Positions 1 through 64,000 of a DNA stretch of 64,000 nt are shown here, piece by piece; positions within the stretch are counted from its first letter, which is position 1, and each line of letters opens with the position of its first letter. The DNA lies in the NCBI GenBank assembly GCA_043825775.1, contig JBDRRK010000012.1, positions 129,237 through 193,236 of the forward strand, read 5' to 3'. Below the pieces are notes generated by a model that was not told where the DNA came from, did not search any database, and saw only the letters and a program-made list of their open reading frames with translations. The DNA comes from an archaeon (GTDB lineage: Archaea > Nanobdellota > Nanobdellia > SCGC-AAA011-G17 > GW2011-AR17). Both the position numbers and the translations under genes were made by a program.

Positions 1-440
1 TCTCTTGTTCTTTTCTGTCTCTTTACTGCTGATTTGATTGGTGGAATTTGTTGTATTTTTCCAACTAGCTCTTCCATTTTAGTTTTTATTGTTTTTTCAT
101 CAAACTCATCATGCAGATGCATTAAACAGATGTATTCTTTTCCTGCATTTAGTAATACTTGTACAATTCTTGTTGATCTTCCTAAGGCTATTGGTAGAAC
201 TCCAGTAACTCCTGGATCTAATGTTCCAGAGTGTCCTGCTTTGGATAGGTCTAGAATTCTCTTTACATAATCAGAAACTTGATGTGATGTAGGACCAGAG
301 GGTTTGTTTAGAACAATAACTCCTAGTTCTAGAAGATCTTTAACTTCTCTTTCATTTGGGTTTTGGCCATAATCTGGATTAGTAGTTTCTTCTTTTTTTG
401 TAATAATATTTCTATTTACTTTTTCAAAGGGGAGTTTCAT
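1..440 (-). CDS. cbf5: tRNA/rRNA pseudouridine synthase Cbf5 (H/ACA RNP catalytic subunit), N-terminal part; C-terminus runs off the window start
   Basis: Reverse-strand translation from the ATG at 440 gives MKLPFEKVNRNIITKKEETTNPDYGQNPNEREVKDLLELGVIVLNKPSGPTSHQVSDYVKRIL...GHSGTLDPGVTGVLPIALGRSTR. The KPxGPTSH and GTLDP motifs are typical of the TruB/Cbf5 family. Not in the ORF track because it is truncated by the window edge. Confidence 0.8.
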   Translation of the reverse strand, partial: MKLPFEKVNRNIITKKEETTNPDYGQNPNEREVKDLLELGVIVLNKPSGPTSHQVSDYVKRILDLSKAGHSGTLDPGVTGVLPIALGRSTRIVQVLLNAGKEYICLMHLHDEFDEKTIKTKMEELVGKIQQIPPIKSAVKRQKRTR

Positions 441-475
441 AAGAATAAAAGTTAGTATTTAATTTATAAAGGTAA

Positions 476-1276
476 CTAAAGCTTTCTTAATTCTTCAGGA
501 ACTAATCTATATGAATCTCTAATTTTTCCCATATTCCTTACTGTTACAGAATCTCTATTTTTCCCTAGGATTTCACTTACTACATGTAAAAAGTCTATAT
601 ACTCTTGACTTATATTAAATTCATCCACAACTGGTAAGTAGACTCTTTTTCCTTCACTATCTTTATCCATTCTATATTTTGCTGGAAAGAATCCTACTCT
701 GTCCATTGTGACAATTTGTGTAGTTTCTATAGGAATTACAATTTTTTGTTCAAGTAAACTTTGATATGTTTCGTTTAATTCTTTTCCTTCTCTTTGCAAT
801 TTAGAGTCAACAATTCCAATTGTTTTGTAGGATATTGAATCTTTAATTGCATCACGATATGCTTGTACATTTTCTTCTCTAAAATCTACAGAAGGACCAA
901 AAAATTCTTTTGTTTTTATATTGGCATAGTTTGTTCTAGCTGCATCAAATTGTTTGTAAACTCTTTTTAATGAGTTTCCACTTATTACTTCATCAATAGA
1001 TAGAAATGAACCGCCATGAGGTGCAACATTATTTATAACATTTTCAAAAACACTTCTTAATACTTCCCTTAGTCTATGAACTTTGTTTGATGCTGGAACA
1101 TATTGAACCTTTTCATTTGGAAAATTATCATTAATTACATTCATAACATCAATAAAAGGTACACTTCCAAACATTGGAGCAATTATACAATCTGGTTTTT
1201 GATCTTCAATAATCTGATTTGCTCTTTCTAAAGCTCTTACAAAATCTTCAATTGTGTCATAATTATTAGGATCCAT
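476..1276 (-). CDS. hypothetical protein (266 aa)
   Basis: Long uninterrupted ORF with host-like AT-rich codon usage, co-directional with cbf5. No motif recognised. Confidence 0.5.
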   Translation of the reverse strand: MDPNNYDTIEDFVRALERANQIIEDQKPDCIIAPMFGSVPFIDVMNVINDNFPNEKVQYVPASNKVHRLREVLRSVFENVINNVAPHGGSFLSIDEVISGNSLKRVYKQFDAARTNYANIKTKEFFGPSVDFREENVQAYRDAIKDSISYKTIGIVDSKLQREGKELNETYQSLLEQKIVIPIETTQIVTMDRVGFFPAKYRMDKDSEGKRVYLPVVDEFNISQEYIDFLHVVSEILGKNRDSVTVRNMGKIRDSYRLVPEELRKL

Positions 1277-1336
1277 TGTATTATAAATAACCTCTTTTTC
1301 TCTTTATAAACCTTTCTATTTTGTAACTACTAATAT

Positions 1337-1852
1337 GTGATGACAAGATTTATATATGAATTATTATCTTCAGAGATTATGAAATCACATTATTTGTTAA
1401 TAAGCCTTTTGGCATTAAATGGATGTAGTCATCTAAGACAGGCAAATACTTCTGATTTAGAGCTTTTAGAGGATTCTTTAAAGTTTAAAGAAAGTATTGG
1501 AAGAGTTTTAACAGAAAGAATTATTGAACAGAGAAAAGTTAAATTAAGAGATAATCAATTTGAAAGAGAGTATTACTTGGATTTAGATGTAGAACCTATT
1601 GATATAAGGCCTGTTGCTGATTATTCTATTTTGCCTGTTCATTTAACTTATGTTGATTCTGTTTATGGTGATCAAACTTTATTTGTAGATGTTAAATTTT
1701 TAGGGGAAAATAATTGTAATGCAACTTATTGGGGTTTGTTGAATAGGCCTGAATTTGAGCTTATTTGGTTAGATGGAACTTGTGATTCTTGGGCTGGTGC
1801 TGATAGTGTTGAGAATTTAGTTACTAATGCAGTTGTAAAAAGTTTAGAATAA
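1337..1852 (+). CDS. hypothetical secreted/lipoprotein-like protein
   Basis: Hydrophobic N-terminal segment ending LLALNGCSH (lipobox-like), followed by a soluble domain. Confidence 0.4.
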   Translation: MMTRFIYELLSSEIMKSHYLLISLLALNGCSHLRQANTSDLELLEDSLKFKESIGRVLTERIIEQRKVKLRDNQFEREYYLDLDVEPIDIRPVADYSILPVHLTYVDSVYGDQTLFVDVKFLGENNCNATYWGLLNRPEFELIWLDGTCDSWAGADSVENLVTNAVVKSLE

Positions 1853-2404
1853 TTATTTCTTTAATGTATCTTTTTTATCATGTCTATGTATTAGTGTTTC
1901 TTCTTCTTTAGCTTCTTGTTCTTCTCTTTTAGCAAATTTTTCATCTTTATCAAATTCTTTTTTATCTTTTAATGTATCTTCTTTTAGAACTTTAGCTTTT
2001 TCTTTAGCTTCCTCTTCTTTATGCTCTTCTTGTTTTCCCATTTTCCCTGAAACTTTTGTATCTTTTTTACCTGTCATTTGTTCTATTTTTTCTTGAAGCT
2101 TACCTTTTTTCTTATCATCTTTTTTCTTTTCTTCTTCTTCAAATTTCTTTCCTGGTATTTCAGCTCTGACATAGGTTCCTTCTTTATTTTCAAATTTTTT
2201 AACATTAACTTCAATTTTATGAGGAGGGTTTCTGTTTCCATTATTCCACAGAGCCATGTTTAGATGTTTTCCTAGTCTAACATCTTCTACTTTCATATGT
2301 TTTTGTAAGAATTCTTTTACAGTTCTAACTGCTCTAGGTGTTCTCTTGTAAATAGGTGATTTCTGGTATTCCTTTCTCAGTGGTATTATGTATTTTCTTT
2401 CCAT
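1853..2404 (-). CDS. rpl31e: 50S ribosomal protein L31e with a long K/E-rich C-terminal extension
   Basis: N-terminal ~90 aa match the L31e family (RTPRAVRTVKEFLQKHMKV...LNMALWNNGNRNPPHKIEV). About 90 aa of lysine/glutamate-rich low-complexity tail follow. Confidence 0.8.
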   Translation of the reverse strand: MERKYIIPLRKEYQKSPIYKRTPRAVRTVKEFLQKHMKVEDVRLGKHLNMALWNNGNRNPPHKIEVNVKKFENKEGTYVRAEIPGKKFEEEEKKKDDKKKGKLQEKIEQMTGKKDTKVSGKMGKQEEHKEEEAKEKAKVLKEDTLKDKKEFDKDEKFAKREEQEAKEEETLIHRHDKKDTLKK

Positions 2405-2405
2405 T

Positions 2406-2579
2406 TTATACCTTGGTTTTTACTCTTCTCCAGGATCTTTTTATTGTAGTATGTCTTCCTGGGTGAACTCTTCTACCTGTACCATATATTTTAGGGACTG
2501 TCCAAAAAGGAGCCCATCTAGTTTGACGGCCTTTCTTTGCCAATCTTAATTTTTTTGCTAGGTGTAGATATCTGCTCAT
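2406..2579 (-). CDS. rpl39e: 50S ribosomal protein L39e
   Basis: Manual translation gives MSRYLHLAKKLRLAKKGRQTRWAPFWTVPKIYGTGRRVHPGRHTTIKRSWRRVKTKV (57 aa), a classic L39e signature. Stop lies 2 nt upstream of the rpl31e start, in the conserved L39e-L31e order. Missed by the ORF track because it is under 60 aa. Confidence 0.8.
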   Translation of the reverse strand: MSRYLHLAKKLRLAKKGRQTRWAPFWTVPKIYGTGRRVHPGRHTTIKRSWRRVKTKV

Positions 2580-2884
2580 TTTCTTGTGATCTTGAATTCT
2601 TTTTTTTGTGGTGTCATCATTTGAAGTAATTTTTTATATTCTTCATCATTAATGTGTGTTAGTTTTTCTTTTTGCGATGTTTGGAAAATTATTAACAATG
2701 ATTGCAATGCTTTTTCAGGATGTGCTGTTTTCAGGTTATTGTACCGGCTGATTGCTTGTTGGCTCATCAGTTGCTTTACTTGCAGTTCCAGTTGGTTTAT
2801 TTGTTGCTGGAGCTGTAGTTGCTCTTGTAATTCCTGGTTTTGCATCTCCTGAAGCTTCCTTTGTTTTATTTCCTCCAGTTCCAT
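2576..2884 (-). CDS. PDCD5/TFAR19-like dsDNA-binding protein
   Basis: Q/E-rich coiled N-terminus (MELEEIKQRKLQEMQNQELQEQ...) followed by a basic region, as in archaeal PDCD5-like proteins usually encoded beside rps19e/rpl39e. Start overlaps the S19e tail by 149 nt out of frame. Confidence 0.6.
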   Translation of the reverse strand: MELEEIKQRKLQEMQNQELQEQLQLQQQINQLELQVKQLMSQQAISRYNNLKTAHPEKALQSLLIIFQTSQKEKLTHINDEEYKKLLQMMTPQKKEFKITRK

Positions 2885-3302
2885 CTTTCTTCCTAATTAC
2901 TGTATCTAAAAATGATCTTCCTTTAGGAGTTAAAATTTTTCCTTTATGTACTCCCTTTTCAACTTGTTTGATTAATCCTTCTGCTTCTAATTGTTGTAGG
3001 ATTGTTCTAATAACTTTACCAGATGCTTTGTAAAACTTTCCTGGTTTTACTCCTCTGTTTTTTTTAGTTCCATAGAAGTTTCTTAGTTTTGATACTCCAA
3101 TAGGACCTCTTGTGTAAATCTTCCTTAGAATAGAGCCTGCTCTAACATACCACCAGTTTGCATCATCTGGGGTTCTTTCTTTGCCTGCACCTGTCTTGAT
3201 ATAAGAAGCCCACTCTGGTTTTTGGACGTTTTTTGTTTTTTTAAGCTCAATTGCAGCTTTATTTATCAAATCAGTAGGATTTATGTCATATGCAGTTGCC
3301 AT
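2736..3302 (-). CDS. rps19e: 30S ribosomal protein S19e with a low-complexity C-terminal tail
   Basis: MATAYDINPTDLINKAAIELKK...PEWASYIKTGAGKERTPDDANWWYVRAGSILRKIY...GRSFLD matches S19e. The last ~45 aa are a T/A/K/P-rich tail overlapping the next gene. Confidence 0.8.
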   Translation of the reverse strand: MATAYDINPTDLINKAAIELKKTKNVQKPEWASYIKTGAGKERTPDDANWWYVRAGSILRKIYTRGPIGVSKLRNFYGTKKNRGVKPGKFYKASGKVIRTILQQLEAEGLIKQVEKGVHKGKILTPKGRSFLDTVIRKKDGTGGNKTKEASGDAKPGITRATTAPATNKPTGTASKATDEPTSNQPVQ

Positions 3303-3384
3303 CTTTGTTTTTTACCTTTATTTTTAGTTTTAATATAATTTTATGATAATCAGTAGAAAAATAGGGGGCTTATATAGTTTTCTG

Positions 3385-3630
3385 TTAAGGATATATAGGA
3401 TTGGTACTTATTATTACCTCTTGATTAGCTCTATGATGATAGTAACCATAGGATATTGAGAGTAAGTTTTTCTGTCCTTGTTCTTTCCAGACTATTGTGT
3501 TTGAATCCCTGTACACAACTTCTGAATTATCTGTAAAACCTAATGCTCTTGCAAATCTTTCTGATAAAACTTCTAATGGTTCTGTACTTGTCATTAAGGC
3601 TTGCCAATGTTCCCTATGAATATCTGCCAT
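3385..3630 (-). CDS. hypothetical protein (81 aa)
   Basis: ORF only. Confidence 0.3.
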   Translation of the reverse strand: MADIHREHWQALMTSTEPLEVLSERFARALGFTDNSEVVYRDSNTIVWKEQGQKNLLSISYGYYHHRANQEVIISTNPIYP

Positions 3631-3737
3631 TTTTATTTTTGAGAATTAGTTGTTAATAAGTTTTTTGTAATTATATACTTTATATAATTTCTTTGGATTC
3701 AATTTAAACTTATTCTTGTTATATATTATATTGGAGG

Positions 3738-4040
3738 ATGATTAAGATGAAAAAAATGCTATATGGATTAGTTTTAGGATGTGCACTTTATTGTGGTAAG
3801 GCTAGTGCTGATGAATTGCCAGATTTTGAAATGCCTGAATATCAGTTTCAAAGGCCAAATCATTTGAAAGGTACATCAAAGACATACAATATAAGACCTG
3901 TTAGTTTAAAACCTTTGAATAAACAAAGAACATTTCAACATAACAATGTTGAGGATATTATTTTACAGGAAGAGAATATGTTTCCTGGTTTGGAGTATAA
4001 AAGTCCTGGAACGTTTAATATTGTGTTGTTTAGGTTTTAA
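3738..4040 (+). CDS. hypothetical secreted protein
   Basis: N-terminal signal-peptide-like segment MKKMLYGLVLGCALYCGKASA. Confidence 0.4.
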   Translation: MIKMKKMLYGLVLGCALYCGKASADELPDFEMPEYQFQRPNHLKGTSKTYNIRPVSLKPLNKQRTFQHNNVEDIILQEENMFPGLEYKSPGTFNIVLFRF

Positions 4041-4076
4041 GTTAGATTTATAAGCATCTGTTGAATTTTTAGTTTT

Positions 4077-4892
4077 ATGAAATTAGATGAATCATTTAAA
4101 GATGTTTGTAAATTAAGAACAGATGAGATACTTACTGATAAGAAGGAGATAATTAAAGAGTTAGAGAGGTTATTAGTTAATGCTGTTGATAGAAGAAAAG
4201 GAGAAGTTGCAATAGCTTTTTCAGGAGGTTTGGATTCTACTTTACTTGCTTTTATTTGTTCTAAGTTAGGAATAAAGTTTACATTATATTCTGTGGGTTT
4301 AGAAAATGCACCAGATTTAGAATGGGCTAGAAAGGTTGCAAAACATTATGGTTGGAAGTTGAAGTATAAAGTATTGACTGATGAAGAGGTTGAAGATATA
4401 TTTTTGAAGTTGAAAGATATATTAGTAAGGAAGGATGTTGTTAATTTTGGTGTTGGTGCTGTAACTTATGCTGTTTGTTCAATGGTTGAAGAGAATATAT
4501 TGTTTACTGGTTTAGGCAGTGAAGAGTTGTTTGCTGGTTATGAGAGACATAAGGGTGATATAAATAAAAATTGTTGGGAAGGGTTGTTAGGGATATATGA
4601 TAGAGATATTGTTAGAGATAAAAGTATTGCTAAAAGTTTTAATATTGAAGCAAGATGTCCTTTTTTAGATAGAGACTTGATTGAATATGCAATGAAGATT
4701 GATGGTTCTTTGAAAATGAATGAGGAATTTAAGAAAGTCATATTGAGAGAGACTGCTGAACATCTGGGAATGGAATTTTGTTGGAGAAAGAAAAAAGCTG
4801 CTCAATATGGTAGTTATTTTGATAAGGTGTTAGAGAGAATGGCAAAGAAAAAAGGGATTAGTAAAAAAGAGCTTATCTCTTCTTTTTCTTAG
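4077..4892 (+). CDS. asparagine synthase C-domain-like PP-loop ATP pyrophosphatase
   Basis: PP-loop AFSGGLDS near the N-terminus and an RCPFLD motif typical of the AsnB synthetase domain. Confidence 0.6.
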   Translation: MKLDESFKDVCKLRTDEILTDKKEIIKELERLLVNAVDRRKGEVAIAFSGGLDSTLLAFICSKLGIKFTLYSVGLENAPDLEWARKVAKHYGWKLKYKVLTDEEVEDIFLKLKDILVRKDVVNFGVGAVTYAVCSMVEENILFTGLGSEELFAGYERHKGDINKNCWEGLLGIYDRDIVRDKSIAKSFNIEARCPFLDRDLIEYAMKIDGSLKMNEEFKKVILRETAEHLGMEFCWRKKKAAQYGSYFDKVLERMAKKKGISKKELISSFS

Positions 4893-5136
4893 TTTTTTTG
4901 AATTTTTTTACAAGATATTCTGCTTCTTGTTCTGTTTTTAAGAAGATATACATTAACATAATTACAAATATTGTTGCTATAAATGCTGTTATAAACTTGA
5001 ATAAGAGTTCATCTCCTGCTGGAACAAATACTCCAATGAATTCCATAATAACATCTCTCCATATTAATGCAACAACAAAAGTTAGTGCTGCTATCATTGC
5101 AGTTTTAAGAATCTGTTTAAATTTTAAATCTTTCAT
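4873..5136 (-). CDS. small membrane protein
   Basis: Two predicted TM helices and a basic C-terminus. Confidence 0.4.
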   Translation of the reverse strand: MKDLKFKQILKTAMIAALTFVVALIWRDVIMEFIGVFVPAGDELLFKFITAFIATIFVIMLMYIFLKTEQEAEYLVKKFKKTKKKKR

Positions 5137-5188
5137 ATATTCATTATAAGTTTAATAGTTAATAAATGTTTTTAAAAAAAGAAAAAAT

Positions 5189-5767
5189 TTACTTGGATCT
5201 ACCAAGTTTTGCTCTTCTACTAGGTCTTAGTTTTTCAGTACCAATTCCTTTCTTTCTTAAACCTCTAGATTTTTTAGCTGCTGAGGTTTTTCCTCTGAAT
5301 ACTCTATTAGTATGTTTTCTAAAGCAGAAAGCTTTCAATTTTGGATCGTTTTTTATTTCTGGTCTATAAGTATCAATCATGATAACTTCAAACCATCTGT
5401 ATAATCCATCTTTAGCAACTTCATATGAGTTTAGCACTTCTAAATTTGTGAATTTTCTTTGTGCTTTTTCCTCTGCAATCCATTGATATGATTTTCCAAC
5501 AATTTTTCTTCTTCTTTGAGTTTTAGATCTTCTTCCACCTTTTCTTTGTTCTCTGTGTCTTCCACCTCTTCGAACTCTAACTCTTGCTATTGTTATTCCA
5601 GTTTTTGCTCTATAGCCTAAAGATCTTGCTCTATCAAGTCTTGTTGGTCTTTCAATAGAAATAATTGTAGGCTCTCTTCGCCATTGTATAAGTCTTTCTT
5701 TGTATAGCTCGCCAAGATTTTCTTTTGGCTTTTTCCATAGTTTTCGTATTTCTTGATACATTCCCAT
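5189..5767 (-). CDS. rpl15e: 50S ribosomal protein L15e
   Basis: [70 protein letters not shown]..., conserved across L15e. Confidence 0.85.
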
Positions 5768-5886
5768 TTTGTTTACCTTGGATTCAGGATGCTAGTCCCA
5801 CATCTCCTTTAGAGTTTGGATAAATTCGGCCTTTTTAAAGGTTTTGGCTCATATAATTTTATAAAATTTGAGTGTATTGAACAAAT

Positions 5887-7107
5887 ATGGATTGTATTTC
5901 ATGTCAAGGAAGATTGTATCAAAATCCTTTAGTTTGTGGAAAGAATGCTTGTCCTATTTTTTCATCTAGAAAGATGTTCAAAGTTCAAAAGATGGAGAAG
6001 CAGGATTTTTTAGGTAGTCCTCCTACTGTGTTTGTTGGTAGGTATAATTATCCTAAGATTAATGTTGGAATTGTTTCTACCCCTGAACATACTGTAAATG
6101 CAGAGATATATGATGATCCTAGAACTTGGGGGAAGAATGCATTGCCAATAAAAGAAGTTGTTGACTTTAGATCTGTGTTGATTAATTCAAGATTTAAGTC
6201 TGAGGTTAGGTTTAATAAAAGTTTAGAAATTTCACAGCAAGTTGCTTTGGCTAAAAGACCTGTTGATATTGAATTTCATTTAGATAAGAAGCCATTTTAT
6301 AATTTTAAAAGTGATAAAGTTGAAAGTCCTGTTGGAGCGACTGCTAATTTAGTTAAAGCTGTAATTACTGAGAATGTTAAGATTGATAGAAAGGTTGAAT
6401 ATATTTTTAATGATGTTGATTTGAAATCTACAAAAGGATTGAATATACTTTATGATAAAGGATTTGATGAGAACTTTTTGTCTAGGATACTTTCGGTAGG
6501 TACTTTGGGAGTTAAGAAGGATAGAAAGTTAGTTCCAACTAGGTGGAGCATTACTGCTGTTGATGATACTATTGGCAAAGAGAAGATTAAAGAGATTAAA
6601 GATTATCCAGAAAGTGATTATATTTTATTTTTTGGTTCTTTACATGGAAATTATTATTTGATTATGTTTTTTCCGAAGAAATGGAGTTATGAATTGTTTG
6701 AAACTTATTTGTCCAATTCTTTAATGAATCCTGATTCTGAATTTAAGACTGTTACTGATTATGAGTTTTATGATGGAAGGAAAAATTACGCAACTAATAC
6801 TGCTGGAGGTTATTATGCTTGTAGATTGGGGATTTTAGATAAGTTATTAGAGATGCATAGGCAGTCTAGTGTGTTAGTTCTTAGATTTATTACTGATGAA
6901 TATCATACTCATTTAGGGGTTTGGGTTTGTAGAGAAGCTACTAGAAGAGCTTTGGAGAAAGGAATGCAGTTTTCTTCTCATGAAGAGATGATTAGATATG
7001 CTAAAAAAATTATTTTTGATAGATTTAATGTTGATATTGAACAATTCTTTAAGAAAAGTAAGTTGTTAGATTTTGTTACGAAACAGAAAACATTATTTGA
7101 TTATTAA
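5887..7107 (+). CDS. zinc-ribbon-containing protein, possibly archaeal Nre-family
   Basis: N-terminal CxxC...CGKNAC zinc-ribbon-like motif and a 406-aa conserved-looking body. The Nre assignment is from memory only. Confidence 0.4.
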   Translation: MDCISCQGRLYQNPLVCGKNACPIFSSRKMFKVQKMEKQDFLGSPPTVFVGRYNYPKINVGIVSTPEHTVNAEIYDDPRTWGKNALPIKEVVDFRSVLINSRFKSEVRFNKSLEISQQVALAKRPVDIEFHLDKKPFYNFKSDKVESPVGATANLVKAVITENVKIDRKVEYIFNDVDLKSTKGLNILYDKGFDENFLSRILSVGTLGVKKDRKLVPTRWSITAVDDTIGKEKIKEIKDYPESDYILFFGSLHGNYYLIMFFPKKWSYELFETYLSNSLMNPDSEFKTVTDYEFYDGRKNYATNTAGGYYACRLGILDKLLEMHRQSSVLVLRFITDEYHTHLGVWVCREATRRALEKGMQFSSHEEMIRYAKKIIFDRFNVDIEQFFKKSKLLDFVTKQKTLFDY

Positions 7108-7275
7108 AGGTTTAAAGGGCTTTTACACCCAATAAACACAGGGAGGGATTGCCTAATAAGACTACTAAAAGGTAGTAATACTTATTTATAAATGTTTTGG
7201 TTGTGTAATTACTATAGAAAGGTGACAAATTTTAATATAATAATATTTATAAATGGTCTTTAAGTTAGTATTTTT

Positions 7276-7530
7276 ATGTATAGAGAAATTAAAGAATATT
7301 ATAAATCCCATAAAAGGGGGTTGAATATTGGATTTGTAGTAGGTTATACTTTAATTCAAGTTGGTTCTTTTGGATGGTGTTATCATAAGGTTAAATCTTT
7401 AGAAAGACAATTGGAGGAATGTAGCTCTAATAATGTTAGAGAAGTTTCTAGTTTAGATGGTTGTGTTGAAGAAGAGATAGTTAGAAATCCTATTAAAAAA
7501 GGTATTTTAAAATTAAAAGAATTACTTTAA
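7276..7530 (+). CDS. hypothetical small protein
   Basis: ORF only, with one hydrophobic segment. Confidence 0.3.
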   Translation: MYREIKEYYKSHKRGLNIGFVVGYTLIQVGSFGWCYHKVKSLERQLEECSSNNVREVSSLDGCVEEEIVRNPIKKGILKLKELL

Positions 7531-9423
7531 TCTTAATGCATCTAAATTTCTAGGAGCATTTGATTCTACTCTTAATGCTTTGTGTGCAGAACTTGCTAGG
7601 TCTAAACACTTTGAACTTTCACCATGATTTACGATTACTCTTTTTGGTTTTGGATCTAGTCTGTGTAAGAATGACATTAATTGTGGTCTTGAACTATGAC
7701 CTGAGAAACCATGAATGGTATGAATCTCACATTTTACTCTTGTAACCTCTGATTTTCCATTTCCAACTGCATAACCAATTTCACGTTCACCATTTTGTAA
7801 TCTTCTTCCTAAAGAACCTTCACCTTGGTAACAAGTAATAACTAGAGAATGTTTTGGGTTTTCAGCTAGATGTTTGAAATATTCTACTGATGCTCCACCA
7901 ACCATCATTCCTGAAGTAGCCATAATTATACATGATTCTTTTGAATCAATAATCTGTTCCATTTCTTTTCTACTTCCAACTTGTTTAAAGAGATCTGATA
8001 AAAATGGATTTTGATCCTTTTGGAATATTGATTTTTTTACTGCCATACTAAAGAAATCAGGATAGGCTGTATGTATAGCATTTACATCCCATACCATTCC
8101 TTGTAGATACATTGGAATTTTTGGTATTGTTCCTTCTCTCATTGCTCTTTCTAACATAATCATTATTTCTTGGGATCTTCCTACGCCCAATACAGGCATT
8201 AATATTTTTCCTTCTCTTTTTACAGTATCATTAATTATTTTTAGTAATTGTTTTTCTGATTCTATTCTTGGAGGAAGGATATCATCTTTAGCTCCATAAG
8301 TTGATTCAATGATTACTGTTTCTAACCTAGGAAATTTAGTTACTGCTGCTGGAAGCAAATTACTTTTTTCATAATTCATATCACCGGTGTATAGTAAATT
8401 ATGTAAACCATTACCAACATGTAAATGGACCATTGCTGAACCTATTGTGTGCCCTGCATTGTATAATGTAATTCGAACATCAGGAGTGATATCAGAAACT
8501 TCTTCATAGTTTAAACATATTGTTTGTTTTACCATTTGTTTAACATCTGCTGCTGTAAAAGGAGGGTTTTTAATTTCTTGATAACCTACTGAGATGTAAT
8601 CTAAAGCTAATAGGGCCATTATATCTCTTGTTGGAGCTGTACAATAAATAGGACCAGTGTATCCATATTTGATTAATAATGGAATCATTGCACAGTGATC
8701 TAAGTGTGAGTGGGATACAACTACTGCATCTATTTCATTGATTTTAAATTCAGGTGCATCAAAATAAGGATATGCTTGTGTTTCTTGTGCTGCTACATTT
8801 ATCCCACAGTCTAATAATATTCTTGATTCTGGTGTTTGTAAGTATAAACATGATCTTCCTACTTGTCTTCCTCCACCAAGGAATGTTAAACGAACCCATT
8901 CATTTTTCTTTCCTCTTAACCATCCGTTGTATATTCTTTTTCCAACATCATTTAGGAATTTTTTTCTGAAATCATTGTTTTCATATAAAACTCCCCTAAT
9001 ATTTTCAATTAATTTTGATCTGATTGAAGGAGTTCTTTGTACTACAGGAACCCATAATGTTTTTTCTTTAATTATCTTTAAATTTTCTCCAGCTTTACCA
9101 ATTGCAACCCCTGGTTTTTCAGCTTCAATTAGAACTATACTTCTTTGAGGATCGAATAAGATATCACCAATTTTTGCTTCTTCTGGAAATGCTTTTTGTA
9201 TTATTACTTTTGCTTTTTCCATATCCATTATTATAGATGGATCAGGACGCAATTCAATTCTTTTCTTGAATTCATTTACTAAATCTCTTATATGCCCTTT
9301 ATTATCTAAGAAAAAGTCTTTTGATTTAGTGTATACTATTATGTTTGCACCTTCAAAATTACACAATGATACTTCTGCCTCATCTGGCAATTTACTCATT
9401 ATTTCTACTAATATATCTGCCAT
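7522..9423 (-). CDS. aCPSF1 / FttA (KH + metallo-beta-lactamase + beta-CASP RNA-processing nuclease)
   Basis: N-terminal KH region, then the beta-lactamase motif VSHSHLDHCAMIPLL, then beta-CASP motifs and a C-terminal RMBL region. The ~630-aa length is typical of archaeal CPSF1. Confidence 0.9.
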   Translation of the reverse strand: MADILVEIMSKLPDEAEVSLCNFEGANIIVYTKSKDFFLDNKGHIRDLVNEFKKRIELRPDPSIIMDMEKAKVIIQKAFPEEAKIGDILFDPQRSIVLIEAEKPGVAIGKAGENLKIIKEKTLWVPVVQRTPSIRSKLIENIRGVLYENNDFRKKFLNDVGKRIYNGWLRGKKNEWVRLTFLGGGRQVGRSCLYLQTPESRILLDCGINVAAQETQAYPYFDAPEFKINEIDAVVVSHSHLDHCAMIPLLIKYGYTGPIYCTAPTRDIMALLALDYISVGYQEIKNPPFTAADVKQMVKQTICLNYEEVSDITPDVRITLYNAGHTIGSAMVHLHVGNGLHNLLYTGDMNYEKSNLLPAAVTKFPRLETVIIESTYGAKDDILPPRIESEKQLLKIINDTVKREGKILMPVLGVGRSQEIMIMLERAMREGTIPKIPMYLQGMVWDVNAIHTAYPDFFSMAVKKSIFQKDQNPFLSDLFKQVGSRKEMEQIIDSKESCIIMATSGMMVGGASVEYFKHLAENPKHSLVITCYQGEGSLGRRLQNGEREIGYAVGNGKSEVTRVKCEIHTIHGFSGHSSRPQLMSFLHRLDPKPKRVIVNHGESSKCLDLASSAHKALRVESNAPRNLDALRLK

Positions 9424-9434
9424 TTTAAGAAAAA

Positions 9435-10064
9435 TTATCTTAATGTTTTTACAATTTCTTTGTTAAAGATGTATTCTGCTCCTTTTTCATTAATTCTCAG
9501 AATATCTATTCCATCTCCTGTTGCTAGGTCTCTATCTATTGCTGTTGAAATTGCTTTTATTGCTATTTCTTTTCCTTCTTCTGTTGTAAGTCCTTTCTTA
9601 TATAATGTTTCCATAACACCTAGAGCGATTATACTTCCACTTCCATCTGAAGCATAATCATCTACTTCTAATACAGAACCATCAAATGCAATTTCATATA
9701 ATTGATAGCTTTCCTTTTCATCCCAACCACCAAATAAGAATCCTACAATTCCTGGAATCATACTAGGTCTTCTAATATTAGAATATGCTAAATTCGCTAG
9801 TAAATTTGCTGATTCTCTTACTTGTGGTTCTTTACCTTTTCTTAGTTTTAAAAGCATAATTTGTGCTTTGATTATTTTTGTGAAAAGTTGAATATCACTA
9901 ACCAACCCTGCTGTAGTTAGACCCATATGCTCACTTATTGGTAAAACTTTTTTTACTCTTTTGTTTGCAATTAGGTAGCCTGCGCTAACCCTTCTATCTG
10001 CTGCCATTATTATACCGTCTTTACATACGATTCCTAGTGTAGTAGTACCTTTTTTAGCTTCCAT
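9435..10064 (-). CDS. psmB: proteasome subunit beta
   Basis: TTTLGIVCKDGIIMAADRR... Ntn-hydrolase threonine motif and length typical of the archaeal 20S beta subunit. Confidence 0.9.
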   Translation of the reverse strand: MEAKKGTTTLGIVCKDGIIMAADRRVSAGYLIANKRVKKVLPISEHMGLTTAGLVSDIQLFTKIIKAQIMLLKLRKGKEPQVRESANLLANLAYSNIRRPSMIPGIVGFLFGGWDEKESYQLYEIAFDGSVLEVDDYASDGSGSIIALGVMETLYKKGLTTEEGKEIAIKAISTAIDRDLATGDGIDILRINEKGAEYIFNKEIVKTLR

Positions 10065-10123
10065 TATAACACCCCAAATGTTTTGAGAATAAGTCTCATT
10101 TGATATATTTAAACATAAATCAC

Positions 10124-11344
10124 TTATTTATAAACTTTTCGTATGTTTAAGGATGAAACTTTTGAATTTACATATTCATCAGATGTTAGAGCCATTAGTA
10201 GATCTTCTGCGTGAGTATAGTCTCTTTGTTTCATTACATAACTAATGTCTTTTTCATATTTTACTTTTCCCCATTTGTTTTTGAAATTATCTAATCTTTC
10301 TTTATGTTTTTTACTAGGTCCATAATGTTTTATTGTAGGGGATAGTTTTAATTCTTTTACTGCAAACCAGAATAATGCATCTCCTTCCCAATTCCATCCA
10401 GATTCTACAATTTCAAAATTATTTAATCTTAATTGTTTTTCAAGGTATTGGTGACATTTTAATAGCTTTGCTCCAACAACATCTCTTTTCCCATCTAATG
10501 GTTTTATTTCTAGTAGGAATAGTTTTGCATGTTTTTTTTCTAGTTTTTCTAAATTGAATTTGTCTTTTTGAAAGAAATTTATTTTATTTTTTGATTTTAA
10601 GTATTTTTTTGCCATTTCTTTAAATAATAGAAATTTTTCTTGGCTTACTACTGATGTTACATTCCTAGTTTCTTGTACTGGGTCTATTAAAATAATTGGT
10701 GAATCTATTTTGGATTTATTTAATTCTAGAAGTATGTTCTTTTTTTTGTAATGGTTTTCTGTGTCTATAATTACTTTAGGTTTCCATTTTGTTGCTGCTT
10801 TAAGGAGTTTTTCAAAAGATCCATAATGTATTGTTAATATTTCTAAGGAGTATCCTGAAAACCCCTTTATGAATGATTCAGCTCCATAGATTTCATTAGC
10901 TTTTGCAAATGCTTTTGTTAATCTTATTTGATTTGTTTTTTTCTTATGTTTTCTTACCCATGTTATGTGTAATGGGGAGATATCAGTTATGTTGTGTGCA
11001 TCATCTGCTTTTTTTATGTCAATTATAGGTATTACTTCAATATCAAAATTATTATACTTAAACTGAAAGTAATCTCTTGAACCATGTAATAGATTTAATC
11101 CTTTAAATTTTAACTTTCTCTTTAGAATTTCAGATATGTTTAATCCAGCATATTTGTTTTCTTTGAATTTTACATAGATATCAATGTCATGATTGTCTTT
11201 TAAATGGGTTCCTTTTGCTGAACTTCCACCCATTATTACTTTTGTATAGGGTATTTTAATTTTTTTCTTTATTTCATTGAAAGTTTTTTTTAATTCTTTT
11301 TCTTCTTTTTCAGAAGGTTGTATCATTGATAAAATTCTTTTCAT
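10124..11344 (-). CDS. cca: CCA-adding tRNA nucleotidyltransferase (archaeal class I)
   Basis: GGSSAKGTHLKDNHDIDIYV nucleotidyltransferase motif and ~400-aa length. Confidence 0.75.
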   Translation of the reverse strand: MKRILSMIQPSEKEEKELKKTFNEIKKKIKIPYTKVIMGGSSAKGTHLKDNHDIDIYVKFKENKYAGLNISEILKRKLKFKGLNLLHGSRDYFQFKYNNFDIEVIPIIDIKKADDAHNITDISPLHITWVRKHKKKTNQIRLTKAFAKANEIYGAESFIKGFSGYSLEILTIHYGSFEKLLKAATKWKPKVIIDTENHYKKKNILLELNKSKIDSPIILIDPVQETRNVTSVVSQEKFLLFKEMAKKYLKSKNKINFFQKDKFNLEKLEKKHAKLFLLEIKPLDGKRDVVGAKLLKCHQYLEKQLRLNNFEIVESGWNWEGDALFWFAVKELKLSPTIKHYGPSKKHKERLDNFKNKWGKVKYEKDISYVMKQRDYTHAEDLLMALTSDEYVNSKVSSLNIRKVYK

Positions 11345-11368
11345 TGTTTATTATTAAAGAGGGTAGAA

Positions 11369-12037
11369 TTATAAAAGTTTTGCTTTTAATATCTTAAATA
11401 TACCTGAATCCTTTGTGAATAGGGTTTCTGTTTCTAGGATTTTAATTTTTTTCTTAAAAAATGGAGCATCAATAACTGTTGATTCGTATTCTCCTCCTTC
11501 ACCCATAGGAGATACTTCATATTTTCCTTTTTGTAGTTTTACTAGTTCATTTATTGTTTCTTCATTTATTTCTTTTCCTAGCCAAGATTTATCTAAAGGA
11601 TAGGCTGCTACTGCTGATATTATTATTTTGAATTCTTTTGCTATTTCTCTTACCAATTCTTCTTGGTTTCTGCCCCATAAAGGGTTTATGCATTGAATGT
11701 TTAATCTTTCACATATATTCTTTATTCTTGAAGCTTGATATTCAGAAGCTACTGCTCCTGTTGTTATTCCATTTATTTGATATTTGCCTATTGCTTCTTT
11801 AATTGCTTCTTCTAGTTCTTTTAGTTCCTCTTCTTTTTTTCCTTTTGTTGTTTTTGTAATCAAAGGAAGTTGAATTGCTTCTGCTTGTAGCTTTGTGAAC
11901 TCAATATTTGGAGTATGGTACATAAAACTTTCTTTATTTTCTGAGATAATTGTTATTAAACAAACTATATTGTTCATTTCTTTATACATTGCATAGCAAG
12001 AATCCTTGCCTCCTGTGAATAATGCGGCTAGTTTCAT
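11369..12037 (-). CDS. Dph6-like / MJ0570-family PP-loop ATPase (diphthine-ammonia ligase-like)
   Basis: N-terminal LFTGGKDSCYAM PP-loop. Confidence 0.65.
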   Translation of the reverse strand: MKLAALFTGGKDSCYAMYKEMNNIVCLITIISENKESFMYHTPNIEFTKLQAEAIQLPLITKTTKGKKEEELKELEEAIKEAIGKYQINGITTGAVASEYQASRIKNICERLNIQCINPLWGRNQEELVREIAKEFKIIISAVAAYPLDKSWLGKEINEETINELVKLQKGKYEVSPMGEGGEYESTVIDAPFFKKKIKILETETLFTKDSGIFKILKAKLL

Positions 12038-12072
12038 AGAATAAAAGAAAAAATAAGGATATTTAAGTTTAT

Positions 12073-13014
12073 CTAAATCCTTTTTAGGATCATCATTGTT
12101 GTTTTTCCAACTCTTGCATGTATGTTAAAACCTTGAAAGTTTACTTCCAATATTGGATTTGATTCATTTATTATTTTTTGGTTAGCTTCAGCTATTCTTA
12201 AAATAAGATTTTTTAGTTCTTTTTCACTGGTTCTTATGTTTGTGTGTAATTCTCCTAAGTTTCCATAATTTACAACAACAAATTTATCTCCTTCTGTAAA
12301 TATTTCATTAACCTTTTCATCACAAACTAGAATATCAATTTTACCTGCTCCAATTGCATCTCTTTTAAGATAATATTTTATTTTTGGAAGATCATCTACT
12401 GAAATTTTTAACTTTAGTTTTTCTGCTGCTTTGTAAGATATTTGTTGTATAAAATTATTGTCATCAAGAACATTTAGATTAGCACCGATTTTTTCCCCAA
12501 AATGTTTTTCAATATAATTTATTATTTCTTGGTCTATAATAGGTTCAAACTGTTTAAATAAATAATTTTCTTGTTCATCTTTTTCTATTAAAATCCCTAC
12601 TGGATATCCATACAATCTTAAAACATACTCATATTTGTTTTGTTCTTCTTCTTGAAGTGTTGGAAGTTCTGGTAATCTTACTTGAGGCCTCATTGGAATT
12701 TTAGTTTGTATTGGAACTTTAGGTTGTAATTGAGGTTTTGGAGCTAGAGCTTCAAGTTCTTTTAATTTTCTTATTTCTTCTCTTCTCCTCATTTCAAGTA
12801 TTCTTCTTTTTCTTATTGCTGTTCTTGCCTCTTCTTCTCTTCTTATTTTGTTTAATTTTTTATCTAATTCTGTTTGAAAACAAGATTTTAGAAATGTTGC
12901 AAGATGTTCTGTATGTTTATTTGGGTAAGGATCTTTCTTTGTATAAAGATCTATATTCCTTAGAATTTCATTTTCCTCTTTCTTTTGATTATCTAATAAA
13001 AAACGAACAACCAT
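12073..13014 (-). CDS. hypothetical protein with an R/E/K-rich and P/Q-rich low-complexity N-terminal region
   Basis: ORF only. Overlaps the upstream gene by 1 nt, suggesting an operon. Confidence 0.4.
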   Translation of the reverse strand: MVVRFLLDNQKKEENEILRNIDLYTKKDPYPNKHTEHLATFLKSCFQTELDKKLNKIRREEEARTAIRKRRILEMRRREEIRKLKELEALAPKPQLQPKVPIQTKIPMRPQVRLPELPTLQEEEQNKYEYVLRLYGYPVGILIEKDEQENYLFKQFEPIIDQEIINYIEKHFGEKIGANLNVLDDNNFIQQISYKAAEKLKLKISVDDLPKIKYYLKRDAIGAGKIDILVCDEKVNEIFTEGDKFVVVNYGNLGELHTNIRTSEKELKNLILRIAEANQKIINESNPILEVNFQGFNIHARVGKTTMMILKRI

Positions 13015-13015
13015 T

Positions 13016-13279
13016 TTAGTGTTCTGGAAGTGATCCAGTTTTTTTCTTTACATAGTCTTCTAAAAGTTTTAAAGCATGAGCTAAGTTTCTATTTTGTTCT
13101 AAAAGTTCATTTATTTTGTTAATCATAGGGTCTTCATATTTTCCTGATTTGATATGTTCTCCTGCGGATCTAAAGATTTCTATTAGTTCTCTTGTTGAAT
13201 CTGTTAGATTTTCAATTTTACTCTGTAGAACTTGATTACTTTGAATTAAAGCATCTATTTTTTTATCACCTGTTGCCAT
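13016..13279 (-). CDS. small coiled-coil protein
   Basis: Heptad-rich 87-aa ORF. Confidence 0.35.
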   Translation of the reverse strand: MATGDKKIDALIQSNQVLQSKIENLTDSTRELIEIFRSAGEHIKSGKYEDPMINKINELLEQNRNLAHALKLLEDYVKKKTGSLPEH

Positions 13280-13314
13280 ATAAGTTTATTAGTCAATATA
13301 ATTTATAAATGTTA

Positions 13315-13662
13315 CTATAAATCTATTGCTAGTTCTTCTAATATTTTTTTAACTTTGGCTTCTGGTTCTCCTCTTGGAATGAAACCTTCGTCTGTACAAT
13401 TAATAGCTGGAAATGAGGGTTCATCATCCCCTCCAGTACCATACCAAGAAACGGGTGCATTTGGATCACTTGTATAACTTCTAATATTAGCTCCTTCTCT
13501 ATCTAAAAATACTCTTACTCCTTTAAATTCACCAATATAAACACCATGTCTATCTTCACCTAAACTAAATAAATTTCCCCCATGTGTACCCAAATAGTAT
13601 TTTTTTCCTACTTCAAGATCTTCCCATCTCCAAGTTCCATTTTTTTGTTCTTTAACTGGCAT
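13315..13662 (-). CDS. hypothetical protein (115 aa)
   Basis: ORF directly downstream of the thermosome gene. Confidence 0.4.
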   Translation of the reverse strand: MPVKEQKNGTWRWEDLEVGKKYYLGTHGGNLFSLGEDRHGVYIGEFKGVRVFLDREGANIRSYTSDPNAPVSWYGTGGDDEPSFPAINCTDEGFIPRGEPEAKVKKILEELAIDL

Positions 13663-13663
13663 T

Positions 13664-15271
13664 TTACATCATTCCGGGCATTCCTTGAGGCATTTGGTGT
13701 TCTTTTGAACCAGAGCCTCCTGCAATTACATCATCAATTCTTAGAATTAATTCAGTTACTTCTGTTGCTGATTTTACTGCTTGTGTTTTTATTTTTAGAG
13801 GTTCAATAACTCCTCTTTCCCAAGCATCTGTTACTTTACCTGTAAACACATCTAATCCAGCCCACTTTTCACCTGCATCATGTCTTGATTTTAATTCTGT
13901 TAACATATCAATTGGATCTAGTCCTGCATTTTCTGCAAGAGTTCTAGGAACTACTTCAATTGAATCTGCAAATTTCAAAACAGCTAATTGTTCTCTTCCT
14001 GATAATGAGGTTGCAAATATTCTAATTTGACGTGCAAGTTCTATTTCAATTGAACCTGCTCCGGCAACAACCTTTCCAACTTTAACTGCAGCAGTTACAT
14101 CACCTAGAGCATCTTTTACAGCTCTTTCTACTTCATCTATAACATGTTCTGTTCCACCCCTGATGAATAGAGTAACTGCTTTTGGATTCACACATTCCTT
14201 GATGTAGGTCATCTTTTCATCTCCAACTTTCTTTTCTTCAACAATTCCAGCTGAACCAAGGTCTTCTTGAGTTAGTTCTGAGATTTTTGTTACTGTTTTT
14301 GCTCCAGTTGCCCTTGCAAGATTATCAATATCTGATTTTTTAACTCTTCTACATGCATAGATTCCATTTTTAGCTAGGTAGTATTGTGCGATGTCATCAA
14401 TTCCTTTTTGGCAAAAGACTACGTTTGCTCCAGCTTGTATTACCTTATCAACCATTCCTTTTAGAAGTCTTTCTTCTTGGTCTACAAATGCTTGTAATTG
14501 GTTTGGATCTGTTATTTGTATTTTTGCATCTGTTTCTGGACTCTTTACTTCTAGTGCTCCATCTAATAATGCTACTTTACAATTTGTTAATTTTGTTGGC
14601 ATTGAATTTGAAACTCGTTCTTTATCTAGGATTATTCCCTTGATTAATTCTGAGTCTTCTGTTCCTCCACCAATTTTCTTTTCTAGTTTGATATAATCAA
14701 GATTTATTTCATTATTTTCTGCAACTTGTTCAATTGCGTTAAGTATTAGTTCTGCAAGAACTTCTTTTGAACCTTCTGCACCCTTGCCAGTCATTGCAGT
14801 TATTGCTATTTTTTTTAATATATCTCTGTCTTGCATTGAAACATTTTCTGCAAGTTGTTTTAGAATCTCTTGAGATTTGTCTCCAGCCATTTTATAGCCT
14901 TTTGCTACCACAGTTGGATGTATATTTTGGTCTAATAGATCTTCTGCATTTTTTAGAAGTTCTCCTGCAAAGATTACTGCAGTTGTTGTTCCATCTCCAA
15001 CTTGATCTTCTTGAGTTTTTGCAATTTCTACAATCATCTTAGCTGCTGGATGTTCAATTTGCATTTCATTTAATATTGTAACTCCATCATTTGTAACTAT
15101 TACATCACCTAGTGAATCTACGATCATTTTATCCATTCCTTTTGGACCTAGAGTGGTTCTAACTGTTTCTGCTACTAATCTTCCAGCTAGAATATTATTT
15201 CTTTGTGCATCCTTGCCTAGCATTCTTTTTGTATCTTCTGGTAAAATATAAATTGGTTGTTGATTGCTCAT
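13664..15271 (-). CDS. ths: thermosome subunit (group II chaperonin)
   Basis: [19 protein letters not shown] and GDGTTT ATP-binding motifs, with a C-terminal [18 protein letters not shown] tail. Confidence 0.95.
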
Positions 15272-15272
15272 T

Positions 15273-15641
15273 TTATTGTTCTCCTAAAACTTCATATTCT
15301 ATTAAAATATTATCTTCTCCACTCATAATATTAGTGTATGTATCTTCAGTTAGTCTAACTGGCACTTCTATTTGTTCTGTAGCTCTTTCTAAATTGGATA
15401 GAACAAATCTTGTATTTCCTTGATATTTAAGTTCAGCAGTAGCAGGTTGACGATATCCTTCTTTAGAAAATACTAATCTTTCAATAGTTTCATTATCTAT
15501 TGCTAGGTTCCTTAATCCTACAACACCAATCAAAAATCTTAAATTTCCATCTCTATTAATAGAGGCTCTCATTCTATCAATACATAGTTTTTTCATCTTA
15601 ATCCTCTTTTTAAATAGGTATATATAAAGATTTCGTATCAA
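15273..15641 (-). CDS. hypothetical protein (alternative start at 15596)
   Basis: ORF only. An internal ATG at 15596 is preceded by a TATA-like tatttaaaaa, so the shorter form may be the real one. Confidence 0.35.
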
Positions 15642-15649
15642 TAGTCAAA

Positions 15650-15967
15650 TCATTCGGTATAAGAATTGCCATTCCCAAAATCATGGTGAGTATAAGGATA
15701 TCTTTGTGATTGTCTTCTATCCATTTCCTGTAAACTTCGTAATCTTTCTCTACTTCTTCTTTTCATATAACACAAAAGAACTTGAGTCTCATCACCAACA
15801 ATCTCTATTTGTCCATCAGCGATTTTAGCATGTTCACAGACTCTTTCTAACAAAGTAGGGCATTTACTACAATTATCAACAAGTTTTTCAATAAAATCTA
15901 ATTCTTTTGTATCTATAACTCGAAAAATCAAATATTTATATATAAACTTTTCTAAAAATAGAAACAT
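15650..15967 (-). CDS. hypothetical protein
   Basis: ORF only. Confidence 0.3.
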   Translation of the reverse strand: MFLFLEKFIYKYLIFRVIDTKELDFIEKLVDNCSKCPTLLERVCEHAKIADGQIEIVGDETQVLLCYMKRRSRERLRSLQEMDRRQSQRYPYTHHDFGNGNSYTE

Positions 15968-15992
15968 TTAAAAATAATCTTGGTCACCCCAA

Positions 15993-16130
15993 ATGAAAAC
16001 ATCTGGAGGATTTACAATGGAAGAAATTTTAGATGAAACATACACACTTGATGAAGATGAGGATTTTACAGAGGAAGATGATTATGATGATAATGATGAC
16101 GACTCAGACTTCGATGATGATGAAGATTAG
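15993..16130 (+). CDS. putative 45-aa highly acidic micro-protein
   Basis: MKTSGGFTMEEILDETYTLDEDEDFTEEDDYDDNDDDSDFDDDED. Below the ORF-track size cutoff, sitting in an otherwise empty 170-bp gap. Confidence 0.2.
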   Translation: MKTSGGFTMEEILDETYTLDEDEDFTEEDDYDDNDDDSDFDDDED

Positions 16131-16134
16131 TTTT

Positions 16135-16656
16135 TTATTTTAATTTTTTAATTTCAGTTCTTTCAGAGATAATTGCAGAATTTCCACTTGGATCTTCAAT
16201 TATTATTTTTAATGGCATTTCTCCCCATTTAACTTTTCTTAATTTTTTAAGAAGATTTTTAGCTTTTTTTCTTATTTCTTCTTCATCTGCATTATCTCTT
16301 TCTGATTCTATTATTCCTTGAAATTTATCTAGAAGTCCTTCAATATTTGATATGTAACCTATAGACGCTGGACCTGGACGTACATCCATTTTTAATCCTG
16401 GAATTTTTACTGCAGCTTCTGAACTCTTTACAACTCTTATTTTTAGGTCTTCTTCTTTTTCTATTGTGAATGTAATTTTTACTGGATCTTTTCTTTCTGC
16501 TGCTTCAATATCTGATTTGTTAAAATGGCATTCTGAACATTCCATTGAGAATACAAATGTTTTACCAAAATGAGGAACATCTACTTCTTCTTCTCTAAGA
16601 GTAAGTGTTTTCTTGTTACAAAATGGACAAATTTCTCCTTTTATTTCGTCAACCAT
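16135..16656 (-). CDS. ZPR1-type zinc finger protein
   Basis: CPFC...(x20)...CSEC C4 zinc finger followed by the ZPR1 beta-domain, as in archaeal ZPR1 homologs. Confidence 0.7.
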   Translation of the reverse strand: MVDEIKGEICPFCNKKTLTLREEEVDVPHFGKTFVFSMECSECHFNKSDIEAAERKDPVKITFTIEKEEDLKIRVVKSSEAAVKIPGLKMDVRPGPASIGYISNIEGLLDKFQGIIESERDNADEEEIRKKAKNLLKKLRKVKWGEMPLKIIIEDPSGNSAIISERTEIKKLK

Positions 16657-16694
16657 AGGAGAATAAAAAAGAAAGGAGTTTAAAAGTTTTACTC

Positions 16695-17090
16695 TTAAAC
16701 TATTGCACTACCTAAATTTCTATCAACAACTGCAAAACTGGGGGTTACAACAATCCAATCTTCACCAAATCCAGCTATATCTCCATCAACTGCATCGCAA
16801 GTCTTTTTTAATTTGTTTACAACTCTTTTTAGTTCTATTAAATCCTTGCTTTTTAACGGTCCAATGTTGATTAAAGCAACTGTATAACCCTCCCTTAGGG
16901 AATCTAGAATTGGCTTTACATCAGCAAAATCTGTTACTGTAAAAGGTTTAATTAGGACTTTTGATTTTTTTTGAGGAAGATTATCAGTGTCTATTTCTAA
17001 GTAATCCTCTCCATATTCGTCAGGTAAATCGTTTTCATCGTCTGACCCAGAACGAAGAATCTTGTCTTTTAGCTTTCCAAACATACTCAT
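16695..17090 (-). CDS. sepF: SepF-like cell division protein (DUF552)
   Basis: Acidic N-terminal linker, then a core resembling DUF552 (LIKPFTVTDFADVKPILDSLREGYTVALINIGPL...GDIAGFGEDWIVVTP). ftsZ lies 4 kb away. Confidence 0.6.
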   Translation of the reverse strand: MSMFGKLKDKILRSGSDDENDLPDEYGEDYLEIDTDNLPQKKSKVLIKPFTVTDFADVKPILDSLREGYTVALINIGPLKSKDLIELKRVVNKLKKTCDAVDGDIAGFGEDWIVVTPSFAVVDRNLGSAIV

Positions 17091-17150
17091 TTTTTAGCTC
17101 CTCCCATAATTTATTATAATATCTTAGTTTTCTATATAAATATTTCTATT

Positions 17151-17384
17151 TTACAAGCTTTCTAATTGGCTTACTACATTCCAGATCTGAGGCCTTACAT
17201 AAGAAGGAATATTTGGATCTTCAGCAATGTCATCTAGTTCTTGTAGTGCTTTATTTGCTTTAAAGCAGTCTTCCTTTCCTTCTTCTTTTAGGGCTTCTAC
17301 TGCATTTTGTAGTTTAGATCTAACATTCTTTGGAATTGAAGTGTCTTCAAGTATTTCACATAATTCATCAATTAGATCTTTCAT
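17151..17384 (-). CDS. UPF0147-family small protein
   Basis: 77-aa helical acidic protein resembling archaeal UPF0147. Confidence 0.5.
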   Translation of the reverse strand: MKDLIDELCEILEDTSIPKNVRSKLQNAVEALKEEGKEDCFKANKALQELDDIAEDPNIPSYVRPQIWNVVSQLESL

Positions 17385-17728
17385 TATTTTTGCTCCTTTT
17401 TTTCTATTTCAGTCATTACTTCTTTTTGTAATTTTTCTGCTTTTTCTTTAAGATTATTTTCTTGTTTTTTTAATGAACTTAATCTTAGATCAAGAACTTC
17501 TTTTCTTTCATTTAAATCCTTTTCTAAGTTTTCTTTTGTAGAATCAATCATGATTGTTCCAACAATTTTATAGACTTTATCTTTTGCATTAGACAATTCT
17601 TTTAATGCATTTTCTACTTCTAATGATTGTGATTGAAATGTTTGTTTTTGTACTAGAATGGAGTGCATGTTTTGCTCGAATAGTTGTAATTGTCTAATCT
17701 TTTCTTCTGTCTCTGGATTCATTTCCAT
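17384..17728 (-). CDS. pfdB: prefoldin subunit beta
   Basis: Coiled-coil - beta-hairpin - coiled-coil architecture (...KIVGTIMIDSTKENL...) at ~114 aa. Confidence 0.8.
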   Translation of the reverse strand: MEMNPETEEKIRQLQLFEQNMHSILVQKQTFQSQSLEVENALKELSNAKDKVYKIVGTIMIDSTKENLEKDLNERKEVLDLRLSSLKKQENNLKEKAEKLQKEVMTEIEKKEQK

Positions 17729-17730
17729 GT

Positions 17731-17868
17731 TTATACCGCCTTAACTTTAGAATGAACTGTTCTAGTTTTATATAGAATTTTACTACCACAATAAGGACAT
17801 CTTATTTTTTTTCTTACAAGATCAATTTTAATTTCTTTTCCACATCCGAAGCATTTGTATACAACCAT
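17731..17868 (-). CDS. rpoP: DNA-directed RNA polymerase subunit P (Rpo12/RpoP)
   Basis: Manual translation gives MVVYKCFGCGKEIKIDLVRKKIRCPYCGSKILYKTRTVHSKVKAV (45 aa) with the CxxC...CPYCG zinc ribbon. Directly upstream of rpl37ae, as is usual. Missed by the ORF track. Confidence 0.8.
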   Translation of the reverse strand: MVVYKCFGCGKEIKIDLVRKKIRCPYCGSKILYKTRTVHSKVKAV

Positions 17869-18084
17869 TTATTCTCCTACCTTGTAAGCTTTACCTGTAA
17901 ATTTTGAATCACACTTAGTACATTGCCAGATTCCAGGTGATAATCTTTTTGCAGTTAATCTGTTACAATAAGGACATTTATGCTTTCCTCTTTGTACTTT
18001 TTCCACAGCAACTACTTTAGCTCTTAATTTCCTTCCGTATCTAGCTCCATATCTTCCTGAAGAACCAACTTTTTTTGTTGCCAT
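17869..18084 (-). CDS. rpl37ae: 50S ribosomal protein L37Ae (L43e)
   Basis: RYGARYGRKLRAKV... CPYCN...C..C zinc-ribbon ribosomal protein. Confidence 0.9.
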   Translation of the reverse strand: MATKKVGSSGRYGARYGRKLRAKVVAVEKVQRGKHKCPYCNRLTAKRLSPGIWQCTKCDSKFTGKAYKVGE

Positions 18085-18126
18085 TTTGTAAAGTGAGATT
18101 TTAGTCTGTTTATAAATGTTTTGGTA

Positions 18127-18199
18127 TGGGGCTACCCGGATTTGAACCGAGATCTACAGGTCCCAAACCTGTGATGCTACCAAGTTACACCATAACCCC
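18127..18199 (-). tRNA. tRNA-Pro (anticodon UGG)
   Basis: The reverse complement folds as a cloverleaf. Acceptor stem GGGGTTA/TAGCCCC, anticodon stem ACAGG/CCTGT, loop TTTGGGA (U33, anticodon TGG, G37), T-arm CTCGG-TTCAAAT-CCGGG, discriminator A. CCA is not encoded. Confidence 0.8.
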
Positions 18200-18238
18200 A
18201 TAGGTTTTTAGAAATTTTGCGTGTTTATAAATTTATTG

Positions 18239-18724
18239 TTAGAGAAGGTATACTATATTTATTCTTATTTCTCTTAATCTATTTCTTATAAAATCTGCTG
18301 GATTTTGTTCTGGTAAATAATCAATATGTGAATCACCTCTAACTTTAAATTGACTTTTTTTATTTGTTATTAATTCAAAACTAACTTCTGCTAATTGTTC
18401 AAGGACTTCTTTTTCTATTCCTAATCTCTTTAATTCTGAATCATATGCAAGTTTAAATGCTTTTTTTAATAGAATTGAGTTTAATCCAACTCTTCTTAGA
18501 TTTGTAACTAATCCAAGATTTCTCTTTATATCATCAGAAGTAAAGAGAAAATTAAATTTTTTATCTCTTCTTAAACTGCTAATTAATTCAGATCTATATT
18601 GAGGACCTTGAGCTGAAATAAATTCTTTCATTGCTAGTGCAATAGAATAGCCTTGATGGTATGCATTTTGAGTTTGGTAATCTAATCCTGATTCAGCTAT
18701 ATAATCTAAGAATGTTTTTGACAT
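18239..18724 (-). CDS. hypothetical protein (161 aa)
   Basis: ORF only. Confidence 0.35.
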   Translation of the reverse strand: MSKTFLDYIAESGLDYQTQNAYHQGYSIALAMKEFISAQGPQYRSELISSLRRDKKFNFLFTSDDIKRNLGLVTNLRRVGLNSILLKKAFKLAYDSELKRLGIEKEVLEQLAEVSFELITNKKSQFKVRGDSHIDYLPEQNPADFIRNRLREIRINIVYLL

Positions 18725-18756
18725 AAAATAAGTTTTTAATTAAGAACTTAAAAAGT

Positions 18757-19422
18757 TTACTTCTTTTTAGCTGCAGGAGCTGCTACTGCTTTTCCTGCCT
18801 TTGCTTCTTTTTGAGCTTCTTTATCTTCTTTAGCTTTCTTTGCTTGTGATATTTTTTCTAATTCACCAGCAAAACTCTTTTTTACTTTTGATAACTGCTC
18901 TTCAAGGACTTTCTTTTTTGCTTCTGGGATGTTTGTTGCTTCTGCTTGTATTTCTTTGTCAAATTTTCCAGCTTTGATATCTTTAATTGCTTCTTTACCT
19001 GTTTTTCCTTCGACTAGAATACCCATTGAATTACAACTTCCACAAACTGTGTTCACTCCTGATTTTAATTCATTGATAAAAAATGCATCTTGTTTCATTT
19101 TTGCAATTTTAATTACTTGCTCTATTGCAAGGTTAGCTTGAAAATCTTTATTAGGCATACCTGCTGCAGATTTTAAGTTTAATTCTTTTTTGATTAATTG
19201 TGATGTTGGTGGTGTACCAATTTCAATTTCAAATTCTTTTGTCTCAGTGTTAACAATAACTTTAACTGGCACCTTCATTCCTTTGAAAGCTTCTGTCTTT
19301 TTGTTGATTTCAGCAACTACTTGACCTATATTTACTTTTAATGGGCCTAAGGCTGGTCCTAATGGTGGAGCTGCACTTGCTTTGCCACCTTCAACTAAAG
19401 TTTCAATGCTTTCTTTTGCCAT
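18757..19422 (-). CDS. rpl11: 50S ribosomal protein L11 with a K/A/E-rich C-terminal extension
   Basis: PPLGPALGPLKVNIGQVVAEINKKT... is the L11 core. The 221-aa length exceeds the usual ~160 because of a lysine-rich tail. Confidence 0.9.
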   Translation of the reverse strand: MAKESIETLVEGGKASAAPPLGPALGPLKVNIGQVVAEINKKTEAFKGMKVPVKVIVNTETKEFEIEIGTPPTSQLIKKELNLKSAAGMPNKDFQANLAIEQVIKIAKMKQDAFFINELKSGVNTVCGSCNSMGILVEGKTGKEAIKDIKAGKFDKEIQAEATNIPEAKKKVLEEQLSKVKKSFAGELEKISQAKKAKEDKEAQKEAKAGKAVAAPAAKKK

Positions 19423-19454
19423 TTTCGTTTTGAATTATAAGTTGTTTATAAGTT

Positions 19455-19937
19455 TTACTCTTCTATTGTGTCTTCTTCTTCATTCTCTCTTCTAATTACT
19501 TTAACAGAATCCATCTTTAAAGTTAGAGGAATTGGAACTGCTGTTTCTAAAAGTTCTACTATCACTTCTTCTTTTTGTTGGTCTATTCTTGTAATTTTTG
19601 CTTTTTCTCTTTTGAATGGACCAGAAATAATTTCAACAATATCATTTCTTTGAATATTCATTTGGATTTTAACTTGTTCAAGCATTGGTTCTATTTCTTT
19701 ATATTCAACTTCTTTTCCAAGTAAGCCTTTTGCATAAGGTATTCCATAATAAGATTCTTCTGCGGTTTGTCTATCTTTTGCTTCTAAAAAAATATAACCT
19801 CTCATTCCATGAGGCCTAATAATTGAATATACTTCTAATTTCTTTTTTTCAATGTTTGAACTTAAGAAGTCAACAACTTGGTCTTCCCTATTAGCTGTTG
19901 TTCTTAGTGCAAATATTTTGTTTTGTAATTCTTCCAT
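19455..19937 (-). CDS. spt5: transcription elongation factor Spt5 (NusG homolog)
   Basis: NGN domain plus KOW (GPFKREKAKITRID). Sits in the conserved secE-spt5-rpl11 order. Confidence 0.85.
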   Translation of the reverse strand: MEELQNKIFALRTTANREDQVVDFLSSNIEKKKLEVYSIIRPHGMRGYIFLEAKDRQTAEESYYGIPYAKGLLGKEVEYKEIEPMLEQVKIQMNIQRNDIVEIISGPFKREKAKITRIDQQKEEVIVELLETAVPIPLTLKMDSVKVIRRENEEEDTIEE

Positions 19938-19939
19938 TT

Positions 19940-20128
19940 TTAAATTCCTGCAAGGATTGCAAGTGTTGAAATTATGAATCCTATGATTCCTATTAACAGC
20001 ATTCCTAAAGCTGTTACCTTTACAATTGCTTTGAATTCAGGCATTGTTGGTTTTTTAGTTACCTTTAATACCCTTCTACATTCAATGCTGAAACTTTTCA
20101 ATTTAACCCAGTAGTCTTTAAGTGCCAT
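19940..20128 (-). CDS. secE: preprotein translocase subunit SecE (Sec61 gamma)
   Basis: 62 aa with a single C-terminal TM helix, immediately upstream of spt5. Confidence 0.7.
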   Translation of the reverse strand: MALKDYWVKLKSFSIECRRVLKVTKKPTMPEFKAIVKVTALGMLLIGIIGFIISTLAILAGI

Positions 20129-20171
20129 AGATATTGAAATTAGAAAAAATAAGGATTTATAAAGGTTTGGG

Positions 20172-20525
20172 TTAACTTGCCATATATTTAAGTTCTAATT
20201 CTAATAAATCTATATGATCTTTATAGTCTTCGTAGTATCCGCTCCACTTAGCAACCCATTTTGCATCTCTTAATCTTGTTCTTGCTTCTTTAAAGTCATT
20301 TGCATCTAATGCAAATTTGGCTAAGGATAGATTGATATCTAAATCATTATAACCACTATTTGAATAGGGTAGATACTTCCAAAATTTATCGATTTCTTCT
20401 TGTGTTCTTAGAATTCTTGGAATAACTGGTTTTGCTTTTGTAGTTGTTTCTATTGTTCTTTCAAAGCTTGCTCTAGTAGAATCTTCTAAAGTTCTTCTAT
20501 CTTGTGTTGCAGTTATTCCGTACAT
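20172..20525 (-). CDS. hypothetical protein
   Basis: ORF only. Confidence 0.35.
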   Translation of the reverse strand: MYGITATQDRRTLEDSTRASFERTIETTTKAKPVIPRILRTQEEIDKFWKYLPYSNSGYNDLDINLSLAKFALDANDFKEARTRLRDAKWVAKWSGYYEDYKDHIDLLELELKYMAS

Positions 20526-20621
20526 GTTAAATTTAGGGCTTTATGCCCATTTTAATAAGAATATGGCTAATTTTAATGTTTATAAACCTTTGCTTTTTTA
20601 CTACTAACAGGAGGTTACAAA

Positions 20622-20906
20622 TTAAGCAACCATCCTATCAATTGCAACTGGAATAGGTATTAGTTTTATTTCTAATACTCTCTCAGCAATGTTTATTTCT
20701 GCTTTTTTAGCAAAAAAGGCTGATTTTTTTGGGTCTACTTCTGCTAGACTTCTTGCTAATGAGAGATAGACTTCAGTAGGATTTCTAAACGTTGGTTGGT
20801 TAGAAAAATCATAATCAAATGTTGGTTGTTGTGGGTCTCTTCCGTAAACTGGTCTTTCTTCTTGATTAAGCCAGTTATATCCTGTTTCATATGTGCTTGG
20901 TGTCAT
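20622..20906 (-). CDS. hypothetical protein
   Basis: ORF only. Confidence 0.3.
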   Translation of the reverse strand: MTPSTYETGYNWLNQEERPVYGRDPQQPTFDYDFSNQPTFRNPTEVYLSLARSLAEVDPKKSAFFAKKAEINIAERVLEIKLIPIPVAIDRMVA

Positions 20907-20991
20907 TTTTCTCTCTCTTAGCCTTTATAAATGGGTCGGGACTATAGCACATAGGTTATTTATAAAGATTTATATAATAAAATATAGAAGT

Positions 20992-22095
20992 TTAATCAAT
21001 AAATTCTATTCCAAGCTCGTTTTCAATTTCTCTTCGTTCTTCTTCGTTTTTTCCAAGGTTCCTAGGACCTAAAATTTGAGGGCTTTGAACACCTGTAACA
21101 ATTAATAGAACTCTTAGAGTATTTTCTAAATCATCTGATATTTGTGCTCCCCAGATTATTCTTGCATCGTCGTCTAACTTGTTTGAGATGGATTCTACAA
21201 CACATTTTGCTTCATCTAATGTCATATCTTGACCACCTGAAACATTAATTAGAGCACCTGATGCTCCTGAAATATCAACATCTAATAATGGATTTTGAAT
21301 TGCTTTTTCAACTGCTTCTATTGCTCTTTGTTCTGTATCAGATTCACCAATCCCAATCATTGAAACCCCACCATTGCCCATAACAGCTCTAATATCTGCA
21401 AAGTCTAAGTTAACTAGTCCAGCTTTTGTAACTAATTCTGCTATTCCCTTTACTGAATTTGTAAGAATTTCATCTGCAACCTTGAATGCTGTTTGTAATG
21501 GTAGATCTGGAGCTAATTCAAGAAGTTTATCATTAGGAATAACAATTAATGTATCAACATTTCTTTCCATTTTTTCAAGGCCAATAACTGCATTTTCATA
21601 TCTTCTTCCACCTTCCATTGCAAATGGCAATGTAACAATTCCTACTGTTAGGGCTCCAACTCTTTTTGCAATGTCTGCAACTACTGGTGCGGATCCTGTT
21701 CCAGTTCCTCCACCAAGCCCACAGGTAATGAAAACCATGTCTGCACCTTGTAAGTGTTGTCTTATTTCATGTTCTGATTCACGAGCTGCTTCTTCACCAA
21801 CTTGTGGCATTGAGCCTGCTCCTAAACCCTGAGTTAATTCCTTACCAATTAGAATTTTAATATCAGCATTAGTATATAAGAGATCTTGAGCATCTGTATT
21901 GATTGCCATTGTTTCAGCACCAGAGATACCAACATCAGTCATTCTGTTAATAGAATTATTTCCTCCTCCACCACATCCAACCACTTTAATCTTTGCTTTT
22001 TGTTTTGCGAGTAATTGTTCTAATTCTTGATCAACTGGATTTACCTTTCTTTGTTGTGGAGAATGGTGTTCCGCATTTCTAAAAATTGTTTCCAT
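20992..22095 (-). CDS. ftsZ: cell division GTPase FtsZ
   Basis: VGCGGGGNNSINRM and GGGTGTG tubulin signature motifs. Confidence 0.95.
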   Translation of the reverse strand: METIFRNAEHHSPQQRKVNPVDQELEQLLAKQKAKIKVVGCGGGGNNSINRMTDVGISGAETMAINTDAQDLLYTNADIKILIGKELTQGLGAGSMPQVGEEAARESEHEIRQHLQGADMVFITCGLGGGTGTGSAPVVADIAKRVGALTVGIVTLPFAMEGGRRYENAVIGLEKMERNVDTLIVIPNDKLLELAPDLPLQTAFKVADEILTNSVKGIAELVTKAGLVNLDFADIRAVMGNGGVSMIGIGESDTEQRAIEAVEKAIQNPLLDVDISGASGALINVSGGQDMTLDEAKCVVESISNKLDDDARIIWGAQISDDLENTLRVLLIVTGVQSPQILGPRNLGKNEEERREIENELGIEFID

Positions 22096-22145
22096 CTAGG
22101 AGAAAATTATAAAGTAAATTTATAAAGTTAATTATGATATATTTT

Positions 22146-22772
22146 CTATTTTTTGAAAGTTACTTCTTTTATTTCGGGGATTCTTTCTATTACTTCCTCT
22201 TGTAGTACTTTTTTTAGCTCTTCTGGAAGGTCTATTGTAATATGTAGTTTATTTTCTGTGATTTCGTGTTTTATATTGCTTCCAATTGCGTTTTTTAAGA
22301 AAGAATCTACTTTTTCTTTTGTTTCTGTAACAATTCTTGTTATTTTTACATTGTATTTTAGAATCCTACCTGAGAGAGGATGGTTGAAATCTATCATTAC
22401 TCGTCCTCCAGATACGGTTTTTACTGTTCCAATCATTCCATCTATGTTTATTTGTAAACCTGGATATGGTTGAACTTCTTGATCTTTAAATTTCTTTAAT
22501 GAGACTAGCTGGAAAAGTTTAGCATCTTTTTTTCCAAATCCTTTTTCTGGTTGGATAGTTGTTTCAAATTCTTTGTTCAGTTCTTTATCTTCTAAAGAAT
22601 CATCTAAACCTTCTACAATCTCTCTTTTACCTATGCAAACTATAATGTTGTCTAATGTTTCTTTAAAGTTGTTGGCTTTTGCTACTTCTTTATCATTTGT
22701 GTCAAAAATGCTTCCATCTTCTAGTTTTCCTGTCACAATCAATTCTACGAAGTCGCCTTTCTTTGTTTTCAT
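22146..22772 (-). CDS. FKBP-type peptidyl-prolyl cis-trans isomerase (SlyD-like, with insert-in-flap domain)
   Basis: GDFVELIVTGKLEDGSIFDTN FKBP core with ~208-aa archaeal long-FKBP architecture. Confidence 0.8.
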   Translation of the reverse strand: MKTKKGDFVELIVTGKLEDGSIFDTNDKEVAKANNFKETLDNIIVCIGKREIVEGLDDSLEDKELNKEFETTIQPEKGFGKKDAKLFQLVSLKKFKDQEVQPYPGLQINIDGMIGTVKTVSGGRVMIDFNHPLSGRILKYNVKITRIVTETKEKVDSFLKNAIGSNIKHEITENKLHITIDLPEELKKVLQEEVIERIPEIKEVTFKK

Positions 22773-22874
22773 CTTTTGTGAGAAATTCTTGGAGTATATA
22801 AAATTTTTTATATTATTCCATTTATTGTTCTTTAGTAGAAAGTTTTATAAACAAATTCTATTTTTAAGATTTAT

Positions 22875-23273
22875 ATGGGAGAGATTAAGCAGATAGATGC
22901 TACAGGTGCAAAGACTGGAAGATATGTTATCTTTGATGGTCAGGCTTGTATTGTAAAAAGTATCGAGATTTCACGTCCTGGAAAACATGGACATGCAAAA
23001 TGTCGGATTGAGGCTGTTACAATAAAAGATGGGAAAAAAATCATAAAGATTATGCCTGGACATGATAAGATTGAATCTCCTGTTATCGAGAAGAAAAAAG
23101 CCCAAGTACTCTCAGTTAATGGAAATCAAGCAAGTGTTATGGATATGGAAACATTTGAAACATTTGATATTGAAATTCCAGAGGAGTTGGTTGGTAAAGT
23201 TAATGAAGGTACTATAGTAATATACTGGGGTGTACTCGAAGACAAGTTGATGAAACAAATTTCCACAGACTAA
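22875..23273 (+). CDS. eif5a: translation initiation factor 5A (aIF5A), hypusine-containing
   Basis: SRPGKHGHAKCRIEA hypusination loop. Confidence 0.9.
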   Translation: MGEIKQIDATGAKTGRYVIFDGQACIVKSIEISRPGKHGHAKCRIEAVTIKDGKKIIKIMPGHDKIESPVIEKKKAQVLSVNGNQASVMDMETFETFDIEIPEELVGKVNEGTIVIYWGVLEDKLMKQISTD

Positions 23274-23274
23274 A

Positions 23275-23439
23275 ATGGCAAGATTTGAAGCAACACAAGC
23301 AAGATTGTATAAAAGAATCTTTGTATGTAAGAAATGTAAGACAAAGATTAGAACTGATATAAACAGAGTTTTGCAAAAAAAAGTTAAATGTAGAAATTGT
23401 CAATCAAAAGAGATGAGGCCAATTAAAACTAAGAAATGA
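23275..23439 (+). CDS. rpl40e: 50S ribosomal protein L40e
   Basis: Manual translation gives MARFEATQARLYKRIFVCKKCKTKIRTDINRVLQKKVKCRNCQSKEMRPIKTKK (54 aa) with a C4 zinc ribbon. Starts 1 nt after the aIF5A stop, and its TGA overlaps the next ATG. Missed by the ORF track. Confidence 0.75.
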   Translation: MARFEATQARLYKRIFVCKKCKTKIRTDINRVLQKKVKCRNCQSKEMRPIKTKK

Positions 23440-24608
23440 ACTGGGATTTAATTTCATTGTTTGTCTTTTATGGAATTCTTATATTAATATTTTTTAGATA
23501 TAGAGAGAAATTTATTGTTCAAAGTAAAATATTTGTTTTGTATAAGACTAAATTAGGGTTAAAATTGATGGATAGAATTTCTAGATTTTCTCCAAAAGTA
23601 CAGAAGTTTTTAGGTTATGTTGGAATTTTTGTTGGATTTATTTCAATGATATTTATTTTTGTGTTAGTTGTTTATGGAACTTTAAAATTCGTATTGGTTC
23701 CTGGAACTGCTCCTGCTTTAGCTCCTGTTTTGCCTGGAGTTAAGATTGATGGTGCTCCCGATTTAAGTTTTTGGCATTGGGTTATTTCAATCTTTATTGT
23801 TGCTGTTATTCATGAATTTTCACATGGTTTGGTTGCTAGGCTGCATAATATTAAAGTAAAGAGTTCTGGATTTGCATTTTTAGGACCAATCTTGGCTGCT
23901 TTTGTTGAGCCTGATGAAAAAGAGATGAGTAAAAAAAGTAAAATGCAACAATTATCTGTATTTGCTGCAGGACCATTTTCAAATATTGTTTTTGCAGGTT
24001 TTGTTTTATTGTTTATGATTTTTTTAATGGGACCCTTTTTGAATACTGTTTATGCTGATAATGGAGTTATTGTTAATTCTGTTATGGAAGATTCAAGTGT
24101 TAGTTCTATTGAAGCTCCCTTTACAATATATTCTATGGATGGTGTTGAGACTTTAGGGGTTATTGATTTGCTTAATGAATCTTTAAATTTGAAACCTGGT
24201 GATTCAGTTGTATTAGGTACAGATAAAGGAGAATATAAAGTAATAGTTGGTTCAAATCCTAAAAATGATAGCCTTGCTTATTTTGGTATGGCTGGTTTAG
24301 AGCAAGATAGTGTTTTGGAAGAAGAATATATCTATTTAGAAAAGTATGAAGGAGTTATTGATTGGGTTAAGTTATTGGTAATATGGTTATTTTTGATTTC
24401 ATTTGGAATTGGTTTGTTTAATCTGTTACCTTTGGGTCCTGTAGATGGAGGAAGAATGTTTTTAGTTTTAGGTACTGCTATTTTTAATGAGAAGATTGCA
24501 AAAAAGATGTTGACTATTGTTTCTATATTTTTGTTAATGATAATTATTATTAATTTGCTTCCTTATTTTAACCAATTGATAGTTGGTTTGTATAATTTAC
24601 TTTTTTAA
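23436..24608 (+). CDS. M50-family site-2 protease-like membrane zinc metalloprotease
   Basis: HEFSHGLVA (HExxH) inside a TM helix, multiple TM segments, and a central soluble PDZ-like insert. Confidence 0.75.
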   Translation: MNWDLISLFVFYGILILIFFRYREKFIVQSKIFVLYKTKLGLKLMDRISRFSPKVQKFLGYVGIFVGFISMIFIFVLVVYGTLKFVLVPGTAPALAPVLPGVKIDGAPDLSFWHWVISIFIVAVIHEFSHGLVARLHNIKVKSSGFAFLGPILAAFVEPDEKEMSKKSKMQQLSVFAAGPFSNIVFAGFVLLFMIFLMGPFLNTVYADNGVIVNSVMEDSSVSSIEAPFTIYSMDGVETLGVIDLLNESLNLKPGDSVVLGTDKGEYKVIVGSNPKNDSLAYFGMAGLEQDSVLEEEYIYLEKYEGVIDWVKLLVIWLFLISFGIGLFNLLPLGPVDGGRMFLVLGTAIFNEKIAKKMLTIVSIFLLMIIIINLLPYFNQLIVGLYNLLF

Positions 24609-25511
24609 TAGAAATATTCTTCTTGTTAAAGTTCCGTGAACATAATCTGTAGCAATTAATTCTTTGTTATATTCTGTTTCAATTTCTACATTATTTGGAG
24701 ACATTAATACTACTCTGTCTATAAATGGATAGACATTTTTTAGAAATTCTTTGTAGAGTTTTTCTATTTCTGTTTTGTGTAAAGAAGCTCTTCTACCATA
24801 TGGTGGATCAGTAACAATTGCATCTGCTTTGTATTTTGCTTTTCTTGCATCTGCTATTTCTAATTTACCTTCTACTTTGTATTCTTTGAAGTTTTTTTCT
24901 GCTAGTTCTATTAGTTTTTTATCTATGTCTGTTCCAATTATAGTTAATTTCATTAATCCAGCTTCAATTAGTATGCCTCCAGTTCCACAGAATGGATCCC
25001 ATACTATTCCTTCTTGTACCCCAGTTAGATTTACTAGGGCTCTTGCTAATTTAGGTTTTAATGATACTGGAAAAAAACCTGGACGTATATCTGGACGTCT
25101 TAGATGAAATTTTTCTTCTCTTTTATGTATATGTTTTCCAACAATTACTTGATTTTTTGTTATAAAAATATTTATTTCAGTATCCGAATTGTTTAATTTA
25201 ACTTTTGGATTATCAACTTGTTCCCAAATAAATTTTGCAAATGATTTTTCATATTTTGTTTCATTACTTCTTATGCAGAAATTGTTTTTGTATTCATTTT
25301 TCCAGTCAAAGTTTTGAAATTTTGCTTTTATTTCTGTTTTTTTACATTGGAATAGAAATTTGTATATGTTTTTTGTGTAGGATAATCTTGTGTAATCAAA
25401 TTCTTTGTCTAAGAGTAATAGGTTTTCGTATATTTTACCTTTGATTTGTGCTAGTTGTTCTACTTCTGCCCTTGCAAGGTCTATATTGTCCTTGTTTAGT
25501 TCGAATATCAT
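24597..25511 (-). CDS. THUMP-domain tRNA (guanine-N2) methyltransferase (Trm11/Trm14 family)
   Basis: N-terminal THUMP-like region, then motif I DPFCGTGG and motif IV DPPYG. Confidence 0.75.
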   Translation of the reverse strand: MIFELNKDNIDLARAEVEQLAQIKGKIYENLLLLDKEFDYTRLSYTKNIYKFLFQCKKTEIKAKFQNFDWKNEYKNNFCIRSNETKYEKSFAKFIWEQVDNPKVKLNNSDTEINIFITKNQVIVGKHIHKREEKFHLRRPDIRPGFFPVSLKPKLARALVNLTGVQEGIVWDPFCGTGGILIEAGLMKLTIIGTDIDKKLIELAEKNFKEYKVEGKLEIADARKAKYKADAIVTDPPYGRRASLHKTEIEKLYKEFLKNVYPFIDRVVLMSPNNVEIETEYNKELIATDYVHGTLTRRIFLLKK

Positions 25512-25563
25512 TGTTTATTTTAATTTCTAAATCTTTAAAAAGCTTAGTAAAAATATTGAACTT

Positions 25564-26616
25564 ATGGAATCTTATGGTCAATCAGTGGGAAGGAGATATC
25601 CTGTACAAATAAATACATTGATAACTAATTCTTTTTTGAATGATTATGCAAGATTATTGGGTTCTAAGAGTAGAAGAAGATTGACTGAAAAGACACAAGT
25701 TTTTTCCTTACCTAGAAATATTTATGTTAGAACAAGGGCTGTTCATACTGATGATGTAATTGCGACTTCTATGGCAATAGCAAGTCAATTAGGATTGAAT
25801 GTTCCTCTTTGTATGGCTGGTGCTGCTGGGCATGATATTGGTCATACTCCTTTTGGTCATTTAGGTGAAAGTGTTTTAACTAGATATGCTCAAGATGTCT
25901 TAGGAAGAGAGGGAGTAGAATTTAAACATTATGTTGCAGGTGTTGTTGTCGCACAACAGATTGAACGTAGTGGTTCTGGTTTAAATCTATGCTATGAAAC
26001 ATTAGAATGTATGTTAAATCATTCAAGAGGAGAAGGAGATTTAGTAGTTGATTCAAATTTATCACAAGAAGCTGCTGTTGTAATGTTTGCTGATAAGATT
26101 GCTTATACTTTTGCAGATATTAATGATGCATTTAGAAATGGATATTTATCTGAAGGAAGTATTCCTGTTGCAGCTAGACAGCTTGGTAGAAGTCAAAGAA
26201 AGAGAGAGAATGCAGTTATTAGGGCTTTAGTTTCTGAGAGTTTGGATAGAGGCTATGTTTCTTTTTCAGAGGGAGAAGTTTTTGAAATGTTTACTGAAAT
26301 AAAGGCTTTTATGTATACAAATGTTTACAAAACAATTAATACTGAAATTCATGAGAAAATTTTATGGGAGATATGTAAGTTTTTTAATGAGCATGAATAT
26401 TTTGGTAGTGTTGATCCAGTTTTATTAACTTCTTTACTTACTGATAAAGAGGCTTTTGATTTTGCTAAAATTATGCTTGGTGGAAGAAGACCTACAATTG
26501 AAGAGATTAGACATTTTGGTATTTTTGAAGTATTAAAATATGTAAAAAATAAAGATATTGATTGGGCTGATCCTGATTTAGACTGGAAAGATGAAGCTCA
26601 TCCTGATGTCCAATAG
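25564..26616 (+). CDS. HD-domain phosphohydrolase, dGTPase-like
   Basis: HDIGHTPFGH HD motif and ~350-aa length. Confidence 0.7.
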   Translation: MESYGQSVGRRYPVQINTLITNSFLNDYARLLGSKSRRRLTEKTQVFSLPRNIYVRTRAVHTDDVIATSMAIASQLGLNVPLCMAGAAGHDIGHTPFGHLGESVLTRYAQDVLGREGVEFKHYVAGVVVAQQIERSGSGLNLCYETLECMLNHSRGEGDLVVDSNLSQEAAVVMFADKIAYTFADINDAFRNGYLSEGSIPVAARQLGRSQRKRENAVIRALVSESLDRGYVSFSEGEVFEMFTEIKAFMYTNVYKTINTEIHEKILWEICKFFNEHEYFGSVDPVLLTSLLTDKEAFDFAKIMLGGRRPTIEEIRHFGIFEVLKYVKNKDIDWADPDLDWKDEAHPDVQ

Positions 26617-26647
26617 TTTTATTAATCCTTAATTTTTCTAATATATT

Positions 26648-27382
26648 ATGTATGTAGATGTTCACTGTCATTTAGATGACGATAGGTTTGAGAAAGATAT
26701 TGATGAAGTAATTAAAAATGCAGAGAAGAATAAGGTAGTAGCTATAATTAATAATGGTGCTTCTCCCTTAAGAAATAGGAAGACTATTGAATTGTCTAAA
26801 AAATATAAGATTGTTAAGAGTGCTTTAGGATTTTATCCTGGTGAGATTATCGATTTTAAAGATGAAGAGATTGAAAAAGAGTTGAAATGGATTGAGAAGC
26901 AAAAACCAATTGCTTTAGGAGAGATTGGTTTGGATGGAACTTATGATAATTTAGAGAAACAAGAAAAATATTTTAGGAAATTTATTGAGTTGGGTAAAAA
27001 ATTAAATGTTCCTTTAATAATTCATACAAGAAAGGCTGAGAAAAGAATTGTTGATTTAATTGAGGAGTTGAAACCAAAGAAAGTTGTATTGCACTGTTTT
27101 TCTGGAAAATTGAAATTGTTAAAAAGATTAGAAGGTATGGATGTTTATTTTTCTATTCCTCCAATTATTGTTTTTTCAGAACAGTTTAAAGCTTTGGTAA
27201 GACATACTCCTTTAACAAGATTACTGACGGAAACTGATGCTCCATGGATGTCTCCAATTAAAGGAGAAAGGAATGAGCCTTCAAATGTTTTAGTTACTAT
27301 AAAAGAAATTGCAAAGATAAAAAATGTTGAAGAACAAGAAGTAATGAAAGCAATATATTCTAATTATCAGAAGTTGTTTTAA
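26648..27382 (+). CDS. tatD: TatD-family metal-dependent hydrolase
   Basis: VDVHCHLD N-terminal motif and ~244-aa length. Confidence 0.85.
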   Translation: MYVDVHCHLDDDRFEKDIDEVIKNAEKNKVVAIINNGASPLRNRKTIELSKKYKIVKSALGFYPGEIIDFKDEEIEKELKWIEKQKPIALGEIGLDGTYDNLEKQEKYFRKFIELGKKLNVPLIIHTRKAEKRIVDLIEELKPKKVVLHCFSGKLKLLKRLEGMDVYFSIPPIIVFSEQFKALVRHTPLTRLLTETDAPWMSPIKGERNEPSNVLVTIKEIAKIKNVEEQEVMKAIYSNYQKLF

Positions 27383-27421
27383 TTAGTAACCTTTTTATAT
27401 TATTAAGCATATAGATTTTTA

Positions 27422-27571
27422 TATGGTTTTAGTAAGAAGATCTAGAAATGGAGTAGCTAAAAAAAGAGTGGTTAAGAAAAAAGCTGTTAAGAAAAAAGTT
27501 AAGAAAAAAGCAGTTAAGAAGAAAGTGAAGAAAACTACAAAAAAGAAAGCTACTAAAAAGAAAAAGAGGTA
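27422..27571 (+). CDS. putative 49-aa extremely lysine-rich protein (KKKAVKKKV repeats)
   Basis: MVLVRRSRNGVAKKRVVKKKAVKKKVKKKAVKKKVKKTTKKKATKKKKR. Fills an otherwise empty 260-bp gap and is below the ORF-track cutoff. Confidence 0.35.
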
Positions 27572-27640
27572 AAATTAATTTCATTCTTATTAATCTCTAT
27601 AGGGGAGATTGTCGCAACTTTTATAAAACTGCGTTTATTT

Positions 27641-28582
27641 TTGTTAGCTATGATTAATGATTTAATAAAAAAGGACTTAAAAAAACAAGGTTATAGAATT
27701 GTTGGTAAACATAGTGCTGTTAAGGTTTGTTTGTGGTGTAAGAGATCTCTGAAAAATGAAGATGTGTGTTATAAAGAGACTTTTTATGGTATTAAAAGCC
27801 ATAGATGTGTGCAAAGTAGTGTTTCTTTGTTAAATTGTATGCATCAGTGTGAATTTTGTTGGAGAAGTTTAGAACATACTGAATTTTCTAAGGTTAAAGA
27901 TGAGGATGATCCTAAGATTATATTAGATGGTTTGATAAGAGAACAGAATACCTTTTTGAAAGGTTTTAATGGTAATGTTAAGACTGACAAGAAGAAGTAT
28001 AAAGAAAGTATAGTACCTAAACATATTGCTTTATCTCTATCTGGAGATGCAACAATGTATAATAAACTTCCTGAGCTAATTACAGAGATTAAAAGTAGAG
28101 ATATGACTGCATTTCTTGTTACAAATGGACAAGAGCCAGATATGTTATTAAAATTAAAAGATAAACCTACACAAACATATGTTACTTTGGCTGCTTGTGA
28201 TGAAGAGATGTATAAGAGAACATGTAAACCTCATTACAAAGATGGTTGGAATAGGTTGATGAAATCATTAGAATTGTTGCAAGAGTTTCCAAGAAGTACT
28301 ATTAGGTTATCTTTGTTAAAAGGATTAAATATGGAAAATCCAAAAAAATATGCTGTGATTATTAAAAAATATAAACCTAAGTTTGTTGAAGTGAAAGCTG
28401 TAATGGCTGTAGGTTATGCACAATATAGAGTTGAGTATAAACGAATGCCTAGACATAATGAAATTTTAGAGTTTTCTAAAAAGATTGCAGAGGAATTAGG
28501 ATGGAAGATAGTTGCTGAGAAAGAAGAATCTAGAGTTGTTCTTATAATGGAAGAAGATAGAGATAGATTAATAGAAATGTAG
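27641..28582 (+). CDS. taw1: tRNA 4-demethylwyosine synthase (Taw1/TYW1 radical SAM)
   Basis: CMHQCEFC CX3CX2C radical-SAM cluster motif, additional conserved cysteines, and Taw1-like length. Confidence 0.7.
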   Translation: MLAMINDLIKKDLKKQGYRIVGKHSAVKVCLWCKRSLKNEDVCYKETFYGIKSHRCVQSSVSLLNCMHQCEFCWRSLEHTEFSKVKDEDDPKIILDGLIREQNTFLKGFNGNVKTDKKKYKESIVPKHIALSLSGDATMYNKLPELITEIKSRDMTAFLVTNGQEPDMLLKLKDKPTQTYVTLAACDEEMYKRTCKPHYKDGWNRLMKSLELLQEFPRSTIRLSLLKGLNMENPKKYAVIIKKYKPKFVEVKAVMAVGYAQYRVEYKRMPRHNEILEFSKKIAEELGWKIVAEKEESRVVLIMEEDRDRLIEM

Positions 28583-29315
28583 CTAGGATAAAGCAGTAGA
28601 TTGAAAACACCCAAAACTTCTGTTTTTTAATTATTTCAAGTAAAAACTTTAATGTTACGTAACCAACTATAATTGTGATTAACATACCTATTATTACAGG
28701 GATTAAATCTGATACAATAAAAGATGAATCATATTCTAGGATTGTTGCTCCAATAACTGCTGGTATGAATAATAAGAAAGAAAAGGTAGCTATTTCTTCT
28801 CTTTTTATTCCTAATAATAATCCTGTTGAAATTGTGCTTCCGGATCTTGAGATTCCAGGAATTAATGCAAGACCTTGTACTAACCCAATTATAATGGAGT
28901 CCTTTACTTTTATCTCTCTTTTGAGTTTTACAAATTTTGTTAATAATAATAGTATTCCAGTTACAATAAGGGCTATTGATACTGCTAATAAACTTGTGAA
29001 CATTGGAAGAATCAGGTCTTTGAATAGCAATCCTATAACTGCAGTAAAAAAGGATCCAATTAATATGTATAAACCCAGATAAAAGTGTCTATCTTTTTTC
29101 CATCTTATACATGATTTTAATATATTTATTATCTCTTGATTAAATACAATTAAGATTACAATTAAAGTTGCTAGATGTAACATAATATCATAGAATACTG
29201 GTACTTGAACTGAGAATAATTCTTGGAATATTACTAAATGTCCTGACGAAGAAATTGGTAACCATTCTGTTATTCCTTGTATTATCCCTAGGATGATTGC
29301 ATCAATTATCTCCAT
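28542..29315 (-). CDS. uppP: undecaprenyl-diphosphatase UppP (BacA)
   Basis: GITEWLPISSSGHL motif in a polytopic membrane protein. Confidence 0.85.
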   Translation of the reverse strand: MEIIDAIILGIIQGITEWLPISSSGHLVIFQELFSVQVPVFYDIMLHLATLIVILIVFNQEIINILKSCIRWKKDRHFYLGLYILIGSFFTAVIGLLFKDLILPMFTSLLAVSIALIVTGILLLLTKFVKLKREIKVKDSIIIGLVQGLALIPGISRSGSTISTGLLLGIKREEIATFSFLLFIPAVIGATILEYDSSFIVSDLIPVIIGMLITIIVGYVTLKFLLEIIKKQKFWVFSIYCFILATFLLIYLYLLPL

Positions 29316-29340
29316 TTTTAGAATTTATAATTTGAGGTTT

Positions 29341-29931
29341 TTAAACTTTGAGAATTTCTCCATCACCACCTGGGTTGATTATTAGTGTTTTACCTATAAC
29401 CTGCTTTGCTTTTGCATTTTCTTCAATGTGGCCACATATATATAATAGAGGTTTTAAGGTTTTAATTGCTTTATTATAAGAATTATTTCCTACATAATCT
29501 CCGTGTAATTCATCTAGTTTAGTTTTATATGGTGGACCATGAGTTATTAGTATTAGTTTGTCTCCTTTTTTTAATGTTTTTTTGAATAGGGCTATTCCTT
29601 GTTCAAATCTTTTATCTTGACGAGCAAATCCTCCTCCACCCCAACCAAAGAATACTCTATTTCCCATTCTAAAACTTTTTTTGTGTAGAAATCTAATGTT
29701 TTTGTATTTCTTGCAGAGTTTTTCAAGTTTTTCAGGATCTTCATGATTTCCATGAATCATTAAAATTATTTTTTCTATCTTTGCAAATGTTTTTAACATT
29801 CTATCTAAATCTTTTCCAAACCAAGTTAAGTCTCCTGCACAAACAAGAATATCTGCTTCTTTTGATTTTTTGATTATTGCTTTGTTATTTTTTTCTATGT
29901 TATGTGAGTCAACAAATGCTAGTATTTTCAT
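29341..29931 (-). CDS. calcineurin-like metallophosphoesterase
   Basis: D-x-H...GD...GNHE motifs (FVDSHN, CAGDL, HGNHE). Confidence 0.7.
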   Translation of the reverse strand: MKILAFVDSHNIEKNNKAIIKKSKEADILVCAGDLTWFGKDLDRMLKTFAKIEKIILMIHGNHEDPEKLEKLCKKYKNIRFLHKKSFRMGNRVFFGWGGGGFARQDKRFEQGIALFKKTLKKGDKLILITHGPPYKTKLDELHGDYVGNNSYNKAIKTLKPLLYICGHIEENAKAKQVIGKTLIINPGGDGEILKV

Positions 29932-29946
29932 GTTTTATATTTAGAA

Positions 29947-30777
29947 TTAGGGATTTAAAAGTGTATCTAATGGGCTTTTCACGTTGAGTAGTTTAGGAGT
30001 TGCTAAGTGAACATAGATCATTGTTGTTTTTGGACTTTCATGCCCTAGTAGGTTTTGTACTGTTTGTAAATCATAATTATTTTCAATTAAGTGTGTTGCA
30101 AATGAATGTCTTAATGTGTGAGGATGGACATTTTTTGTTAATTTTGCTTTTTTTGCTGCTTTTTTTATTATTACTTGTATTGTTCTTACTGAAATATGTT
30201 TTCTTTGTCCTTTGAATAGATAATTTTCAGGTTCTAGATTGTTTTCTTCTATATGTTGTTTTATTTTTTTATTTAGTTTTTTTGCGATTATGAACATTCT
30301 GTCTTTGTTGCCTTTTCCTTGTCTCACCCACCCAAAATTGTTTTTAAGTTCAAGGTGATTTACTTTTAATTTTGTTACTTCACTAACCCTTAATCCTGCT
30401 GAGTATAGAAGCTCAATCATTAGTTTATGTTTTTTGTTTTTTATTGCATTTAATAATAAGATTACTTCTTCTTGTGTTAATACTGTTGGTAGAATGTTTT
30501 TTGTTCTTGCTGGTTGTATTTCTAGTACATATTGTTTGTTTAGAATGTTTTTTAGTGTAAACTTTATTGCTTGCAATTGTAGATTTAATGTACTTTCAGA
30601 TATATTTGTTAGTGATAAGTTGTATAAATAATCTTTTATGTCTTTTTTTGTTATCTTTTTTGGTTCTTTTTGACATTTTTTAAGAAATTGTTTTATTGCA
30701 TAAGTATATGATTTAATTGTTTTAGGACTGTATTTTCTTCTTATCAATTCTTTTTGCATTTTATAGATTAAATCCAT
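29947..30777 (-). CDS. tyrosine site-specific recombinase (XerA/integrase family)
   Basis: C-terminal catalytic region HPHTLRHSFATHLIENNYDLQTVQNLLGHESPKTTMIYVHL with the R...HxxR...Y tetrad. Host-like AT-rich composition. Sits exactly at the core/accessory junction. Confidence 0.85.
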   Translation of the reverse strand: MDLIYKMQKELIRRKYSPKTIKSYTYAIKQFLKKCQKEPKKITKKDIKDYLYNLSLTNISESTLNLQLQAIKFTLKNILNKQYVLEIQPARTKNILPTVLTQEEVILLLNAIKNKKHKLMIELLYSAGLRVSEVTKLKVNHLELKNNFGWVRQGKGNKDRMFIIAKKLNKKIKQHIEENNLEPENYLFKGQRKHISVRTIQVIIKKAAKKAKLTKNVHPHTLRHSFATHLIENNYDLQTVQNLLGHESPKTTMIYVHLATPKLLNVKSPLDTLLNP

Positions 30778-31079
30778 ATTATTTATTATAAAAATAGTGT
30801 TAATAAGGTCTTATGTAGGAATTCCGGAAATCTTTCGGTAGTAACAGAAAATATAATTGTGAAGAGTTGTTTTTTGTGAGATAAAGGCTCCAGGGTGTGA
30901 ATTATGGAGACTTGCGTATATTAGGAGTTGTATACAATTAATTTTCTCCCTCCCTTTTCTTAAAATCCTTAAAATTTGAGAAATTATGGAGTTCAGTCTG
31001 TATCTTCTAAGTTATGGTCAACAGTCTATCTTTCCCACCCCGAAAATTAACTCTGCGTCGGCTCCGCCTCCTTGTCCTT

Positions 31080-31113
31080 CCCTTCGGTCAGGAGTATCCA
31101 ACATCGTTGGACG
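31080..31113. repeat. imperfect 34-bp direct repeat, copy 1 (contains palindrome TCCAAC-ATC-GTTGGA)
   Basis: cccttcggtcaggagtatccaacatcgttggacg, with a second copy at 31514-31547 (26/34 identical). A pyrimidine-rich ~25 bp upstream is also similar between the two copies. Confidence 0.6.
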
Positions 31114-31116
31114 AAA

Positions 31117-31130
31117 TAATAAACTGACCC
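31117..31130. repeat. 14-bp perfect inverted repeat, left arm (taataaactgaccc)
   Basis: Exact reverse complement of 31472-31485 (gggtcagtttatta). The two arms bracket the MazG-like gene. Confidence 0.7.
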
Positions 31131-31441
31131 TATTCAATTCCATCTAAATAGATTTTTTTAGAAAAAGTACCTCTTTCATAAGCTTTGTTTCTTCTAACTT
31201 CTTCTAATTCATTAATTGGAACACCATAGAAATCAGCTAATGCATACACAACTTCCATAACATCTGCCAATTCATTTATATCCTTTGCATCCCTAAGTTC
31301 AGCAATTTCCTCATCAAGTTTCCTCCAAAGTTCTGTTTCAAGTTCTGTATCATCCGCAAGAATATGTGTGAGGGGAGTTCTTCCACTTTCACTGATGATT
31401 TTTGGAATTCTATCTCTTACTAGTTTATTTGCCATAATCAA
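31130..31441 (-). CDS. MazG-like nucleotide pyrophosphohydrolase (all-alpha NTP-PPase)
   Basis: LVRDRIPKII ... EELADVMEVVYALA pattern of small MazG/HisE-like pyrophosphatases, at 103 aa. Confidence 0.6.
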   Translation of the reverse strand: MIMANKLVRDRIPKIISESGRTPLTHILADDTELETELWRKLDEEIAELRDAKDINELADVMEVVYALADFYGVPINELEEVRRNKAYERGTFSKKIYLDGIE

Positions 31442-31471
31442 AAGTTTAAAACTATATTTTATATGTCTTTC

Positions 31472-31485
31472 GGGTCAGTTTATTA
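31472..31485. repeat. 14-bp perfect inverted repeat, right arm
   Basis: gggtcagtttatta, partner of 31117-31130. Confidence 0.7.
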
Positions 31486-31513
31486 CTCTCCTTCACTTCG
31501 TTCAGTCGCCCTT

Positions 31514-31547
31514 CCTTTCAGTCAGGGTCGTCCAACACCGTTGGGCG
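31514..31547. repeat. imperfect 34-bp direct repeat, copy 2
   Basis: cctttcagtcagggtcgtccaacaccgttgggcg. Confidence 0.6.
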
Positions 31548-31561
31548 CAATTGGAAAATAA

Positions 31562-31774
31562 CTATCTTCTTATTCTTGGTCTCATTAATTCTTCGAGGTT
31601 GTCTTCAGCAAGTCCACGCAATATTGCACAAGTAGTTCTTCTTTTAGTAATATCTAACCTTCTTTTGTCTGAAACTACTTCTGGAACCACAGGATTTATA
31701 CCAGAATTTGCGGGTCTATAGCCAACCTCATAGTCACACAATTGCTCTTCTTTTGTAGAATAATCTGTTGTCAT
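31562..31774 (-). CDS. hypothetical small protein (internal-Met start of track ORF 31562..31957)
   Basis: The upstream part of the track ORF would run through the promoter element of the divergent gene, so the shorter MTTDYSTKEEQL... form is more plausible. Confidence 0.3.
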   Translation of the reverse strand: MTTDYSTKEEQLCDYEVGYRPANSGINPVVPEVVSDKRRLDITKRRTTCAILRGLAEDNLEELMRPRIRR

Positions 31775-31913
31775 GGGTTTAAGAAAGTCCTTGACATTAA
31801 TAATATTTGTTATTTTCCAACTGTCCAGTCGCTTCGCTCCTCGCCCAACACCCCTTTTACGACTTTTCTCGCCATAAAATATGGATTTTCTGAAAAAAAA
31901 TACCGCCTTAATA

Positions 31914-31938
31914 CACTGTCCGAAACCCGCCTTTAAAA
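31914..31938 (+). promoter_or_regulatory. archaeal BRE/TATA promoter, island family copy 1 (ccgaaacccgcctttaaaa)
   Basis: BRE-like CGAAA immediately 5' of an A/T-rich TATA box, ~35 nt upstream of ATG 31973. A GAGGAGG Shine-Dalgarno lies in between. Confidence 0.6.
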
Positions 31939-31972
31939 TGCGGAAAACACAGGACATGTGAGGAGGAAAAAG

Positions 31973-32356
31973 ATGAGAGGCACTGTTTATGACAAGATGA
32001 GGGTTTTGAAAGAAGGCCTGAAAAAGGAGTTCAAGTGGCTGAAAGATAGGGAGATGTTTGGGGCAATGTCAAAGCTAAGTTCATGGCATTACCCAAATAA
32101 AAGAACCAAGACAATGAAGCTGACAAATCAGGAGGCAATGATCTACGAGTTTCTGTTGAAGAACAACTATAATCCTTCAACCTGCTACAAGTGGATGCTT
32201 GCCTGCTGTACAAACGAGGATCTGCAGAAAAAGCTGATGAAAGGAGAAATCAGCATGAAGAAAGCAATACAGCAACCTTATGGCAAACTCTCGCAGACAG
32301 AGCAGGAATTCTTGTACCAGATAAAATTATGCATTAAAAAATATGTAATAAGGTGA
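31973..32356 (+). CDS. hypothetical protein (first gene of the integrase operon; track ORF starts at GTG 31958)
   Basis: The ATG at 31973 is preceded by GAGGAGG. Visibly G+C-richer codon usage than the host genes. Confidence 0.45.
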   Translation: MRGTVYDKMRVLKEGLKKEFKWLKDREMFGAMSKLSSWHYPNKRTKTMKLTNQEAMIYEFLLKNNYNPSTCYKWMLACCTNEDLQKKLMKGEISMKKAIQQPYGKLSQTEQEFLYQIKLCIKKYVIR

Positions 32357-33183
32357 TAAACATGAAAACAAAATATGCACAGGACAGAGGGGAGAACAAG
32401 CCCTTTACTTGTTCAAAGAAAAAGCTTCCCTATGTTCCCACAAGGGAGGAAATCTTGAAACTATTGGCTTATGCAGATGATGTTAGATTGGGATTTTCAA
32501 TATTTGTCAGTGTTTTTCAAGGTTTACGAATTGGGGAAACTGCGAAATTAAAATGGAGCAATGTTGACTTAATTAATGGCGAAATAAGAATTATTGATGG
32601 AAAAAATACAAGAAGGTATAAGTCAGGCTATGGAAAAGACAGGATAGTTCCGATAAATGAGATGTTCTTGTATATATGGAAGGCTTGGAGATTAATGAAT
32701 CCAGATCAGGAGTATGTTCTTCCAAGTGATGATAGGTTTGGAGTAAGGGCTGATTACAAGAATATAGTTAGACAGATACAGAAGAAATTGTTTAGTTCCC
32801 TGAAAAAAGCTGAATTGTTACAAGTTGATTATTATCAAAAGGATGGCAAGCCAAGATACAGATATCACACGCATTCTTTTAGGCATGTTTGTGGCACTAA
32901 CTTAAGAAGAGCTGGAATGAGGATTGAGGATATTCGAGATTTTCTTGGGCATGATGACATTGATACGACACAGGTTTACACTGAATTAACTAAAGATGAT
33001 CTAAGAGAAGTAAGCCATACTGCTTATGCTTATCCTAAAAGCAGTTTAGGATTACCTAAAGTGGAGATAAGTGTTGACAAGGAAACCTTGCTTTTACAGA
33101 GAGAGATTATTGAGAAGCAGTTGGAATTGGCAAAAATGCAGATGATTGGAAAAAGGGAGGTTGAAATCTATGCGGATATGTAA
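32353..33183 (+). CDS. tyrosine recombinase / integrase (second copy)
   Basis: HTHSFRHVCGTNLRRAGMRIEDIRDFLGHDDIDTTQVYTEL catalytic region. Overlaps the upstream ORF by 4 nt. Confidence 0.85.
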   Translation: MINMKTKYAQDRGENKPFTCSKKKLPYVPTREEILKLLAYADDVRLGFSIFVSVFQGLRIGETAKLKWSNVDLINGEIRIIDGKNTRRYKSGYGKDRIVPINEMFLYIWKAWRLMNPDQEYVLPSDDRFGVRADYKNIVRQIQKKLFSSLKKAELLQVDYYQKDGKPRYRYHTHSFRHVCGTNLRRAGMRIEDIRDFLGHDDIDTTQVYTELTKDDLREVSHTAYAYPKSSLGLPKVEISVDKETLLLQREIIEKQLELAKMQMIGKREVEIYADM

Positions 33184-33475
33184 CAACAAAAGGTATGAAA
33201 ATGAATTTGTCAAGAAGATGATTGATGAAGGACATCATTGTGAGAGAGTAGCTGGTAGTGGTTCAGGTAGAAATGCAGTTTGTGATTGTGTTTTATTTAA
33301 GGAAGGCAAGGTGTACTTAGTTGAGGTCAAGGCAACAAAAGAGAAAAAATTCTATTTTAGGGCTGGAATTAAACAGCAGTTGGACATTATGTCGAATATT
33401 GCAAGAAAGTCGAACGTTGGGGCTTTATTGGCCATCAAATTCAAACACAGAGGCTGGGAGATCATGGAATTATGA
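33170..33475 (+). CDS. Hjc-like Holliday junction resolvase (PD-(D/E)xK)
   Basis: E-x(n)-D-x(n)-EVK arrangement: HCERVAGSGSG ... DCVLFKEGKVYLVEVKATKE. Small size (~100 aa) matches archaeal Hjc/Hje. Confidence 0.55.
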   Translation: MRICNNKRYENEFVKKMIDEGHHCERVAGSGSGRNAVCDCVLFKEGKVYLVEVKATKEKKFYFRAGIKQQLDIMSNIARKSNVGALLAIKFKHRGWEIMEL

Positions 33476-33933
33476 AGATTCGTGATAGATTATTGGAGCT
33501 TTTGCAGGATTCTCCCCTGACTACAAAGGAAATACAGACAAATATTCCAGACAAGAGTAACAGGGTTTTAGCAGCAACTGTTAGCAATAATCCTGAGGTG
33601 TTTATTAGATTGGAGATGGGATTGGTTGGGTTGAAGAATAGGGATGAGCATTTGGTTACAGGGAAGAAGATAAGGCACGATAAATATTGTTTGTATAAGA
33701 AAATAGCTAATTTGTTAATTGAAAGGGAGAGAAGATTGGAAGAGTTGTATGATGCTCTTCCTGATGAGAAGATGGTTTCTATTAGGGCAAGTGTTACTCA
33801 GCATCCTGAATTGTTTTTTAGAATTGAACCTGGTGTTATTGGTAGAAGAGGAAGGGATGAGTATTTAATTGAGAAGTATAGGAGAGCAAGGAATTCTACT
33901 AAGATTCGTAGACCTAGGTTGGTGAATAGGTAA
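33472..33933 (+). CDS. protein with two tandem ~50-aa repeat domains (winged-helix-like)
   Basis: Internal duplication: LTTKEIQTNIPDKSNRVLAATVSNNPEVFIRLEMGLVGLKNRDEHL and LPDEKMVSIRASVTQHPELFFRIEPGVIGRRGRDEYL. Confidence 0.4.
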   Translation: MKIRDRLLELLQDSPLTTKEIQTNIPDKSNRVLAATVSNNPEVFIRLEMGLVGLKNRDEHLVTGKKIRHDKYCLYKKIANLLIERERRLEELYDALPDEKMVSIRASVTQHPELFFRIEPGVIGRRGRDEYLIEKYRRARNSTKIRRPRLVNR

Positions 33934-34689
33934 TTATTTTTTAGCTTGTTTCCATAAACTATCAAATAATTCCTTAAACTGTTGTGAATATGAAATATTT
34001 TCTATAAATATACAATTAGGTTCATCGAAATTGAATAAGAGTGTTATGTTGCCACAAACCATAAAATTGGATTTATCAGTTCCTTTGTGGTATCTGTATT
34101 CTTTATCATAGTTTTTGAAACTTTTTCCTTTCCTTTTTTCCTTTCCTTCCTTTGTAATAGAAGTCATGATAACTTTGGTTTTAATCCCTTTCTTTTTTGT
34201 AAGATCCATATATTTAGGCCATAAAAGTACAATATCTCTTTCTTTGCTATCATTTGCCCCATAAAGGTAGATTATTGACTTTTTATCTAATTGTTCTATG
34301 AAACTAAATAAAGCACTTCTGATTCCTTCAATACTTTCATAGACTTTCACATTACAAGATTCTTTTTTTGAATTAAATTCTTCTTCCAATTCAGGTAATT
34401 GTTTGAGGAAGGCACTTTCTTCTTGTTCAATACTAAGCTTTTTTTGTTTGATATAATCAGATATCTTTTTTGGATTTTGGGGAATATAATATTTTATATT
34501 ATTTTTAATAACAAAAGAGATTATTCCTTTGTTTGTTAACGAATCTAGAACTTGGTATATTTTGCCTGATTTAAATTTGGATTCTTTGATTATTTTACTT
34601 ACTTTTGATTCTCCTATCTTGATTAATGTAAGATAGATTATTGCTTCATTTCTTGTTAATCCAAATTTCATTAAAATTTCAGGTTTCAT
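33934..34689 (-). CDS. TrmB-family transcriptional regulator
   Basis: N-terminal HTH (LTRNEAIIYLTLIKIGESKVSKI) plus a C-terminal domain. Paralog of 36674-37429. Confidence 0.6.
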   Translation of the reverse strand: MKPEILMKFGLTRNEAIIYLTLIKIGESKVSKIIKESKFKSGKIYQVLDSLTNKGIISFVIKNNIKYYIPQNPKKISDYIKQKKLSIEQEESAFLKQLPELEEEFNSKKESCNVKVYESIEGIRSALFSFIEQLDKKSIIYLYGANDSKERDIVLLWPKYMDLTKKKGIKTKVIMTSITKEGKEKRKGKSFKNYDKEYRYHKGTDKSNFMVCGNITLLFNFDEPNCIFIENISYSQQFKELFDSLWKQAKK

Positions 34690-34784
34690 ATAATTTAGAA
34701 ATATTTTGTCATATATAAATGTTACTTTTACACTCCCCTTGAGGGGGTTTAATATTTATATAGTAATCAAAAAAGCTAATCTAT

Positions 34785-35306
34785 ATGAGAATGAGAATCG
34801 GAGAATTTGGGATAAGATATGATAGGTATAATAGAAGATATCTTGATTTTAGAGCAGATGATGTTGCTAATGATTTGATAAGATTACAACGTCTTATTCC
34901 TGAATTTAAGGATCCTCGTTCAGAAGAAGAATTATTAGATAGGTTAAGTTTAAGGTACATAAGAAGAGCTGATCTGGTAACAGCACAAGATGGTAGGGGA
35001 TTAGGACAAGATATTGGTTTTCTTTTTTCATACTCTTTTTCTGATTCTGATACTTATCTATGGTTGGGAGGAGTTGTTCCAGAGCATAGGAATAATGGTT
35101 TGATGTCAGCAATGATAGATTTTACACAAATTATTAATCCAAAAAGTTATATGAAAGTAAAGACCTACTCTGAATTTGTTAATATGCGACGATTACTTGA
35201 GGAAGAAAAATGCTTTGATCTCTTGAAAGAATCTGAGGAAAAAGATGGGAGAGTAAGTATGGAATATGTTGCTCGTTTTACTCATAATATGTTATTAGAA
35301 GAATGA
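34785..35306 (+). CDS. GNAT-like acetyltransferase (tentative)
   Basis: WLGGVVPEHRNNGLMSAMI resembles GNAT motif A. Confidence 0.35.
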   Translation: MRMRIGEFGIRYDRYNRRYLDFRADDVANDLIRLQRLIPEFKDPRSEEELLDRLSLRYIRRADLVTAQDGRGLGQDIGFLFSYSFSDSDTYLWLGGVVPEHRNNGLMSAMIDFTQIINPKSYMKVKTYSEFVNMRRLLEEEKCFDLLKESEEKDGRVSMEYVARFTHNMLLEE

Positions 35307-35702
35307 TTATTCAATTGTAACAGGAAAACCAACTTCTTTAAGAGCCTCTACAGCAATTTCAAATTTTTCTTCCCTAATCATTATATAATCTCTTGAAAAT
35401 GTTGAAACAACAAGTATATTTAATCCTTTATCAGCAATAGTTTTAGATATTTTTGCTAAGAATCCGGGTGCGAGAAAAGGAATAGAAACCTTAATCTCAA
35501 AAAGCTTGAACCATTTTACATCTTTTTCATATTTGGTATTCTTGAGATTTCCTTCTTCTGTTACAATAGTAGTTTCTGTTTCATCTTTACATATAAGAAA
35601 GTGATTTTTTATTTCAGTTTCTTCTCCTTGTAAATAAGCATATCTTCCTTTATGAACAATTACTGGACTTGCTTTTATTACTTCGTCTAATGTTGGTTCC
35701 AT
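35307..35702 (-). CDS. ACT-domain-like small protein (tentative)
   Basis: C-terminal bab-fold-like segment GFLAKISKTIADKGLNILVVSTF. Confidence 0.3.
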   Translation of the reverse strand: MEPTLDEVIKASPVIVHKGRYAYLQGEETEIKNHFLICKDETETTIVTEEGNLKNTKYEKDVKWFKLFEIKVSIPFLAPGFLAKISKTIADKGLNILVVSTFSRDYIMIREEKFEIAVEALKEVGFPVTIE

Positions 35703-35742
35703 AGAAAAAATAAAATTGTTCTATATTAAATAGTTTACTAAT

Positions 35743-36108
35743 CTATTTCTCTTTAAATTTAGAATTCTTACTAACAAACTTTCTAACACTTTTTTCAATT
35801 TTCTCATTCATATAACCAATAACAAAGACCTTTTTACTTCCAAAAATTATATCAATATTACAACCATCACAGCTAAAGTTATACCTTTCATCTACAATTT
35901 TTTTAACATCCTTTTCTTCAAGCTCTTTTTCAGCGTCTTTAACAGATGGATTCCATTTTTTGTAAACCATTTCATCTAAATGCTCAAGAAAGACATATGA
36001 AATTCCATGAATAAATTTATGTAAAAATTGTAAAATATCTTGATTTTTTTCAAATACAAAATAGGAATATCCATCTCTGTTTCCAATTGATGTAATTATT
36101 ACTGCCAT
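35743..36108 (-). CDS. hypothetical protein
   Basis: ORF only. Confidence 0.3.
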   Translation of the reverse strand: MAVIITSIGNRDGYSYFVFEKNQDILQFLHKFIHGISYVFLEHLDEMVYKKWNPSVKDAEKELEEKDVKKIVDERYNFSCDGCNIDIIFGSKKVFVIGYMNEKIEKSVRKFVSKNSKFKEK

Positions 36109-36187
36109 TTAATAAGGTAAAATCTTTGAATTTAATAGTTTTTCTCTTAAGTAAAACTTATAAAACCAAAGAAATATTCCCTTTTTT

Positions 36188-36418
36188 ATGAAAAACGAAG
36201 AAAGACCTCATTATTGTTCTGCTTGTGATTTATATGCTATTTCAGAAAGATGTTTTTTATATAGTGTAGAACAGGCAGATCCATTAATTGCTAGAGAAAT
36301 TACATCTATAACAATTGAACAAAGATGTGATGTTGTAAAAGCTCAGATTAAAAGGCAGATAAATTTAAGAGGAATATGTTTAGGTAATAATCCAGATGGT
36401 TCTTTAGAATGGTTATAG
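36188..36418 (+). CDS. hypothetical small Cys-containing protein
   Basis: ORF only. Confidence 0.25.
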   Translation: MKNEERPHYCSACDLYAISERCFLYSVEQADPLIAREITSITIEQRCDVVKAQIKRQINLRGICLGNNPDGSLEWL

Positions 36419-36673
36419 ATTTATGAATATTATTTCTAATTATAACTTAAACCTAGTAAGATATTCTCTAATATTATCCAATTCCTGCTGAATAGCTTCC
36501 CCTTCGGTTTTCTTTCCTTCTTTAATCTCTTTAAGCAAATCTTCATAACATGATTCTACAAATATCAATAATCCATTTATTGCTTTTTGACTAAATCCTG
36601 ATGGTGGCATTTTGTTTACTCCTATAATATATTTAAACCGAAAGCCTTTTATATATTATCTCCCCTGTATGGG

Positions 36674-37429
36674 GTGTATATGTATAAAGAAAAACTACAA
36701 GAATTAGGATTAACTCAAGGAGAGGCAAAGGTTTATGAGGCTTTATTAGTCTTAGGTCCTTCAACAGTTGGTCCGATTGTTAAGAAATCTAGTGTTGCTT
36801 ATTCAAATATCTATGAAATCCTTAACAGACTATTGGATAAAGGTTTAGTCAGTTTTATTGTAAAGGAAAAAACAAAATACTTTCAAGCTGAGGATATCAA
36901 TAGGATTAATGATTATTTAATTGCTCAAGAAAAAGAATTAAATGCACGAAAGCAAACTTTTAATGAACTTCAACCCAAATTAGAGAAATTAAAAGGAGCA
37001 GATAAAAAGAAAGAAGAAGCAGAGGTCTTTATTGGTGAAAAAGGACTTATGACAGCTTATGAGAAACTAATGAAAGGTTCTAATAAAAAAGATCAAGGTT
37101 ACTTTTTTTATGTTCATGATGTAGAGTATTATGAAAGAGCTGAGAAATTTTATATTAAATCTTGGCACATTCTTAGGGAATATAAAAACAAATGGAAAGG
37201 AATAAGCACTGAAGATTTTAAGAAAACTAAATTAGCTAAAAAATATCCTCCTTTTGTTAATCAAAGATATGTTTCTTTTCCTGTTCCAAGTAATATTGAT
37301 TTTATTGGAGATAAAGTTTTGATTACAACATGGAAAGAAAATCCAGTTGGGATATTAATTCATTCTAAGGAGATAGTAGAAAGTTATAAGTCTTACTTTG
37401 ATTCTGTTTGGAAGTTGGCTAAAAAATAA
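36674..37429 (+). CDS. TrmB-family transcriptional regulator (paralog)
   Basis: LTQGEAKVYEALLVLGPSTVGPI HTH. Same 251-aa length and conserved C-terminal ...SVWKLAKK as 33934-34689. Confidence 0.6.
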   Translation: MYMYKEKLQELGLTQGEAKVYEALLVLGPSTVGPIVKKSSVAYSNIYEILNRLLDKGLVSFIVKEKTKYFQAEDINRINDYLIAQEKELNARKQTFNELQPKLEKLKGADKKKEEAEVFIGEKGLMTAYEKLMKGSNKKDQGYFFYVHDVEYYERAEKFYIKSWHILREYKNKWKGISTEDFKKTKLAKKYPPFVNQRYVSFPVPSNIDFIGDKVLITTWKENPVGILIHSKEIVESYKSYFDSVWKLAKK

Positions 37430-37834
37430 TCATAACTTAACTTCTTTCCACCAATCATAATAAGGTAATAACTCCTTTAACTTTACAGTTTTATTTTTGT
37501 CTAATATAATCTCTGTGTTAAGATTGCTTTCATCTGTTTCTTTAATTAATTGTCTGCAATTACCACAAGGAGGAATTACAAATATTTTGCCTTTCTCATC
37601 TTTCCAAACAGCAACTATTTTTTTGATTTTATATTCTCCCTTTGTAATCATTGAACCAATTGCAATTTTTTCAGCACAGAAAACATTTGAACCTATATCC
37701 AAGCAAGTACCAAGATAAATTTTTCCTTTAGCAGAAACCAAAGCACAACCTACATCTGCAAACAGTCCCTCTTTTGTTTTCTTGGCTTTGATTACAGATG
37801 CTGCTTTTTTGATTAAGTTCAGATTGGTTATCAT
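37430..37834 (-). CDS. cdd: cytidine deaminase
   Basis: CAEKIAI ... PCGNCRQLI zinc-binding motifs (H/C-A-E ... PCxxC). Confidence 0.8.
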   Translation of the reverse strand: MITNLNLIKKAASVIKAKKTKEGLFADVGCALVSAKGKIYLGTCLDIGSNVFCAEKIAIGSMITKGEYKIKKIVAVWKDEKGKIFVIPPCGNCRQLIKETDESNLNTEIILDKNKTVKLKELLPYYDWWKEVKL

Positions 37835-37885
37835 AATTATTTAAGAGTTTAGCCATTTAAATCTTTTTCGTAACACCACATTAAT

Positions 37886-37910
37886 ACCTTTACCGAATCC
37901 CGCCTTTTAA
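37886..37910 (+). promoter_or_regulatory. archaeal BRE/TATA promoter, island family copy 2 (tacctttaccgaatcccgccttttaa)
   Basis: Lies ~25 nt upstream of ATG 37933 and shares the tacctt..ccgaa.cc.gc..ttta core with the copies at 43297 and 47452. Confidence 0.6.
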
Positions 37911-37932
37911 CCAAAGTAAGCACAGTGCTTAT

Positions 37933-38634
37933 ATGTTAAACAAGATTTACTGCATGGACAACCTGAAGTACCTGAAGAAGGTAAAGGATAACTCAGTTGA
38001 CCTTGTTGTTATTGACCCACCGTACAATGTGAGCCAGAAGAACAACATAAAATACAAGGACATTAACATTGTCAAGAACTTTGGTTCATGGGATTATGGC
38101 TTTGATCCTGTTCCTGTTTTGAAAGAATTAAAAAGAGTGTTAAAACCCAATGGACAGATTTATATCTTCTGTGCTACCAAACAGATTCCAATTTATATGA
38201 ATATACTTGAAGAAGAATGGTTTTTTAGGAATTTATTAGTTTGGTACAAGACAAATCCTGCTCCTAGGATGAGTAAGACTAACTTTGTGTTTGCAAATGA
38301 ATATATTCTTTATGCTATAAATGAAAAGGTTAAACCCAGTTCTGCTACTTTTAATTTTTTGGGACAGTCTTCTATGCATAACACAATCATTACTTCGGCT
38401 TTGCAAGGGAAAGAGAGATTAAAGAAAGATGGGAAGGCACTTCATCCAACCCAAAAGCCACTTTCTGTATTGAAGAAGTTGATTTCTGTATCAAGTAATG
38501 AAGATGATGTTGTGTTGGATGTGTTTATGGGTGTTGGTTCAACTGCAGTTGCTTGTAAAGAGCTAGGTAGAAACTTTATGGGCTGTGAGTTAGATAAGGA
38601 GTATGTTAGGGAGGGGAGGAAGAGATTAGACTAA
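37933..38634 (+). CDS. DNA methyltransferase (N6-adenine/N4-cytosine, beta-class; solitary)
   Basis: Motif IV VVIDPPYNV comes before motif I DVFMGVGSTAVA, as in the ParB-/CcrM-like MTase family. No adjacent endonuclease. Confidence 0.75.
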   Translation: MLNKIYCMDNLKYLKKVKDNSVDLVVIDPPYNVSQKNNIKYKDINIVKNFGSWDYGFDPVPVLKELKRVLKPNGQIYIFCATKQIPIYMNILEEEWFFRNLLVWYKTNPAPRMSKTNFVFANEYILYAINEKVKPSSATFNFLGQSSMHNTIITSALQGKERLKKDGKALHPTQKPLSVLKKLISVSSNEDDVVLDVFMGVGSTAVACKELGRNFMGCELDKEYVREGRKRLD

Positions 38635-38967
38635 TCCTGCTGATGCTCCCCAAACTATAACGCCTGCCGTAACAACTGATGAAACAATTCTTCCTATATG
38701 ATAAAAAGATTCTACCATTTTAAATTTTATTACATAAGAAGCTAAACCAATAAATCCTAAAACTGTTGCAATATTTATATACAAAACAACTAAAAAAGGA
38801 ATGCTTTGAAATATAGAAAAAAATGAAACTAATGCAATTGCATTTGCAAACATTGTTATCCTTCCAGTATAATATTTCTCAACAAGAAACCCAATAACCA
38901 TTAAAGATAAAGGGGCTAATAGATATAGCAATGTTTTGGGGAGTAGTTGTATCAGCCAAATTTCCAT
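38626..38967 (-). CDS. small membrane protein (3-4 TM)
   Basis: Hydrophobic profile. Confidence 0.35.
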   Translation of the reverse strand: MEIWLIQLLPKTLLYLLAPLSLMVIGFLVEKYYTGRITMFANAIALVSFFSIFQSIPFLVVLYINIATVLGFIGLASYVIKFKMVESFYHIGRIVSSVVTAGVIVWGASAGLV

Positions 38968-38973
38968 TCTAAA

Positions 38974-39279
38974 TTAAAACTCAGGTAAATCTCCTAAGTT
39001 ATCTTCCTCCTTGTTATTGCCTTCTGTTTTGATATACTCCTTGTCCCTTACCACAAAAATTTCTACCTTGTCTCCTTTCTTTAACTTACCCTCTTTGTTT
39101 TTATATGCAGTAATAATCTTCTTATAAGATTTAAGAAAACGAACAATATCTTCTCTCGGAAGCCTTCTCAAATTTGAAACATTAGTTCCAGTATCATCAT
39201 ATATTTCAACTTTGTTGATATGTCTCGGTTCTTTGTTGTAGTTTACCCCTACAATTATATAATCTGCCCATTTTTCCAT
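38974..39279 (-). CDS. DUF3892-like small protein (tentative)
   Basis: MEKWADYIIVGVNYNKEPRHINKVEIYDD ... pattern recalled for DUF3892. Confidence 0.35.
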   Translation of the reverse strand: MEKWADYIIVGVNYNKEPRHINKVEIYDDTGTNVSNLRRLPREDIVRFLKSYKKIITAYKNKEGKLKKGDKVEIFVVRDKEYIKTEGNNKEEDNLGDLPEF

Positions 39280-39283
39280 TTTA

Positions 39284-39568
39284 TTACCTACCTTTGTTTT
39301 TATAACCTTTTTTCCTTAGCCTTTCATTCACAGACCCATGTTTGTTAGACATTTTTCCTATTTCTCTTCCATATTTGTCTTTGCCTGTTCTTTTCCAATC
39401 TACAAACTGATTTGTTTTACCAGTCATCCCAGCTGCACTTTTTTTGGCAGTTGGTCCACCAAATTGGTATAATTCTGGAGCCCTCACATTATCTAAACGA
39501 AATCTAGTTCCATTTGCAAAAATGCCTGAATCTCCGTCATGCCATTCTTTTACTCTACGCTTTACCAT
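39284..39568 (-). CDS. short staphylococcal-nuclease (SNase)-like protein
   Basis: DGDSGIF...FRLDNVRAPE...DKYGREI resembles the SNase DGDT / RL.GIDAPE / YGR motifs. Confidence 0.45.
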   Translation of the reverse strand: MVKRRVKEWHDGDSGIFANGTRFRLDNVRAPELYQFGGPTAKKSAAGMTGKTNQFVDWKRTGKDKYGREIGKMSNKHGSVNERLRKKGYKNKGR

Positions 39569-39741
39569 CGTAAAACCTCCTTAATTTTTATTAAAATAGA
39601 TTATATACTTATATTTAAATATTGTCCAAATTTTGGACAAAAATGATTTATTATACAAAAAATATTTATATAAGAAAACAATGTTTTCATTATGTGACAA
39701 CATACTTTTATAAACTTAAATTCCAATGGAGGTTAATATAA

Positions 39742-40425
39742 ATGGTAAAAAAATACAATTCTTTTAAAAAAGCTCTGCAAGGTCTTCATGGTTTAAGCGA
39801 TGAAGAGGCTGATGCTTTTTTTCTTTTGTGCAATAACAAAATTTTCTGTGTTAATGATGTAAAAAAGATTTTAGTTGATATAAAAGCTCATAAAAAAAGC
39901 AGATCCACAGCATATAATTTAGTAGAAAAATTCGTAAAAGTGGGATTAATAACGCAAGTAAACAATGGTAGCAAAAAACAAGAATATGAATGTGTGCATC
40001 CAAGGGCAATATATAATGAACTTAAAATCCAGTTAACTCATGCTGAAAAAGAATTGCCTGAATTAGAAACTTCTTATGAAACTTCAGATTTTAAATCCCA
40101 AGATCCAAGAGAAAAATCTAAAATATTAAAATCAGAAAATGAAATATATTCAATATGTTATTCTTTAAGAGATTGTAAAATAGATATTGTTCATGATGGA
40201 AGCCCAATTATGACAGATTTTTTGGAAAGAATCAAAGATTGTGGATGTGTAAAGAAAGGAGCTACAAATGTTATTATATTTAAAAATGATGAAAAAGGAG
40301 ACAACTGCGGAGTTATAGAATTGTTAAAAAGAACCGAAAAGGGTGCTAAGGTAAGATTGTATGGTTATTTGTTGTATGATGAAGAAAAGTATAATTATTT
40401 TAAAAAAAAGGAGGTGAAAAAATGA
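39742..40425 (+). CDS. HTH-containing protein (putative toxin/partner of the Panacea protein)
   Basis: Winged-helix-like STAYNLVEKFVKVGLI, then a Cys-containing C-terminal domain. Overlaps the next gene by 4 nt. Confidence 0.4.
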   Translation: MVKKYNSFKKALQGLHGLSDEEADAFFLLCNNKIFCVNDVKKILVDIKAHKKSRSTAYNLVEKFVKVGLITQVNNGSKKQEYECVHPRAIYNELKIQLTHAEKELPELETSYETSDFKSQDPREKSKILKSENEIYSICYSLRDCKIDIVHDGSPIMTDFLERIKDCGCVKKGATNVIIFKNDEKGDNCGVIELLKRTEKGAKVRLYGYLLYDEEKYNYFKKKEVKK

Positions 40426-40856
40426 ATGAGCAAAAAGAAATTATGCTTTCTGTAATTTATTTGCTCGAAAAAGTATGGGGGAGGACATATTTACAAAAAT
40501 TTTTTTATTTATTAAACCGTGAAGTGTTTAAAGGTCATCTTTTTAGTTATGACCTATATAAATATGGGCCTTTCTCTGAACAAATAAATACACAACTTAC
40601 AGAATTGGAAATTGAAGGTCTTGTTGAAGAAAAAGCTCTTTTGACCAAAGGATTGCATACAGCTTATACATATAAATTAACAAAAAAAGGTCAAAAATAT
40701 GCCAGCAACATTTTCATAAAACTACCAAATAAAACAAGAGATGAACTAGTGAATTATACAAATAAATTCAAACAGTATTCACCAACAGAACTATTAAGAT
40801 TTGTCTATGAAAAATACCCTGAAGTCACAAAGAATAGCATCTACAATAAAGAATAG
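40422..40856 (+). CDS. Panacea (DUF4065/SocA-like) domain protein, putative antitoxin
   Basis: LQKFFYLLNREVF ... YKYGPFSE matches the Panacea signature (KLqKLlY ... YGP). Paralogous to 55024-55599. Confidence 0.5.
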   Translation: MNEQKEIMLSVIYLLEKVWGRTYLQKFFYLLNREVFKGHLFSYDLYKYGPFSEQINTQLTELEIEGLVEEKALLTKGLHTAYTYKLTKKGQKYASNIFIKLPNKTRDELVNYTNKFKQYSPTELLRFVYEKYPEVTKNSIYNKE

Positions 40857-40959
40857 TGGCTGAGATATAACTTTTACTTAATAGCAACTTTTATAAATGT
40901 ATCTATCTTGTATCTAAATTGTGGCTAAGAATATATATCTATGTAGCTAAAAAGGAGGT

Positions 40960-41220
40960 ATGGAAAAAGAGATGGTCAATGCTATTTCATTGCTAAAATC
41001 AAGTAAATATAGATTTAAGATTACTAAAGCAATAGATAATAATACTCTTACTCCTTCTGAAATAGCAAATAAAACCCAAATAAGACTTAATCACGTAAGT
41101 ATGTTCTTGAGAGAACTAAAAGACAATAAATTAGTTAAATGCCTAAATGAAAAAAGTAGAAAAGGAAGGCTATATGAATTAACAGAACTAGGTAAAAATG
41201 CAATCAAAAAACTCAATTAA
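40960..41220 (+). CDS. small winged-HTH regulator, controller (C-protein)-like, of the restriction-modification system
   Basis: 86-aa HTH protein (LTPSEIANKTQIRLNHVSMFLRELKDNKLV) immediately upstream of and overlapping the MTase gene. Confidence 0.5.
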   Translation: MEKEMVNAISLLKSSKYRFKITKAIDNNTLTPSEIANKTQIRLNHVSMFLRELKDNKLVKCLNEKSRKGRLYELTELGKNAIKKLN

Positions 41221-42478
41221 ATTCAAAGATGAATCTTGGGACTTTAGAAAAGGTGATACCAAATACAGTAATCATGGTATTCATACTTATCCTGCTATGA
41301 TGATACCCCAAATAGCTAGAAGATTAATTGAAATGTATGGAAAAGGTTCAAAAGTAATTTTAGATCCATTTATGGGTTCTGGAACCGCTTTACTCGAAGC
41401 TACATTGCATAATAATTTTATAAAAGCTTATGGTATTGATATTAACCCTCTTGCATTATTAATTGCAAAAGCTAAAACAACACCAATTGATCCAAATAAA
41501 CTTCTTGTAGAATATAACAGATTAATCGCAGATAGTGTTAGTGAAAAAAAGAAAGTCATGTTTGAGGGAAAGAAAATTAACAAACCTAATTTTTTTAATA
41601 TTGATTTCTGGTTTAAACCTGATGTGATTACAGATTTAGCAATAATAAAAGATAGCATTAATAATATTTCTAATGAAACAACAAAAAACTTTTTCTTGGT
41701 GGCTTTTTCCGAAACTGTTAGAAATGTATCAAATACAAGAAATAGGGAATTCAAGCTTTATAGAATGAGTCCTGCAATGTTAGAAAAACATAATCCTGAT
41801 ACATTTAATGAATTCAAAGAAAGAGTCAGACTTAATTTAGCAAAGATGGATGAATTTACAAAAGAAGTAAATAAAAATTGTCAAGTAAATGTCCTTGATG
41901 AAGACACAAGAAACATCAAGTCAATAAAAGATCAAGAAGTGGATTTAATTGTTACTTCCCCACCTTATGGTGATAGTAGAACAACTGTGGCTTATGGCCA
42001 ATTTTCAAGGTTAGCTTTGCAATGGATTGGTTTTGATAAAAAAACAGTAATTGATATTGATAAAATTAGTTTGGGTGGGATTCCTACAAAAGAACTTCAA
42101 GTTAATCTAGAATCACCAACATTAAAAAAAATAATAGAAGAAATCGCAAAAGAAGATTCAAAAAGAGCAAAGGATGTCTTAAGTTTTTATGTTGATTTTG
42201 ATAAATGCATAAAAGAATTGCATAGAGTAACCAAAGATGGAGCTTATTTATGTTTTGTTGTGGGAAACAGGACAGTTAAAGGAATACAAATACCTACCGA
42301 TGATATAATTGTCGAGTTATTTAAGTCTAAAAATAATTATCAACATATTAATACCTTTATTAGGAATATTCCACATAAAAGAATGCCTAAGAAAAATAGC
42401 CCAACAAATAAGATTGGTAAACTTTCAAATACAATGAATGAAGAGTGGATTATTATTCTTCAAAAGAAAAAACATTAA
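41198..42478 (+). CDS. DNA methyltransferase (N4-C/N6-A family, alpha-type order I-TRD-IV)
   Basis: N-terminal HTYPAMMIPQIARRLIEMY ... DPFMGSGT (motif I) and VTSPPYG (motif IV) ~190 aa later. This is the PF01555-type MTase family to which M.MvaI and M.BcnI belong. Confidence 0.8.
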   Translation: MQSKNSIKFKDESWDFRKGDTKYSNHGIHTYPAMMIPQIARRLIEMYGKGSKVILDPFMGSGTALLEATLHNNFIKAYGIDINPLALLIAKAKTTPIDPNKLLVEYNRLIADSVSEKKKVMFEGKKINKPNFFNIDFWFKPDVITDLAIIKDSINNISNETTKNFFLVAFSETVRNVSNTRNREFKLYRMSPAMLEKHNPDTFNEFKERVRLNLAKMDEFTKEVNKNCQVNVLDEDTRNIKSIKDQEVDLIVTSPPYGDSRTTVAYGQFSRLALQWIGFDKKTVIDIDKISLGGIPTKELQVNLESPTLKKIIEEIAKEDSKRAKDVLSFYVDFDKCIKELHRVTKDGAYLCFVVGNRTVKGIQIPTDDIIVELFKSKNNYQHINTFIRNIPHKRMPKKNSPTNKIGKLSNTMNEEWIIILQKKKH

Positions 42479-43215
42479 AGAATAATTTCTTTCTTTTCAT
42501 AGAGTTTATCTAAATGATTTCTGGATAATCTAAATCCTGGACCATGATCTCTAACAAAGAAATTACCTTTTCCCTGAGTCCTTTCTCTAATATCCATTCT
42601 AAACTCCCAAACCATTAATCCTTCTTTTAATAAAAGTTCGAATGCTTTTTCTGTCATTTTTGTTAACAAAATAGCGCTAGAATAATTAAAATATTCGCCA
42701 TCTTTTTCCATCTTCCTAAATGCCAATACCATTAACAGGTTTTCATGTAACTTCTTCTTTAAAATAGCCATTAATTCTTCAATCTTGAAAAAAGAAACTA
42801 CTCCACCTTCTTTGTGAACAATATTCAATTTGTTATTTTCCTCATCTAATTCTAGTTTAAACCCTTGCTCATTAAATCCATCTACTTTTAGAGTTGTCTT
42901 TAATGCTTTTCTTCCTTTAATGTCTTTATAACCATATTTTTCTATTATTTGCTTTGCACTTAATGGAGACCAATGAGGAACTTTTGTAAACAAAGTAACT
43001 CTAGAAGAAGCATCAATCCTTTGTGCTTTTAATTCTACAGGTATACCATTATATGAAAGATCAGGCTCTCCAAGATTATTTTCTTTAATTCCTAGCATAG
43101 TTTCAAGAGTATATCCTATTCCAGTGTTATCTTTTCTTAAAGATTTAACAAACCCTTTATCTTTTAGTTCTTTTAACTTCTCTTTTATATCAATTTCAAT
43201 TAATCCTTCTGCCAT
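42475..43215 (-). CDS. type II restriction endonuclease, MvaI/BcnI-like (tentative)
   Basis: Convergent with the MTase and overlapping it by 4 nt. GIGYTLETMLGIKENNLGEPDL...IPVELKAQR resembles the MvaI_BcnI family N-terminal motif. Confidence 0.45.
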   Translation of the reverse strand: MAEGLIEIDIKEKLKELKDKGFVKSLRKDNTGIGYTLETMLGIKENNLGEPDLSYNGIPVELKAQRIDASSRVTLFTKVPHWSPLSAKQIIEKYGYKDIKGRKALKTTLKVDGFNEQGFKLELDEENNKLNIVHKEGGVVSFFKIEELMAILKKKLHENLLMVLAFRKMEKDGEYFNYSSAILLTKMTEKAFELLLKEGLMVWEFRMDIRERTQGKGNFFVRDHGPGFRLSRNHLDKLYEKKEIIL

Positions 43216-43296
43216 TATTTTTGTTAAGAAACAGATTGTTAAATACTGATATCACATAATAGATACAATTTAGATACAATATTATATTATTCGTAT

Positions 43297-43325
43297 TACC
43301 TTCTCCGAAACCCGCTATTTACATA
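43297..43325 (+). promoter_or_regulatory. archaeal BRE/TATA promoter, island family copy 3 (taccttctccgaaacccgctatttacata)
   Basis: 27/29 identical to the copy at 47452. Lies ~33 nt upstream of ATG 43357. Confidence 0.65.
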
Positions 43326-43356
43326 ACCGAGCCACTAGGCTGTTAGGGTGTGATTA

Positions 43357-43515
43357 ATGAACTGTAGGATATGTAAAAAGAAACTCGAGGCAAAGGAAGG
43401 AACCCTCTGTAGAACATGTATTAGGTTCTTCAAATGGAAATACCGGACTCTTGAGAAATTCCGAGCATCCTACAGTTCAGCCCTTAAAGCCGATGGAGGT
43501 AATCAAGATGACTGA
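43357..43515 (+). CDS. 52-aa zinc-ribbon protein (first gene of the transfer-module operon)
   Basis: MNCRICKKKLEAKEGTLCRTCIRFFKWKYRTLEKFRASYSSALKADGGNQDD with CxxC...CxxC. Its end overlaps the start of the next gene. Not in the ORF track. Confidence 0.4.
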   Translation: MNCRICKKKLEAKEGTLCRTCIRFFKWKYRTLEKFRASYSSALKADGGNQDD

Positions 43516-43738
43516 ACTTCTGAATGGAATATTAATGGGAGTTTTCTTTTCCCTGCTTATGGTGGACACTGTTCTTCTGTTAATGTATCTAATGAAGAAA
43601 TCAAAGAAAAATCCGAAGAAAAAAATTCCCCAAGTCGCACCAAAACAGGAAACTAAACCTGTGAAGGAAAAGAAGGATATTTTTCTTGGATTTAGAAATT
43701 TATTCCCTAAAAAACTTAAAGGAGGTAAAGAACAATGA
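43508..43738 (+). CDS. small single-TM protein with a basic tail (track ORF 43451..43738, start moved to the SD-preceded ATG)
   Basis: GGAGGT lies 7 nt before ATG 43508. Product is MTELLNGILMGVFFSLLMVDTVLLLMYLMKKSKKNPKKK.... Confidence 0.4.
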   Translation: MTELLNGILMGVFFSLLMVDTVLLLMYLMKKSKKNPKKKIPQVAPKQETKPVKEKKDIFLGFRNLFPKKLKGGKEQ

Positions 43739-44070
43739 AATTGGCGCCGATTTTATTTTTGTTGCTTTTGTTGGTAACATTAGCAACGCCCTTAGTTGCA
43801 GCTGCGATTGATTTTGATGAAGAATTGACACAGGAGGAAGAAGATACTTTTGATGCAATTTTAGCACCTATAATGAAAGTATACAACTTTATCAAGTATG
43901 CTATGTCTGTTGTAGCAGTTTTAATGCTAGTATTTGCAGGTATTACTTTTGTAACTGCTGGCGGAGAAACGGGTAAGAAAGAAAAAGCAAAGAATATGAT
44001 GGTAGGAGTTGTGATTGGATTAATAATAATCTGGGTTGCACCTTTGGTTGTGGAGTATATCTTTACATGA
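43735..44070 (+). CDS. VirB2/TrbC-pilin-like or CedA1-like small membrane protein
   Basis: Long Sec signal (MKLAPILFLLLLLVTLATPLVAAA), an acidic segment, then two TM helices separated by a short K-rich loop, at 111 aa. GGAGGT Shine-Dalgarno and an ATGA overlap with the flanking genes. Confidence 0.4.
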   Translation: MKLAPILFLLLLLVTLATPLVAAAIDFDEELTQEEEDTFDAILAPIMKVYNFIKYAMSVVAVLMLVFAGITFVTAGGETGKKEKAKNMMVGVVIGLIIIWVAPLVVEYIFT

Positions 44071-46109
44071 AACCATTTATTTTTGTGGGAGTGATTCTTT
44101 TATTACTCCCATTTTCTTTAGCTTTTGATTGTTCTCTTACTTATGATGAAGATTATTGCCTTGAAATTATAAATTCTGAGTTAAATGAAACTGAAAAAGA
44201 TTTAGTGTTATCTTCTTTATTGTATGCTGATAATAAGTTTCCAAATTACGAATTTATCGAAGAGTATAATTTAGATATAGAGGTTGATGCTCCACCAGAT
44301 AATACTGCTATATATAATTCTGCTCAAATAAAAAATGCTTGGTTGAGTTTTTTAATTGTTTTTCCCTCTATTTATGAAGAAGAAATACTCTATGTTCCTT
44401 ATTATATCAATGTTTTGAGTGAATATAATTATGAAGTTGAGATACCAACTGAAACAAGAGCTGGAGATTGTAGGACTGAATATGAATTAGTTCAAAACAA
44501 TGTAGAGGTTTATTATTATCTTAATAATCTTTTAAAAGGCTCTGGAAAAACTGACTCTTTTGCTTCTAATGATGGAACATTAACAGCAGAACTAAATATT
44601 AACACAAGAATAAAAGTAGATCATTATAGAACACAAACTTACTGCTGTGGGTGGGCTGATTGGCAACAAATAAACTGTGATAGATACTGCACAAGATGTG
44701 TTTATTCCCATACTGATTATGAAGATGATTCAATACAGATTACAGAGGAGAAAAACATTACTCTATATACTGAAGAGCCTTTTGTTAATTTAACTGTTGT
44801 AAATGAGTATTGGAATACAACCAAAGGCATATTTACAGCAGAAAATTACAGCTATTTTGAATTAAATTTTGAAGATTCTTATATTTCCAAACAGAATTAT
44901 TATTATGATCTTGTTTTTGAGAAAAAACCCTACTATATTGCTTACATAAGAGCTAATAATTTCAGCCATACTGCACTAAGTAATCTCTTCTTAGATAACA
45001 ATACCTTTTTTGTAAAAAATACTGAAAATTGCAGTTTATTTGCTTTTAATCACTTCTATAATTTTACTTCTGGATGCGATTTAACTCTTTATCAGGAAAA
45101 TCTAGAAGAATTGAGCATGGAAGAGGGAAATATTAATCTAACTTTTATTTTTTATATAATAATTTTTTTAATAGTAATCTATACAATTTACATACTTCTT
45201 AAATCACAGGCACGAAAGATAATAATTCCTTTATTTTTTATTTTATTATTGCTTCCTCTTGTTTCTGCAGCAGAAGAAGAATGTGGAATAACTAACTTGG
45301 CTTCATGCATTCCTGAAAAGATTTATGATTTTTTTATTAATCTGATAAACCAACCAATTTTACCAACTTTAAGTGCAATTGAATCATTACTTACTGCTGA
45401 AGGAAATATAGATTTATTTTATCATTTATGGAGTGTAATAAGATATATCATGAGCTTCTTTTACATATTTTTCTTTGTCTATGTAGGTTATGTATTTCTA
45501 ATGTCTAATGATAATCCAATCAAAAGAGCACATGCCAAAGAGATGCTAAAGAATACTTTTTTGATGATTATGTTAATTCAAGGTTCATTTTTCATTTATG
45601 GTTTAGCTTTAGATGTAAATAGTGCTTTGAGTAGTGCAATACTAACAATGGTTGATCCAACTTTCTTCTTAATTACTGCCGACAACATTGTAAATATTGG
45701 CTTAGAGTTTATGCTGACATGGACATACTCTTTTATTTTGTTTATAACAATGTTAATGTTGGTTTTAAGATATATGGTAGTCTGTTTTGGAGTTGTGATA
45801 TTCCCCATAGGATTGTTTTGTTATTTTATCCCTCCCATGAAAGCCATTGGAAAGTTTCTTATTTCTTTTTTAGCCATATTTATCTTTGTAACTTTCTTTG
45901 ATTTATTGATTATAGTAGCTTGTTCATACTTAGTTGATATTCCTCTATTTGAAAATTTTAAGATTTGTGTTATGATTATGTGTTTTGGTATTATCATTTA
46001 CACTCTCTGGTTTGCGATTAAATTTACCCTGAGAATGTCTACAAATGTTTCAATCAAGGATGATTTGAATCAGGCTGTAAAATATGTTGCTATGGTTGCT
46101 GCTGTTTAA
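44067..46109 (+). CDS. large polytopic membrane protein with Cys-rich, N-glycosylation-sequon-rich ectodomain (VirB6/TrbL-like candidate)
   Basis: Signal/TM start, ~330-aa extracytoplasmic region with about 14 Cys and ~10 N-x-S/T sequons, then ~8 TM helices over ~330 aa. Confidence 0.45.
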   Translation: MKPFIFVGVILLLLPFSLAFDCSLTYDEDYCLEIINSELNETEKDLVLSSLLYADNKFPNYEFIEEYNLDIEVDAPPDNTAIYNSAQIKNAWLSFLIVFPSIYEEEILYVPYYINVLSEYNYEVEIPTETRAGDCRTEYELVQNNVEVYYYLNNLLKGSGKTDSFASNDGTLTAELNINTRIKVDHYRTQTYCCGWADWQQINCDRYCTRCVYSHTDYEDDSIQITEEKNITLYTEEPFVNLTVVNEYWNTTKGIFTAENYSYFELNFEDSYISKQNYYYDLVFEKKPYYIAYIRANNFSHTALSNLFLDNNTFFVKNTENCSLFAFNHFYNFTSGCDLTLYQENLEELSMEEGNINLTFIFYIIIFLIVIYTIYILLKSQARKIIIPLFFILLLLPLVSAAEEECGITNLASCIPEKIYDFFINLINQPILPTLSAIESLLTAEGNIDLFYHLWSVIRYIMSFFYIFFFVYVGYVFLMSNDNPIKRAHAKEMLKNTFLMIMLIQGSFFIYGLALDVNSALSSAILTMVDPTFFLITADNIVNIGLEFMLTWTYSFILFITMLMLVLRYMVVCFGVVIFPIGLFCYFIPPMKAIGKFLISFLAIFIFVTFFDLLIIVACSYLVDIPLFENFKICVMIMCFGIIIYTLWFAIKFTLRMSTNVSIKDDLNQAVKYVAMVAAV

Positions 46110-46151
46110 GAAACAAATAATTTTTTAAAGAAGGGTATTTTTTCTATAATA

Positions 46152-47120
46152 ATGGAAAAGGTTATCTTTGATAAGAATTTATTATTAAATCCTGAAATAT
46201 TAAAAGAACAATTAGTATTCCCTAAAGATTCTAAGATTGCAATAAAAATGCATATGGGGGAAGAGAATAATAAAACTTGTTTGAGAGCTGAAGATGTTAA
46301 GCCAATTGTAGATGTTTTACTTGAATTAGGAACTAAACCATTTATTATAGATACTCCTGTGTCCTATAAGGGTGGACGTCATACTTGTGAAGCCTATTTG
46401 AAAACTGCTAAGGATAATGGGTTTTCTGAAGAAACTATTGGTTGTCCTATTGTAATTTCAAATGATTATCATGAAGTAAGAACTGAATATATGGATTTTC
46501 AAGTATGTAAGGAACTTTATGAAACAGAGTATATGATTGTTTTATCTCATGTTAAGGGGCATTGTTGTACTGGATTTGGTGGAGCTATTAAGAATTTGTC
46601 TATGGGTGGAGCAACTATAAAGTCTAAAAGAGATATGCATTCTTTAGGAAAACCAGATATTCTTAAAGAGTGTAGTTTGTGTGGTATTTGTGAGAAAAAC
46701 TGCCCTGCAAAGTGTATTAAGATTGATGATAAATTGAATATTAATTTAGATGGTTGTTGGGGCTGTGGTGTTTGTGTTGTTAATTGTCCTGAAAAGATTT
46801 TGAAACCTAAAACTGTGTTAATTGATGAGTTACTTGCTGAAGGTGCTTGGGCTAGTGTGCAGAATAAGAAGAAGATTTTATGTATCAATATGATTAAGAG
46901 GATTACTAAACTTTGTGATTGTGAGTCTGATTCTGGTAAGATTATTGCTCCTGATGTTGGAGTGTTGTTTTCTAGTGATCCAGTTGCAATTGATCAGGCT
47001 TCTATTGATTTGGTTGGAGATGCTTTTTTGAAAGAGAATCATAAGGATCCTCAGTTGCAGATTGATTATTCTGAGAAGTTGGGTTTTGGTGGGAAGGATT
47101 ATGAATTGGTAAAGGTTTAA
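46152..47120 (+). CDS. DUF362-domain protein with 2x[4Fe-4S] ferredoxin domain
   Basis: CSLCGICEKNCP and CWGCGVCVVNCP dicluster motifs inside a DUF362-like fold. Confidence 0.65.
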   Translation: MEKVIFDKNLLLNPEILKEQLVFPKDSKIAIKMHMGEENNKTCLRAEDVKPIVDVLLELGTKPFIIDTPVSYKGGRHTCEAYLKTAKDNGFSEETIGCPIVISNDYHEVRTEYMDFQVCKELYETEYMIVLSHVKGHCCTGFGGAIKNLSMGGATIKSKRDMHSLGKPDILKECSLCGICEKNCPAKCIKIDDKLNINLDGCWGCGVCVVNCPEKILKPKTVLIDELLAEGAWASVQNKKKILCINMIKRITKLCDCESDSGKIIAPDVGVLFSSDPVAIDQASIDLVGDAFLKENHKDPQLQIDYSEKLGFGGKDYELVKV

Positions 47121-47365
47121 TATTTTAATTTTAAATATAATTCATATAAAACAATAATTCCAAAAATACTATTCATAATTATAATTGGAAGGCTAGAAAT
47201 AAGAAATCCATACGCTATCCAGAACCCTGTTCCTATTAATGTAGCTAGAATCATATTTAATGCAAGGTCTTGAACTTTTTTGGTCTTATATGATTTGATT
47301 ACTTGTGGAATAAAACTAACCATAATAAAAATCCCACCTAAATAACCTATTATATCTTCGATCAT
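47117..47365 (-). CDS. SemiSWEET (PQ-loop / MtN3-like 3-TM sugar transporter)
   Basis: 82 aa with 3 TM helices and the PQ motif in TM1 (SFIPQVIKSYKTKKVQDLAL). Confidence 0.6.
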   Translation of the reverse strand: MIEDIIGYLGGIFIMVSFIPQVIKSYKTKKVQDLALNMILATLIGTGFWIAYGFLISSLPIIIMNSIFGIIVLYELYLKLKY

Positions 47366-47451
47366 GATATTATGTTTATTTGATTAGAATATAAATTTTT
47401 CTTATTTTTTTTACATACAAATCCACAATTTCTATTAATTTATTTAAGTAT

Positions 47452-47480
47452 TACCTTTTCCGAAACCTGCTATTTAAAAA
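47452..47480 (+). promoter_or_regulatory. archaeal BRE/TATA promoter, island family copy 4 (taccttttccgaaacctgctatttaaaaa)
   Basis: Lies ~20 nt upstream of ATG 47500, consistent with a leaderless transcript. Confidence 0.65.
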
Positions 47481-47499
47481 TCAAAAACCCATTATTTAT

Positions 47500-50400
47500 A
47501 TGGGCTACGATATCCCCCCACCATTAGAACATAAGGAAAAGATAATGTTTGGTTTAACATTCTCACAGTTAGCTTATGCTTTTCCTGCTTTTCTGATTAT
47601 TTTCTTTTTAGTATTTAGAATGAATCTACCCATTACAGTTTCAGGAACAATATCTTTAATTGTTGCATTTACTGCAGCCTTCTTTATGTTTTTTGATGGA
47701 TTGAACAAAATAAGAAACTGGTATAATTATTTCAAGAATCCTCAAGTCAAGGTTTTAAGCAAGTTATTAAAACAAATTGTAGATATCAAGAAAATAAAAG
47801 ATGATGTTGTCCACCAATCTAAAGTTCAGTTAGCAATAATAGAAGTAATACCAATGAACTTCATGCTAAAGACAGAAGAGGAAAAGGAATCAATAATAAT
47901 CGGATTTCAAAAATTTCTTAATTCTTTAGACTTCCCTATTCAAATACATATTTCAAGCAATCCAATAAGTTTAAGTGAGCATTTCAGCTATACAGACAAG
48001 AAAGCAAAGGAAAAAGATTTGAAAGAATTGGTTGATTCATATTGTGGTTTTGTAAGGAAATCAATAGAAGACAATAACATACAGAACAGGAACTTCTACA
48101 TTATAATCAAAGAAAAAGACAACCTTGACATACAGGTAAAGATCTGCTGTGAAGGATTAAAATCTTTAGGATTAAAAATAAAAAGATTGAATGACAAGGC
48201 ACTAACCGAATTGTTTCATAATTATATAGCCAATAAAAAACAAAAGGATTTTCAAGAAGAAGTAAAGGATATAGCTCATTTCTTATTCTCTCCAGAAAAA
48301 ATAATGTTTCATCCTGATCATTTTGAAGTGGATGATACTTTTTGTAGAGTAATTTCAGTAACAGGTTATCCACATTCTGTTGAGATGGGTTTTTTGGATA
48401 AGCTAATAAGTTCTGGAGAAAAATATGACATCAGCATACATATTGAGCCTTTCCCAATTGAGATTACAATGATTGAATTAAATAGGGATTTACAAAAACA
48501 ACAGTCCGATTTATATGCAGATTCAAAAAAAGGCATCATAAACCCATCTTTAGAAATCAAATACAAATGCACAAGAAAAGTTTTAGAGGATTTGCAGAAA
48601 GGTAAACAAAAACTCTTTAATGTTTCTCTATATGTAATGTGCAGAGGAAAGGATAAAAAAGAAATTGATCTGTTAGCAAAAAAAATTAAAGCTGATTTAG
48701 ATGGGTTGATGATACAAAGCAAAGCCCCCATGTTTCAAATGATGGAATCGTATGCTTCAATGCTTCCTCTGGCTAATAATAAATTAAAAGTTAAAAGAAA
48801 TATTCACACAGAAGGATTGGCTGCATTTTTTCCTTTCTCTTCTCCTTTTTTGGATATTGAAAATGATGGTATCTTATTGGGCTGGAACAAGAATAAAATC
48901 CCATTTATCAAGAATGTTTTCAACCTTGCTAATGCAAATGGTATTATCTTAGCTACATCCGGCTCAGGAAAGAGTTATTTCACTAAATTGCTCCTTTCTA
49001 GGCAATATATGAATGGATGTGATATAATAATCATTGATCCACAAGGCGAGTATTTGGCGATCACAGAGCACTATAAGGGCGAGTCTATAACCATTTCCAA
49101 GAACTCCAAGACAATGATTAATCCATTAGATCTGATGGGGCATGAATACCTAGAGAAAAGGCTGTCTTTGATAGATTTATTCAAGATTATGTTTGGAGAT
49201 TTAAACGAGTTACAGCAGTCTATCTTGGACAAGGCCATTGACACGACTTATGAAAATCATGGAATTACAAGGGATGATTACGAAAGCCACGAACCTCCTG
49301 TCATGAGTGATTTATTTGATACTTTGCAGAAATTAGAGAAGACAGCAGTTCAGCAGGAAAAGGTTACTTATAGAGCCTTAATGAATAGGATTCAGATGTA
49401 TACAAAGAAAGGAGTCTTTGGTTTTCTTGATAGAAAAACAGAGATTAACTTTGAAAATAAATTTGTATGTTTTAATATTGGTTCAATGCCTAAACAAGTC
49501 AAGCCAGTTATTATGTTTCTTGTTTTAGATTTTGTTTTTATGAGAATGAAAGAGACAAGTAGAAGAAAATTATTGGTGATAGATGAGGCTTGGGCTATGC
49601 TTCAGACAGCAGAGGAATCCTCTTATGTTTTTGAAATTGTGAAGACTTGTCGGAAGTATAATTTGGGAATGTTAATGATTACTCAGGATGTTGCTGACTT
49701 AGTTGGTTCCAAGGCAGGTCACGCAGTCTTGGCAAACACATCTTATACTTTTCTATTAAGACAAAAGCCTGCTGTGATTCAGAATGTTGCAAGAACTTTT
49801 AATTTAAGCAATGCTGAAAAGGAGTTTTTAATTTCAGCTAAGTTAGGAAATGGTATTTTGATTTTGGAGAATGAACATCAGGAGTTGGAAGTCATAGCCT
49901 CCCCTGTTGAACATGAATTGATAACAACAAACCCTGATGAGTTGATTAAATTAACTGAGAGAAAAAAGCATGAACCTAAAGTTAAAAAGGAATCTGAAAC
50001 AGCTGACTTGGATTTGAACAAGGCAGTATTTTCACCTAAAGGTCTGACAGCTCTACAGGTTAATGTCCTGAACAATCATGAATATGTCTTGAAAAAGTTC
50101 CATGATTTAGAAACTGGACCTCGGCCTTACTATGTCAAGGCCCGCCACCCTGAATCAGTGGATCATACCTTCTTGGTTGAGATTATTGCAGATGAAATCA
50201 AGAAATACACCAAAGAGGTGGAGGTCTACCAAACCAAAAATGCTGACATTATTTTCAAGAACAAAGTCGGCCAGAAAATAGCCTTGGAAATAGAGACTGG
50301 AAAGGAATTTGACAAACATCAGAAAAGACTTGAAGAGAAGTTTGAAAACCTAAGAAAAACCATGGGTGGAAGGGTTTATATAATTTTAACAGATACATCT

Positions 50401-50532
50401 ATAAAAAATAGATACCTTAGATTTAACACTCAAATATTGAGTAGAAATAAAATTAAAGAGTTTGTAAAGTTACAATTTAGTGGAAATAAGAACTCTTATA
50501 TAGGGGGGATTTTAAACTTGACGAGTAGCTAA
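47500..50532 (+). CDS. VirB4/TrbE/CagE-family DNA-transfer ATPase with N-terminal TM helices and a ~190-aa C-terminal extra domain
   Basis: Two N-terminal TM helices (VirB3-like). Walker A ATSGSGKSYFT, Walker B/DEAW box LLVIDEAWAML, then ITQDVADL, at 1010 aa. The C-terminal region has a D-x12-LEIE arrangement reminiscent of PD-(D/E)xK. Confidence 0.8.
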   Translation: MGYDIPPPLEHKEKIMFGLTFSQLAYAFPAFLIIFFLVFRMNLPITVSGTISLIVAFTAAFFMFFDGLNKIRNWYNYFKNPQVKVLSKLLKQIVDIKKIKDDVVHQSKVQLAIIEVIPMNFMLKTEEEKESIIIGFQKFLNSLDFPIQIHISSNPISLSEHFSYTDKKAKEKDLKELVDSYCGFVRKSIEDNNIQNRNFYIIIKEKDNLDIQVKICCEGLKSLGLKIKRLNDKALTELFHNYIANKKQKDFQEEVKDIAHFLFSPEKIMFHPDHFEVDDTFCRVISVTGYPHSVEMGFLDKLISSGEKYDISIHIEPFPIEITMIELNRDLQKQQSDLYADSKKGIINPSLEIKYKCTRKVLEDLQKGKQKLFNVSLYVMCRGKDKKEIDLLAKKIKADLDGLMIQSKAPMFQMMESYASMLPLANNKLKVKRNIHTEGLAAFFPFSSPFLDIENDGILLGWNKNKIPFIKNVFNLANANGIILATSGSGKSYFTKLLLSRQYMNGCDIIIIDPQGEYLAITEHYKGESITISKNSKTMINPLDLMGHEYLEKRLSLIDLFKIMFGDLNELQQSILDKAIDTTYENHGITRDDYESHEPPVMSDLFDTLQKLEKTAVQQEKVTYRALMNRIQMYTKKGVFGFLDRKTEINFENKFVCFNIGSMPKQVKPVIMFLVLDFVFMRMKETSRRKLLVIDEAWAMLQTAEESSYVFEIVKTCRKYNLGMLMITQDVADLVGSKAGHAVLANTSYTFLLRQKPAVIQNVARTFNLSNAEKEFLISAKLGNGILILENEHQELEVIASPVEHELITTNPDELIKLTERKKHEPKVKKESETADLDLNKAVFSPKGLTALQVNVLNNHEYVLKKFHDLETGPRPYYVKARHPESVDHTFLVEIIADEIKKYTKEVEVYQTKNADIIFKNKVGQKIALEIETGKEFDKHQKRLEEKFENLRKTMGGRVYIILTDTSIKNRYLRFNTQILSRNKIKEFVKLQFSGNKNSYIGGILNLTSS

Positions 50533-50609
50533 ATTTGGCTAACAAATGGCTTAATTCTTTAAAATGTAACCTTACAAGTAACTTGACGAGATTAAGAAAT
50601 ATATCCTTT

Positions 50610-51281
50610 TTACTTTGAGCCTTCAATAACAAGATATAAACCCCTATCACTAGTTTCTGCTTGACCCATTCCCTTGATGTAATTTATTTTAAATCCTGCT
50701 TGCTTAATTGCCTTTTCTATATCCTCTTTTGAGTGAAGATATAAAGTAGTATCTGAAAGCACCTTTCTATTACCTAAATCAAAAGTTCCTTTTAGTAGAT
50801 TACCTTTAATTGTATAATCTTTGTAAAAAGTCTTACGTTCCTCATATGTTTCTGGATTAGCAGTAATAATTAGAAACCTTCCTTTAGGTTTTAAGATTTT
50901 AAACATTTCTTTAGCAGCAGAATTTAGATTTTTTAGATGAGACCAAACCCATATAGAAATAATCGCATCAACTGATTCATTTTTTAATGGAACATCATAA
51001 GCATTTCCTTTAATAAACTGTTTATTTGGAGAAGAATAAAGACTCTTTGCACGTTTGAGAAGTGTAAGGGAAGGTTCAATACCAATATACTTAGTTTTTT
51101 CATCTATCAAATCCGAACAATAGCCTTGACCACAACCAACATCACATAAAACTTGAGGTTTTAATTTTTTTAACCACTTTTTAATAAGGGGAATAATATC
51201 CTTTTTTCTAGCCCCTTCTGAATCTGATGCTTCTACCCAATCAATCCATTCCTTTGCTAATTTGTTATTATAACCACTCAT
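50610..51281 (-). CDS. class I SAM-dependent methyltransferase
   Basis: VLCDVGCGQGYCS motif I. Confidence 0.7.
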   Translation of the reverse strand: MSGYNNKLAKEWIDWVEASDSEGARKKDIIPLIKKWLKKLKPQVLCDVGCGQGYCSDLIDEKTKYIGIEPSLTLLKRAKSLYSSPNKQFIKGNAYDVPLKNESVDAIISIWVWSHLKNLNSAAKEMFKILKPKGRFLIITANPETYEERKTFYKDYTIKGNLLKGTFDLGNRKVLSDTTLYLHSKEDIEKAIKQAGFKINYIKGMGQAETSDRGLYLVIEGSK

Positions 51282-51379
51282 AATTATCTATTAAAGGAAT
51301 TAGATTATATAAATAAATCGTTTTTAAACCGAAGAAGATAAGGGTAATATTTATAAATACAAAATCAAAAACACAAATC

Positions 51380-51691
51380 ATGGATAGAGGCAAAAATATT
51401 AATGAATTTGTAGTTGGAGAAATGATGATAGTCCTAACTCCAGAGGAAATCATACCTCGTTCAAAATCACATAGGTTGAGTAAAGCCTTAGGAGATTATC
51501 ATAATTGTCCCTTTACCCTTTACAGATATGGGAATCCTAATCCCGAATCTCTTTCTATGGAAGAAGCAAATAAATTAGTAGAAAAAGGCAGTCATGTTTT
51601 TTGTTGGACTCGTTGCAATTATGGGGATTGTCCTGCTTATGAATCTTATATCTGGAGAACTAATGCTCAAGGCATAATCTCAGAAGCCTGA
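51380..51691 (+). CDS. hypothetical Cys/His-containing protein
   Basis: ORF only. Confidence 0.3.
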   Translation: MDRGKNINEFVVGEMMIVLTPEEIIPRSKSHRLSKALGDYHNCPFTLYRYGNPNPESLSMEEANKLVEKGSHVFCWTRCNYGDCPAYESYIWRTNAQGIISEA

Positions 51692-51741
51692 TCTCCTCTC
51701 AAGCCATCAATTTTATAAATAATAGAAGAATTCTTTTTTGT

Positions 51742-52257
51742 ATGGAAGACTTACACAAAAGGTGGCCTCACAGGTGGCTTACACCAAAAGCAAAACCGGG
51801 AGAATCTACAATACACAGATATGGAATCTTTGCAAATGAAGATATCAAAAAAGGTGAGCCAATTAATGTGTTTGGTGGGCTAGCTGTTCCTAAAACTGAG
51901 ATAGAAGAATACAGAAAAATAATTAGTCATGCAGGAATACAAGTTAGTGATGATTTCTTTATTGTTCCAGCAAGTAATGATGAAATAGTTGAACAGGGAA
52001 TTTTTAATCATTCATGCGAGCCAAATGTAGGTTTTAATTCTAGCGTGACTATGACTGCAATAAGAAATATAAAAGCAGGAGAAGAATTACTTATGAATTA
52101 CGCTTTTATGGAAAGCTTTTTTGATTCATTCGAATGTAACTGTGGTTCTCCAAAATGCAGAAAAGTCATTGATAATAATACTTGGAAAGATAAAGAATTT
52201 CAAGAAAAATACCTTGAATATTACTCTCCATATTTGAAAGAAAAAATTAGGGTTTAG
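51742..52257 (+). CDS. SET-domain protein (protein lysine methyltransferase-like)
   Basis: NHSCEPN and ELLMNY motifs, followed by the Cys-rich post-SET CNCGSPKCRK. Confidence 0.7.
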   Translation: MEDLHKRWPHRWLTPKAKPGESTIHRYGIFANEDIKKGEPINVFGGLAVPKTEIEEYRKIISHAGIQVSDDFFIVPASNDEIVEQGIFNHSCEPNVGFNSSVTMTAIRNIKAGEELLMNYAFMESFFDSFECNCGSPKCRKVIDNNTWKDKEFQEKYLEYYSPYLKEKIRV

Positions 52258-52549
52258 GAAGAAAATCTTTCTGATTAGTTTCTAACTGTTCAACTCTTCT
52301 TTCTAATTCACTGGTTCTAGCATACAATCCAGCTTCACCTAAGCCATACAGAATTGCACCTGCTAAGAAGTAATCTGTAGAATTGTCAATTATCCCAACT
52401 ATCATTGCAGTAGCTCCCATTCCTTTATAAAACATATAACTCCTTTTTGGAGAAAAGAATTTTACAGTGTCTTTTAGTATTTCATAAAGTTGACCCATAT
52501 CTTTGGGGTTTAAAGTAATATTTATAAAGTTTGAGTATCTTTTTTTCAA
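52247..52549 (-). CDS. small membrane protein
   Basis: Two hydrophobic segments. Confidence 0.3.
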   Translation of the reverse strand: MKKRYSNFINITLNPKDMGQLYEILKDTVKFFSPKRSYMFYKGMGATAMIVGIIDNSTDYFLAGAILYGLGEAGLYARTSELERRVEQLETNQKDFLPKP

Positions 52550-52677
52550 CTTCTAATACTCCTCCCCCCCATCTAGAACTAAATTCTGCCCTGTTACAAA
52601 ATCAGCAGTGGTTAGATATAAAATAGCCTCAGCAACAAAACACAAAGTTTTTATATAAAAATATTTTAATTTTAAGG

Positions 52678-53028
52678 ATGTGGAAAAACCTAGCTCCAAA
52701 AATACTTAGACAAAGAGTAATTATAGAAGGAACTACAGAAAAAATTGTAGAACCTGATCAAATAAGTGATTATTTACTTAAATTAGCAGAAGTTGCAAAA
52801 ATGGAAGTTATGAAAGAACCTATTACAAGTTCGGCTCATGAAATGGGTTGGAGTGGTTGGATTCATTGGAAAACTTCTGGAGCACATTTTTATAGTTATC
52901 CGGGGAATCCTGCATTATTTACAGTTGATATGTATACGTGCAAACTTTTTTCTGTTGAAGAAGTTGTAGAATTTACCAAGAAATATTTTAAACCAATTGA
53001 AATAGTCTCCAAAGAGGTTAAAGTATGA
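52678..53028 (+). CDS. S-adenosylmethionine decarboxylase-like (SpeH/class 1b AdoMetDC family, divergent)
   Basis: SAHEMGWSGWIHWKTSGAHFYSYPGNPALFTVDMYTC resembles the SHISIHTWPE...VDVFTCG core, but the canonical ES processing site is not obvious. Confidence 0.45.
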   Translation: MWKNLAPKILRQRVIIEGTTEKIVEPDQISDYLLKLAEVAKMEVMKEPITSSAHEMGWSGWIHWKTSGAHFYSYPGNPALFTVDMYTCKLFSVEEVVEFTKKYFKPIEIVSKEVKV

Positions 53029-53030
53029 TA

Positions 53031-53573
53031 TTATTCTAAGCTATGTATCCTCTTCAAAGCCTCATACTCCTTTCTGCACATCCCTTTAGCCTCAGGAAGT
53101 AATATCTTATCCCAATCCTTCTCCATCTTCTTCAAATTACCTTCGCATATACTCTTAATATCTCTATCTGGATTCTCCCAAAAGAAAATCTCAAAAAATG
53201 GACTCAAAAAGTGTGAAACAGCATCAGCAGAAGCAATTAATTTAACCTCTATCCTATCTTCAGGACTAGGTTTATTATGTTTAAATACACATTCAACAAT
53301 TAAATCCTTATGTGAATAATCCCTTAACATTTCAGAAACAATCTCTGCTCCTGTTTCAGCATGATTATCCAAACCTCTAATCTTTCCAATGTCATGAAGA
53401 TAAACAATCATCTCAATTAATTCCAAATCCAAATAATACTTTTTAGCCAACTCCAAAGCAATCTCTTTCATAGGAACAATATGATAATCCCAATACCAAG
53501 AACTATGCTTAAAATTACTATCAGAACATTCCTTTTTCACTCTTTCCTTAATTTCTTCCAACATTCTAAGCAA
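53031..53573 (-). CDS. HD-domain phosphohydrolase
   Basis: YLHDIGK HD motif. Confidence 0.65.
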   Translation of the reverse strand: MLRMLEEIKERVKKECSDSNFKHSSWYWDYHIVPMKEIALELAKKYYLDLELIEMIVYLHDIGKIRGLDNHAETGAEIVSEMLRDYSHKDLIVECVFKHNKPSPEDRIEVKLIASADAVSHFLSPFFEIFFWENPDRDIKSICEGNLKKMEKDWDKILLPEAKGMCRKEYEALKRIHSLE

Positions 53574-54867
53574 CCTCTCTCAATCTTACATCTTCCAAGC
53601 TTGGATTCATACTTAAGATTTTCTCTACATCAACTTCCATTTCAATACCACCAACTTCTCTAACTACTCTCTTCTGTGTTTCATATAAAAGTTGTAAAGC
53701 ATCAAATGAATCTTCCAAACTAACCGGTAAAGCCACTAATCTAACATGATTATAATCATCCAAATCATCTGAAACTATCCTTATTTCTTCAGAACTGGAT
53801 ATCTTTGAACTTGGGTGAGGAGTATACATACAAGTATAAACCTTAACTCTTTTATCTCTGCCAATCTCAATCATAAAATCAGCATCCTGCCTTAAATCTT
53901 CTTGTGTCTGACCGGGCAGACCTAAAATAAAAGAAGGATTCACAACAAAGCCATAATCCAAAGCCATTGCTATTTTTCTTCTAACCTGCTCTTCTGAAAT
54001 TCCTTTATCAAATGATTGTGTTATTGATTCTACTCCTGTATGTATTTCAACAAATCCAGCAGCTCTTAATAACCCTAAAATCTCCTCATCCAGTTCTGCA
54101 ATTCCTGATTTGGCTTTATAGGTTAATCCCAAATCCTCAGCTTTTATTCTTGCTATTAATTGAACTAACCTCTCCCTATTTTGAGTTAAAGATTCATCCT
54201 TAAAATTAACTTCTGTGAAACCATTATCTCTATAATACCTTAATTCTTCAACAACAGAATCTATTGACCTTAATCTTTGATGATGCTCCCAATGTGGAGA
54301 TACAGTACAAAAATCACATGCATTATTACAACCCCTTGCTGAATAGATTATTCCCTTTACATGTTCCCTATAATCATCCATTGGCAATAAATCATAAGCA
54401 GGTTGTAAATCTATGTTTTCTAATTGTCTTCTTCTTACTCTTGGAACTTCTCCTCGTTCTAAAGCTCTAACTATATCAACTATAACTTGCTCTCCTTCTC
54501 CTTTAACTATATAATCAGCACTTCCAAAAAAATAATCAGGATTGCTCGTAGGAAATATTCCTCCAGCTATTGTTATCTTTCCTAAAGATTTAGCTAACCC
54601 TAATATTTCTCTTGCAGACTTTGCCTCTGCTGTTGAAGCTCCAACACAAACAACATCACTCTCTTGAATATCTTGGGTTATATCATAATCCTGATCTAAA
54701 AAATCTAGTAACCTGTAAGGCTGAATTCTTACTTCTGTTTCTGGAATTTCTTGTCTTAGATAACTTGCTAAAAGAGCATAGTTCAACCTTATTCCTACTT
54801 CTGCCCTTCCTTGAGAATGAACTTTGTTTGGGTATCTTACCTGTGGTTCTGCAAATAAGATTTTCAT
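53566..54867 (-). CDS. B12-binding-domain radical SAM protein
   Basis: N-terminal cobalamin-binding-like region, then CNNACDFC (CX3CX2C). Confidence 0.8.
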   Translation of the reverse strand: MKILFAEPQVRYPNKVHSQGRAEVGIRLNYALLASYLRQEIPETEVRIQPYRLLDFLDQDYDITQDIQESDVVCVGASTAEAKSAREILGLAKSLGKITIAGGIFPTSNPDYFFGSADYIVKGEGEQVIVDIVRALERGEVPRVRRRQLENIDLQPAYDLLPMDDYREHVKGIIYSARGCNNACDFCTVSPHWEHHQRLRSIDSVVEELRYYRDNGFTEVNFKDESLTQNRERLVQLIARIKAEDLGLTYKAKSGIAELDEEILGLLRAAGFVEIHTGVESITQSFDKGISEEQVRRKIAMALDYGFVVNPSFILGLPGQTQEDLRQDADFMIEIGRDKRVKVYTCMYTPHPSSKISSSEEIRIVSDDLDDYNHVRLVALPVSLEDSFDALQLLYETQKRVVREVGGIEMEVDVEKILSMNPSLEDVRLREVA

Positions 54868-55023
54868 AATAGGAGAAATGTAAACATGATTTAAATAATG
54901 GCTTGAGTCGATTTTTTTACAATTGAAGTGTTTTTAGAGGAAAATAAGGTAATTGTAAAAGGGATTTATAAAAGACTGTGACATGGCATTTGTACGCAAC
55001 CTTTAAAACTAAATAAGTCTATC

Positions 55024-55599
55024 ATGGTTTATATGGAGGAAGATCAAATTTTGGAAAATATGTCGGAGTTACAGAAATATATAGTTCTACTCCTAAAAGC
55101 AAATAATAGAGAACTTATTAAAGGTAACACTTGGTTTCAAAAAGAACTTTTTCTTATTTCTAAAAATATTCCTTCCGTAGCTGAAGAAGCCTCTTTTGAA
55201 GCAGATATGTATGGTCCTTTTAGTGAAACTGCTGAAGAAGAACTTGAAGAACTTGGAATGGATGATGTTGTTTTAAAATCTGGAAATAAAGTTTTTTTAT
55301 CAAGTTTAGGAGATAAAATTGCTGCTAAAATAAAATCAAATATATCTAAAGAAGAATTCGAAATGATTTCAGAATTTAAGACCTTATTAAATGATTTGAA
55401 TCCTGAAGAAGTATTGACTTTAATTTATTTTACTTTTCCTAATATGACTCAAGAGTCTTTAGTTTTGGACAATATCAAGAAGCATAGAAAAAAAATAGCT
55501 ATAGAGTTATACAAAAAAGGAAAAATTAGTCTTCAAAGGGCATCTGAAATTGCAGATTTGCCTTTAGAAATTTTTGTTGAGGAGATTAAAAACATATGA
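55024..55599 (+). CDS. Panacea (DUF4065/SocA-like) domain protein, putative antitoxin
   Basis: LQKYIVLLLKANNREL ... DMYGPFSE, paralogous to 40422-40856. Confidence 0.5.
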   Translation: MVYMEEDQILENMSELQKYIVLLLKANNRELIKGNTWFQKELFLISKNIPSVAEEASFEADMYGPFSETAEEELEELGMDDVVLKSGNKVFLSSLGDKIAAKIKSNISKEEFEMISEFKTLLNDLNPEEVLTLIYFTFPNMTQESLVLDNIKKHRKKIAIELYKKGKISLQRASEIADLPLEIFVEEIKNI

Positions 55600-56090
55600 A
55601 AATTACTGATTCTTCTTGCTTAATCTGTATATTTGTAGAGATTGAAAAACCATTTATTCTGCTTAATTGGATAAAAAGAGGATATAAAATTGTTATTCCT
55701 CATCAAATATTTAAAGAATTACAAAAAAATAAAAAAACTTTTGAGAAAGTTAAACCAAAAATAAATGAAGGATTAATTACACTACAAAAATTAATAAATG
55801 AAGAAGATATTATAAAATTTAGAAATAGACATCCTCAACTTGGAAAAGGAGAAATATCTGTTATATTAACAGCTATAATGTTAAATAAACAAAAAAAGAG
55901 ATATTATGCAGTAATAGATGATAAAAATGCGAGAAAGATAGCTCAAAAATATAATATTCAACTCACAGGAACATATGGTTTGTTGAAGACATTAAATGAT
56001 AAAAAAGTTATTTCAAAAAAAGAGTTCACTGATTGTAAAAAAGCGATGCAAGATTCAAAATTTAGGATAAATTTTGATAAAATAAAATGA
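55596..56090 (+). CDS. PIN-like nuclease domain protein (putative toxin)
   Basis: KITDSSCLICIF (D5), KELQ (E41) and AVIDDKNARKIA (D108/109) follow the spacing of PIN catalytic acidics. The ATGA overlaps both neighbours. Confidence 0.4.
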   Translation: MKITDSSCLICIFVEIEKPFILLNWIKRGYKIVIPHQIFKELQKNKKTFEKVKPKINEGLITLQKLINEEDIIKFRNRHPQLGKGEISVILTAIMLNKQKKRYYAVIDDKNARKIAQKYNIQLTGTYGLLKTLNDKKVISKKEFTDCKKAMQDSKFRINFDKIK

Positions 56091-57229
56091 GTATTGAAAC
56101 AAATATTAAGCTTTTGAATGAAGATACAGAACATCTTTATAGAGTTCAAAAGATTAAGTTTTCTTCAAGTAAACACATAACTACTCCAACTAAAACTATT
56201 CCTTTAGATAGGTTAAGATTAAAAGACTCATTGAATACAAAATCAAGGCAACTTAATGAAATTTTTAAAAGATTTACATCAGAAAAAATAAAAGAAGCCA
56301 ATGAAGACAATGATAAATTTACTAAAATTGAATCTGAATTTAATTCAAATATGAATAAAGTACAAGAAAATGATTCAACATTTTGTTTTTTGGATTTTGC
56401 TGAAAATATATTTCCTACCTCTGAAGAAATTGAATTTATGATAGATATTGCTTATTGTAATTCTGATATTACAACAATTCCAACCATAAGTCAAATTAAA
56501 ATAAAAGAAGAAAATTTTAGTGATTTTTTAAATTATCTTAATAATGCTATTGAAACAATTGAACAACTTAATAATAAACCAATAATGGGGATGATTCCTT
56601 CTGTGGCTCCTAAAAAAGTTGAAGATTTATTAAATCTTTATGAAGAAAAAGGGATAAATTCATTTCTTTTAGACTTAGATGGAAAAAACCCTATAACTGC
56701 AAGAATGAGAATTTTTAGAATTTTAAAAATATTAAATAAGAAAAAACTGCTTGATTCTTCTTATATTCATGGACATAATGTTGGAATGAGAGTAGCAAAA
56801 ATAGTAGATGTAATTCCTGCAAAAGATATTTTAGGATTTGGTTTAGGTTTAAACTCCTTAGGAGAAAAACGTAAAATATTTCATCCAAATAAAGCTTTTT
56901 TAAATTATATAAAAACAAATCCTGAAAATAAATTTAGATTATTTAATAAAGAGGATTATGGATATTGGAAAGGATTAGCTTCAAAAGAATTAGATAAAAT
57001 TTGGCCAGAAGATAGTAGCTTTGAGACTATTTCATTTAAAGAAGCAAAAACATCTGGTTATTTACAAAAAGCATTTAATGTTGAACAATTAGCTTTAGCA
57101 TCACATAAATTAAGAGAAATTGTAAACGAAGAACCCAATAAAACATTGGATTTTATCAAAAATAAAAAGTATGTTAAAAAAGAAGATATAAAAATTATTG
57201 AAAATGTAAAGAAAAAAATTGCTAAATAA
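56087..57229 (+). CDS. hypothetical 380-aa protein, third gene of the Panacea-PIN operon
   Basis: ORF only. Confidence 0.4.
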   Translation: MSIETNIKLLNEDTEHLYRVQKIKFSSSKHITTPTKTIPLDRLRLKDSLNTKSRQLNEIFKRFTSEKIKEANEDNDKFTKIESEFNSNMNKVQENDSTFCFLDFAENIFPTSEEIEFMIDIAYCNSDITTIPTISQIKIKEENFSDFLNYLNNAIETIEQLNNKPIMGMIPSVAPKKVEDLLNLYEEKGINSFLLDLDGKNPITARMRIFRILKILNKKKLLDSSYIHGHNVGMRVAKIVDVIPAKDILGFGLGLNSLGEKRKIFHPNKAFLNYIKTNPENKFRLFNKEDYGYWKGLASKELDKIWPEDSSFETISFKEAKTSGYLQKAFNVEQLALASHKLREIVNEEPNKTLDFIKNKKYVKKEDIKIIENVKKKIAK

Positions 57230-57278
57230 ATTCTTAACTTTTTCCACAAGCTTTAAAAACAACCATTTAAATCCAAAT

Positions 57279-57644
57279 GCTATGGAATTAGAAGTAAGAG
57301 TAACAAATTATGATGGAGATTTAGAAGAACTAGGTAAAGTTTATCAAGAAGTTACAGGAACACCTTATGAATCTAAATCTTTTGATGAAACTGATGGAAT
57401 AAGCTTCTTACTAAACAGAGGTGGCTCAGGATATTCCTTATCAGCAATAAGATGGACAATTGAGCCTAGCTACAACCTTGTTCTAACTGCTTTTGGAAAT
57501 GATGCTCAAGTTTCAAGGGAAGTGATTGATGAATTTGCACAAATAACAGGATTAAAACCAATGGAAGCTCCCGCATACTTAAGAGAACAATTAGAAAATC
57601 AAATGGCTAAATCTCAATTAGTTTTTGCATTATTAGATCTTTAA
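57279..57644 (+). CDS. hypothetical protein (start moved to MELEV of track ORF 57219..57644)
   Basis: ORF only. Confidence 0.3.
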   Translation, partial: AMELEVRVTNYDGDLEELGKVYQEVTGTPYESKSFDETDGISFLLNRGGSGYSLSAIRWTIEPSYNLVLTAFGNDAQVSREVIDEFAQITGLKPMEAPAYLREQLENQMAKSQLVFALLDL

Positions 57645-58627
57645 ATATCAAAAACTCCTGCAGGAACATAAGTTGTCTTATGATCCTTAACAACCCTTAA
57701 ATTCTCATAACTTTTTATTATATTACCAAATTCCTCTTTAAACTCAGATAAAACTTCCTGAAAATGAGTATTATTTTTAACATGCAAATCCACCATAAGG
57801 TTCCAATCCCCCACTGTATTAATAATAAATATTACATTTTTATGGGATTGTAATTTTTTTACAAACTTCATTTTCTCAGTTTCATTAATGCAATTCAATT
57901 CAAATAAAACAACATGCCATTCATAACCAAAAACAGAAGGATCAATTTTAATCTTAAATCCTTGTATCACTCCTTCTTTTTGTAGCATATTTAATTTCCT
58001 TGTGACTGTATCTTTAGCAATTTTAGTTTTTTTGGCTAATTCCAAAACACTCATTCTTGGATCAGTATCTAAAGTCTTCAAAAGCTTAACGTCCTTCTTG
58101 TCTAATTTAAACAATTCTTCATTTCCATAATAATCATCTTTTCTCAAATAACTTGAAGAATCAACAAGGTATTTATTCTTACATGAGATAGCAGACATAT
58201 CAATAATAAACTTCTTTTCTCTTATGTTTTCTCCGAACTTGCTGTAAATTCGATTCAAAGATTCATTAAATTGTAGAATATCTCTTGTGAAAATGGCTAT
58301 GACCAAATTCCATTTTCCTGTTGTGCTTGCAACCCAACCCACTGTATCCATATCCTTTAAAAAGTTAATAAGTTCCTCTTCCCTTTGCTTAGTCATGTTT
58401 TGTAATTGTAAGAACAGATCATAAAAACTATAACCTATCTTCTTCGTATCAATCATCATGAAGAAATGAGTTATTGCACCTGTTTTCATTAATCTTCTGA
58501 CCCTATATTTAACCATTTGTTTGGATAATTCTACCTTCTTGGCTATGTCTGCAAGGGACTGCCGTGCATCTAAGTCAAGTTCGTAAAGAATACGTTTATC
58601 TTTGAGATCAAGTGATGATGGAGGCAC
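57641..58627 (-). CDS. tandem Lrp/AsnC-type transcriptional regulator (two HTH + RAM-like modules)
   Basis: Two HTH_AsnC-like segments: LDLKDKRILYELDLDARQSLADIAKKVELSKQMVKYRVRRL and LDKKDVKLLKTLDTDPRMSVLELAKKTKIAKDTVTRKL. Confidence 0.6.
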   Translation of the reverse strand: MPPSSLDLKDKRILYELDLDARQSLADIAKKVELSKQMVKYRVRRLMKTGAITHFFMMIDTKKIGYSFYDLFLQLQNMTKQREEELINFLKDMDTVGWVASTTGKWNLVIAIFTRDILQFNESLNRIYSKFGENIREKKFIIDMSAISCKNKYLVDSSSYLRKDDYYGNEELFKLDKKDVKLLKTLDTDPRMSVLELAKKTKIAKDTVTRKLNMLQKEGVIQGFKIKIDPSVFGYEWHVVLFELNCINETEKMKFVKKLQSHKNVIFIINTVGDWNLMVDLHVKNNTHFQEVLSEFKEEFGNIIKSYENLRVVKDHKTTYVPAGVFDI

Positions 58628-58729
58628 TATGATATTAACAGAATAGACTAAAAAATATATAAATTTTATGCAATTGTAAAAGAATCGTCATAAGCCATTT
58701 TAAGAACTAGTTTTGACATTATTACATAC

Positions 58730-58978
58730 ATGTTGGTCAGTCCAATCACAAACACTAACAAGATAATTAACGTGAACGGCAAGGTTTTCCACATTGAACG
58801 GAGAAGAAGAATTGACTTGAAAAAACCAATAAGAGACCTTTTTGACAATGAGAATTCTGAAGTTTACTACAAGATGGAAATATGTCTCAGTCCTGAAAAG
58901 ACAATAAAAAGAATAAGGGAACTGACGCAGAAAAGCATCATTCCTGTTATAATGTATTTCACGGTGAAAAATGAATAA
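58730..58978 (+). CDS. hypothetical small protein
   Basis: ORF only, G+C-richer like the following gene. Confidence 0.2.
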   Translation: MLVSPITNTNKIINVNGKVFHIERRRRIDLKKPIRDLFDNENSEVYYKMEICLSPEKTIKRIRELTQKSIIPVIMYFTVKNE

Positions 58979-59759
58979 ATGCCCAGAATGTCAAGGCGAA
59001 AGGTACTCAATTGATTCAAGAACAGGGGAATTTGTCTGCAGGAAATGTGGATTGGTTATTGAGGATTCCCCATTTGAAGTCCCTTATGTAAATGATGTTA
59101 TGAAGGAAAGGGCAGAAACCCCTTGCCTGTTAAAGGCAGGTGGGAAGGAAATAAGCGGGAAAGTGATCAGGAAGCACTGGATGAGATCAACAAAGGAGAA
59201 GAACATGAGAGACATGAAAGACAAACTGGATTTATTGAGCTCGCAGTTGAAACTCACTGAAAGGGCAAAGAAGGATGCATTCTTTTTCTTCAGGCAGGCA
59301 GTTGAATTGAAATTGAATGTGGGAAGGGGAAACATGAATTTATTGTGTGCATGCATCTATGCATCCTGTTTACTGCACAAGACTCCCAAGACATTTGACG
59401 AGATAAAGTTTTACACTGATATCAAAAAGAGAAAGCTGTTCAAGCCTTACATGATATTAAAGAAGAGATTAAATCTTGAAATGGAACAAGTGAATCCAGA
59501 GGATTTCATCCCGAGGTTCAGTTCAATTTTGAAATTGAAGCAGAGCACGATAACAAAAGCTTATGAGATATTGCATAAATTGGATGGTCATTATGTAATG
59601 TCGGGATGGCAGGCTCGAACAATTGCTTCGTGTGTCATTTACTTGGCCACTAAATTGAATAATGATTTCAGGCCTCAAAGAGAAGTTAGCAATGCAACTC
59701 ATGTGATTGAGACTACGTTGAGGAGAAGGTGCAGGGAGTTGAGTGTAATTATTAAGTAG
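58971..59759 (+). CDS. tfb: TFB (TFIIB-like) transcription factor paralog, short and compositionally atypical
   Basis: N-terminal zinc ribbon CPECQG...CRKCG followed by cyclin-fold repeats. 262 aa is shorter than typical TFB. Confidence 0.7.
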   Translation: MNKCPECQGERYSIDSRTGEFVCRKCGLVIEDSPFEVPYVNDVMKERAETPCLLKAGGKEISGKVIRKHWMRSTKEKNMRDMKDKLDLLSSQLKLTERAKKDAFFFFRQAVELKLNVGRGNMNLLCACIYASCLLHKTPKTFDEIKFYTDIKKRKLFKPYMILKKRLNLEMEQVNPEDFIPRFSSILKLKQSTITKAYEILHKLDGHYVMSGWQARTIASCVIYLATKLNNDFRPQREVSNATHVIETTLRRRCRELSVIIK

Positions 59760-59806
59760 TAACAAATAGAAAGGTTTATAAATAGATATAATCTGATTTT
59801 ATATAT

Positions 59807-60544
59807 ATGAAATATCTAATTGAACCAAAAGACAGAATTTGGGTTGCTGTAAATGACAGAATAGTTGGGACTAATTCAGATGAAGAATTAGTGAGAAATT
59901 TACAAGAAAGAACTAACTCTGTTCAAACTTGGTTTTTTGACTTGGATGATAATCATGCTGATTCTCCTGCAAAAAAGATAGCATTTGGAAGAGTAGGAAC
60001 AAATATTTTTGATCCAAAATTCTTATATTGGGCTTTAACACAAGGAGCACCTGCAAAGTTTATTAAAAGTAAAGAATCAGAAGCTTGGAGAAAATATGTT
60101 AATAATTTTCTTCGGGATGAAGAAGCTCTACAAGAAGTAAGAGAACTTTTTACTGAAGAAACTGCTAGACAATCTTTATATCAAGGAGTTTTAGATTTTG
60201 CTAATCTAGTTTCAAGATCATCAAGGTTTTATGTTACTAGAAACATTGCAGAAGTTGCTGAACCTTATAGAAGTGCATTAGGGATTGATGGATTTTTCCC
60301 TGAAGCTGATAATAAAGAGAAAGTTGTTGAAGGATATCTTTCTCAACATCCTGAAGTTAGAATAATTGGTGTTGATGGAGATTCTGAAGAAGATGCAGCA
60401 ATGATTGAGGTTGCACAATTTTATGATAGAGAAGTTGTTTCTTTTTATAGTATGAATAAACCAAGAGATTCCCAAATGGATCAAAGATTTGATTACTCTG
60501 TAAGTAAGAATAAAAGTGGATTGGTTAGTTTACTACAAGAATAG
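59807..60544 (+). CDS. hypothetical protein (possible HAD-like, FDLDDN)
   Basis: Weak DxDx motif only. Confidence 0.3.
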   Translation: MKYLIEPKDRIWVAVNDRIVGTNSDEELVRNLQERTNSVQTWFFDLDDNHADSPAKKIAFGRVGTNIFDPKFLYWALTQGAPAKFIKSKESEAWRKYVNNFLRDEEALQEVRELFTEETARQSLYQGVLDFANLVSRSSRFYVTRNIAEVAEPYRSALGIDGFFPEADNKEKVVEGYLSQHPEVRIIGVDGDSEEDAAMIEVAQFYDREVVSFYSMNKPRDSQMDQRFDYSVSKNKSGLVSLLQE

Positions 60545-60548
60545 TTTT

Positions 60549-61529
60549 CTAAATTCCTAAATGGGTTGCAACCATAATTCTAAAAAAAGTTGGAGTATTC
60601 ATTGGCAAACCATACATTTCTCCTTCCTGCTTAATTAATTCATATTTTTTTCTAATCATTTCTCTGCCATCCATTTCAGAAACATCAAATCTAGGAATCA
60701 AAGTTCCTAATCTTCCAACTTGTTTTCTTACTAATCTAAGGTCTTCTCTGGCATGGCTATCAGTACTATAAATTAAAGGCCTATCAACTCTTTCTGCAAA
60801 ATCTCTTGATTCTCCATTTGTTCCAACCATATATAACGAATTAGCTGAATTTCCACCTTCAATAAACACGTCAAAATCTTCACAAGCTTGTTCAAGGTTT
60901 TGTTCTTCTGAATCATTTGCAGGTAAAAATCCAATATATCTTACTGGAATTGTAAATGGATGTGCTAGAGTTGTTGGACAACCTTGCATTTCAGCAGCCT
61001 TTAGAATATCATAACTTTTTTCTCCTTTTATATCATCAAAACCTTCAACAACAATATGCATCTCATGATGATCTCTTAATAATCCTTTTTTACTTCCATC
61101 AAATTCAGTTTCAAATTCTTCACTTTGTGTGAATACTACTTGTTGGTCTTCTTTTCTTAATACAACAGCATATTTATCTTGAAATACAACTTCTATTCCT
61201 TCCAAACTTGATAACCCTTCTCTAAATCCTTCAAAAGTTAAATAATTTACACCTTGTTTTCTATTACTGATTGTCTGCATAAATACATCCATATCAAATA
61301 CTAAATTTACTAAATCCTGAAGATTATTATGTTTTGAGAAGTGAGCATGTGAATCAACCAACCCCTTATCTAAAGGAACTTCTTTTCTTTTTCTATAATG
61401 TGAAGTGATAAATCTACCCAAATCATTCATTCCTTCATTTCCGAACATTGCCCAGTATCCTGTTGTTCCCGCCACAAATCCTACTCCTCCTAGAATTGCA
61501 CTTAATTTTAAAAATTGTCTTCTATCCAT
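60549..61529 (-). CDS. Tat-signal secreted metal-dependent hydrolase (PHP/amidohydrolase-like)
   Basis: MDRRQFLKLSAILGG twin-arginine signal, then VDSHAHF metal-binding motif. Confidence 0.45.
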   Translation of the reverse strand: MDRRQFLKLSAILGGVGFVAGTTGYWAMFGNEGMNDLGRFITSHYRKRKEVPLDKGLVDSHAHFSKHNNLQDLVNLVFDMDVFMQTISNRKQGVNYLTFEGFREGLSSLEGIEVVFQDKYAVVLRKEDQQVVFTQSEEFETEFDGSKKGLLRDHHEMHIVVEGFDDIKGEKSYDILKAAEMQGCPTTLAHPFTIPVRYIGFLPANDSEEQNLEQACEDFDVFIEGGNSANSLYMVGTNGESRDFAERVDRPLIYSTDSHAREDLRLVRKQVGRLGTLIPRFDVSEMDGREMIRKKYELIKQEGEMYGLPMNTPTFFRIMVATHLGI

Positions 61530-61553
61530 AAATATTAGCTTTAAAAAGTTATT

Positions 61554-62009
61554 TTACATAATTTTTTCTATATTATCAACTTGATAAACTCGTCCTGCTT
61601 CACTTATCCAGGATTGTTCATCATCAGGAGCCATACTTGCATGAATACAATAGTTTCCAAAACCTTCTACATTAACTACAAGAGTATTATCTCCTAAATA
61701 AGTAGAAGAACAATTTTCTGAAGTATAAGCTACTCTTTCCCAGAATGGATTTGGACATTCAGAAGAAAAAACTGCTTCAGGATGTTCCTCTTGAATCTTT
61801 TCAACTAAAGCACTTGATATATGATCAGTATTTCTTTGTTTTACGCTTCCTATTTCTCCCACCCAAAGAATCATTGATACTGGAAAAAAAGAAACAGCAC
61901 CTACTCCAAAAAGAGCAATACCTACTCCTCCCAGTCCCGAATTTTGCTTTTTTTCTTGTTTTGCCATATAAATCATTTTTAAATGGTTATTTATAAAGCT
62001 TTTGTTCAA
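61554..62009 (-). CDS. membrane-anchored hypothetical protein
   Basis: One N-terminal TM helix. Confidence 0.3.
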   Translation of the reverse strand: MNKSFINNHLKMIYMAKQEKKQNSGLGGVGIALFGVGAVSFFPVSMILWVGEIGSVKQRNTDHISSALVEKIQEEHPEAVFSSECPNPFWERVAYTSENCSSTYLGDNTLVVNVEGFGNYCIHASMAPDDEQSWISEAGRVYQVDNIEKIM

Positions 62010-62616
62010 AGATTTTTAGAATTTCATGAGGAGAATTAACTAAAAAAGAAGGTTTTTCTTTTTTTAATAAATTTTTAGAGTTAAACCCCCATGAAACAGC
62101 AATAATTTCAATACCTAATTTTTTAGCAGCTCTAATATCTCTATCCTCATCACCTATGTATACAACTTCATTAAGGGCAAATTTCTGTTTTTTACATAAT
62201 CTTTTTAATATATTATGTTTTCCAAACAAGGAAGTATCTGAATATATAAAATCAAACAAGTTTAGCATATTGTATTTCATTAAAAATTTTCTTATATTGC
62301 TTTCTGAATTACTTGAAATTATTCCTAAGTGATATTTTTTAGATAATTTAGTTAAAACTCCTTTCATACCCCTGTATATTTTTATATCTTTTTTTATCCT
62401 TGATTTTATTCTCTTTTTAACTTCCTTTATATGTTTAGGAATTTTAAACTTTGAAATTTTTGTCTTAAATAGTAGTTTCTTTAAGCCAATATTCCTAGCT
62501 TCTTTTGGATTAATTTCTATGGAATATTTTTTTGAAAGTTCTATCCCATATTCTTCAACAACAAGGAAAGTATTTGCTATTGTTCCATCAAAATCAAAAA
62601 TAATAATTTTTTTCAT
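61987..62616 (-). CDS. HAD-superfamily hydrolase (phosphoglycolate-phosphatase-like)
   Basis: FDFDGTIANT motif I and GDEDRD motif IV. Confidence 0.75.
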   Translation of the reverse strand: MKKIIIFDFDGTIANTFLVVEEYGIELSKKYSIEINPKEARNIGLKKLLFKTKISKFKIPKHIKEVKKRIKSRIKKDIKIYRGMKGVLTKLSKKYHLGIISSNSESNIRKFLMKYNMLNLFDFIYSDTSLFGKHNILKRLCKKQKFALNEVVYIGDEDRDIRAAKKLGIEIIAVSWGFNSKNLLKKEKPSFLVNSPHEILKIFEQKLYK

Positions 62617-62670
62617 TAGATATTAATGGAGGAGAATATTTTTAAGTTTTTTGAGAATTATCTTTTAACT

Positions 62671-62871
62671 TTACTCGACCAGCCCATCAAAATGAACATC
62701 CTTTCCTGGATTATCCCTCTTCAGTTTCTCAATTATAGCCATCCTGACATAAGAAGACATGGAAAAACAATTACCAGTCTGTTTTTTCATCTCCTTCCAT
62801 AATTTATTAGGACAGCTAAAACTCCTCCTTTCACTTCTCATTATCTCATATTCAGTTTCTTCCATTTTCAA
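62671..62871 (-). CDS. ribbon-helix-helix (CopG-like) small protein
   Basis: Beta-strand + two helices pattern (SFSCPNKLWKEMKK...SMSSYVRMAIIEKL). Confidence 0.35.
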   Translation of the reverse strand: MKMEETEYEIMRSERRSFSCPNKLWKEMKKQTGNCFSMSSYVRMAIIEKLKRDNPGKDVHFDGLVE

Positions 62872-63037
62872 ATATCCTCTTGTGAATTTCCTTGATCCTC
62901 TCCTCCATTGGCATTGACATAAACAAGCTAAATCTTACATAATCAGATTTTTTCAAGAATCCAGCAGATCTTGCTCTTGCAATCAGAATCTGCTCCTGAT
63001 CTGGAGTTATCTTCACCGTGAGAATCTTGCTCTTCAT
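62852..63037 (-). CDS. ribbon-helix-helix (CopG-like) small protein
   Basis: KILTVKITPDQEQILIARARSAGFLKKSDYVRFSL. Confidence 0.4.
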   Translation of the reverse strand: MKSKILTVKITPDQEQILIARARSAGFLKKSDYVRFSLFMSMPMEERIKEIHKRIFENGRN

Positions 63038-63108
63038 GAGAACTAAGTGTTTGCCATTATAAAAATATGGTTTGGATACAAAAAAGGTAACAGATTAGGT
63101 AACAAAAA

Positions 63109-63792
63109 TTAATATATCCAACCTTGCTCATGATATCTCATTACAGGTCCAATCATAGAAGTGAACCTTGCCTCTTCGATTGTCAAGGCAATGTCAGGTA
63201 TTTGTGCCCCCAAATTCATCCCATTATAATGTTCATGATCCTGAAGATAGAACCAATGTCTTGATTCTGCACTCCAAGCCACCTGAAGTAATGCTAGTTT
63301 AGTTAGTGGAAATAACTTATCTTCCAATGTTAAGTCTTGTAAGGGCTTAAATGATTGCAATTCTCTTTGACTTAAATGAAAATCATCTCTATTTACTGTT
63401 AACAAAATAAAATGACAATGTTGTTTTTTACTCTTATAATTATCTACGATAACTCCTAATGCGGCTGGATGAGAAAAATCACCCTCACTAAAATCTTCAG
63501 GGAATTTCTTATCCGAAAACACCTCTTCACATAATCCTCTTATTGCTGAGCCAATTGGTTGTTCTTCTCCTAATAGTTCTGCATTTCTTGTAATTGCTGA
63601 TGGGACCAAATGTCCACCCAAGGTTTCTTTGTAAAGTCTTTGATTAAATGGATGAGACAAACCTTTCTCAACTTTTTCCCCTATTGCCCCATAATAACCC
63701 TGGAATGGTTCAGTTCCTCTTTGTCCAAGGTAAATCTGTCCATTGATAACTGGTATTGTAAATGTAACAGATGTTCCGATTTTGTCTTCCAT
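63109..63792 (-). CDS. hypothetical protein (weak Nudix-like segment)
   Basis: GAIGEKVEKG ... RGLCEEV only loosely resembles a Nudix box. Confidence 0.3.
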   Translation of the reverse strand: MEDKIGTSVTFTIPVINGQIYLGQRGTEPFQGYYGAIGEKVEKGLSHPFNQRLYKETLGGHLVPSAITRNAELLGEEQPIGSAIRGLCEEVFSDKKFPEDFSEGDFSHPAALGVIVDNYKSKKQHCHFILLTVNRDDFHLSQRELQSFKPLQDLTLEDKLFPLTKLALLQVAWSAESRHWFYLQDHEHYNGMNLGAQIPDIALTIEEARFTSMIGPVMRYHEQGWIY

Positions 63793-64000
63793 AAATCTTG
63801 TTTTTATCTAAGGATTTATAAATATTTTCAGATTGACCACCACCAAATAAATACAAAATTATCGGCGAGAGAAGTCGTAAAAAAAGGACAATATATATAA
63901 ATGAGTGCATCCACTTATATAGTAAGGCGGAGGAAAGCACGCTTACGCAAGTTCACTCCGACTAAAAAAGGGCTATATTTGCCAGAAAATCTATTTTACC

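Follow-up and report, generated by a model that had tools for sequence, protein, structure and literature searches.

A MazG-like gene as probable cargo of an integron-like cassette array beside a catalytic-domain-only tyrosine recombinase in Woese/Nanoarchaeota

A small MazG-like gene in the 64-kb stretch of DNA analysed here (hereafter, the window), from a tiny DPANN archaeon, is probably the cargo of one cassette in an integron-like platform, in which an array of cassettes appears to have been inserted through site-specific recombination by a tyrosine recombinase distinct from IntI, denoted Int2. Three cassettes lie head to tail between a xerA gene and an operon encoding ORF127, Int2, an Hjc-type resolvase and ORF153, namely a gene-less unit (30927-31102), the MazG cassette (31106-31536) and the ORF71 cassette (31540-31849). 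Equivalent arrays with unrelated cargo recur beside orthologous operons in other Woese/Nanoarchaeota, the cassette ends covary, and strains are polymorphic at the predicted crossover. The mobility of the cassettes is suggested by this comparative anatomy together with a single polymorphism of 25 nt at a contig end, and it is from the same computational evidence that we infer the acting enzyme, the state of its substrate (folded single-stranded or double-stranded) and the order of cassette acquisition. The features of the locus are the following.

29947-30777, minus strand: gene for a XerA-type tyrosine recombinase of 276 aa, flanking the array on its outer side
30927-31102, plus strand: cassette 0, gene-less, with ends GTTGTATAC ... 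GTATCCAAC (8/9 complementary)
30937-30946 and 31042-31050: inner arms of cassette 0, ATTAATTTTC and GAAAATTAA (9/9)
31094-31114: junction 1, GTATCCAAC-ATC-GTTGGACGA, the 3' end of cassette 0 followed by the 5' end of the MazG cassette; core of the first GC-rich block
31106-31536, plus strand: MazG cassette, with terminal inverted repeat GTTGGACGA ... TCGTCCAAC (9/9)
31117-31130 and 31472-31485: arms of the MazG cassette (14/14)
31130-31435, minus strand: MazG-like NTP pyrophosphohydrolase gene (101 aa), the probable cassette cargo
31486-31527: GC-rich, CTYCG-rich spacer of the MazG cassette
31528-31548: junction 2, TCGTCCAAC-ACC-GTTGGGCGC, the 3' end of the MazG cassette followed by the 5' end of the ORF71 cassette; core of the second GC-rich block
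31540-31849, plus strand: ORF71 cassette, with terminal inverted repeat GTTGGGCG ... CGCCCAAC (8/8)
31548-31562 and 31809-31823: arms of the ORF71 cassette (14/15)
31562-31777, minus strand: ORF71, cargo of the ORF71 cassette
31850-31972, plus strand: constant, attI-like array end, ACC-CCTTTTACGACTTTTCTCGCCATAAAAT..., extending to the start of ORF127
31973-32356, plus strand: ORF127, first gene of the operon, a predicted all-alpha protein
32353-33183, plus strand: Int2, catalytic-domain-only tyrosine recombinase (PF00589 at 1.5e-23)
33170-33475, plus strand: Hjc-type Holliday junction resolvase gene (PF01870 at 6e-14, 52 bits against a cut-off of 21)
33472-33933, plus strand: ORF153, last gene of the operon, with an internal duplication

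The 14-bp perfect inverted repeat around the MazG-like gene that was described in a sequence-only reading of the locus, TAATAAACTGACCC (31117-31130) and GGGTCAGTTTATTA (31472-31485), is present as claimed; no other such pair exists in the window, even with 2 mismatches allowed. The GC-rich blocks outside its arms are indeed direct repeats, with the reported 26 of 34 identical positions extending to 72% identity over 60 nt (31076-31135 and 31510-31569) and, by nhmmer, to similarity over approximately 113 nt; only two copies occur within the 64 kb. The palindromic motif TCCAAC-N3-GTTGG is found in both blocks and is restricted to these two places in the window (0.4 occurrences expected). Several elements had been missed in that reading, including the gene-less unit at 30927-31102, a further inverted repeat, likewise cognate, that surrounds the next gene (31548-31562 and 31809-31823, 14/15), a third, partial block at 31824-31852, and the operon of a second tyrosine recombinase (31973-33933). 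Each of the direct repeats is a junction between the 3' end of one cassette and the 5' end of the next, with the form xxxxxAAC-NNN-GTTxxxxx, and the predicted crossover is the centre of the TCCAAC-N3-GTTGG palindrome. The similarity between the blocks is explained by the AAC/GTT core common to all cassette ends and by their related spacer modules. The possibility that the blocks are a coding remnant (minus-strand frame RPT[MV]LD..) was dropped once the junction structure accounted for their similarity.

The complementarity within the array follows the cassettes. In place, junction 1 is self-complementary over only 6 bp, and its right half pairs 9/9 with 31528-31536; junction 2 is self-complementary at 7/8 positions, its left half pairing 9/9 with 31106-31114 and its right half 8/8 with 31842-31849. 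Thus, the halves of the terminal palindromes match when re-paired by cassette (9/9 for MazG, 8/8 for ORF71 and 8/9 for cassette 0) as compared to 6-7/8 within a junction, and the arms are likewise cognate by cassette (14/14, 14/15 and 9/9, respectively). Each window cassette accordingly has its own terminal inverted repeat of 8-9 bp (GTT...AAC), together with a further pair of inverted repeats of 9-15 bp, on the common plan GTTnnnnn(n) - arm - cargo - arm' - GC-rich, CTYCG-rich spacer - (n)nnnnnAAC, with 3 nt between cassettes, as in the spacer ATC (31103-31105) through which cassette 0 adjoins the MazG cassette. The MazG cassette site reads GGGTCAGTTTATTA...TCGTCCAAC-ACC-GTTGGACGAAATAATAAACTGACCC. 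Both window ORFs, MazG and ORF71, point away from the Int2 operon, and the GC content of the array and operon together is 37%, against 30% in the remaining window.

When the circular junctions are reconstructed by joining the two ends of a cassette, they are predicted to fold far better than shuffled sequences: the MazG junction reaches -19.7 kcal/mol (z -6.1, 0 of 200 shuffles), the ORF71 junction -17.2 kcal/mol (z -6.6), and the seven junctions reconstructed altogether have z values from -3.7 to -9.7, with 0 of 200 shuffles for each. A scanner for the two-tier signature returned both ORF-bearing window cassettes as adjacent hits with a 3-nt gap, whereas 200 shuffles contained no adjacent pair and, for arms of 14 nt or more, gave 0.17 hits per window. 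Among 10 cassettes, the AAC/GTT triplets do not vary, and covariation is seen at each of the 6 other stem positions (95.6% paired), with 27 double changes against 8.4 +/- 2.1 expected (0 of 500 shuffles); this test is partly circular because 7 of the 10 cassettes were found or refined by the scanner, which demanded a perfect 8-nt inverted repeat. Independent evidence comes from the arms and from the head-to-tail tiling. The cassette orientation is the same in all 10 cases, and the motif CTYCG, which has a background frequency of 0.3-0.85 per kb, occurs at 17.9 per kb in a strand-specific manner (15 versus 1), the array being its only cluster in the window.

The enclosed ORF is, as proposed, a genuine small MazG-like NTP pyrophosphohydrolase of 101 aa, translated from an ATG at 31435; it has 27 homologues that are up to 57% identical, and its match to PF12643 (E 1.9e-5, 25.2 bits) lies slightly under the 27-bit cut-off. 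The homologues elsewhere are found in ordinary chromosomal neighbourhoods, and no cassettes were found in these contexts.

The array ends at the Int2 operon in a constant sequence. The motif AACACCC(C/G) and the approximately 120 nt that follow it recur in conserved form upstream of ORF127 in six loci, some of them without cassettes, and the sequence on the other side is variable. Int2 has the full catalytic set (R59, K84, H174, R177, H200 and Y209), which is invariant in 26 homologues, and its alignment to XerA and IntI4 begins only at their catalytic domains; homologues form about 100 clusters in Woese/Nanoarchaeota. The Hjc gene overlaps the 3' end of Int2 and comes after it in every locus seen. 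Orthologues of ORF127, 73-84% identical, are always located directly upstream of Int2 (83 representative clusters). The idea that ORF127 is a detached core-binding domain of the recombinase was rejected: it shows no profile similarity to the XerA N-terminus and no Pfam or PDB match, its AlphaFold model (pLDDT 72) yielded no significant fold match, and there are no long fusion proteins among the 83 family representatives. ORF153 has orthologues that are 65-83% identical in three related loci (L032, L034 and L040), and a domain search with it gave only sub-threshold winged-helix hints. No att duplicates were found at the right-hand end of the operon. Viral and metagenome contigs yielded no useful loci in Int2-based scans and no match in exact-pattern scans for the block; a scan of viral contigs for CCTTCGGNACGTTGCACT gave a single chance match, in a coding region of a phage with 55% GC.

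Locus L032, in which Int2 is 82% and XerA only 55% identical to the window proteins, contains three cassettes of the same plan with unrelated cargo, two of them 3 nt apart. In L041 (Int2 70% identical), there are at least 4 cassettes of up to 3.4 kb, and the junctions, 87-92 nt in length, fold as R box, bulge, an 8-11-bp L box and loop, resembling published archaeal attCs. Loci L034 and L035 encode the same Int2 protein in DNA that is 99% identical and diverge exactly upstream of TAAC|ACCCCC, a polymorphism that amounts to one 25-nt difference at a contig end. Given that the loci were gathered via Int2 homologues, the association of arrays with Int2 is partly by construction; two Int2 operons, L036 and L044, have no cassettes at all, which counts against the link. 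Gene orientation within cassettes is mixed, with the EamA gene and ORF99 of L032 on the plus strand and ORF93 on the minus strand, and with both orientations in a four-gene cassette of L041. Rfam searches of L032, L041 and L044 returned nothing.

These observations are compatible with the following scheme. Excision as a circle would bring the two ends of a cassette together in a palindrome or a two-tier hairpin, with an inner stem of 8-13 bp and a 3-nt loop and an outer stem of 9-19 bp with a one-sided bulge. Recognition would depend on this structure and on the AAC/GTT triplets, not on the stem sequence. Int2, perhaps assisted by Hjc and the two other operon proteins (ORF127 and ORF153), would recombine the cassette site with the constant AAC|ACC-CC(C/G)... 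located about 120 nt upstream of ORF127, and new cassettes would enter beside the Int2 operon, as at the attI of integrons.

Integrons, the classical example of a system that accumulates and reshuffles accessory genes, are defined by the IntI lineage and by the attC type of site, R''(RYYYAAC)-L''-variable loop-L'-R'(GTTRRRY), which is 57-141 nt long with the crossover in R'. The likeness to the present locus includes a tyrosine recombinase gene beside a constant primary site, in this case at the ORF127-Int2 operon where attI, the site of cassette accumulation, would be expected, and tandem cassettes with unrelated small accessory genes, which start with GTT... and end with the cognate ...AAC, and in which only the triplets are conserved, the stems covary and the sites are co-oriented. 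The AAC-NNN-GTT junction also has the geometry of the attI simple site, as in attI1 (...CCTAAAAC-AAA-GTTAGGC), which we take as a lead only. There are also differences. Int2 lacks both the IntI-specific extra domain and the N-terminal core-binding domain, scores well below the cut-offs of the integron-integrase models (59.7 bits versus 265 for TIGR02249 and 38.9 versus 435 for NF011946), which places it outside the IntI clade, and aligns to IntI4 (2a3v) over two stretches only (22-90 and 173-212), between which it has 82 residues, compared to 99 in IntI4 and about 66 in XerA. The window junctions GTCCAAC/GTTGGAC and GCCCAAC/GTTGGGC match RYYYAAC/GTTRRRY; in contrast to canonical attC geometry, however, AAC and GTT are 3 nt apart here and in L032, at the apex of the hairpin and not at its base, with no L box and with a second stem on the gene side that carries a one-sided GC-rich bulge. 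In integrons, most cassettes consist of one promoterless ORF, oriented like its neighbours and expressed from Pc; those described here have genes of mixed orientation, probably with their own promoters, which counts against the comparison, and contain up to four genes. A further difference is that a resolvase and two other proteins are encoded together with Int2. The L041 junctions, with the order R''-spacer-L''-loop-L'-spacer-R', resemble published archaeal attCs; archaeal integrons and CALINs have been described (Ghaly et al., 2022; PMC9668308). An alignment of nine published archaeal attCs recovered only the R box.

Other mobile systems show partial similarity. The dif site consists of two 11-bp inverted arms and a 6-bp spacer, with conserved sequence (PMC2958812, PMC8371274), unlike the junctions, which have arms of 8-13 bp, variable sequence and a 3-nt centre. 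The Xer/dif system and the elements that exploit it (IMEX, e.g. CTX phage) share several features with the locus: circular elements that lack an integrase are integrated in tandem at a single chromosomal position, folded hairpin sites are possibly used, and a Xer-family gene is adjacent in two genomes; they differ in that the sites here are not 11-6-11, other xerA loci have no arrays and the constant end is tied to the Int2 operon. A further parallel is the junction-resolving step that would be required if only one strand pair is exchanged (PMC3442271). The accretion of cis-mobilisable elements (CIMEs) beside an integrative element is another arrangement that can be compared: integrase-less segments bounded by direct att-type sites are stacked beside an integrase-encoding element. 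The present array might be viewed in analogy to such stacking, although its palindromes are conserved in structure and variable in sequence, its units can be only 176-431 nt long, and ICE functions are lacking.

The earlier suggestion that att-type sites bound a small excisable cassette thus stands in part: the blocks are not two copies of one site flanking a single element, and the recombinase that is consistently linked with arrays elsewhere is Int2 (operon 31973-33933), not the adjacent XerA. The latter is a tyrosine recombinase, as had been stated, and by the NCBIfam equivalog NF040815 (recomb_XerA_Arch) an archaeal XerA (229.4 bits, cut-off 220). That it serves the same array, either as an IntI-like integrase or through cassettes that exploit Xer, the Int2 operon merely marking or having inserted at the distal end, appears unlikely, despite several points in favour. 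In the window and in L032, xerA lies 110-150 nt from the outer array end and is transcribed away from it, which is the canonical position and orientation of intI, with no other synteny between these genomes, and a motif upstream of xerA is common to these two only. By the AACAA criterion of published attCs, the L041 hairpins (AACAA on the plus strand) would place the integrase at the array end away from Int2, and both observations count against the role proposed for Int2. XerA also reaches 208.9 bits with TIGR02249 (cut-off 265), the match falling into two parts with the IntI-specific insert left out, and PaXerA has been reported to bind stem-loop att sites (PMC8371274). Action of XerA on the junctions would nevertheless be hard to reconcile with their departure from 11-6-11 dif geometry (PMC2958812), with the lack of arrays at four other Woesearchaeal xerA loci without Int2 (L003-L006), with the lack of xerA at three Int2 loci that have several kb of upstream sequence, and with the location of both the conserved constant boundary and the strain polymorphism at the Int2 end. 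A XerA-based locus search likewise retrieved relatives at 52-54% identity without arrays or blocks. It is less probable still that the array is a decayed, immobile remnant of an ordinary integron (a CALIN) whose attCs lost L''-loop-L' and whose proximity to a recombinase is coincidental. The L041 junctions do follow the published archaeal attC layout xxxTAAC-AAN-stem-loop-stem-NNNN-GTTAxxx, and attC arrays without IntI have been reported in Nanoarchaeota (Ghaly et al., 2022; PMC9668308). However, the perfect or nearly perfect terminal repeats (8-13 bp) and arms (9-19 bp) argue against decay, the same attC-less junction form is found in two genomes (the window and L032), and the array end keeps a precisely conserved position beside the Int2 operon, at the very point where near-identical strains differ.

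The remaining explanations, most of them put forward from the sequence alone, fare worse. An invertible cassette finds no support, the junction cores being in direct orientation. A MITE-like or transposon insertion, that is, a MazG element bounded by terminal inverted repeats with flanking target duplication, would suit the layout of direct repeat, inverted repeat, gene, inverted repeat and direct repeat and the perfect terminal inverted repeats of each cassette, but is very improbable: these repeats differ between cassettes, so that one transposase could not recognise all of them, the 3-nt flanks lack consistent duplication, a transposase gene is absent, and the elements are confined to head-to-tail arrays at a single locus, with no dispersed copies in 64 kb. 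Least credible, and close to negligible, is the view of the GC-rich blocks as copies of a structured RNA or as a generic regulatory or terminator motif. Their GC-richness in a 30% GC genome, their cTTCGg-like motifs and the small hairpin that follows the MazG stop codon would fit this view; nevertheless, the Rfam 15 search over 30700-32100 gave nothing at gathering thresholds or at E = 10 beyond chance snoRNA-level matches (E above 2), a tRNA search gave no match at the blocks, and the blocks in place fold no better than shuffles on either strand (z -0.4 to -0.8). Moreover, the complementarity spans opposite sides of each gene and is not contained within a block, the motif is found nowhere else in the window, and the upstream arm, some 37 nt upstream of the MazG ATG, lies beyond the AT-rich segment 31445-31458, by eye a likely promoter, and is therefore probably outside the MazG mRNA.

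We therefore favour the reading of the locus as an integron-like platform served by Int2. Archaeal attC arrays have been reported, almost all without IntI; this locus and its relatives combine the logic of integrons (cognate ends, structure over sequence and a constant primary site) with a different, domain-reduced recombinase and a dedicated resolvase, and in two genomes, those of the window and L032, the sites have a form that current integron finders would miss. A broader proposal, which we regard as tentative, is that Woese/Nanoarchaeota possess a second kind of integron, comprising a catalytic-domain-only Xer-like recombinase, Hjc and two further proteins, and structure-defined AAC/GTT sites that include a minimal apex-crossover form overlooked by attC-based searches. 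If true, it would provide a candidate enzyme for the IntI-less attC arrays of DPANN archaea and would imply that integron-type recombination is not confined to the IntI lineage. Confirmation would widen the repertoire of enzymes and sites in gene-capture systems and would offer a recombination system that is small and amenable to testing, from organisms whose genomes are minimal.

The window, a fragment of an archaeal genome with a GC content of about 30%, belongs to the Woese/Nanoarchaeota (DPANN), judging from its genes (for wyosine synthesis, aIF5A, FtsZ and XerA) and from its closest relatives. In the region studied, its sequence is identical to that of a Logan contig from SRR26275510 and of an NCBI MAG record. 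The sequence-only reading had described a MazG-like gene bracketed by nested repeats at 31050-31547, and these elements are all present. The 14-bp inverted repeat (31117-31130 / 31472-31485) is perfect, and the two GC-rich direct repeats (blocks 1 and 2) are 72% identical across 60 nt, with 26 of the 34 core positions shared. The palindrome TCCAAC-N3-GTTGG is found only at the two block sites (0.4 expected by chance). The enclosed ORF does encode a small NTP pyrophosphohydrolase of the MazG-like type, homologs of which reside in ordinary chromosomal neighborhoods in other genomes. The adjoining recombinase (29947-30777, minus strand) is archaeal XerA according to the NCBIfam equivalog model and, in a profile comparison, is without the integron-integrase insert. 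A search of the 64 kb with a profile built from both blocks detected no third full copy.

A repeat search identified a second inverted repeat (31548-31562 / 31809-31823, 14/15) around the next small gene, ORF71, the arms of which are placed relative to the GC-rich blocks in the same way as those of the 14-bp repeat. In the inner palindrome, AAC ends the left half and GTT starts the right half. As they stand, the halves match over 6 bp only in block 1 (GTATCCAAC/GTTGGACGA) and in 7 of 8 positions only in block 2 (CGTCCAAC/GTTGGGCG), and folding yields z scores of -0.4 to -0.8 against shuffles. The right half of block 1 pairs perfectly (9/9) with the left half of block 2, and the right half of block 2 pairs equally perfectly (8/8) with CGCCCAAC, the left half of a partial third block. 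Because cognate halves and outer arms flank each gene, the sequences on both sides of a gene belong together, and therefore the mobile unit is 31106-31536, from GTTGGACGA to TCGTCCAAC. Blocks 1 and 2 are chimeric junctions between neighboring cassettes. The main features are as follows.

30927-31102: gene-less cassette ahead of the other two (ends 8/9, arms 9/9)
31106-31536: MazG cassette (GTTGGACGA - arm - MazG - arm' - GC-rich spacer - TCGTCCAAC)
31540-31849: ORF71 cassette (GTTGGGCG - arm - ORF71 - arm' - spacer - CGCCCAAC)
31824-31852: partial third block
32353-33183: Int2, a second tyrosine recombinase gene, right of the array

The gap between the MazG and ORF71 cassettes is exactly 3 nt, and the stretch 30900-33950 has 37% GC compared with 30% elsewhere in the window. 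The proposal of an excisable cassette with att-type sites is supported, but the blocks are junctions of an array rather than the borders of one bracketed gene; the system does not fit MITEs, and no Rfam family fits the blocks as structured RNAs. In the public annotation, ORF71 is part of a 131-aa ORF (31562-31957, minus strand) that is probably annotated too long: the first ~60 codons overlap a non-coding stretch that six loci conserve upstream of ORF127, and the ATG at 31777 yields a 71-aa protein contained in the cassette.

When both ends of one cassette were joined, as in an excised circle, and folded as single-stranded DNA, all seven cassettes tested gave -17 to -28 kcal/mol (z -3.7 to -9.7), with none of 200 shuffles as good. 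A scanner for the two-tier signature recovered both ORF-bearing cassettes of the window, mutually adjacent; 200 shuffled windows contained no adjacent pairs, and matches whose arms reached 14 nt or more occurred 0.17 times on average. Across 10 cassettes from three genomes, AAC and GTT never change, and covariation is seen at each of the six other stem positions. Stem pairing in these cassettes is 95.6%, with 27 double changes compared to 8.4 +/- 2.1 in shuffles (0/500 reaching the observed value), in a test with some circularity, since an 8-nt perfect repeat was required to locate several of the cassettes; tiling and arms are evidence independent of this requirement. Polarity is identical in 10/10 cassettes, with the GC-rich spacer towards the operon of Int2. 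This spacer shows a 20-60-fold, strand-specific enrichment of CTYCG, which clusters within the window in the array only, and contains modules common to different genomes (CTCTCCTTCACTTCGTTC, CGTTGCACT, CCTGCGTCATAC).

The Int2 operon (31973-33933) also encodes the 127-aa ORF127, an Hjc-type Holliday junction resolvase with a clear Pfam match, and the 153-aa ORF153. Int2 retains all catalytic residues (R59, K84, H174, R177, H200, Y209); among solved structures, XerA (4a8e, 5hxy) and VchIntI4 (2a3v) are closest to it, and since it aligns solely to their catalytic domains, it has neither an N-terminal core-binding domain nor the IntI-specific insert. ORF127, which belongs to a small family of ~130-aa proteins (83 representative clusters), is predicted to be all-alpha (pLDDT 72) and showed no match by sequence, profile or fold search; these results do not support reading it as a core-binding domain split off from the recombinase. 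ORF153 yielded winged-helix hints, all sub-threshold, and is internally duplicated (residues ~1-76 and ~74-149). Translational coupling of the operon is suggested by two overlaps, one between the stop codon of ORF127 and the start codon of Int2 (GTGA, 32353-32356), the other between the beginning of the Hjc gene and the end of Int2 (33170-33183). Directly downstream of the operon is an AT-rich TrmB gene (33934-34689), with a second TrmB-family paralog (36680-37426, 28% identical) 2 kb on.

Homologs of Int2 form about 100 clusters, at most 82% identical, in Woese/Nanoarchaeota assemblies, and the gene order ORF127-Int2-Hjc(-ORF153) is conserved among the related loci. In the locus with the closest Int2 (L032; 82% identity, compared with only 55% for XerA), an EamA transporter, ORF99 and ORF93 lie between xerA and the Int2 operon, each in a cassette constructed like those of the window (terminal repeats 9/9, arms 12-14 nt); a 3-nt gap separates two of these cassettes. 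Between two cassettes of this locus (L032:5534-5641), there is also a ~105-nt gene-less hairpin (z -4.35), GAATATGCG...CGCATATTC around ATATTTGCTGGTGAT...ATCACCAGCAAACAT, with the GC-rich part on the side opposite to that in all other cassettes, which may represent an empty cassette in inverted orientation or what is left of an attC-like site. In L041 (Int2 70% identical), the operon is preceded by at least four cassettes, 404-3464 nt in size, of which one carries four genes and another a Schlafen-like helicase. Here the separators are not 3 nt but ~75-nt repeated hairpins, which together with the flanking AAC/GTT show the canonical attC layout and fold (R box, bulge, 8-11-bp L box, loop).

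Two further loci contain the operon without cassettes, abutting AspRS in L036 and a tRNA-like sequence in L044. The latter (L044:8336-8470; acceptor GCCAGCG...CGCTGGC, T-arm GCCGGTTCAAATCCGGC, long internal insert) is directly upstream of the conserved ORF127-upstream region and received no ARAGORN or Rfam call; this operon may border an intron-containing tRNA gene on its 3' side. On the 3' side of the operon, L036:10709-16837, L041:10580-18840 and L044:10199-18849 encode an N6/N4 DNA methyltransferase followed by defense-like genes (UvrD-PDDEXK, Schlafen/AlbA_2, type I HsdR, DUF2779).

The operon-proximal end of the array is constant: from AAC followed by ACC-CC(C/G) through the ORF127 start, the sequence is conserved in six loci, and the left side is locus-specific throughout. 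Two strains (L034 and L035) with the same Int2 protein and 99% identical DNA are identical from TAACACCCCC on and unrelated directly upstream, which is the only direct indication of cassette turnover where crossover is predicted, based on the final 25 nt of one contig. About half of the operon-bearing contigs end within ~530 nt upstream of ORF127 (L033, L034, L035, L038, L039, L040, L042, L043), which fits, but does not prove, assembly breaks at a strain-variable or repeat-rich array.

Int2 is probably the recombinase of the array, an association biased by the sampling of loci through Int2. Both the constant boundary and the strain polymorphism are at the Int2 end; among the sampled loci, arrays are present solely at those bearing the operon, and four Woesearchaeal xerA loci without the operon (L003-L006) carry no array. 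XerA is an unlikely candidate for this role. In its favor, xerA occupies the canonical intI position and orientation in both genomes with a visible far array end (the window and L032), which share no synteny otherwise. The attC-like hairpins of L041 also point away from Int2 by the AACAA criterion, and a motif upstream of xerA (CCGGAAATCTTTCGGTAGTAACAG at 30822-30846, CCGAAAATCTTTCAAATAACAG at L032:4447-4470) is common to the window and L032 only, the xerA upstream regions of L003-L006 being without it; it could serve in xerA regulation or be the site at the far end of the array.

The cassettes are units defined by cognate ends, with a predicted crossover between AAC and GTT; they form arrays next to the Int2 operon, at a site that is constant, and their stems vary in sequence but keep their pairing. 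Under the preferred assignment, Int2 would catalyze insertion and excision at cassette sites, recognizing the AAC/GTT core together with a fold or palindrome, not the sequence of the stems, in the way that IntI recognizes attC. A binding platform for ORF127/ORF153 might be provided by the CTYCG-rich bulge, and Hjc could complete the single-strand-exchange intermediate. Judging from attI1, the AAC-NNN-GTT junction also has the geometry of a double-stranded attI simple site, so the substrate may be either single- or double-stranded. In a literature scan, the 13-mer AACAAAGTTAGGC occurs in five papers of mixed topic, one of them on class 1 integron cassettes.

The archaeal integrons described by Ghaly et al. 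(2022; PMC9668308) have an IntI of the canonical type, extra domain included, as well as attCs of canonical form, and only six IntIs were reported among 75 genomes with attC arrays, Nanoarchaeota included. The present system shares with integrons the cassette logic and, in L041, the form of the site: the published ACATAAC-AAATC...CATG-GTTATGG (PMC9668308) and ACATAAC-AAG-GATTTAACGG...CGTTAAATC-ACGAT-GTTATAC of L041 are alike. It differs in the integrase and, in the window and L032, in sites that depart from the canonical attC geometry; the 11-6-11 geometry of dif (PMC2958812, PMC8371274) does not fit the junctions either. We found no description of cassette arrays beside an Int-Hjc operon, in a literature coverage that was incomplete, so novelty is not proven. 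On evidence that is computational throughout (three arrays, one junction polymorphism), the locus is a small array of integron-like cassettes in which both the form of the sites and the candidate recombinase are unusual, a finding more interesting than a single bracketed gene.

What the first reader, a model, noticed from the sequence alone, without database searches (positions are those of the whole stretch)
31562..33933. Compositionally distinct (visibly G+C-richer) insertion carrying a second integrase, an Hjc-like resolvase and a tandem-repeat DNA-binding protein
Codon composition of 31973-33933 shifts markedly toward G/C-ending codons compared with the flanking AT-rich genes (for example atgagaggcactgtttatgacaagatgagggttttgaaagaaggcctg). 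The block encodes a small leader ORF, a tyrosine recombinase, a ~100-aa PD-(D/E)xK Hjc-type resolvase and a protein with two internal ~50-aa repeats. This is the signature of a recent virus or plasmid-derived acquisition nested in the larger accessory region. Hjc-like resolvases are a hallmark of archaeal viruses and plasmids.
Basis: partly seen in the sequence, partly recalled or inferred. Interest (0 to 1): 0.6.

Follow-up and report, generated by a model that had tools for sequence, protein, structure and literature searches.

The report
DPANN recombinase–resolvase module at insertion hotspot
The G+C-richer block is real, but it is not a self-contained recent viral insert. It is one copy of a widespread, undescribed gene module of tiny DPANN archaea: a two-part DNA recombinase, a Holliday-junction nuclease, a DNA-binding protein and a DNA methylase. 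The module sits exactly at a spot where foreign DNA is repeatedly inserted.

Summary
Observation confirmed. At 31.85-33.93 kb, GC is 0.375 against 0.295 in the flanks (0 of 289 same-size windows reach it). The excess lies only at third codon positions (GC3 0.34-0.55 against a host value of 0.19±0.07). The block gives the four most deviant tetranucleotide windows. The genes are as described: a tyrosine recombinase, an Hjc-type nuclease and a protein with two winged-helix repeats.

- No att duplication flanks the block.
- It has no relatives in virus, phage or plasmid collections.
- The GC3 excess is a property of the whole family (18 of 19 loci), so it does not show recent arrival.

The block is a conserved operon: orf127, catalytic-only Xer-like recombinase, Hjc, winged-helix protein, and usually an N6/N4 methylase. 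In this window the methylase is displaced to 37933-38634. I found the operon in more than 45 DPANN contigs.

Its left edge is a precise recombination junction, TAACA|CC, at 31845-31852.
- Left of it, related loci carry tRNA-Ser, a conserved 'U' element, or inserts of 84 bp to 3.8 kb that lack an integrase.
- Pairs of loci show empty and occupied sites.
- 16 of 39 contigs break within 140 nt of it.
- This window has two such inserts. One carries a MazG-like gene.

Best reading: a resident or island-terminal site-specific recombination module with an adjacent docking site. An integron-like capture platform is not excluded.

The parts
29947..30777 (-). XerA-like tyrosine recombinase with a SAM-like N-terminal domain. 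It is context rather than part of the GC-rich block. A homologue lies 1-9.6 kb left of the module, always divergent from it, in 5 of 11 loci.
   Evidence: NCBIfam XerA equivalog 229 bits (cut-off 220). Pfam. Linkage. GC3 0.17, host-like.
31040..31110 (+). Segment A: a C/T-rich U-like arm plus core copy A (CCAACATC at 31098-31105, within the palindrome CCAACATCGTTGG). It is the leftmost junction of the insert array.
   Evidence: nhmmer U-profile hit 31042-31103. It shares CTGCGTC, GGCTCCGCCTC and CCCTTCGG with U-a of L015.
31104..31537 (-). Insert 2 (about 434 bp). It carries a MazG-like gene (31130-31441/31435) with host-like GC3 and is bounded by a perfect 14-nt inverted repeat (31117-31130 / 31472-31485).
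   Evidence: Pfam MazG-like 1.9e-5, below the cut-off. Inverted repeat, (E 0.004). GC3 0.18.
31485..31544 (+). Segment B: a U-like arm (ACTCTCCTTCACTTCGTTCAGTCG, 96% identical to the arm left of the leader in L015) plus core copy B (CCAACACC at 31532-31539, within the palindrome CCAACACCGTTGG).
31538..31850 (.). Insert 1 (about 310 bp). It has no convincing gene and is bounded by a perfect 12-nt inverted repeat (31551-31562 / 31809-31820). The ORF 31562-31957 (-) runs across the junction into the leader and is probably spurious.
   Evidence: tblastn conservation is limited to the part that overlaps the leader. No family hit.
31845..31852 (+). Core copy C (CCAACACC). It is the junction between variable left DNA and the conserved leader, and the proposed crossover region (TAACA|CC in relatives).
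   Evidence: DNA homology to L015, L018 and L019 starts at 31839-31847. The AACACC motif lies 113-147 nt upstream of orf127 in the 18 loci located by this motif; the tRNA-Ser-type loci carry CCACC in its place. Breakpoints in natural recombinants.
31853..31972 (+). Conserved leader: AACACC..AAACG, then TTTCTCG, a TCCGA motif, an A/T-rich TATA-like box flanked by a small hairpin, and GAGGAGG before the ATG. It probably contains the operon promoter and one arm of the recombination site.
   Evidence: Alignment A2. Upstream sequences of 36 loci.
31973..32356 (+). orf127: an all-alpha protein, inferred to be the detached N-terminal DNA-binding domain of the recombinase.
   Evidence: It always lies directly upstream of Int. 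132 family representatives. P0269 is a natural fusion of an orf127-like domain and the Int catalytic domain. AF2 pLDDT 72, seven helices, no PDB fold match. GC3 0.55.
32362..33183 (+). Catalytic-domain-only, Xer-like tyrosine recombinase with a conserved C-terminal coiled-coil-like tail.
   Evidence: Pfam PF00589 covers residues 31-214. R56, K81, H171, R174, H197 and Y206 are invariant. Closest solved structures are archaeal XerA and IntI4. About 100 clusters, all DPANN.
33170..33475 (+). Short (101 aa) Hjc-type PD-(D/E)xK nuclease. Its start overlaps the Int stop by 14 nt.
   Evidence: Pfam 6e-14. NCBIfam Hjc 44 bits, below the cut-off of 70. E10, D38, E51 and K53 align with the Sso Hjc catalytic residues. 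Int-Hjc fusion fragment P0102.
33472..33933 (+). Tandem winged-helix protein with two repeats. It is a truncated copy of a family that normally has three repeats (about 204 aa). Its stop abuts the stop of the convergent TrmB gene.
33934..37932 (.). Interposed host-like block: two inverted TrmB paralogues, a weak GNAT-like hit, an ACT-domain gene and a dCMP deaminase. It separates the operon from its usual methylase partner.
   Evidence: GC3 0.13-0.23. Pfam. In relatives the methylase follows the operon directly.
37933..38634 (+). N6/N4 DNA methyltransferase (type II or orphan class), the displaced fifth member of the module.
   Evidence: PF01555 9e-45. PADLOC MTase_II 4.7e-58. 94-70% identical to the methylases downstream of the module in 22 loci. 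GC3 0.39.

Best explanation
The block is one copy of a conserved site-specific recombination module that I found only in DPANN archaea.

The module is an operon with these parts:
- orf127, the detached N-terminal DNA-binding part of the recombinase;
- a Xer-like tyrosine recombinase that has only the catalytic domain;
- a short Hjc-type junction nuclease;
- a multi-winged-helix DNA-binding protein;
- usually an N6/N4 DNA methylase.

The recombination site of the module lies at the left edge of its roughly 125-nt leader (core TAACA|CC; window 31845-31852). The module marks the left boundary of a mosaic accessory region. Its core acts as a docking site where DNA segments without an integrase are inserted in tandem. 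Each insert regenerates a core copy and brings a U-like arm. This window holds two such inserts (31104-31537, with a MazG-like gene, and 31538-31850) between a residual U arm and the leader.

What is shown:
- the module and its conservation;
- the exact junction;
- empty and occupied sites in relatives;
- heterogeneity at the junction within populations.

What is inferred:
- the module's own recombinase, together with orf127, catalyses these events;
- the winged-helix protein binds the arm boxes as an architectural or directionality factor;
- Hjc resolves the Holliday-junction intermediate, or alternatively acts with the methylase as a restriction-like addiction pair.

The copy in this window is partly decayed. 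The winged-helix gene has lost its third repeat, and 4 kb of host-like DNA now separates the operon from its methylase.
For: Module conservation.
- orf127-Int-Hjc are colinear in all 45 or more loci that cover them, with the winged-helix gene in most.
- Gene boundaries overlap.
- Fusions orf127+Int (P0269) and Int+Hjc (P0102) exist.
- A methylase 70-94% identical lies downstream in 22 loci.

Junction.
- AACACC lies 113-147 nt upstream of orf127 in the 18 loci located by this motif; the tRNA-Ser-type loci carry CCACC in its place.
- Homology between the window and L015, L018 and L019 begins at 31839-31847.
- L025 and L006 share 8.9 kb at 100% identity up to ...TTTAACACCC, then drop to 50-80%.
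- L018 and L019 are identical to the right and differ to the left of TAACACC.
- L024 and L030 have unrelated left flanks but are colinear for at least 11 kb from orf127 onward.

Docking.
- L022 has U|leader, whereas L025 has the same 21 nt of U, then 3.8 kb, then the leader. The break falls at TAACA|.
- L015 has U-a, then 0.95 kb, then the leader.
- L037 and L031 have tRNA-Ser, then 84-89 nt, then the leader, flanked by 19-nt and 11-nt direct repeats.
- tRNA-Ser abuts the leader in L008, L029, L031 and L009.
- The window has three direct core copies. CCAACAYCGTTGG occurs only at 31098 and 31532 in the 64 kb.
- The U arm of segment B is 96% identical over 24 nt to the arm in L015.
- Box ACGYTGCRCTYT gives 8 of 8 hits just left of a junction in 622 kb.

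Population heterogeneity.
- 16 of 39 contigs end 11-139 nt left of the junction, where about 1.5 would be expected.

Island edge.
- GC3 is uniformly 0.09-0.26 from 1 to 30.8 kb and mosaic from 31.8 to 59.8 kb.
Against: - No experiment or read-level evidence links this recombinase to these junctions. A nearby XerA-like enzyme could be the catalyst.
- No second (right-hand) att site was found within 30 kb in the window or within 10 kb in L030. Whether the module itself moves is therefore unresolved.
- The shared core is short (5-8 nt).
- The U arms are only loosely conserved.
- The segments fold no better than shuffled sequence (z -0.4 to -0.8).
- Some empty/occupied comparisons rest on only 21-26 nt at contig ends (L022, L019).
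- The link between L006's left flank and its module comes from a co-assembly and could be chimeric. An independent JGI contig (L026) carries the same module and is identical to L025 over the 117 nt left of its junction, where that contig starts.
- The fold of orf127 has no match to known core-binding domains.
Confidence: 0.55

Rival explanations
1. Left end of one large integrative, possibly conjugative, element. The module is the attL-proximal integration cassette of an island of about 28 kb (31.85 to about 59.8 kb) that entered as a unit. The small inserts to its left are later tandem accretions at attL.
For: - GC3 is mosaic from 31.8 to 59.8 kb and host-like on either side.
- The cargo is typical of mobile elements: T4SS pilin and a VirB4-like ATPase (43.5-50.5 kb), MvaI-type restriction-modification genes, a PIN toxin-antitoxin pair, an orphan methylase and an extra TFIIB.
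- T4SS homologues also follow the module in L004 and in L034/L035.
- tRNA-Ser directly abuts the leader in one clade, as at a classical tRNA-int island end.
- L024 and L030 share at least 11 kb to the right but nothing to the left.
Against: - No attR or core repeat was found in the 30 kb to the right in the window, nor any tRNA 3' repeat within 10 kb in L030.
- Right-flank content differs widely between loci: core ThrRS and tRNA-Thr in L018, defence genes in L054.
- In L018, core genes lie between the module and the methylase.
- No relaxase or replication gene was recognised.
- T4SS clusters in reduced-genome symbionts are often chromosomal and non-conjugative (PMC12102498).
Confidence: 0.25
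2. A recently acquired, self-contained virus- or plasmid-derived insertion of about 2.4 kb (31562-33933), flanked by att duplications and nested in an older accessory region.
For: - There is a sharp GC3 and tetranucleotide anomaly confined to the operon.
- The gene content, integrase plus Hjc plus a DNA-binding protein, is typical of mobile elements.
- Module proteins are 82-83% identical to L015, whereas the adjacent XerA is only 55% identical.
Against: - No direct repeats occur at the two ends.
- The right end is a gene truncation.
- The GC3 excess is family-wide.
- No virus, phage or plasmid relatives were found.
- The methylase partner lies outside the proposed insert.
- The linkage to xerA is conserved.
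- Cluster sizes are small, with no sign of recent spread.
Confidence: 0.07
3. A vertically inherited cellular system: a second Xer-like recombinase with its own Hjc, acting at a dif-like chromosomal site next to xerA. The inserts would be IMEX-like hitch-hikers. The high GC3 would reflect expression or recombination-driven bias rather than foreign origin.
For: - The module is single-copy per contig.
- The catalytic domain is closest to XerA.
- A divergent xerA-like gene lies within 10 kb in 5 of 11 loci.
- The family-wide GC3 offset tracks host GC.
- There is long colinearity with DNA-repair-type genes on the right in one clade.
- In L024 an essential operon (AspRS-GatCAB) starts 6 nt from the junction.
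Against: - Left neighbours are unrelated between clades: tRNA-Ser, AspRS, U, xerA.
- There are only about 100 clusters at 90% identity, and no annotation as a core gene.
- The core is not a dif-like 11-6-11 palindrome.
- The module is associated with an orphan methylase and defence-type neighbours.
- The window copy is decayed, which an essential system would not tolerate.
Confidence: 0.08

Closest known systems
SNJ2-type integrase operon of haloarchaeal pleolipoviruses (Int + Orf2 + Orf3; PMC5861418)
   Same: - An archaeal tyrosine recombinase is encoded in an operon of overlapping genes together with small accessory proteins, one of them a winged-helix DNA binder.
- A tRNA gene is the target: tRNA-Met there, tRNA-Ser in one clade here.
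- Short core direct repeats occur: 14 bp there, 5-19 bp here.
- The accessory proteins are needed for integration rather than excision (shown for SNJ2, only inferred here).
   Different: - There is no detectable sequence relationship.
- The recombinase here is catalytic-domain-only and Xer-like, with a detached N-terminal partner.
- It is coupled to an Hjc nuclease and a methylase.
- It was found in DPANN, not haloarchaea, and no virus genes are attached.
- Integrase-less inserts accumulate next to it.
Integrons (IntI + attI + attC cassettes), including the archaeal integrons of Ghaly et al. 2022 (PMC9668308)
   Same: - A resident tyrosine recombinase has a primary recombination site immediately upstream of its own gene.
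- The inserted ORFs in this window (the MazG-like gene and the doubtful orf131) read divergently from the recombinase operon; that integron cassettes are usually arranged this way is from my own recollection.
- Small integrase-less inserts lie in tandem, separated by repeated imperfect sites.
- The sequence of the insert-terminal inverted repeats varies while their placement is conserved.
- A MazG-like gene sits in one insert. That this is a common integron cassette type is from my own recollection and was not tested.
   Different: - The recombinase lacks the IntI-specific additional domain (TIGR02249 59.8 bits against a cut-off of 265).
- The sites do not fold as attC-type R''-L''/L'-R' hairpins (z about -0.5), and the conserved boxes are placed differently.
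- Inserts range from 84 bp to 3.8 kb, and several are non-coding.
- At most two or three inserts are seen per locus.
- Hjc, the winged-helix protein and the methylase have no integron counterpart.
XerA/dif and IMEX elements (integrative elements exploiting Xer)
   Same: - The catalytic domain is closest to archaeal XerA (4A8E, 5HXY).
- A xerA-like gene is often nearby.
- Integrase-less elements accumulate in tandem at one site, as IMEXs do at dif.
   Different: - The junction keeps a fixed distance to this module, not to xerA.
- The canonical N-terminal domain is absent.
- The core is not dif-like.
- The enzyme scores 81 bits against a cut-off of 220 for the XerA equivalog model.
Classical tRNA-targeting genomic islands and ICEs with a terminal integrase
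   Same: - The integrase module lies directly next to a tRNA 3' end in one clade.
- The neighbours are accessory and defence genes.
- T4SS genes lie downstream in three loci.
   Different: - No right-end repeat was found.
- The recombinase architecture and the Hjc coupling are unusual.
- Other DNA is inserted between the tRNA or U element and the integrase module.

Membership tests
Tyrosine recombinase superfamily (Phage_integrase, PF00589) | Catalytic domain with the R-K-H-R-H/W-Y residues | tested here: met
   PF00589 1.5e-23, 83.9 bits against a cut-off of 27.1. R56, K81, H171, R174, H197 and Y206 are invariant in 21 family members.
Archaeal XerA (NF040815 equivalog) | Full-length match above the curated cut-off, including the N-terminal SAM-like core-binding domain | tested here: not met
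   81.2 bits against a cut-off of 220. The match covers only model positions 89-262. No SAM-like domain is present. The neighbouring gene 29947-30777 does meet the test (229 bits).
Integron integrase IntI (TIGR02249) | IntI-specific additional domain around patch III, and a score above the cut-off | tested here: not met
   59.8 bits against a cut-off of 265, matched in two short stretches only.
Integron (system) | attC sites: imperfect palindromes of 57-141 bp that fold as single strands with paired R''/R' and L''/L' boxes | tested here: not met
   Segments A and B fold no better than shuffles as ssDNA (z -0.43 to -0.79). RYYYAAC and GTTRRRY-like boxes are present but only 3 nt apart. No dedicated attC model was available.
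Integron (system) | Tandem array of integrase-less cassettes next to the recombinase gene, each ending in a recombination site | tested here: inconclusive
   There are two inserts in the window and one each in L015, L025, L031 and L037. No long arrays were seen, and several inserts are non-coding.
Archaeal Holliday junction resolvase Hjc (PF01870 / NF040854) | Hjc-fold PD-(D/E)xK domain with the catalytic E-D-E-K residues | tested here: met
   PF01870 6e-14, 52.2 bits against a cut-off of 21.1. E10, D38, E51 and K53 align with S. solfataricus Hjc.
Archaeal Holliday junction resolvase Hjc (PF01870 / NF040854) | Equivalog-level, full-length (about 135-145 aa) cellular Hjc | tested here: not met
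   NF040854 44.2 bits against a cut-off of 70. The protein is 101 aa and lacks the C-terminal 35-40 residues. Junction-cleaving activity cannot be tested here.
   No repeat links about 31.55 kb and about 33.95 kb. The core repeats all lie to the left (31098, 31532, 31845).
   IMG/VR gives one hit at 28% identity. INPHARED and PLSDB give 33% or less, all bacterial. Hjc has no phage hit. PHROGs returns only generic integrase and resolvase families.
tRNA-targeting integrative element | Integrase module adjacent to a tRNA 3' end, with the tRNA 3' segment duplicated | tested here: inconclusive
   In relatives, tRNA-Ser abuts the leader (L008, L009, L029, L031), and L037 and L031 have 19-nt and 11-nt repeats. 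In this window no tRNA is adjacent, and no distal repeat was found.
SNJ2-type recombination system | Sequence membership in the IntSNJ2 family with Orf2/Orf3 homologues | not tested
   No SNJ2 sequence was compared directly. The 108 homologues found are all DPANN or bacterial Xer-like. The resemblance is architectural only (PMC5861418).

The most novel reading that the evidence does not exclude
The module is a non-IntI, integron-like DNA-capture platform of DPANN archaea.
- A resident split tyrosine recombinase docks circular, integrase-less DNA (84 bp to several kb) at a fixed core next to its own promoter region.
- The operon's own Hjc nuclease resolves a half-completed (single strand-exchange) Holliday junction. 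In integrons that step is left to replication.
- The triple winged-helix protein reads the three conserved arm boxes.
- An outward promoter in the leader can express what is captured. In L024 the AspRS-GatCAB operon starts 6 nt from the junction.
Probability: 0.2. Interest if true: 0.85.

Novelty: new variant of a known kind. Interest (0 to 1): 0.6.

Why it matters
DPANN archaea have tiny genomes and depend on hosts. How they acquire and shuffle genes is poorly understood. The 2021 review of archaeal tyrosine recombinases (PMC8371274) does not mention DPANN or Hjc at all.

This locus exposes a widespread family: about 100 recombinase clusters, found only in DPANN. The recombinase is split into two genes and is hard-wired to a junction nuclease, a multi-winged-helix protein and a methylase. 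Its recombination site can be read directly from natural empty and occupied sites.

If the enzyme assignments hold, the locus gives three things:
1. a defined, testable att site and protein set for a new archaeal recombination system;
2. a marker for integration hot spots and assembly breakpoints in DPANN metagenome-assembled genomes;
3. possibly a first case in which a tyrosine recombinase carries its own Holliday-junction resolvase.

It also cautions against reading a GC3 anomaly as 'recent acquisition', because here the anomaly is a stable family trait.

Tried and rejected
The repeat finder, blastn-short and pattern searches found none.
- **A structured RNA in the GC-rich non-coding segments.** Rfam gave nothing at gathering or E-value thresholds, in the window and in 10 loci. 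Folding was no better than shuffles. UUCG-like hairpins looked suggestive but did not hold up. The U element behaves like a set of short conserved boxes, not a fold.
- **The palindrome CCAACAYCGTTGG as a universal core.** It is absent from all other loci. Only (T)AACAC(C) is general.
- **Virus or plasmid origin.** IMG/VR, INPHARED and PLSDB gave nothing close.
- **HARE-HTH identity of the winged-helix repeats.** My initial impression was not supported by Pfam. Foldseek gives generic tandem winged-helix matches.
- **Defence-system membership.** PADLOC hits only the methylase, plus a weak PDC-M29B hit for Hjc.
- **A right-hand att site.** No GC-rich or C/T-rich non-coding island exists elsewhere in the window. 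No tRNA 3' repeat occurs downstream in L030 or L009.
- **A conserved dif-like element next to xerA.** None was found.
- **Other contexts for the MazG-like insert or for orf127.** Exact look-ups found only this genome.
- **An empty-site relative of this particular host** (xerA joined to TrmB).

Full report

The window is an A+T-rich (about 30% GC) archaeal sequence. It carries IF5A, a wyosine-synthesis radical-SAM enzyme and TrmB regulators. The identical proteins are deposited as 'MAG: archaeon', and relatives are labelled Woesearchaeota or Nanoarchaeota.

- GC rises to 0.35-0.40 between about 30.9 and 33.95 kb, against 0.26-0.30 around it.
- The stretch 31845-33933 has GC 0.375 against 0.295 in the flanks. 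No other window of that size in the 64 kb reaches it (0 of 289).
- The excess is entirely at third codon positions. GC3 is 0.55, 0.34, 0.40 and 0.37 for the four genes, against 0.19±0.07 for 69 other genes. GC1 and GC2 are normal.
- The four most deviant tetranucleotide windows of 207 all lie here.

The gene calls also hold.
- There is a tyrosine recombinase (PF00589, 1.5e-23) with a complete R-K-H-R-H-Y set.
- There is an Hjc-type nuclease (PF01870, 6e-14) whose E-D-E-K residues align with S. solfataricus Hjc.
- There is a 153-aa protein with two internal repeats (36% identity, E 4e-12). It is predicted as two winged-helix domains (pLDDT 83) and matches generic tandem winged-helix proteins in the PDB.

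Two corrections are needed.
- The high GC between 30.9 and 31.97 kb comes from three C/T-rich non-coding segments. The MazG-like gene among them has host-like GC3 (0.18).
- The minus-strand ORF 31562-31957, which sets the finding's start coordinate, is probably not a gene. It crosses the junction described below, and only its leader-overlapping part is 'conserved'.

**2. What is it? A conserved module.**

The recombinase has about 100 relatives (clusters at 90% identity). They share 40-82% identity with it, are 264-289 aa long, and all come from DPANN-type MAGs or metagenomes. Similarity then drops abruptly to about 31% with bacterial XerD.

In every one of the 45 or more loci I fetched that cover the region, the order is orf127, Int, Hjc, usually followed by the winged-helix gene. 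The genes overlap or nearly touch: the Int stop and Hjc start overlap by 14 nt, and Hjc and the winged-helix gene share ATGA.

*The recombinase.*
- Int has only about 30 residues ahead of its catalytic domain, so it has no core-binding domain.
- Its catalytic domain is closest to archaeal XerA and IntI4 among solved structures.
- It fails the XerA and IntI equivalog models by a wide margin (81 against 220 bits; 60 against 265 bits).

*orf127.*
- It is an all-alpha protein with 132 family representatives, almost all stand-alone and 120-150 aa long.
- One distant member, P0269 (421 aa), is a fusion of an orf127-like domain to an Int-family catalytic domain that carries the family signature GYGKDRIVPI.
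- I take that fusion as the best available evidence that orf127 is the recombinase's detached N-terminal domain.
- Its fold has no PDB match, and it shows no profile similarity to XerA N-terminal domains.

*Other members.*
- A fragment, P0102, fuses the Int C-terminus to Hjc.
- The winged-helix family normally has three repeats (about 204 aa). The window's copy, and that of its closest relative, have lost the third.
- In the window the gene ends exactly where a convergent, host-like TrmB gene begins (33933/33934).

*A fifth member.*
- The N6/N4 methylase at 37933-38634 is 94-70% identical to methylases that follow the module in 22 loci, often immediately.
- It is even better conserved than Int and shares the high GC3 (0.39).
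- In the window it is separated from the operon by 4 kb of host-like genes, GC3 0.13-0.23.

**3. The left edge is a recombination junction.**

All loci share a leader of about 125 nt upstream of orf127. In 18 loci its left edge is the motif AACACC(C/G)NNAAACG, 113-147 nt from the ATG. The tRNA-Ser-type loci have CCACCAAAACG at the same place. DNA homology between the window and its closest relatives begins at 31839-31847.

Left of the edge, sequences are unrelated between loci.
- In one clade it is the 3' end of a tRNA-Ser gene (L008, L009, L029, L030, L031, L037, L038).
- In L024 and L057 it is the start codon of AspRS, 6 nt away.
- In many loci it is a loosely conserved C/T-rich 'U' element with boxes CCTGCGTCATAC, ACGYTGCRCTYT and CACTTCGTTC. 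The second box occurs 8 times in 622 kb, always just left of a junction.

Natural recombinants pin the breakpoint.
- L025 and L006 are 100% identical for 8.9 kb up to ...GAGTTTAACACCC, then only 50-80% identical.
- An independent JGI contig (L026) carries L006's module and is identical to L025 over the 117 nt left of its junction, where the contig starts.
- L018 and L019 are identical to the right of TAACACC and differ to its left.
- L024 and L030 share nothing on the left but are colinear for at least 11 kb from orf127 onward.

Assemblies stumble here. Of 39 contigs whose left end is near the module, 16 end 11-139 nt left of the junction, about one assembler k-mer. Roughly 1.5 would be expected if ends were spread evenly over 3 kb.

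**4. DNA is inserted at that junction.**

Several loci show an 'empty' arrangement, U|leader or tRNA-Ser|leader. Others show the same left element separated from the leader by an insert.
- L022 starts with TTGCAGAAAAAACGTATAACA|CCCGCAAAACG. L025 has the same 21 nt at 5604-5624, followed by 3.8 kb with four ORFs and no integrase, then ...GAGTTTAACA|CCCGCAAAACG.
- L015 has a complete U at 8455-8535, then 0.95 kb, then the leader.
- L037 and L031 have tRNA-Ser, an insert of 84-89 nt and a repeated tRNA 3' end (19 and 11 nt) before the leader.

The window fits this pattern with two inserts.
- Three direct copies of the core CCAACAYC lie at 31098, 31532 and 31845. The first two sit inside CCAACAYCGTTGG, which occurs nowhere else in the 64 kb.
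- The cores delimit a 434-bp insert with the MazG-like gene and a 310-bp insert.
- The arm left of core B is 96% identical over 24 nt to the arm left of the leader in L015. Inserts in different genomes therefore carry homologous arms.
- Each insert also has a perfect terminal inverted repeat (14 and 12 nt) at equivalent positions relative to the cores. I cannot explain this feature.

**5. What the block is not.**

- No repeat links its two ends.
- No right-hand att site was found in the 30 kb to the right.
- There are no close relatives in IMG/VR (best 28%), INPHARED or PLSDB (33% or less, all bacterial). Hjc has no phage hit.
- The GC3 excess is not specific to this genome. The module exceeds its host in 18 of 19 loci by +0.11 on average, across hosts with GC3 from 0.15 to 0.41 (total GC). 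It is a family trait and does not date the acquisition.
- A divergent xerA-like gene lies 1-9.6 kb to the left in 5 of 11 loci with enough flank (window, L013, L015, L025, L036). That is far more often than chance would give for a gene normally present once per genome.

**6. Context.**

From 1 to 30.8 kb, GC3 is uniformly host-like. From 31.8 to about 59.8 kb it is mosaic. That region carries:
- a T4SS pilin and a VirB4-like ATPase;
- an MvaI-type restriction-modification pair;
- a PIN/UPF0175 pair;
- SET, radical-SAM and HD genes;
- a high-GC3 TFIIB.

Homologues of the T4SS genes also follow the module in L004 and in L034/L035. The module is therefore the left edge of the accessory region rather than something nested inside it.

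**7. Mechanism.**

*Shown:*
- the module;
- the exact junction;
- tandem inserts with regenerated cores;
- variability at the junction within populations.

*Inferred:*
- orf127+Int catalyse recombination at the core next to their own promoter.
- The winged-helix protein binds the arm boxes as an architectural or directionality factor. The proven precedent is the wHTH Orf3 of the SNJ2 integrase operon (PMC5861418).
- Hjc, translationally coupled to Int, resolves the Holliday-junction intermediate.

The alternative role for Hjc is a small PD-(D/E)xK nuclease paired with the conserved methylase as a restriction-like stabilising pair. I put the junction-resolution reading at about 40% and the restriction-like reading at about 30%. 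The data do not decide whether the module is a long-term resident docking platform or the attL end of a large island. I favour a resident or terminal module with a docking site (0.55) over a single 28-kb ICE (0.25).

**8. Comparison and novelty.**

- The module works most like an integrase operon with accessory proteins (SNJ2 type). In its left-hand behaviour it resembles an integron or an IMEX array.
- It is a member of none of these: the IntI, XerA and attC tests were not met, and SNJ2 membership was not tested.
- The 2021 review of archaeal tyrosine recombinases does not mention DPANN or Hjc.
- A full-text search for integrase + Hjc + DPANN found nothing.
- I rate it a new variant of a known kind, interest 0.6.
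- The integron-like capture reading has a probability of about 0.2 and would deserve 0.85 if true.

Noticed in passing
window 43451-50532: A T4SS-like cluster: a TrbC/VirB2-type pilin (43735-44070), a 680-aa ORF, a DUF362/4Fe-4S protein and a 1010-aa VirB4/TraC-like ATPase with a PrgI-like N-terminus. GC3 is moderately raised (0.30-0.34). Homologues lie downstream of the module in L004 and in L034/L035.
   Followed up: partly
window 41198-43215: An N6/N4 methylase (426 aa) lies convergent with an MvaI/BcnI-family restriction endonuclease. This looks like a complete type II restriction-modification pair.
   Followed up: no
window 58730-59759: A TFIIB homologue (262 aa) and the small ORF before it have the second-highest GC3 in the window (0.43-0.48). 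It may be an element-borne transcription factor near the right limit of the mosaic region.
   Followed up: no
window 33934-34689 (-) and 36674-37429 (+): Two 251-aa TrmB-family paralogues in inverted orientation, both ending ...W K x A K K, bracket the host-like block that separates the operon from its methylase.
   Followed up: no
window 55024-56090: An UPF0175 antitoxin-like gene followed by a PIN-domain gene, a likely toxin-antitoxin pair inside the accessory region.
   Followed up: no
L025 5698-5911 and 9276-9437: Patchy perfect inverted repeats (17, 15, 13 and 10 nt), including an inverted core-like ACACCCC, flank a 3.4-kb segment inside the 3.8-kb insert. The segment could be invertible.
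   Followed up: partly
L024 about 9430-9445; L057 5483-5567: The start codon of the AspRS-GatCAB operon lies 6 nt from the junction, so the promoter of an essential operon must sit inside the module's leader. This suggests the leader carries an outward-facing promoter.
   Followed up: no
L015 8537-8638: Directly right of the U-a core lies a 102-nt nested hairpin (stems of 11 and 12 bp with a 32-nt one-sided bulge). It folds far better than shuffled sequence (z -3.3 to -4.0). Contig L016 breaks inside this region.
   Followed up: partly
window, whole: The octamer CCAACAYC occurs 10 times against 1.9 expected (0 of 100 shuffles reach 10). Seven of the copies lie outside the locus, apparently inside genes by their coordinates (not checked gene by gene).
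   Followed up: no
window 38626-39568: A 113-aa ORF, a DUF3892 gene and an SNase gene lie on the minus strand directly after the methylase. The 113-aa ORF and the SNase have 57-60% homologues in the same position in L023, and an SNase also occurs near the methylase in L015. They may belong to the extended module.
   Followed up: partly

Follow-up and report, generated by a model that had tools for sequence, protein, structure and literature searches.

Closely similar sequences stand ahead of four genes or operons in a 64,000-nt stretch of DNA from a DPANN archaeon of the lineage GW2011-AR17 (GCA_043825775.1, JBDRRK010000012.1, positions 129,237–193,236 of the forward strand; hereafter the window), and the question they raise is what kind of signal they are and which protein reads them. 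It seems to us about an even bet that the four sites are all copies of a single, special type of promoter that belongs to a T4SS/integrase element in a Woesearchaeota-like archaeon, and that their reader would be a TFB module encoded by the element itself. What we observed or computed is the motif, how well it is conserved, its constant spacing to start codons and its presence together with the TFB pair; from these we infer the transcript starts, the binding protein and activation as the effect.

When CCGAAWCCYGCYWTTTA was searched for with up to 2 mismatches, exactly four matches were obtained in the window, all on the + strand (31920, 37893, 43305 and 47460), where shuffled sequences gave a chance expectation of 0.04 and never reached four matches (0/100 shuffles). 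The core CCGAANCCNGC was present at the same four sites only, plus one match with 1 mismatch inside a gene at 16765, and no additional copy emerged when the entire window was scanned with a position-weight matrix. The first-pass annotation had reported four copies of one promoter and its absence from the core genes of the first 30 kb. The four sequences were found where it had placed them (copy 2 within 1 nt), neither the pattern search nor the position-weight scan detected a copy among the housekeeping genes of the first 30 kb, and the downstream genes it had named were recovered by Pfam for all four copies.

Copy 1 (31907..31939, +; position-weight score 24.2) consists of the upstream element CTTAATACACTGTCCGAAAC, CCGCC and the T/A box TTTAAAAT; a start is predicted near 31960, with a GAGGAGG Shine–Dalgarno sequence. 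The operon behind it (31958..33933, +; Pfam) comprises orf132 (ATG at 31973), a tyrosine integrase (32353–33183), an Hjc-type resolvase (33146–33475) and orf153. Copy 2 (37880..37912, +; score 18.2; ATTAATACCTTTACCGAATC, CCGCC, TTTTAACC) precedes an N4/N6 DNA methyltransferase (37933..38634, +; PF01555, E = 9e-45), which is 77% identical to its homologue in L006 and 73% to that in L057, and has no adjoining nuclease partner. Here a leaderless transcript is predicted, the methylase ATG (37933) lying exactly 40 nt after CCGA. Copy 3 (43292..43325, +; score 31.5; CGTATTACCTTCTCCGAAAC, CCGC, TATTTACATA) has a predicted start near 43345 and a AGGGTGTGA Shine–Dalgarno sequence before the ATG at 43357, where the transfer-module operon begins (43357..46109, +; Pfam and synteny). 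This operon encodes a 52-aa Zn-ribbon protein (43357–43515), a small membrane ORF (to 43738), a VirB2/TrbC pilin (43735–44070) and a 680-aa VirB6-like membrane protein (44067–46109), the last being syntenic with products that weakly match TrbL_3/DUF8186. Copy 4 (47447..47480, +; score 27.1; AGTATTACCTTTTCCGAAAC, CTGC, TATTTAAAAA) precedes a PrgI/VirB3–VirB4 fusion ATPase (1010 aa; 47500..50532, +; Pfam), again with a predicted leaderless transcript and an ATG (47500) exactly 40 nt after CCGA. Between VirB6 and VirB4 lies a 1.4-kb cargo insert (46110..47446, no strand assigned) with genes for a DUF362 Fe-S protein (46152–47120, +) and a PQ-loop protein (47117–47365, −).

The VirB4 ATPase, the VirB2-type pilin and the polytopic VirB6-like protein (PF19044, PF18895/PF04956) lie in one cluster, as expected of an integrative conjugative element with an MPF-FATA-type T4SS, and the PrgI–VirB4 fusion has 552 homologues, mainly in Woesearchaeota and Nanoarchaeota MAGs. 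In the Pfam-scanned island ORFs, neither a relaxase nor a type IV coupling protein turned up; divergent forms are possible. A tyrosine integrase is present; a search for att borders revealed no direct repeats and no tRNA border, only an inverted 34-nt repeat at 31855/63849.

The first-pass annotation described the sites as a CGAAA block fused to a TATA box. The fusion does not exist, for five G+C-rich bases intervene between GAAA and TATTTA, and 7 nt separate GAAA from the TTTA core. The generic promoter of this genome is cGAAAGG-TTTATAAA, i.e. GAAA-N2-TTTATAAA, located 22–26 nt before the ATG, with a GAAA-to-TATA spacing of 2 nt in 7/15 cases. A standard BRE abutting TATA was therefore rejected, since the spacing differs from the generic 2 nt and the T/A box is weak, and the motif class is distinct from the generic promoters. 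Among related Woesearchaeota-type loci (51–90% VirB4 identity), the conserved half is the 20-bp upstream element TGTATTAC-AYT-CTCCGAMAY at approximately −53 to −34, and the CCYGC + TATTTA block that had been stressed earlier varies between lineages, CCYGC being its form in this genome. The gaps from the end of that earlier motif to the ATG are 34, 22, 31 and 19 nt in copies 1–4.

Once the upstream element is taken as the reference, the spacing becomes regular. Thirteen instances from five lineages could be aligned without gaps across 78 nt. In five of them, spanning three lineages, the ATG lies exactly at +40 after CCGA. Of the other eight, seven have AGGGTG, AGGTGG, AAGGTG, GGTGAT or GAGGAGG beginning at +40, and in the last one, copy a of L057, AAGGTGAT begins at +44; in all eight, the start codon is 11–17 nt beyond +40. 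Moreover, a TT is kept 14–15 nt past CCGA, which is 25–26 nt before the ATG in the five leaderless cases, within a box that is otherwise weak (TTTTAACC, CATTAAAC, TTTTCTAT). With an ATG or a Shine–Dalgarno sequence always about 40 nt after CCGA, the four copies look like promoters. The transcript would start 40 nt after CCGA, with the TT of the T/A box at −26/−25: at the A of the ATG for the methylase and VirB4, and at the first base of a Shine–Dalgarno leader of 12–13 nt for the integrase operon and the pilin/VirB6 operon.

Could the sites be something other than promoters, namely recombination or integrase-binding sites for cassette insertion, or an RNA element of the 5′-UTR? The four copies are co-oriented, 4–6 kb apart and at module borders, and it is at exactly these borders that the cargo of relatives differs. 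However, the inserted cargo is not flanked by repeats, and sites also occur in L019 and L020, loci with no integrase in view. RNA analysis of the motif gave neither a conserved fold nor an Rfam match, which favours a DNA signal, and the fixed 40 nt to an ATG or Shine–Dalgarno sequence together with a well-placed T/A box are properties of promoters. We regard a non-promoter role as very improbable.

The history of the copies bears on whether their similarity needs a dedicated regulator. The site of copy 3 has orthologous motif copies in L002, L006, L019, L020 and L057, so the ancestral copy may be copy 3, before the Zn-ribbon/pilin operon, and copies 1, 2 and 4 would have arisen within the lineage of the window. 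In L002, L003 and L037, VirB6 adjoins VirB4 and the DUF362 and PQ-loop cargo is absent; copy 4 may thus have re-supplied a promoter for VirB4 once the cargo parted it from VirB6. Such a restoration would explain why copies 3 and 4 are so nearly identical; as the first-pass annotation had counted, they agree at 27/29 positions (93%). The TACCTT flank it had pointed out is found in copies 2, 3 and 4, and copies 1 and 2 have TTAATAC...CCCGCCTTT in common.

These similarities could also mean that no dedicated regulator exists, a promoter cassette having simply been copied during cargo insertion, with common descent rather than selection behind the likeness between loci. The shared stretches of copies 3/4 and of copies 1/2 would fit such copying, as would the location of copy 4 at the edge of an insertion. 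L037 carries the same four-gene integrase module (17643–19776) behind an ordinary TATA promoter; the motif was not found before it, so the module manages without, and this despite the presence of the TFB, which indicates that regulon membership varies. Nevertheless, copying is an unlikely explanation: the upstream element is kept at 51–53% VirB4 identity, where the flanks and the 6–7 nt after the element have wholly diverged, the +40 register is exact in the leaderless cases of three lineages, and loss of the TFB pair goes along with decay of the motif (L003, L054).

This TFB pair is the element's orf82 (58730–58978, +), a small basic protein (RRRRIDLKKPIRD), and a short TFB paralogue of 262 aa (58971–59759, +), whose start is always overlapped by orf82. 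The motif and the pair were both present in the window, L002/L037, L006, L019 and L057 (five lineages), and both absent from 14 loci (L003, L007, L009, L011, L013, L016, L017, L021/56, L025, L029, L031, L053, L054 and L055), the absence of the pair being judged within 10-kb flanks. None of the assessable loci was discordant; L054, with no TFB in view, keeps a decayed copy of the element. The numbers involved are low, and the loci, with approximately three positive clades, do not count as phylogenetically independent. In the VirB4 tree, the three placed positive clades are scattered among negative ones. L057 was fetched after this tree had been built and is not on it; chosen blind to its content, it turned out to carry the TFB pair along with the motif three times, one copy having the VirB4 ATG at +40. 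Conversely, L003, whose VirB4 is 88% identical to that of the window, has lost orf82–TFB and carries an interrupted motif.

The short TFB has a Zn ribbon (PF08271, E = 7.6e-11, residues 3–35) with four invariant Cys, and two cyclin repeats matched by PF00382 in two stretches (E = 7.6e-29). Residues 74–258 align with P. woesei TFBc (1D3U/1AIS; E = 1.4e-26), and the C-terminal HTH is kept. The EWRxF B-reader is missing, together with about 25 residues of the linker: in an alignment of eight short proteins with four canonical TFBs, EWRAF is replaced and B-reader and B-linker are shortened by about 32 residues in all eight. The BRE-recognition helix reads VIEVTIRKRS in the short-group consensus, VIETTLRRRC in the window protein and VTEVTIRNRY in canonical TFBs. 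Five short relatives came up in a search with the short TFB, along with just four canonical TFBs, which were 30–33% identical. The canonical TFB of the host is not within the window, so the label ‘paralogue’ rests on rarity and linkage. For orf82, no known family, fold or recognisable DNA-binding fold was found, and it is rare, with 43 representatives among 1.84 billion.

A different reading keeps the promoters with the ordinary TBP/TFB of the host: a conventional regulator, activating or repressing, would bind the −53 to −34 element, and the linkage of the short TFB would have another reason. Candidate binders are a TrmB-like, Lrp-like or wHTH protein, the Zn-ribbon protein, or orf82 alone, and the island does encode three TrmB-like proteins, one wHTH protein and one double Lrp. 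Ptr2 and TFB-RF1 are examples of archaeal activators that work from a site immediately ahead of the BRE, and promoters dependent on them, with weak BRE/TATA, are known from Methanocaldococcus (the Ptr2 UAS) and Pyrococcus (TFB-RF1). The present sites resemble these in having a conserved element directly upstream of the BRE position and a poor core promoter, and the distance from CGAMA to the start codon equals that of the generic BRE, so host TFB could dock.

On the other hand, the proteins that bind Ptr2 and TFB-RF1 sites are of the Lrp or another HTH type, and here the motif is tracked by no regulator of this kind. The first-pass annotation had proposed TrmB or Lrp regulators, and the comparison of loci speaks against both: TrmB homologues occur in the motif-negative L003, L011/12 and L016 and are absent from the motif-positive L006 and L019, and the double Lrp is likewise missing from L006 and L019 and kept in L003, where the motif is lost. 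The Zn-ribbon protein also fails to co-occur with the motif, and the only genes that track it are orf82 and the short TFB. Moreover, apart from GTA-T-TAC the upstream element shows neither dyad nor direct-repeat symmetry, an uncommon trait for a site of dimeric wHTH regulators. Recognition by host factors with a conventional regulator is thus possible but, in our judgement, doubtful, and the orf82–short TFB pair (58730–59759) appears from these comparisons to be the better regulator candidate. The double Lrp/AsnC gene (57641..58627, −) is divergent from orf82–TFB and adjoins it in the window, L037, L039 and L057; its product may control the pair, possibly as an upstream switch rather than as the reader of the motif. 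As for the regulon with a single element-specific promoter that had been suggested, promoter-like sites that are specific to the element and recur in related elements are supported, but their architecture is not the standard BRE/TATA.

In the reading we prefer, the promoters would be read by the element's own module, i.e. the B-reader-less 262-aa TFB and the translationally coupled orf82. A poor T/A box that is out of register with the BRE-like CGAMA should make these promoters hard to use for the ordinary TBP/TFB pair of the host. Since the conserved element extends some 25 bp upstream of that box, past the contacts known for a TFB core, orf82 or another protein has to be invoked. The module would turn on excision/integration, DNA methylation and the transfer machinery in concert. 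In the most specific form of this reading, which we put forward tentatively and with less than even confidence, a two-protein initiation module recognises the 20-bp element in place of the canonical BRE/TATA and gives the transfer, methylation and integration genes private promoters.

Alternative TFB paralogues offer the closest comparison. Sulfolobus TFB2 is associated with the cell cycle, haloarchaea have TFB families, and Pyrococcus furiosus TFB2 also lacks a B-reader. The latter is induced by heat shock (PMC6101591), and Sulfolobus TFB3, which is without B-finger/B-reader (PMC6101591), is involved in the UV response, Ups pili and the Ced VirB4-family DNA importer (PMC6101591, PMC6101594). 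Like these, the short TFB is a member of the TFIIB family that is additional to the housekeeping protein and is proposed to govern a particular set of genes; this set, like that of TFB3, would include a VirB4-type DNA-transfer machine, and the B-reader is missing in both proteins. Unlike TFB3, the short TFB retains both cyclin repeats and the HTH, and it differs from the known paralogues in that its gene lies inside a transfer element rather than the core genome, in its constant pairing with a small protein of no known family and, from most of them, in having a candidate 20-bp cognate motif legible from sequence. Mobile elements with a TFIIB-family gene of their own are also known. Halobacterium megaplasmids encode TFB homologues, and others occur in some crenarchaeal rod-shaped viruses and in Asgard wyrdviruses and MGEs, without their target promoters being named (bioRxiv 10.1101/2021.07.29.453957). 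What sets the present case apart is the DPANN host, the T4SS-based element and a protein from a short clade of its own, with about 30% identity to canonical TFBs. In phage/ICE sigma factors (e.g. SPO1 gp28, T4 gp55), the element supplies the promoter-specificity subunit; here too, the element would mark its own genes with a promoter that the host factor reads poorly, but protein family and polymerase are unrelated, making this an analogy and not a membership. Finally, early and anti-defence genes of archaeal viruses have shared promoter motifs (PMC11065993). Both cases have one extended regulatory sequence repeated before several mobile-element genes, which can define a regulon, but the present motif is unrelated to the viral ones and is linked to a TFB paralogue.

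Promoter choice by archaeal TFB paralogues is largely unsolved because the motifs they target are as a rule too faint to be seen. In the present case a plainly visible 20-bp motif and a constant predicted transcript-start register occur together with a rare, divergent TFB, which makes a directly testable promoter/factor pair. If the link to the TFB is wrong, what is left is a DPANN mobile element with a well-defined class of promoter, which is useful if modest. If it is right, the short TFB would be the first TFB paralogue with a cognate promoter legible directly from sequence, and an archaeal counterpart of a phage/ICE sigma factor. The motif would then be a sequence tag for the regulon, and hence the gene set, of an uncharacterised T4SS widespread in uncultivated Woesearchaeota/Nanoarchaeota, and archaeal mobile elements, like phages and some bacterial elements, could bring their own promoter-specificity factor.

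Scanning the window with CCGAAWCCYGCYWTTTA, with up to two mismatches allowed, returned only 31920, 37893, 43305 and 47460, all on the + strand, against 0.04 matches expected from shuffles. The four copies described in the first-pass annotation were recovered in the window sequence, its core CCGAANCCNGC was limited to the same four window places, and copies 3 and 4 were indeed identical at 27/29 positions; a TACCTT flank is common to copies 2–4. A position-weight scan of the 64 kb found no further copy, in agreement with the claim that the housekeeping half lacks the motif. Moreover, the named downstream genes were borne out by Pfam for all four copies: copy 1 precedes orf132, a tyrosine integrase, Hjc and orf153; copy 2 an N4/N6 DNA methylase; copy 3 a 52-aa Zn-ribbon protein, a small membrane ORF, a VirB2/TrbC pilin and a 680-aa VirB6-like protein; and copy 4 a PrgI-VirB4 fusion.

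The description of these sites as a BRE fused to a TATA box was inaccurate. In the upstream regions of window genes, the generic promoter reads cGAAAGG-TTTATAAA and lies very regularly 22–26 nt upstream of the ATG (e.g. at 1316, 10140, 15634 and 59769), a spacing from which most mRNAs, and most genes of this genome, appear to be leaderless or nearly so. Generic promoters most often have 2 nt between GAAA and the TATA octamer, whereas in each of the four copies five G+C-rich bases (CCYGC) come after GAAA, ahead of a weak T/A box, with the TTTA core 7 nt past GAAA. CGAAA stands as far from the start codon (∼38–39 nt) as it does generically, and the T/A core is 3–7 nt nearer to that codon than its generic counterpart. 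This leaves two options, a shifted TBP site or one that coincides with a poor stretch of half G+C sequence.

Among related VirB4-bearing T4SS loci, a recognisable element copy precedes the first gene of the T4SS operon in L002, L006, L019 and L020, with VirB4 identities to the window protein of 90% (L002), 72% (L006) and 51–52% (L019 and L020). The conserved part is the upstream half, TGTATTAC-AYT-CTCCGAMAY, and the CCYGC block is not conserved, being replaced in those loci by CACTTGC, CATCTTC, AATACTG and AATCCCA. Because the window-type core CCGAANCCNGC was found in no other locus, the core seen by the reader is lineage-specific and only the upstream half is shared. A matrix derived from the instances above located extra copies in L020, upstream of two VirB6-like genes. 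Since the element persists at 51% VirB4 identity amid flanks that have diverged, it is unlikely that the copies arose by pure copy-and-paste, free of selection.

Thirteen instances from five lineages could be aligned without gaps over 78 nt, and TT at 14–15 nt past CCGA is conserved. At exactly 40 nt after CCGA (+40), the ATG is found in 5 of the 13 instances (window methylase, window VirB4, two L020 genes and the VirB4 of L057, where the element copy is degenerate). In seven of the other eight, a Shine–Dalgarno-like AGGGTG, AGGTGG, AAGGTG, GGTGAT or GAGGAGG begins at +40, and in the eighth, copy a of L057, AAGGTGAT begins at +44; the start codon in the Shine–Dalgarno cases is 11–17 nt past +40. 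We read the sites as promoters mainly because this exact register fits a fixed transcript start; with the start predicted at +40, the element would span −53 to −34 and the T/A core would fall near −25. An RNA element was also considered and rejected, since an alignment of 10 sequences gave no consensus structure and Rfam matched only tRNA-Pro in the window. The DNA motif search of a viral collection gave one match, within a coding region, which was judged to be chance.

To find the regulator that tracks the motif, every island protein was compared against all loci. The TrmB paralogs and the Lrp-type protein, the candidates originally put forward, do not follow it: TrmB homologues occur in motif-negative L003, L011/12 and L016 and are missing from motif-positive L006 and L019, and the double Lrp is found in L002 and L003 and is missing from L006 and L019. 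The 52-aa Zn-ribbon protein was likewise rejected, its gene being present in motif-negative L027, L011 and L003. Only orf82 (58730–58978) and the short TFB gene (58971–59759, 262 aa) follow the motif. Co-occurrence was scored in loci where the operon start and ∼10 kb past VirB4 are both visible, with flanks limited to 10 kb. Motif and TFB pair are both present in the window, L002 and L037 (one population), L006, L019 and L057, both are missing from L003, L007, L009, L011, L013, L016, L017, L021/56, L025, L029, L031, L053, L054 and L055, and no locus in the test is discordant; L054 keeps a decayed element copy. In the VirB4 tree, which does not include L057, three positive clades are scattered among negative ones. 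Counted as independent clades, the positive lineages come to about three.

Two results count for more than this tally. L057, picked on VirB4 identity alone, proved to have both the TFB pair and the motif, the latter in three copies. In L003, a close relative of the window, unrelated ORFs stand in place of orf82–TFB, DNA homology with the window stops within the Lrp/orf82 intergenic region, and the operon motif is interrupted by an insertion.

The short TFB gene overlaps the end of orf82, so that the pair spans 58730–59759. Its product combines a Zn ribbon with two TFIIB repeats, matches the TFB core in crystals with TBP and BRE/TATA DNA (1D3U/1AIS), and lacks the EWRxF B-reader and ∼25 linker residues. 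Compared with VTEVTIRNRY in canonical TFBs, the recognition helix reads VIEVTIRKRS in the short-group consensus and VIETTLRRRC in the window protein. A homologue search gave nine proteins, five short (263–271 aa, 41–68% identity) and four canonical (307–329 aa, 30–33%). The TFB profile retrieved only distant TFBs (24–28% identity) from the viral collection; nine IMG/VR contigs classed as viral (L042–L050) carry full-length TFB homologues at 24–28% identity to the short TFB. For orf82, there was no Pfam match, only 43 representatives were found among 1.84 billion clusters, and a confident model (pLDDT 86) had no structural neighbour. The pair lies 0.7–8.4 kb downstream of VirB4 in the window, L006, L019, L037, L041 and L057, and no motif was found upstream of orf82–TFB itself. 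Divergent from the pair in the window, L037, L039 and L057 is a double Lrp/AsnC gene (57641–58627, − strand in the window), a tandem duplication with two HTH plus ligand-domain units in one chain, which is retained in L003 despite the loss of orf82–TFB.

In our model, host machinery would transcribe orf82–TFB from an ordinary promoter, possibly under control of the divergent double Lrp, and the short TFB, probably with orf82, would then recognise the extended element and drive the transfer, methylation and integration genes. The participation of orf82 is a guess, made because the element reaches further upstream than the known reach of the TFB core. The main rival is a conventional activator working with the host TFB; with orf82 and the short TFB alone tracking the motif, we propose the short TFB as a candidate reader.

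The copies seem to differ in history. VirB6 and VirB4 are adjacent or overlapping in L002, L003 and L037, whereas in the window a DUF362 Fe-S gene and a gene for a PQ-loop/SWEET-like membrane protein, missing from those three loci, lie between them (46110–47499), followed by copy 4. Copy 4 therefore looks like a promoter re-supplied to an orphaned VirB4, which would explain its 93% identity to copy 3, and L057 shows the same solution reached independently. The T4SS cluster seems able to accommodate cargo; in L003, an APH/choline-kinase gene is inserted between pilin and VirB6. In L037, the integrase module is preceded by an ordinary TATA promoter and no motif was found there, which makes copy 1 a recruitment specific to the window's lineage. 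The solitary N4/N6 methylase (37933–38634) is 77% identical to that of L006 (1–531) and 73% to that of L057 (2680–3393, with a weak element version and ATG at +42), values above those for VirB4 (53–72%) and TFB (38–44%) between TFB-positive elements. It is a conserved companion of these elements, and protection of transferred DNA is a possibility.

Directly upstream of the T4SS operon is a type II restriction–modification pair (41198–43215; N4/N6 methylase and MvaI/BcnI-family nuclease). The same spot in L002 (220–2984) holds another system (C5 methylase, Vsr and HTH), and in many motif-negative loci (L053, L055, L056) the earliest long gene within the T4SS operon itself encodes a C5 methylase. 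Within the cargo region, UPF0175-domain and PIN-domain genes (55024–56090) look like a toxin–antitoxin pair. Two cyclodipeptide-synthase genes lie beside the TFB and integrase modules of L037 (10835–11545 and 19816–20523) and are missing from the window. A 34-nt inverted repeat, 79% complementary (31855–31888/63849–63882), brackets 32 kb from the integrase module to the window end. Its right copy lies in a ∼180-nt non-coding stretch (63820–64000), where Rfam found nothing, homologous to L037 17320–17520 upstream of the integrase module; candidate roles for this stretch are an att or recombinase site, a regulatory region or a small RNA.

The window DNA is ∼30% G+C, and its VirB4 is identical to a protein of an ‘archaeon’ MAG. 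The 552 VirB4 relatives are for the most part encoded in Woesearchaeota and Nanoarchaeota MAGs, which makes the host a DPANN archaeon; the sole match among species-representative genomes was a short Woesearchaeota contig without the promoter region. The T4SS cluster is syntenic and conserved across dozens of metagenomic loci. As no relaxase or type IV coupling protein was detected among the Pfam-scanned island ORFs (30700–64000), the apparatus may not be a classical conjugation system; a paper on Patescibacteria describes the same situation for their T4SS (PMC12102498).

It is established that TFB paralogues can govern regulons of their own; in Sulfolobus, TFB3 switches on Ups pili and the Ced importer of the VirB4 family (PMC6101591). 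TFB homologues also occur in some archaeal viruses and Asgard MGEs (bioRxiv 10.1101/2021.07.29.453957). In the literature searched, we found no report linking DPANN T4SS elements to a TFB, and none with a promoter motif for a mobile-element TFB. The present system would be of the same kind as known alternative-TFB regulons, but with the TFB borne by the element itself and with a legible candidate for its cognate promoter.
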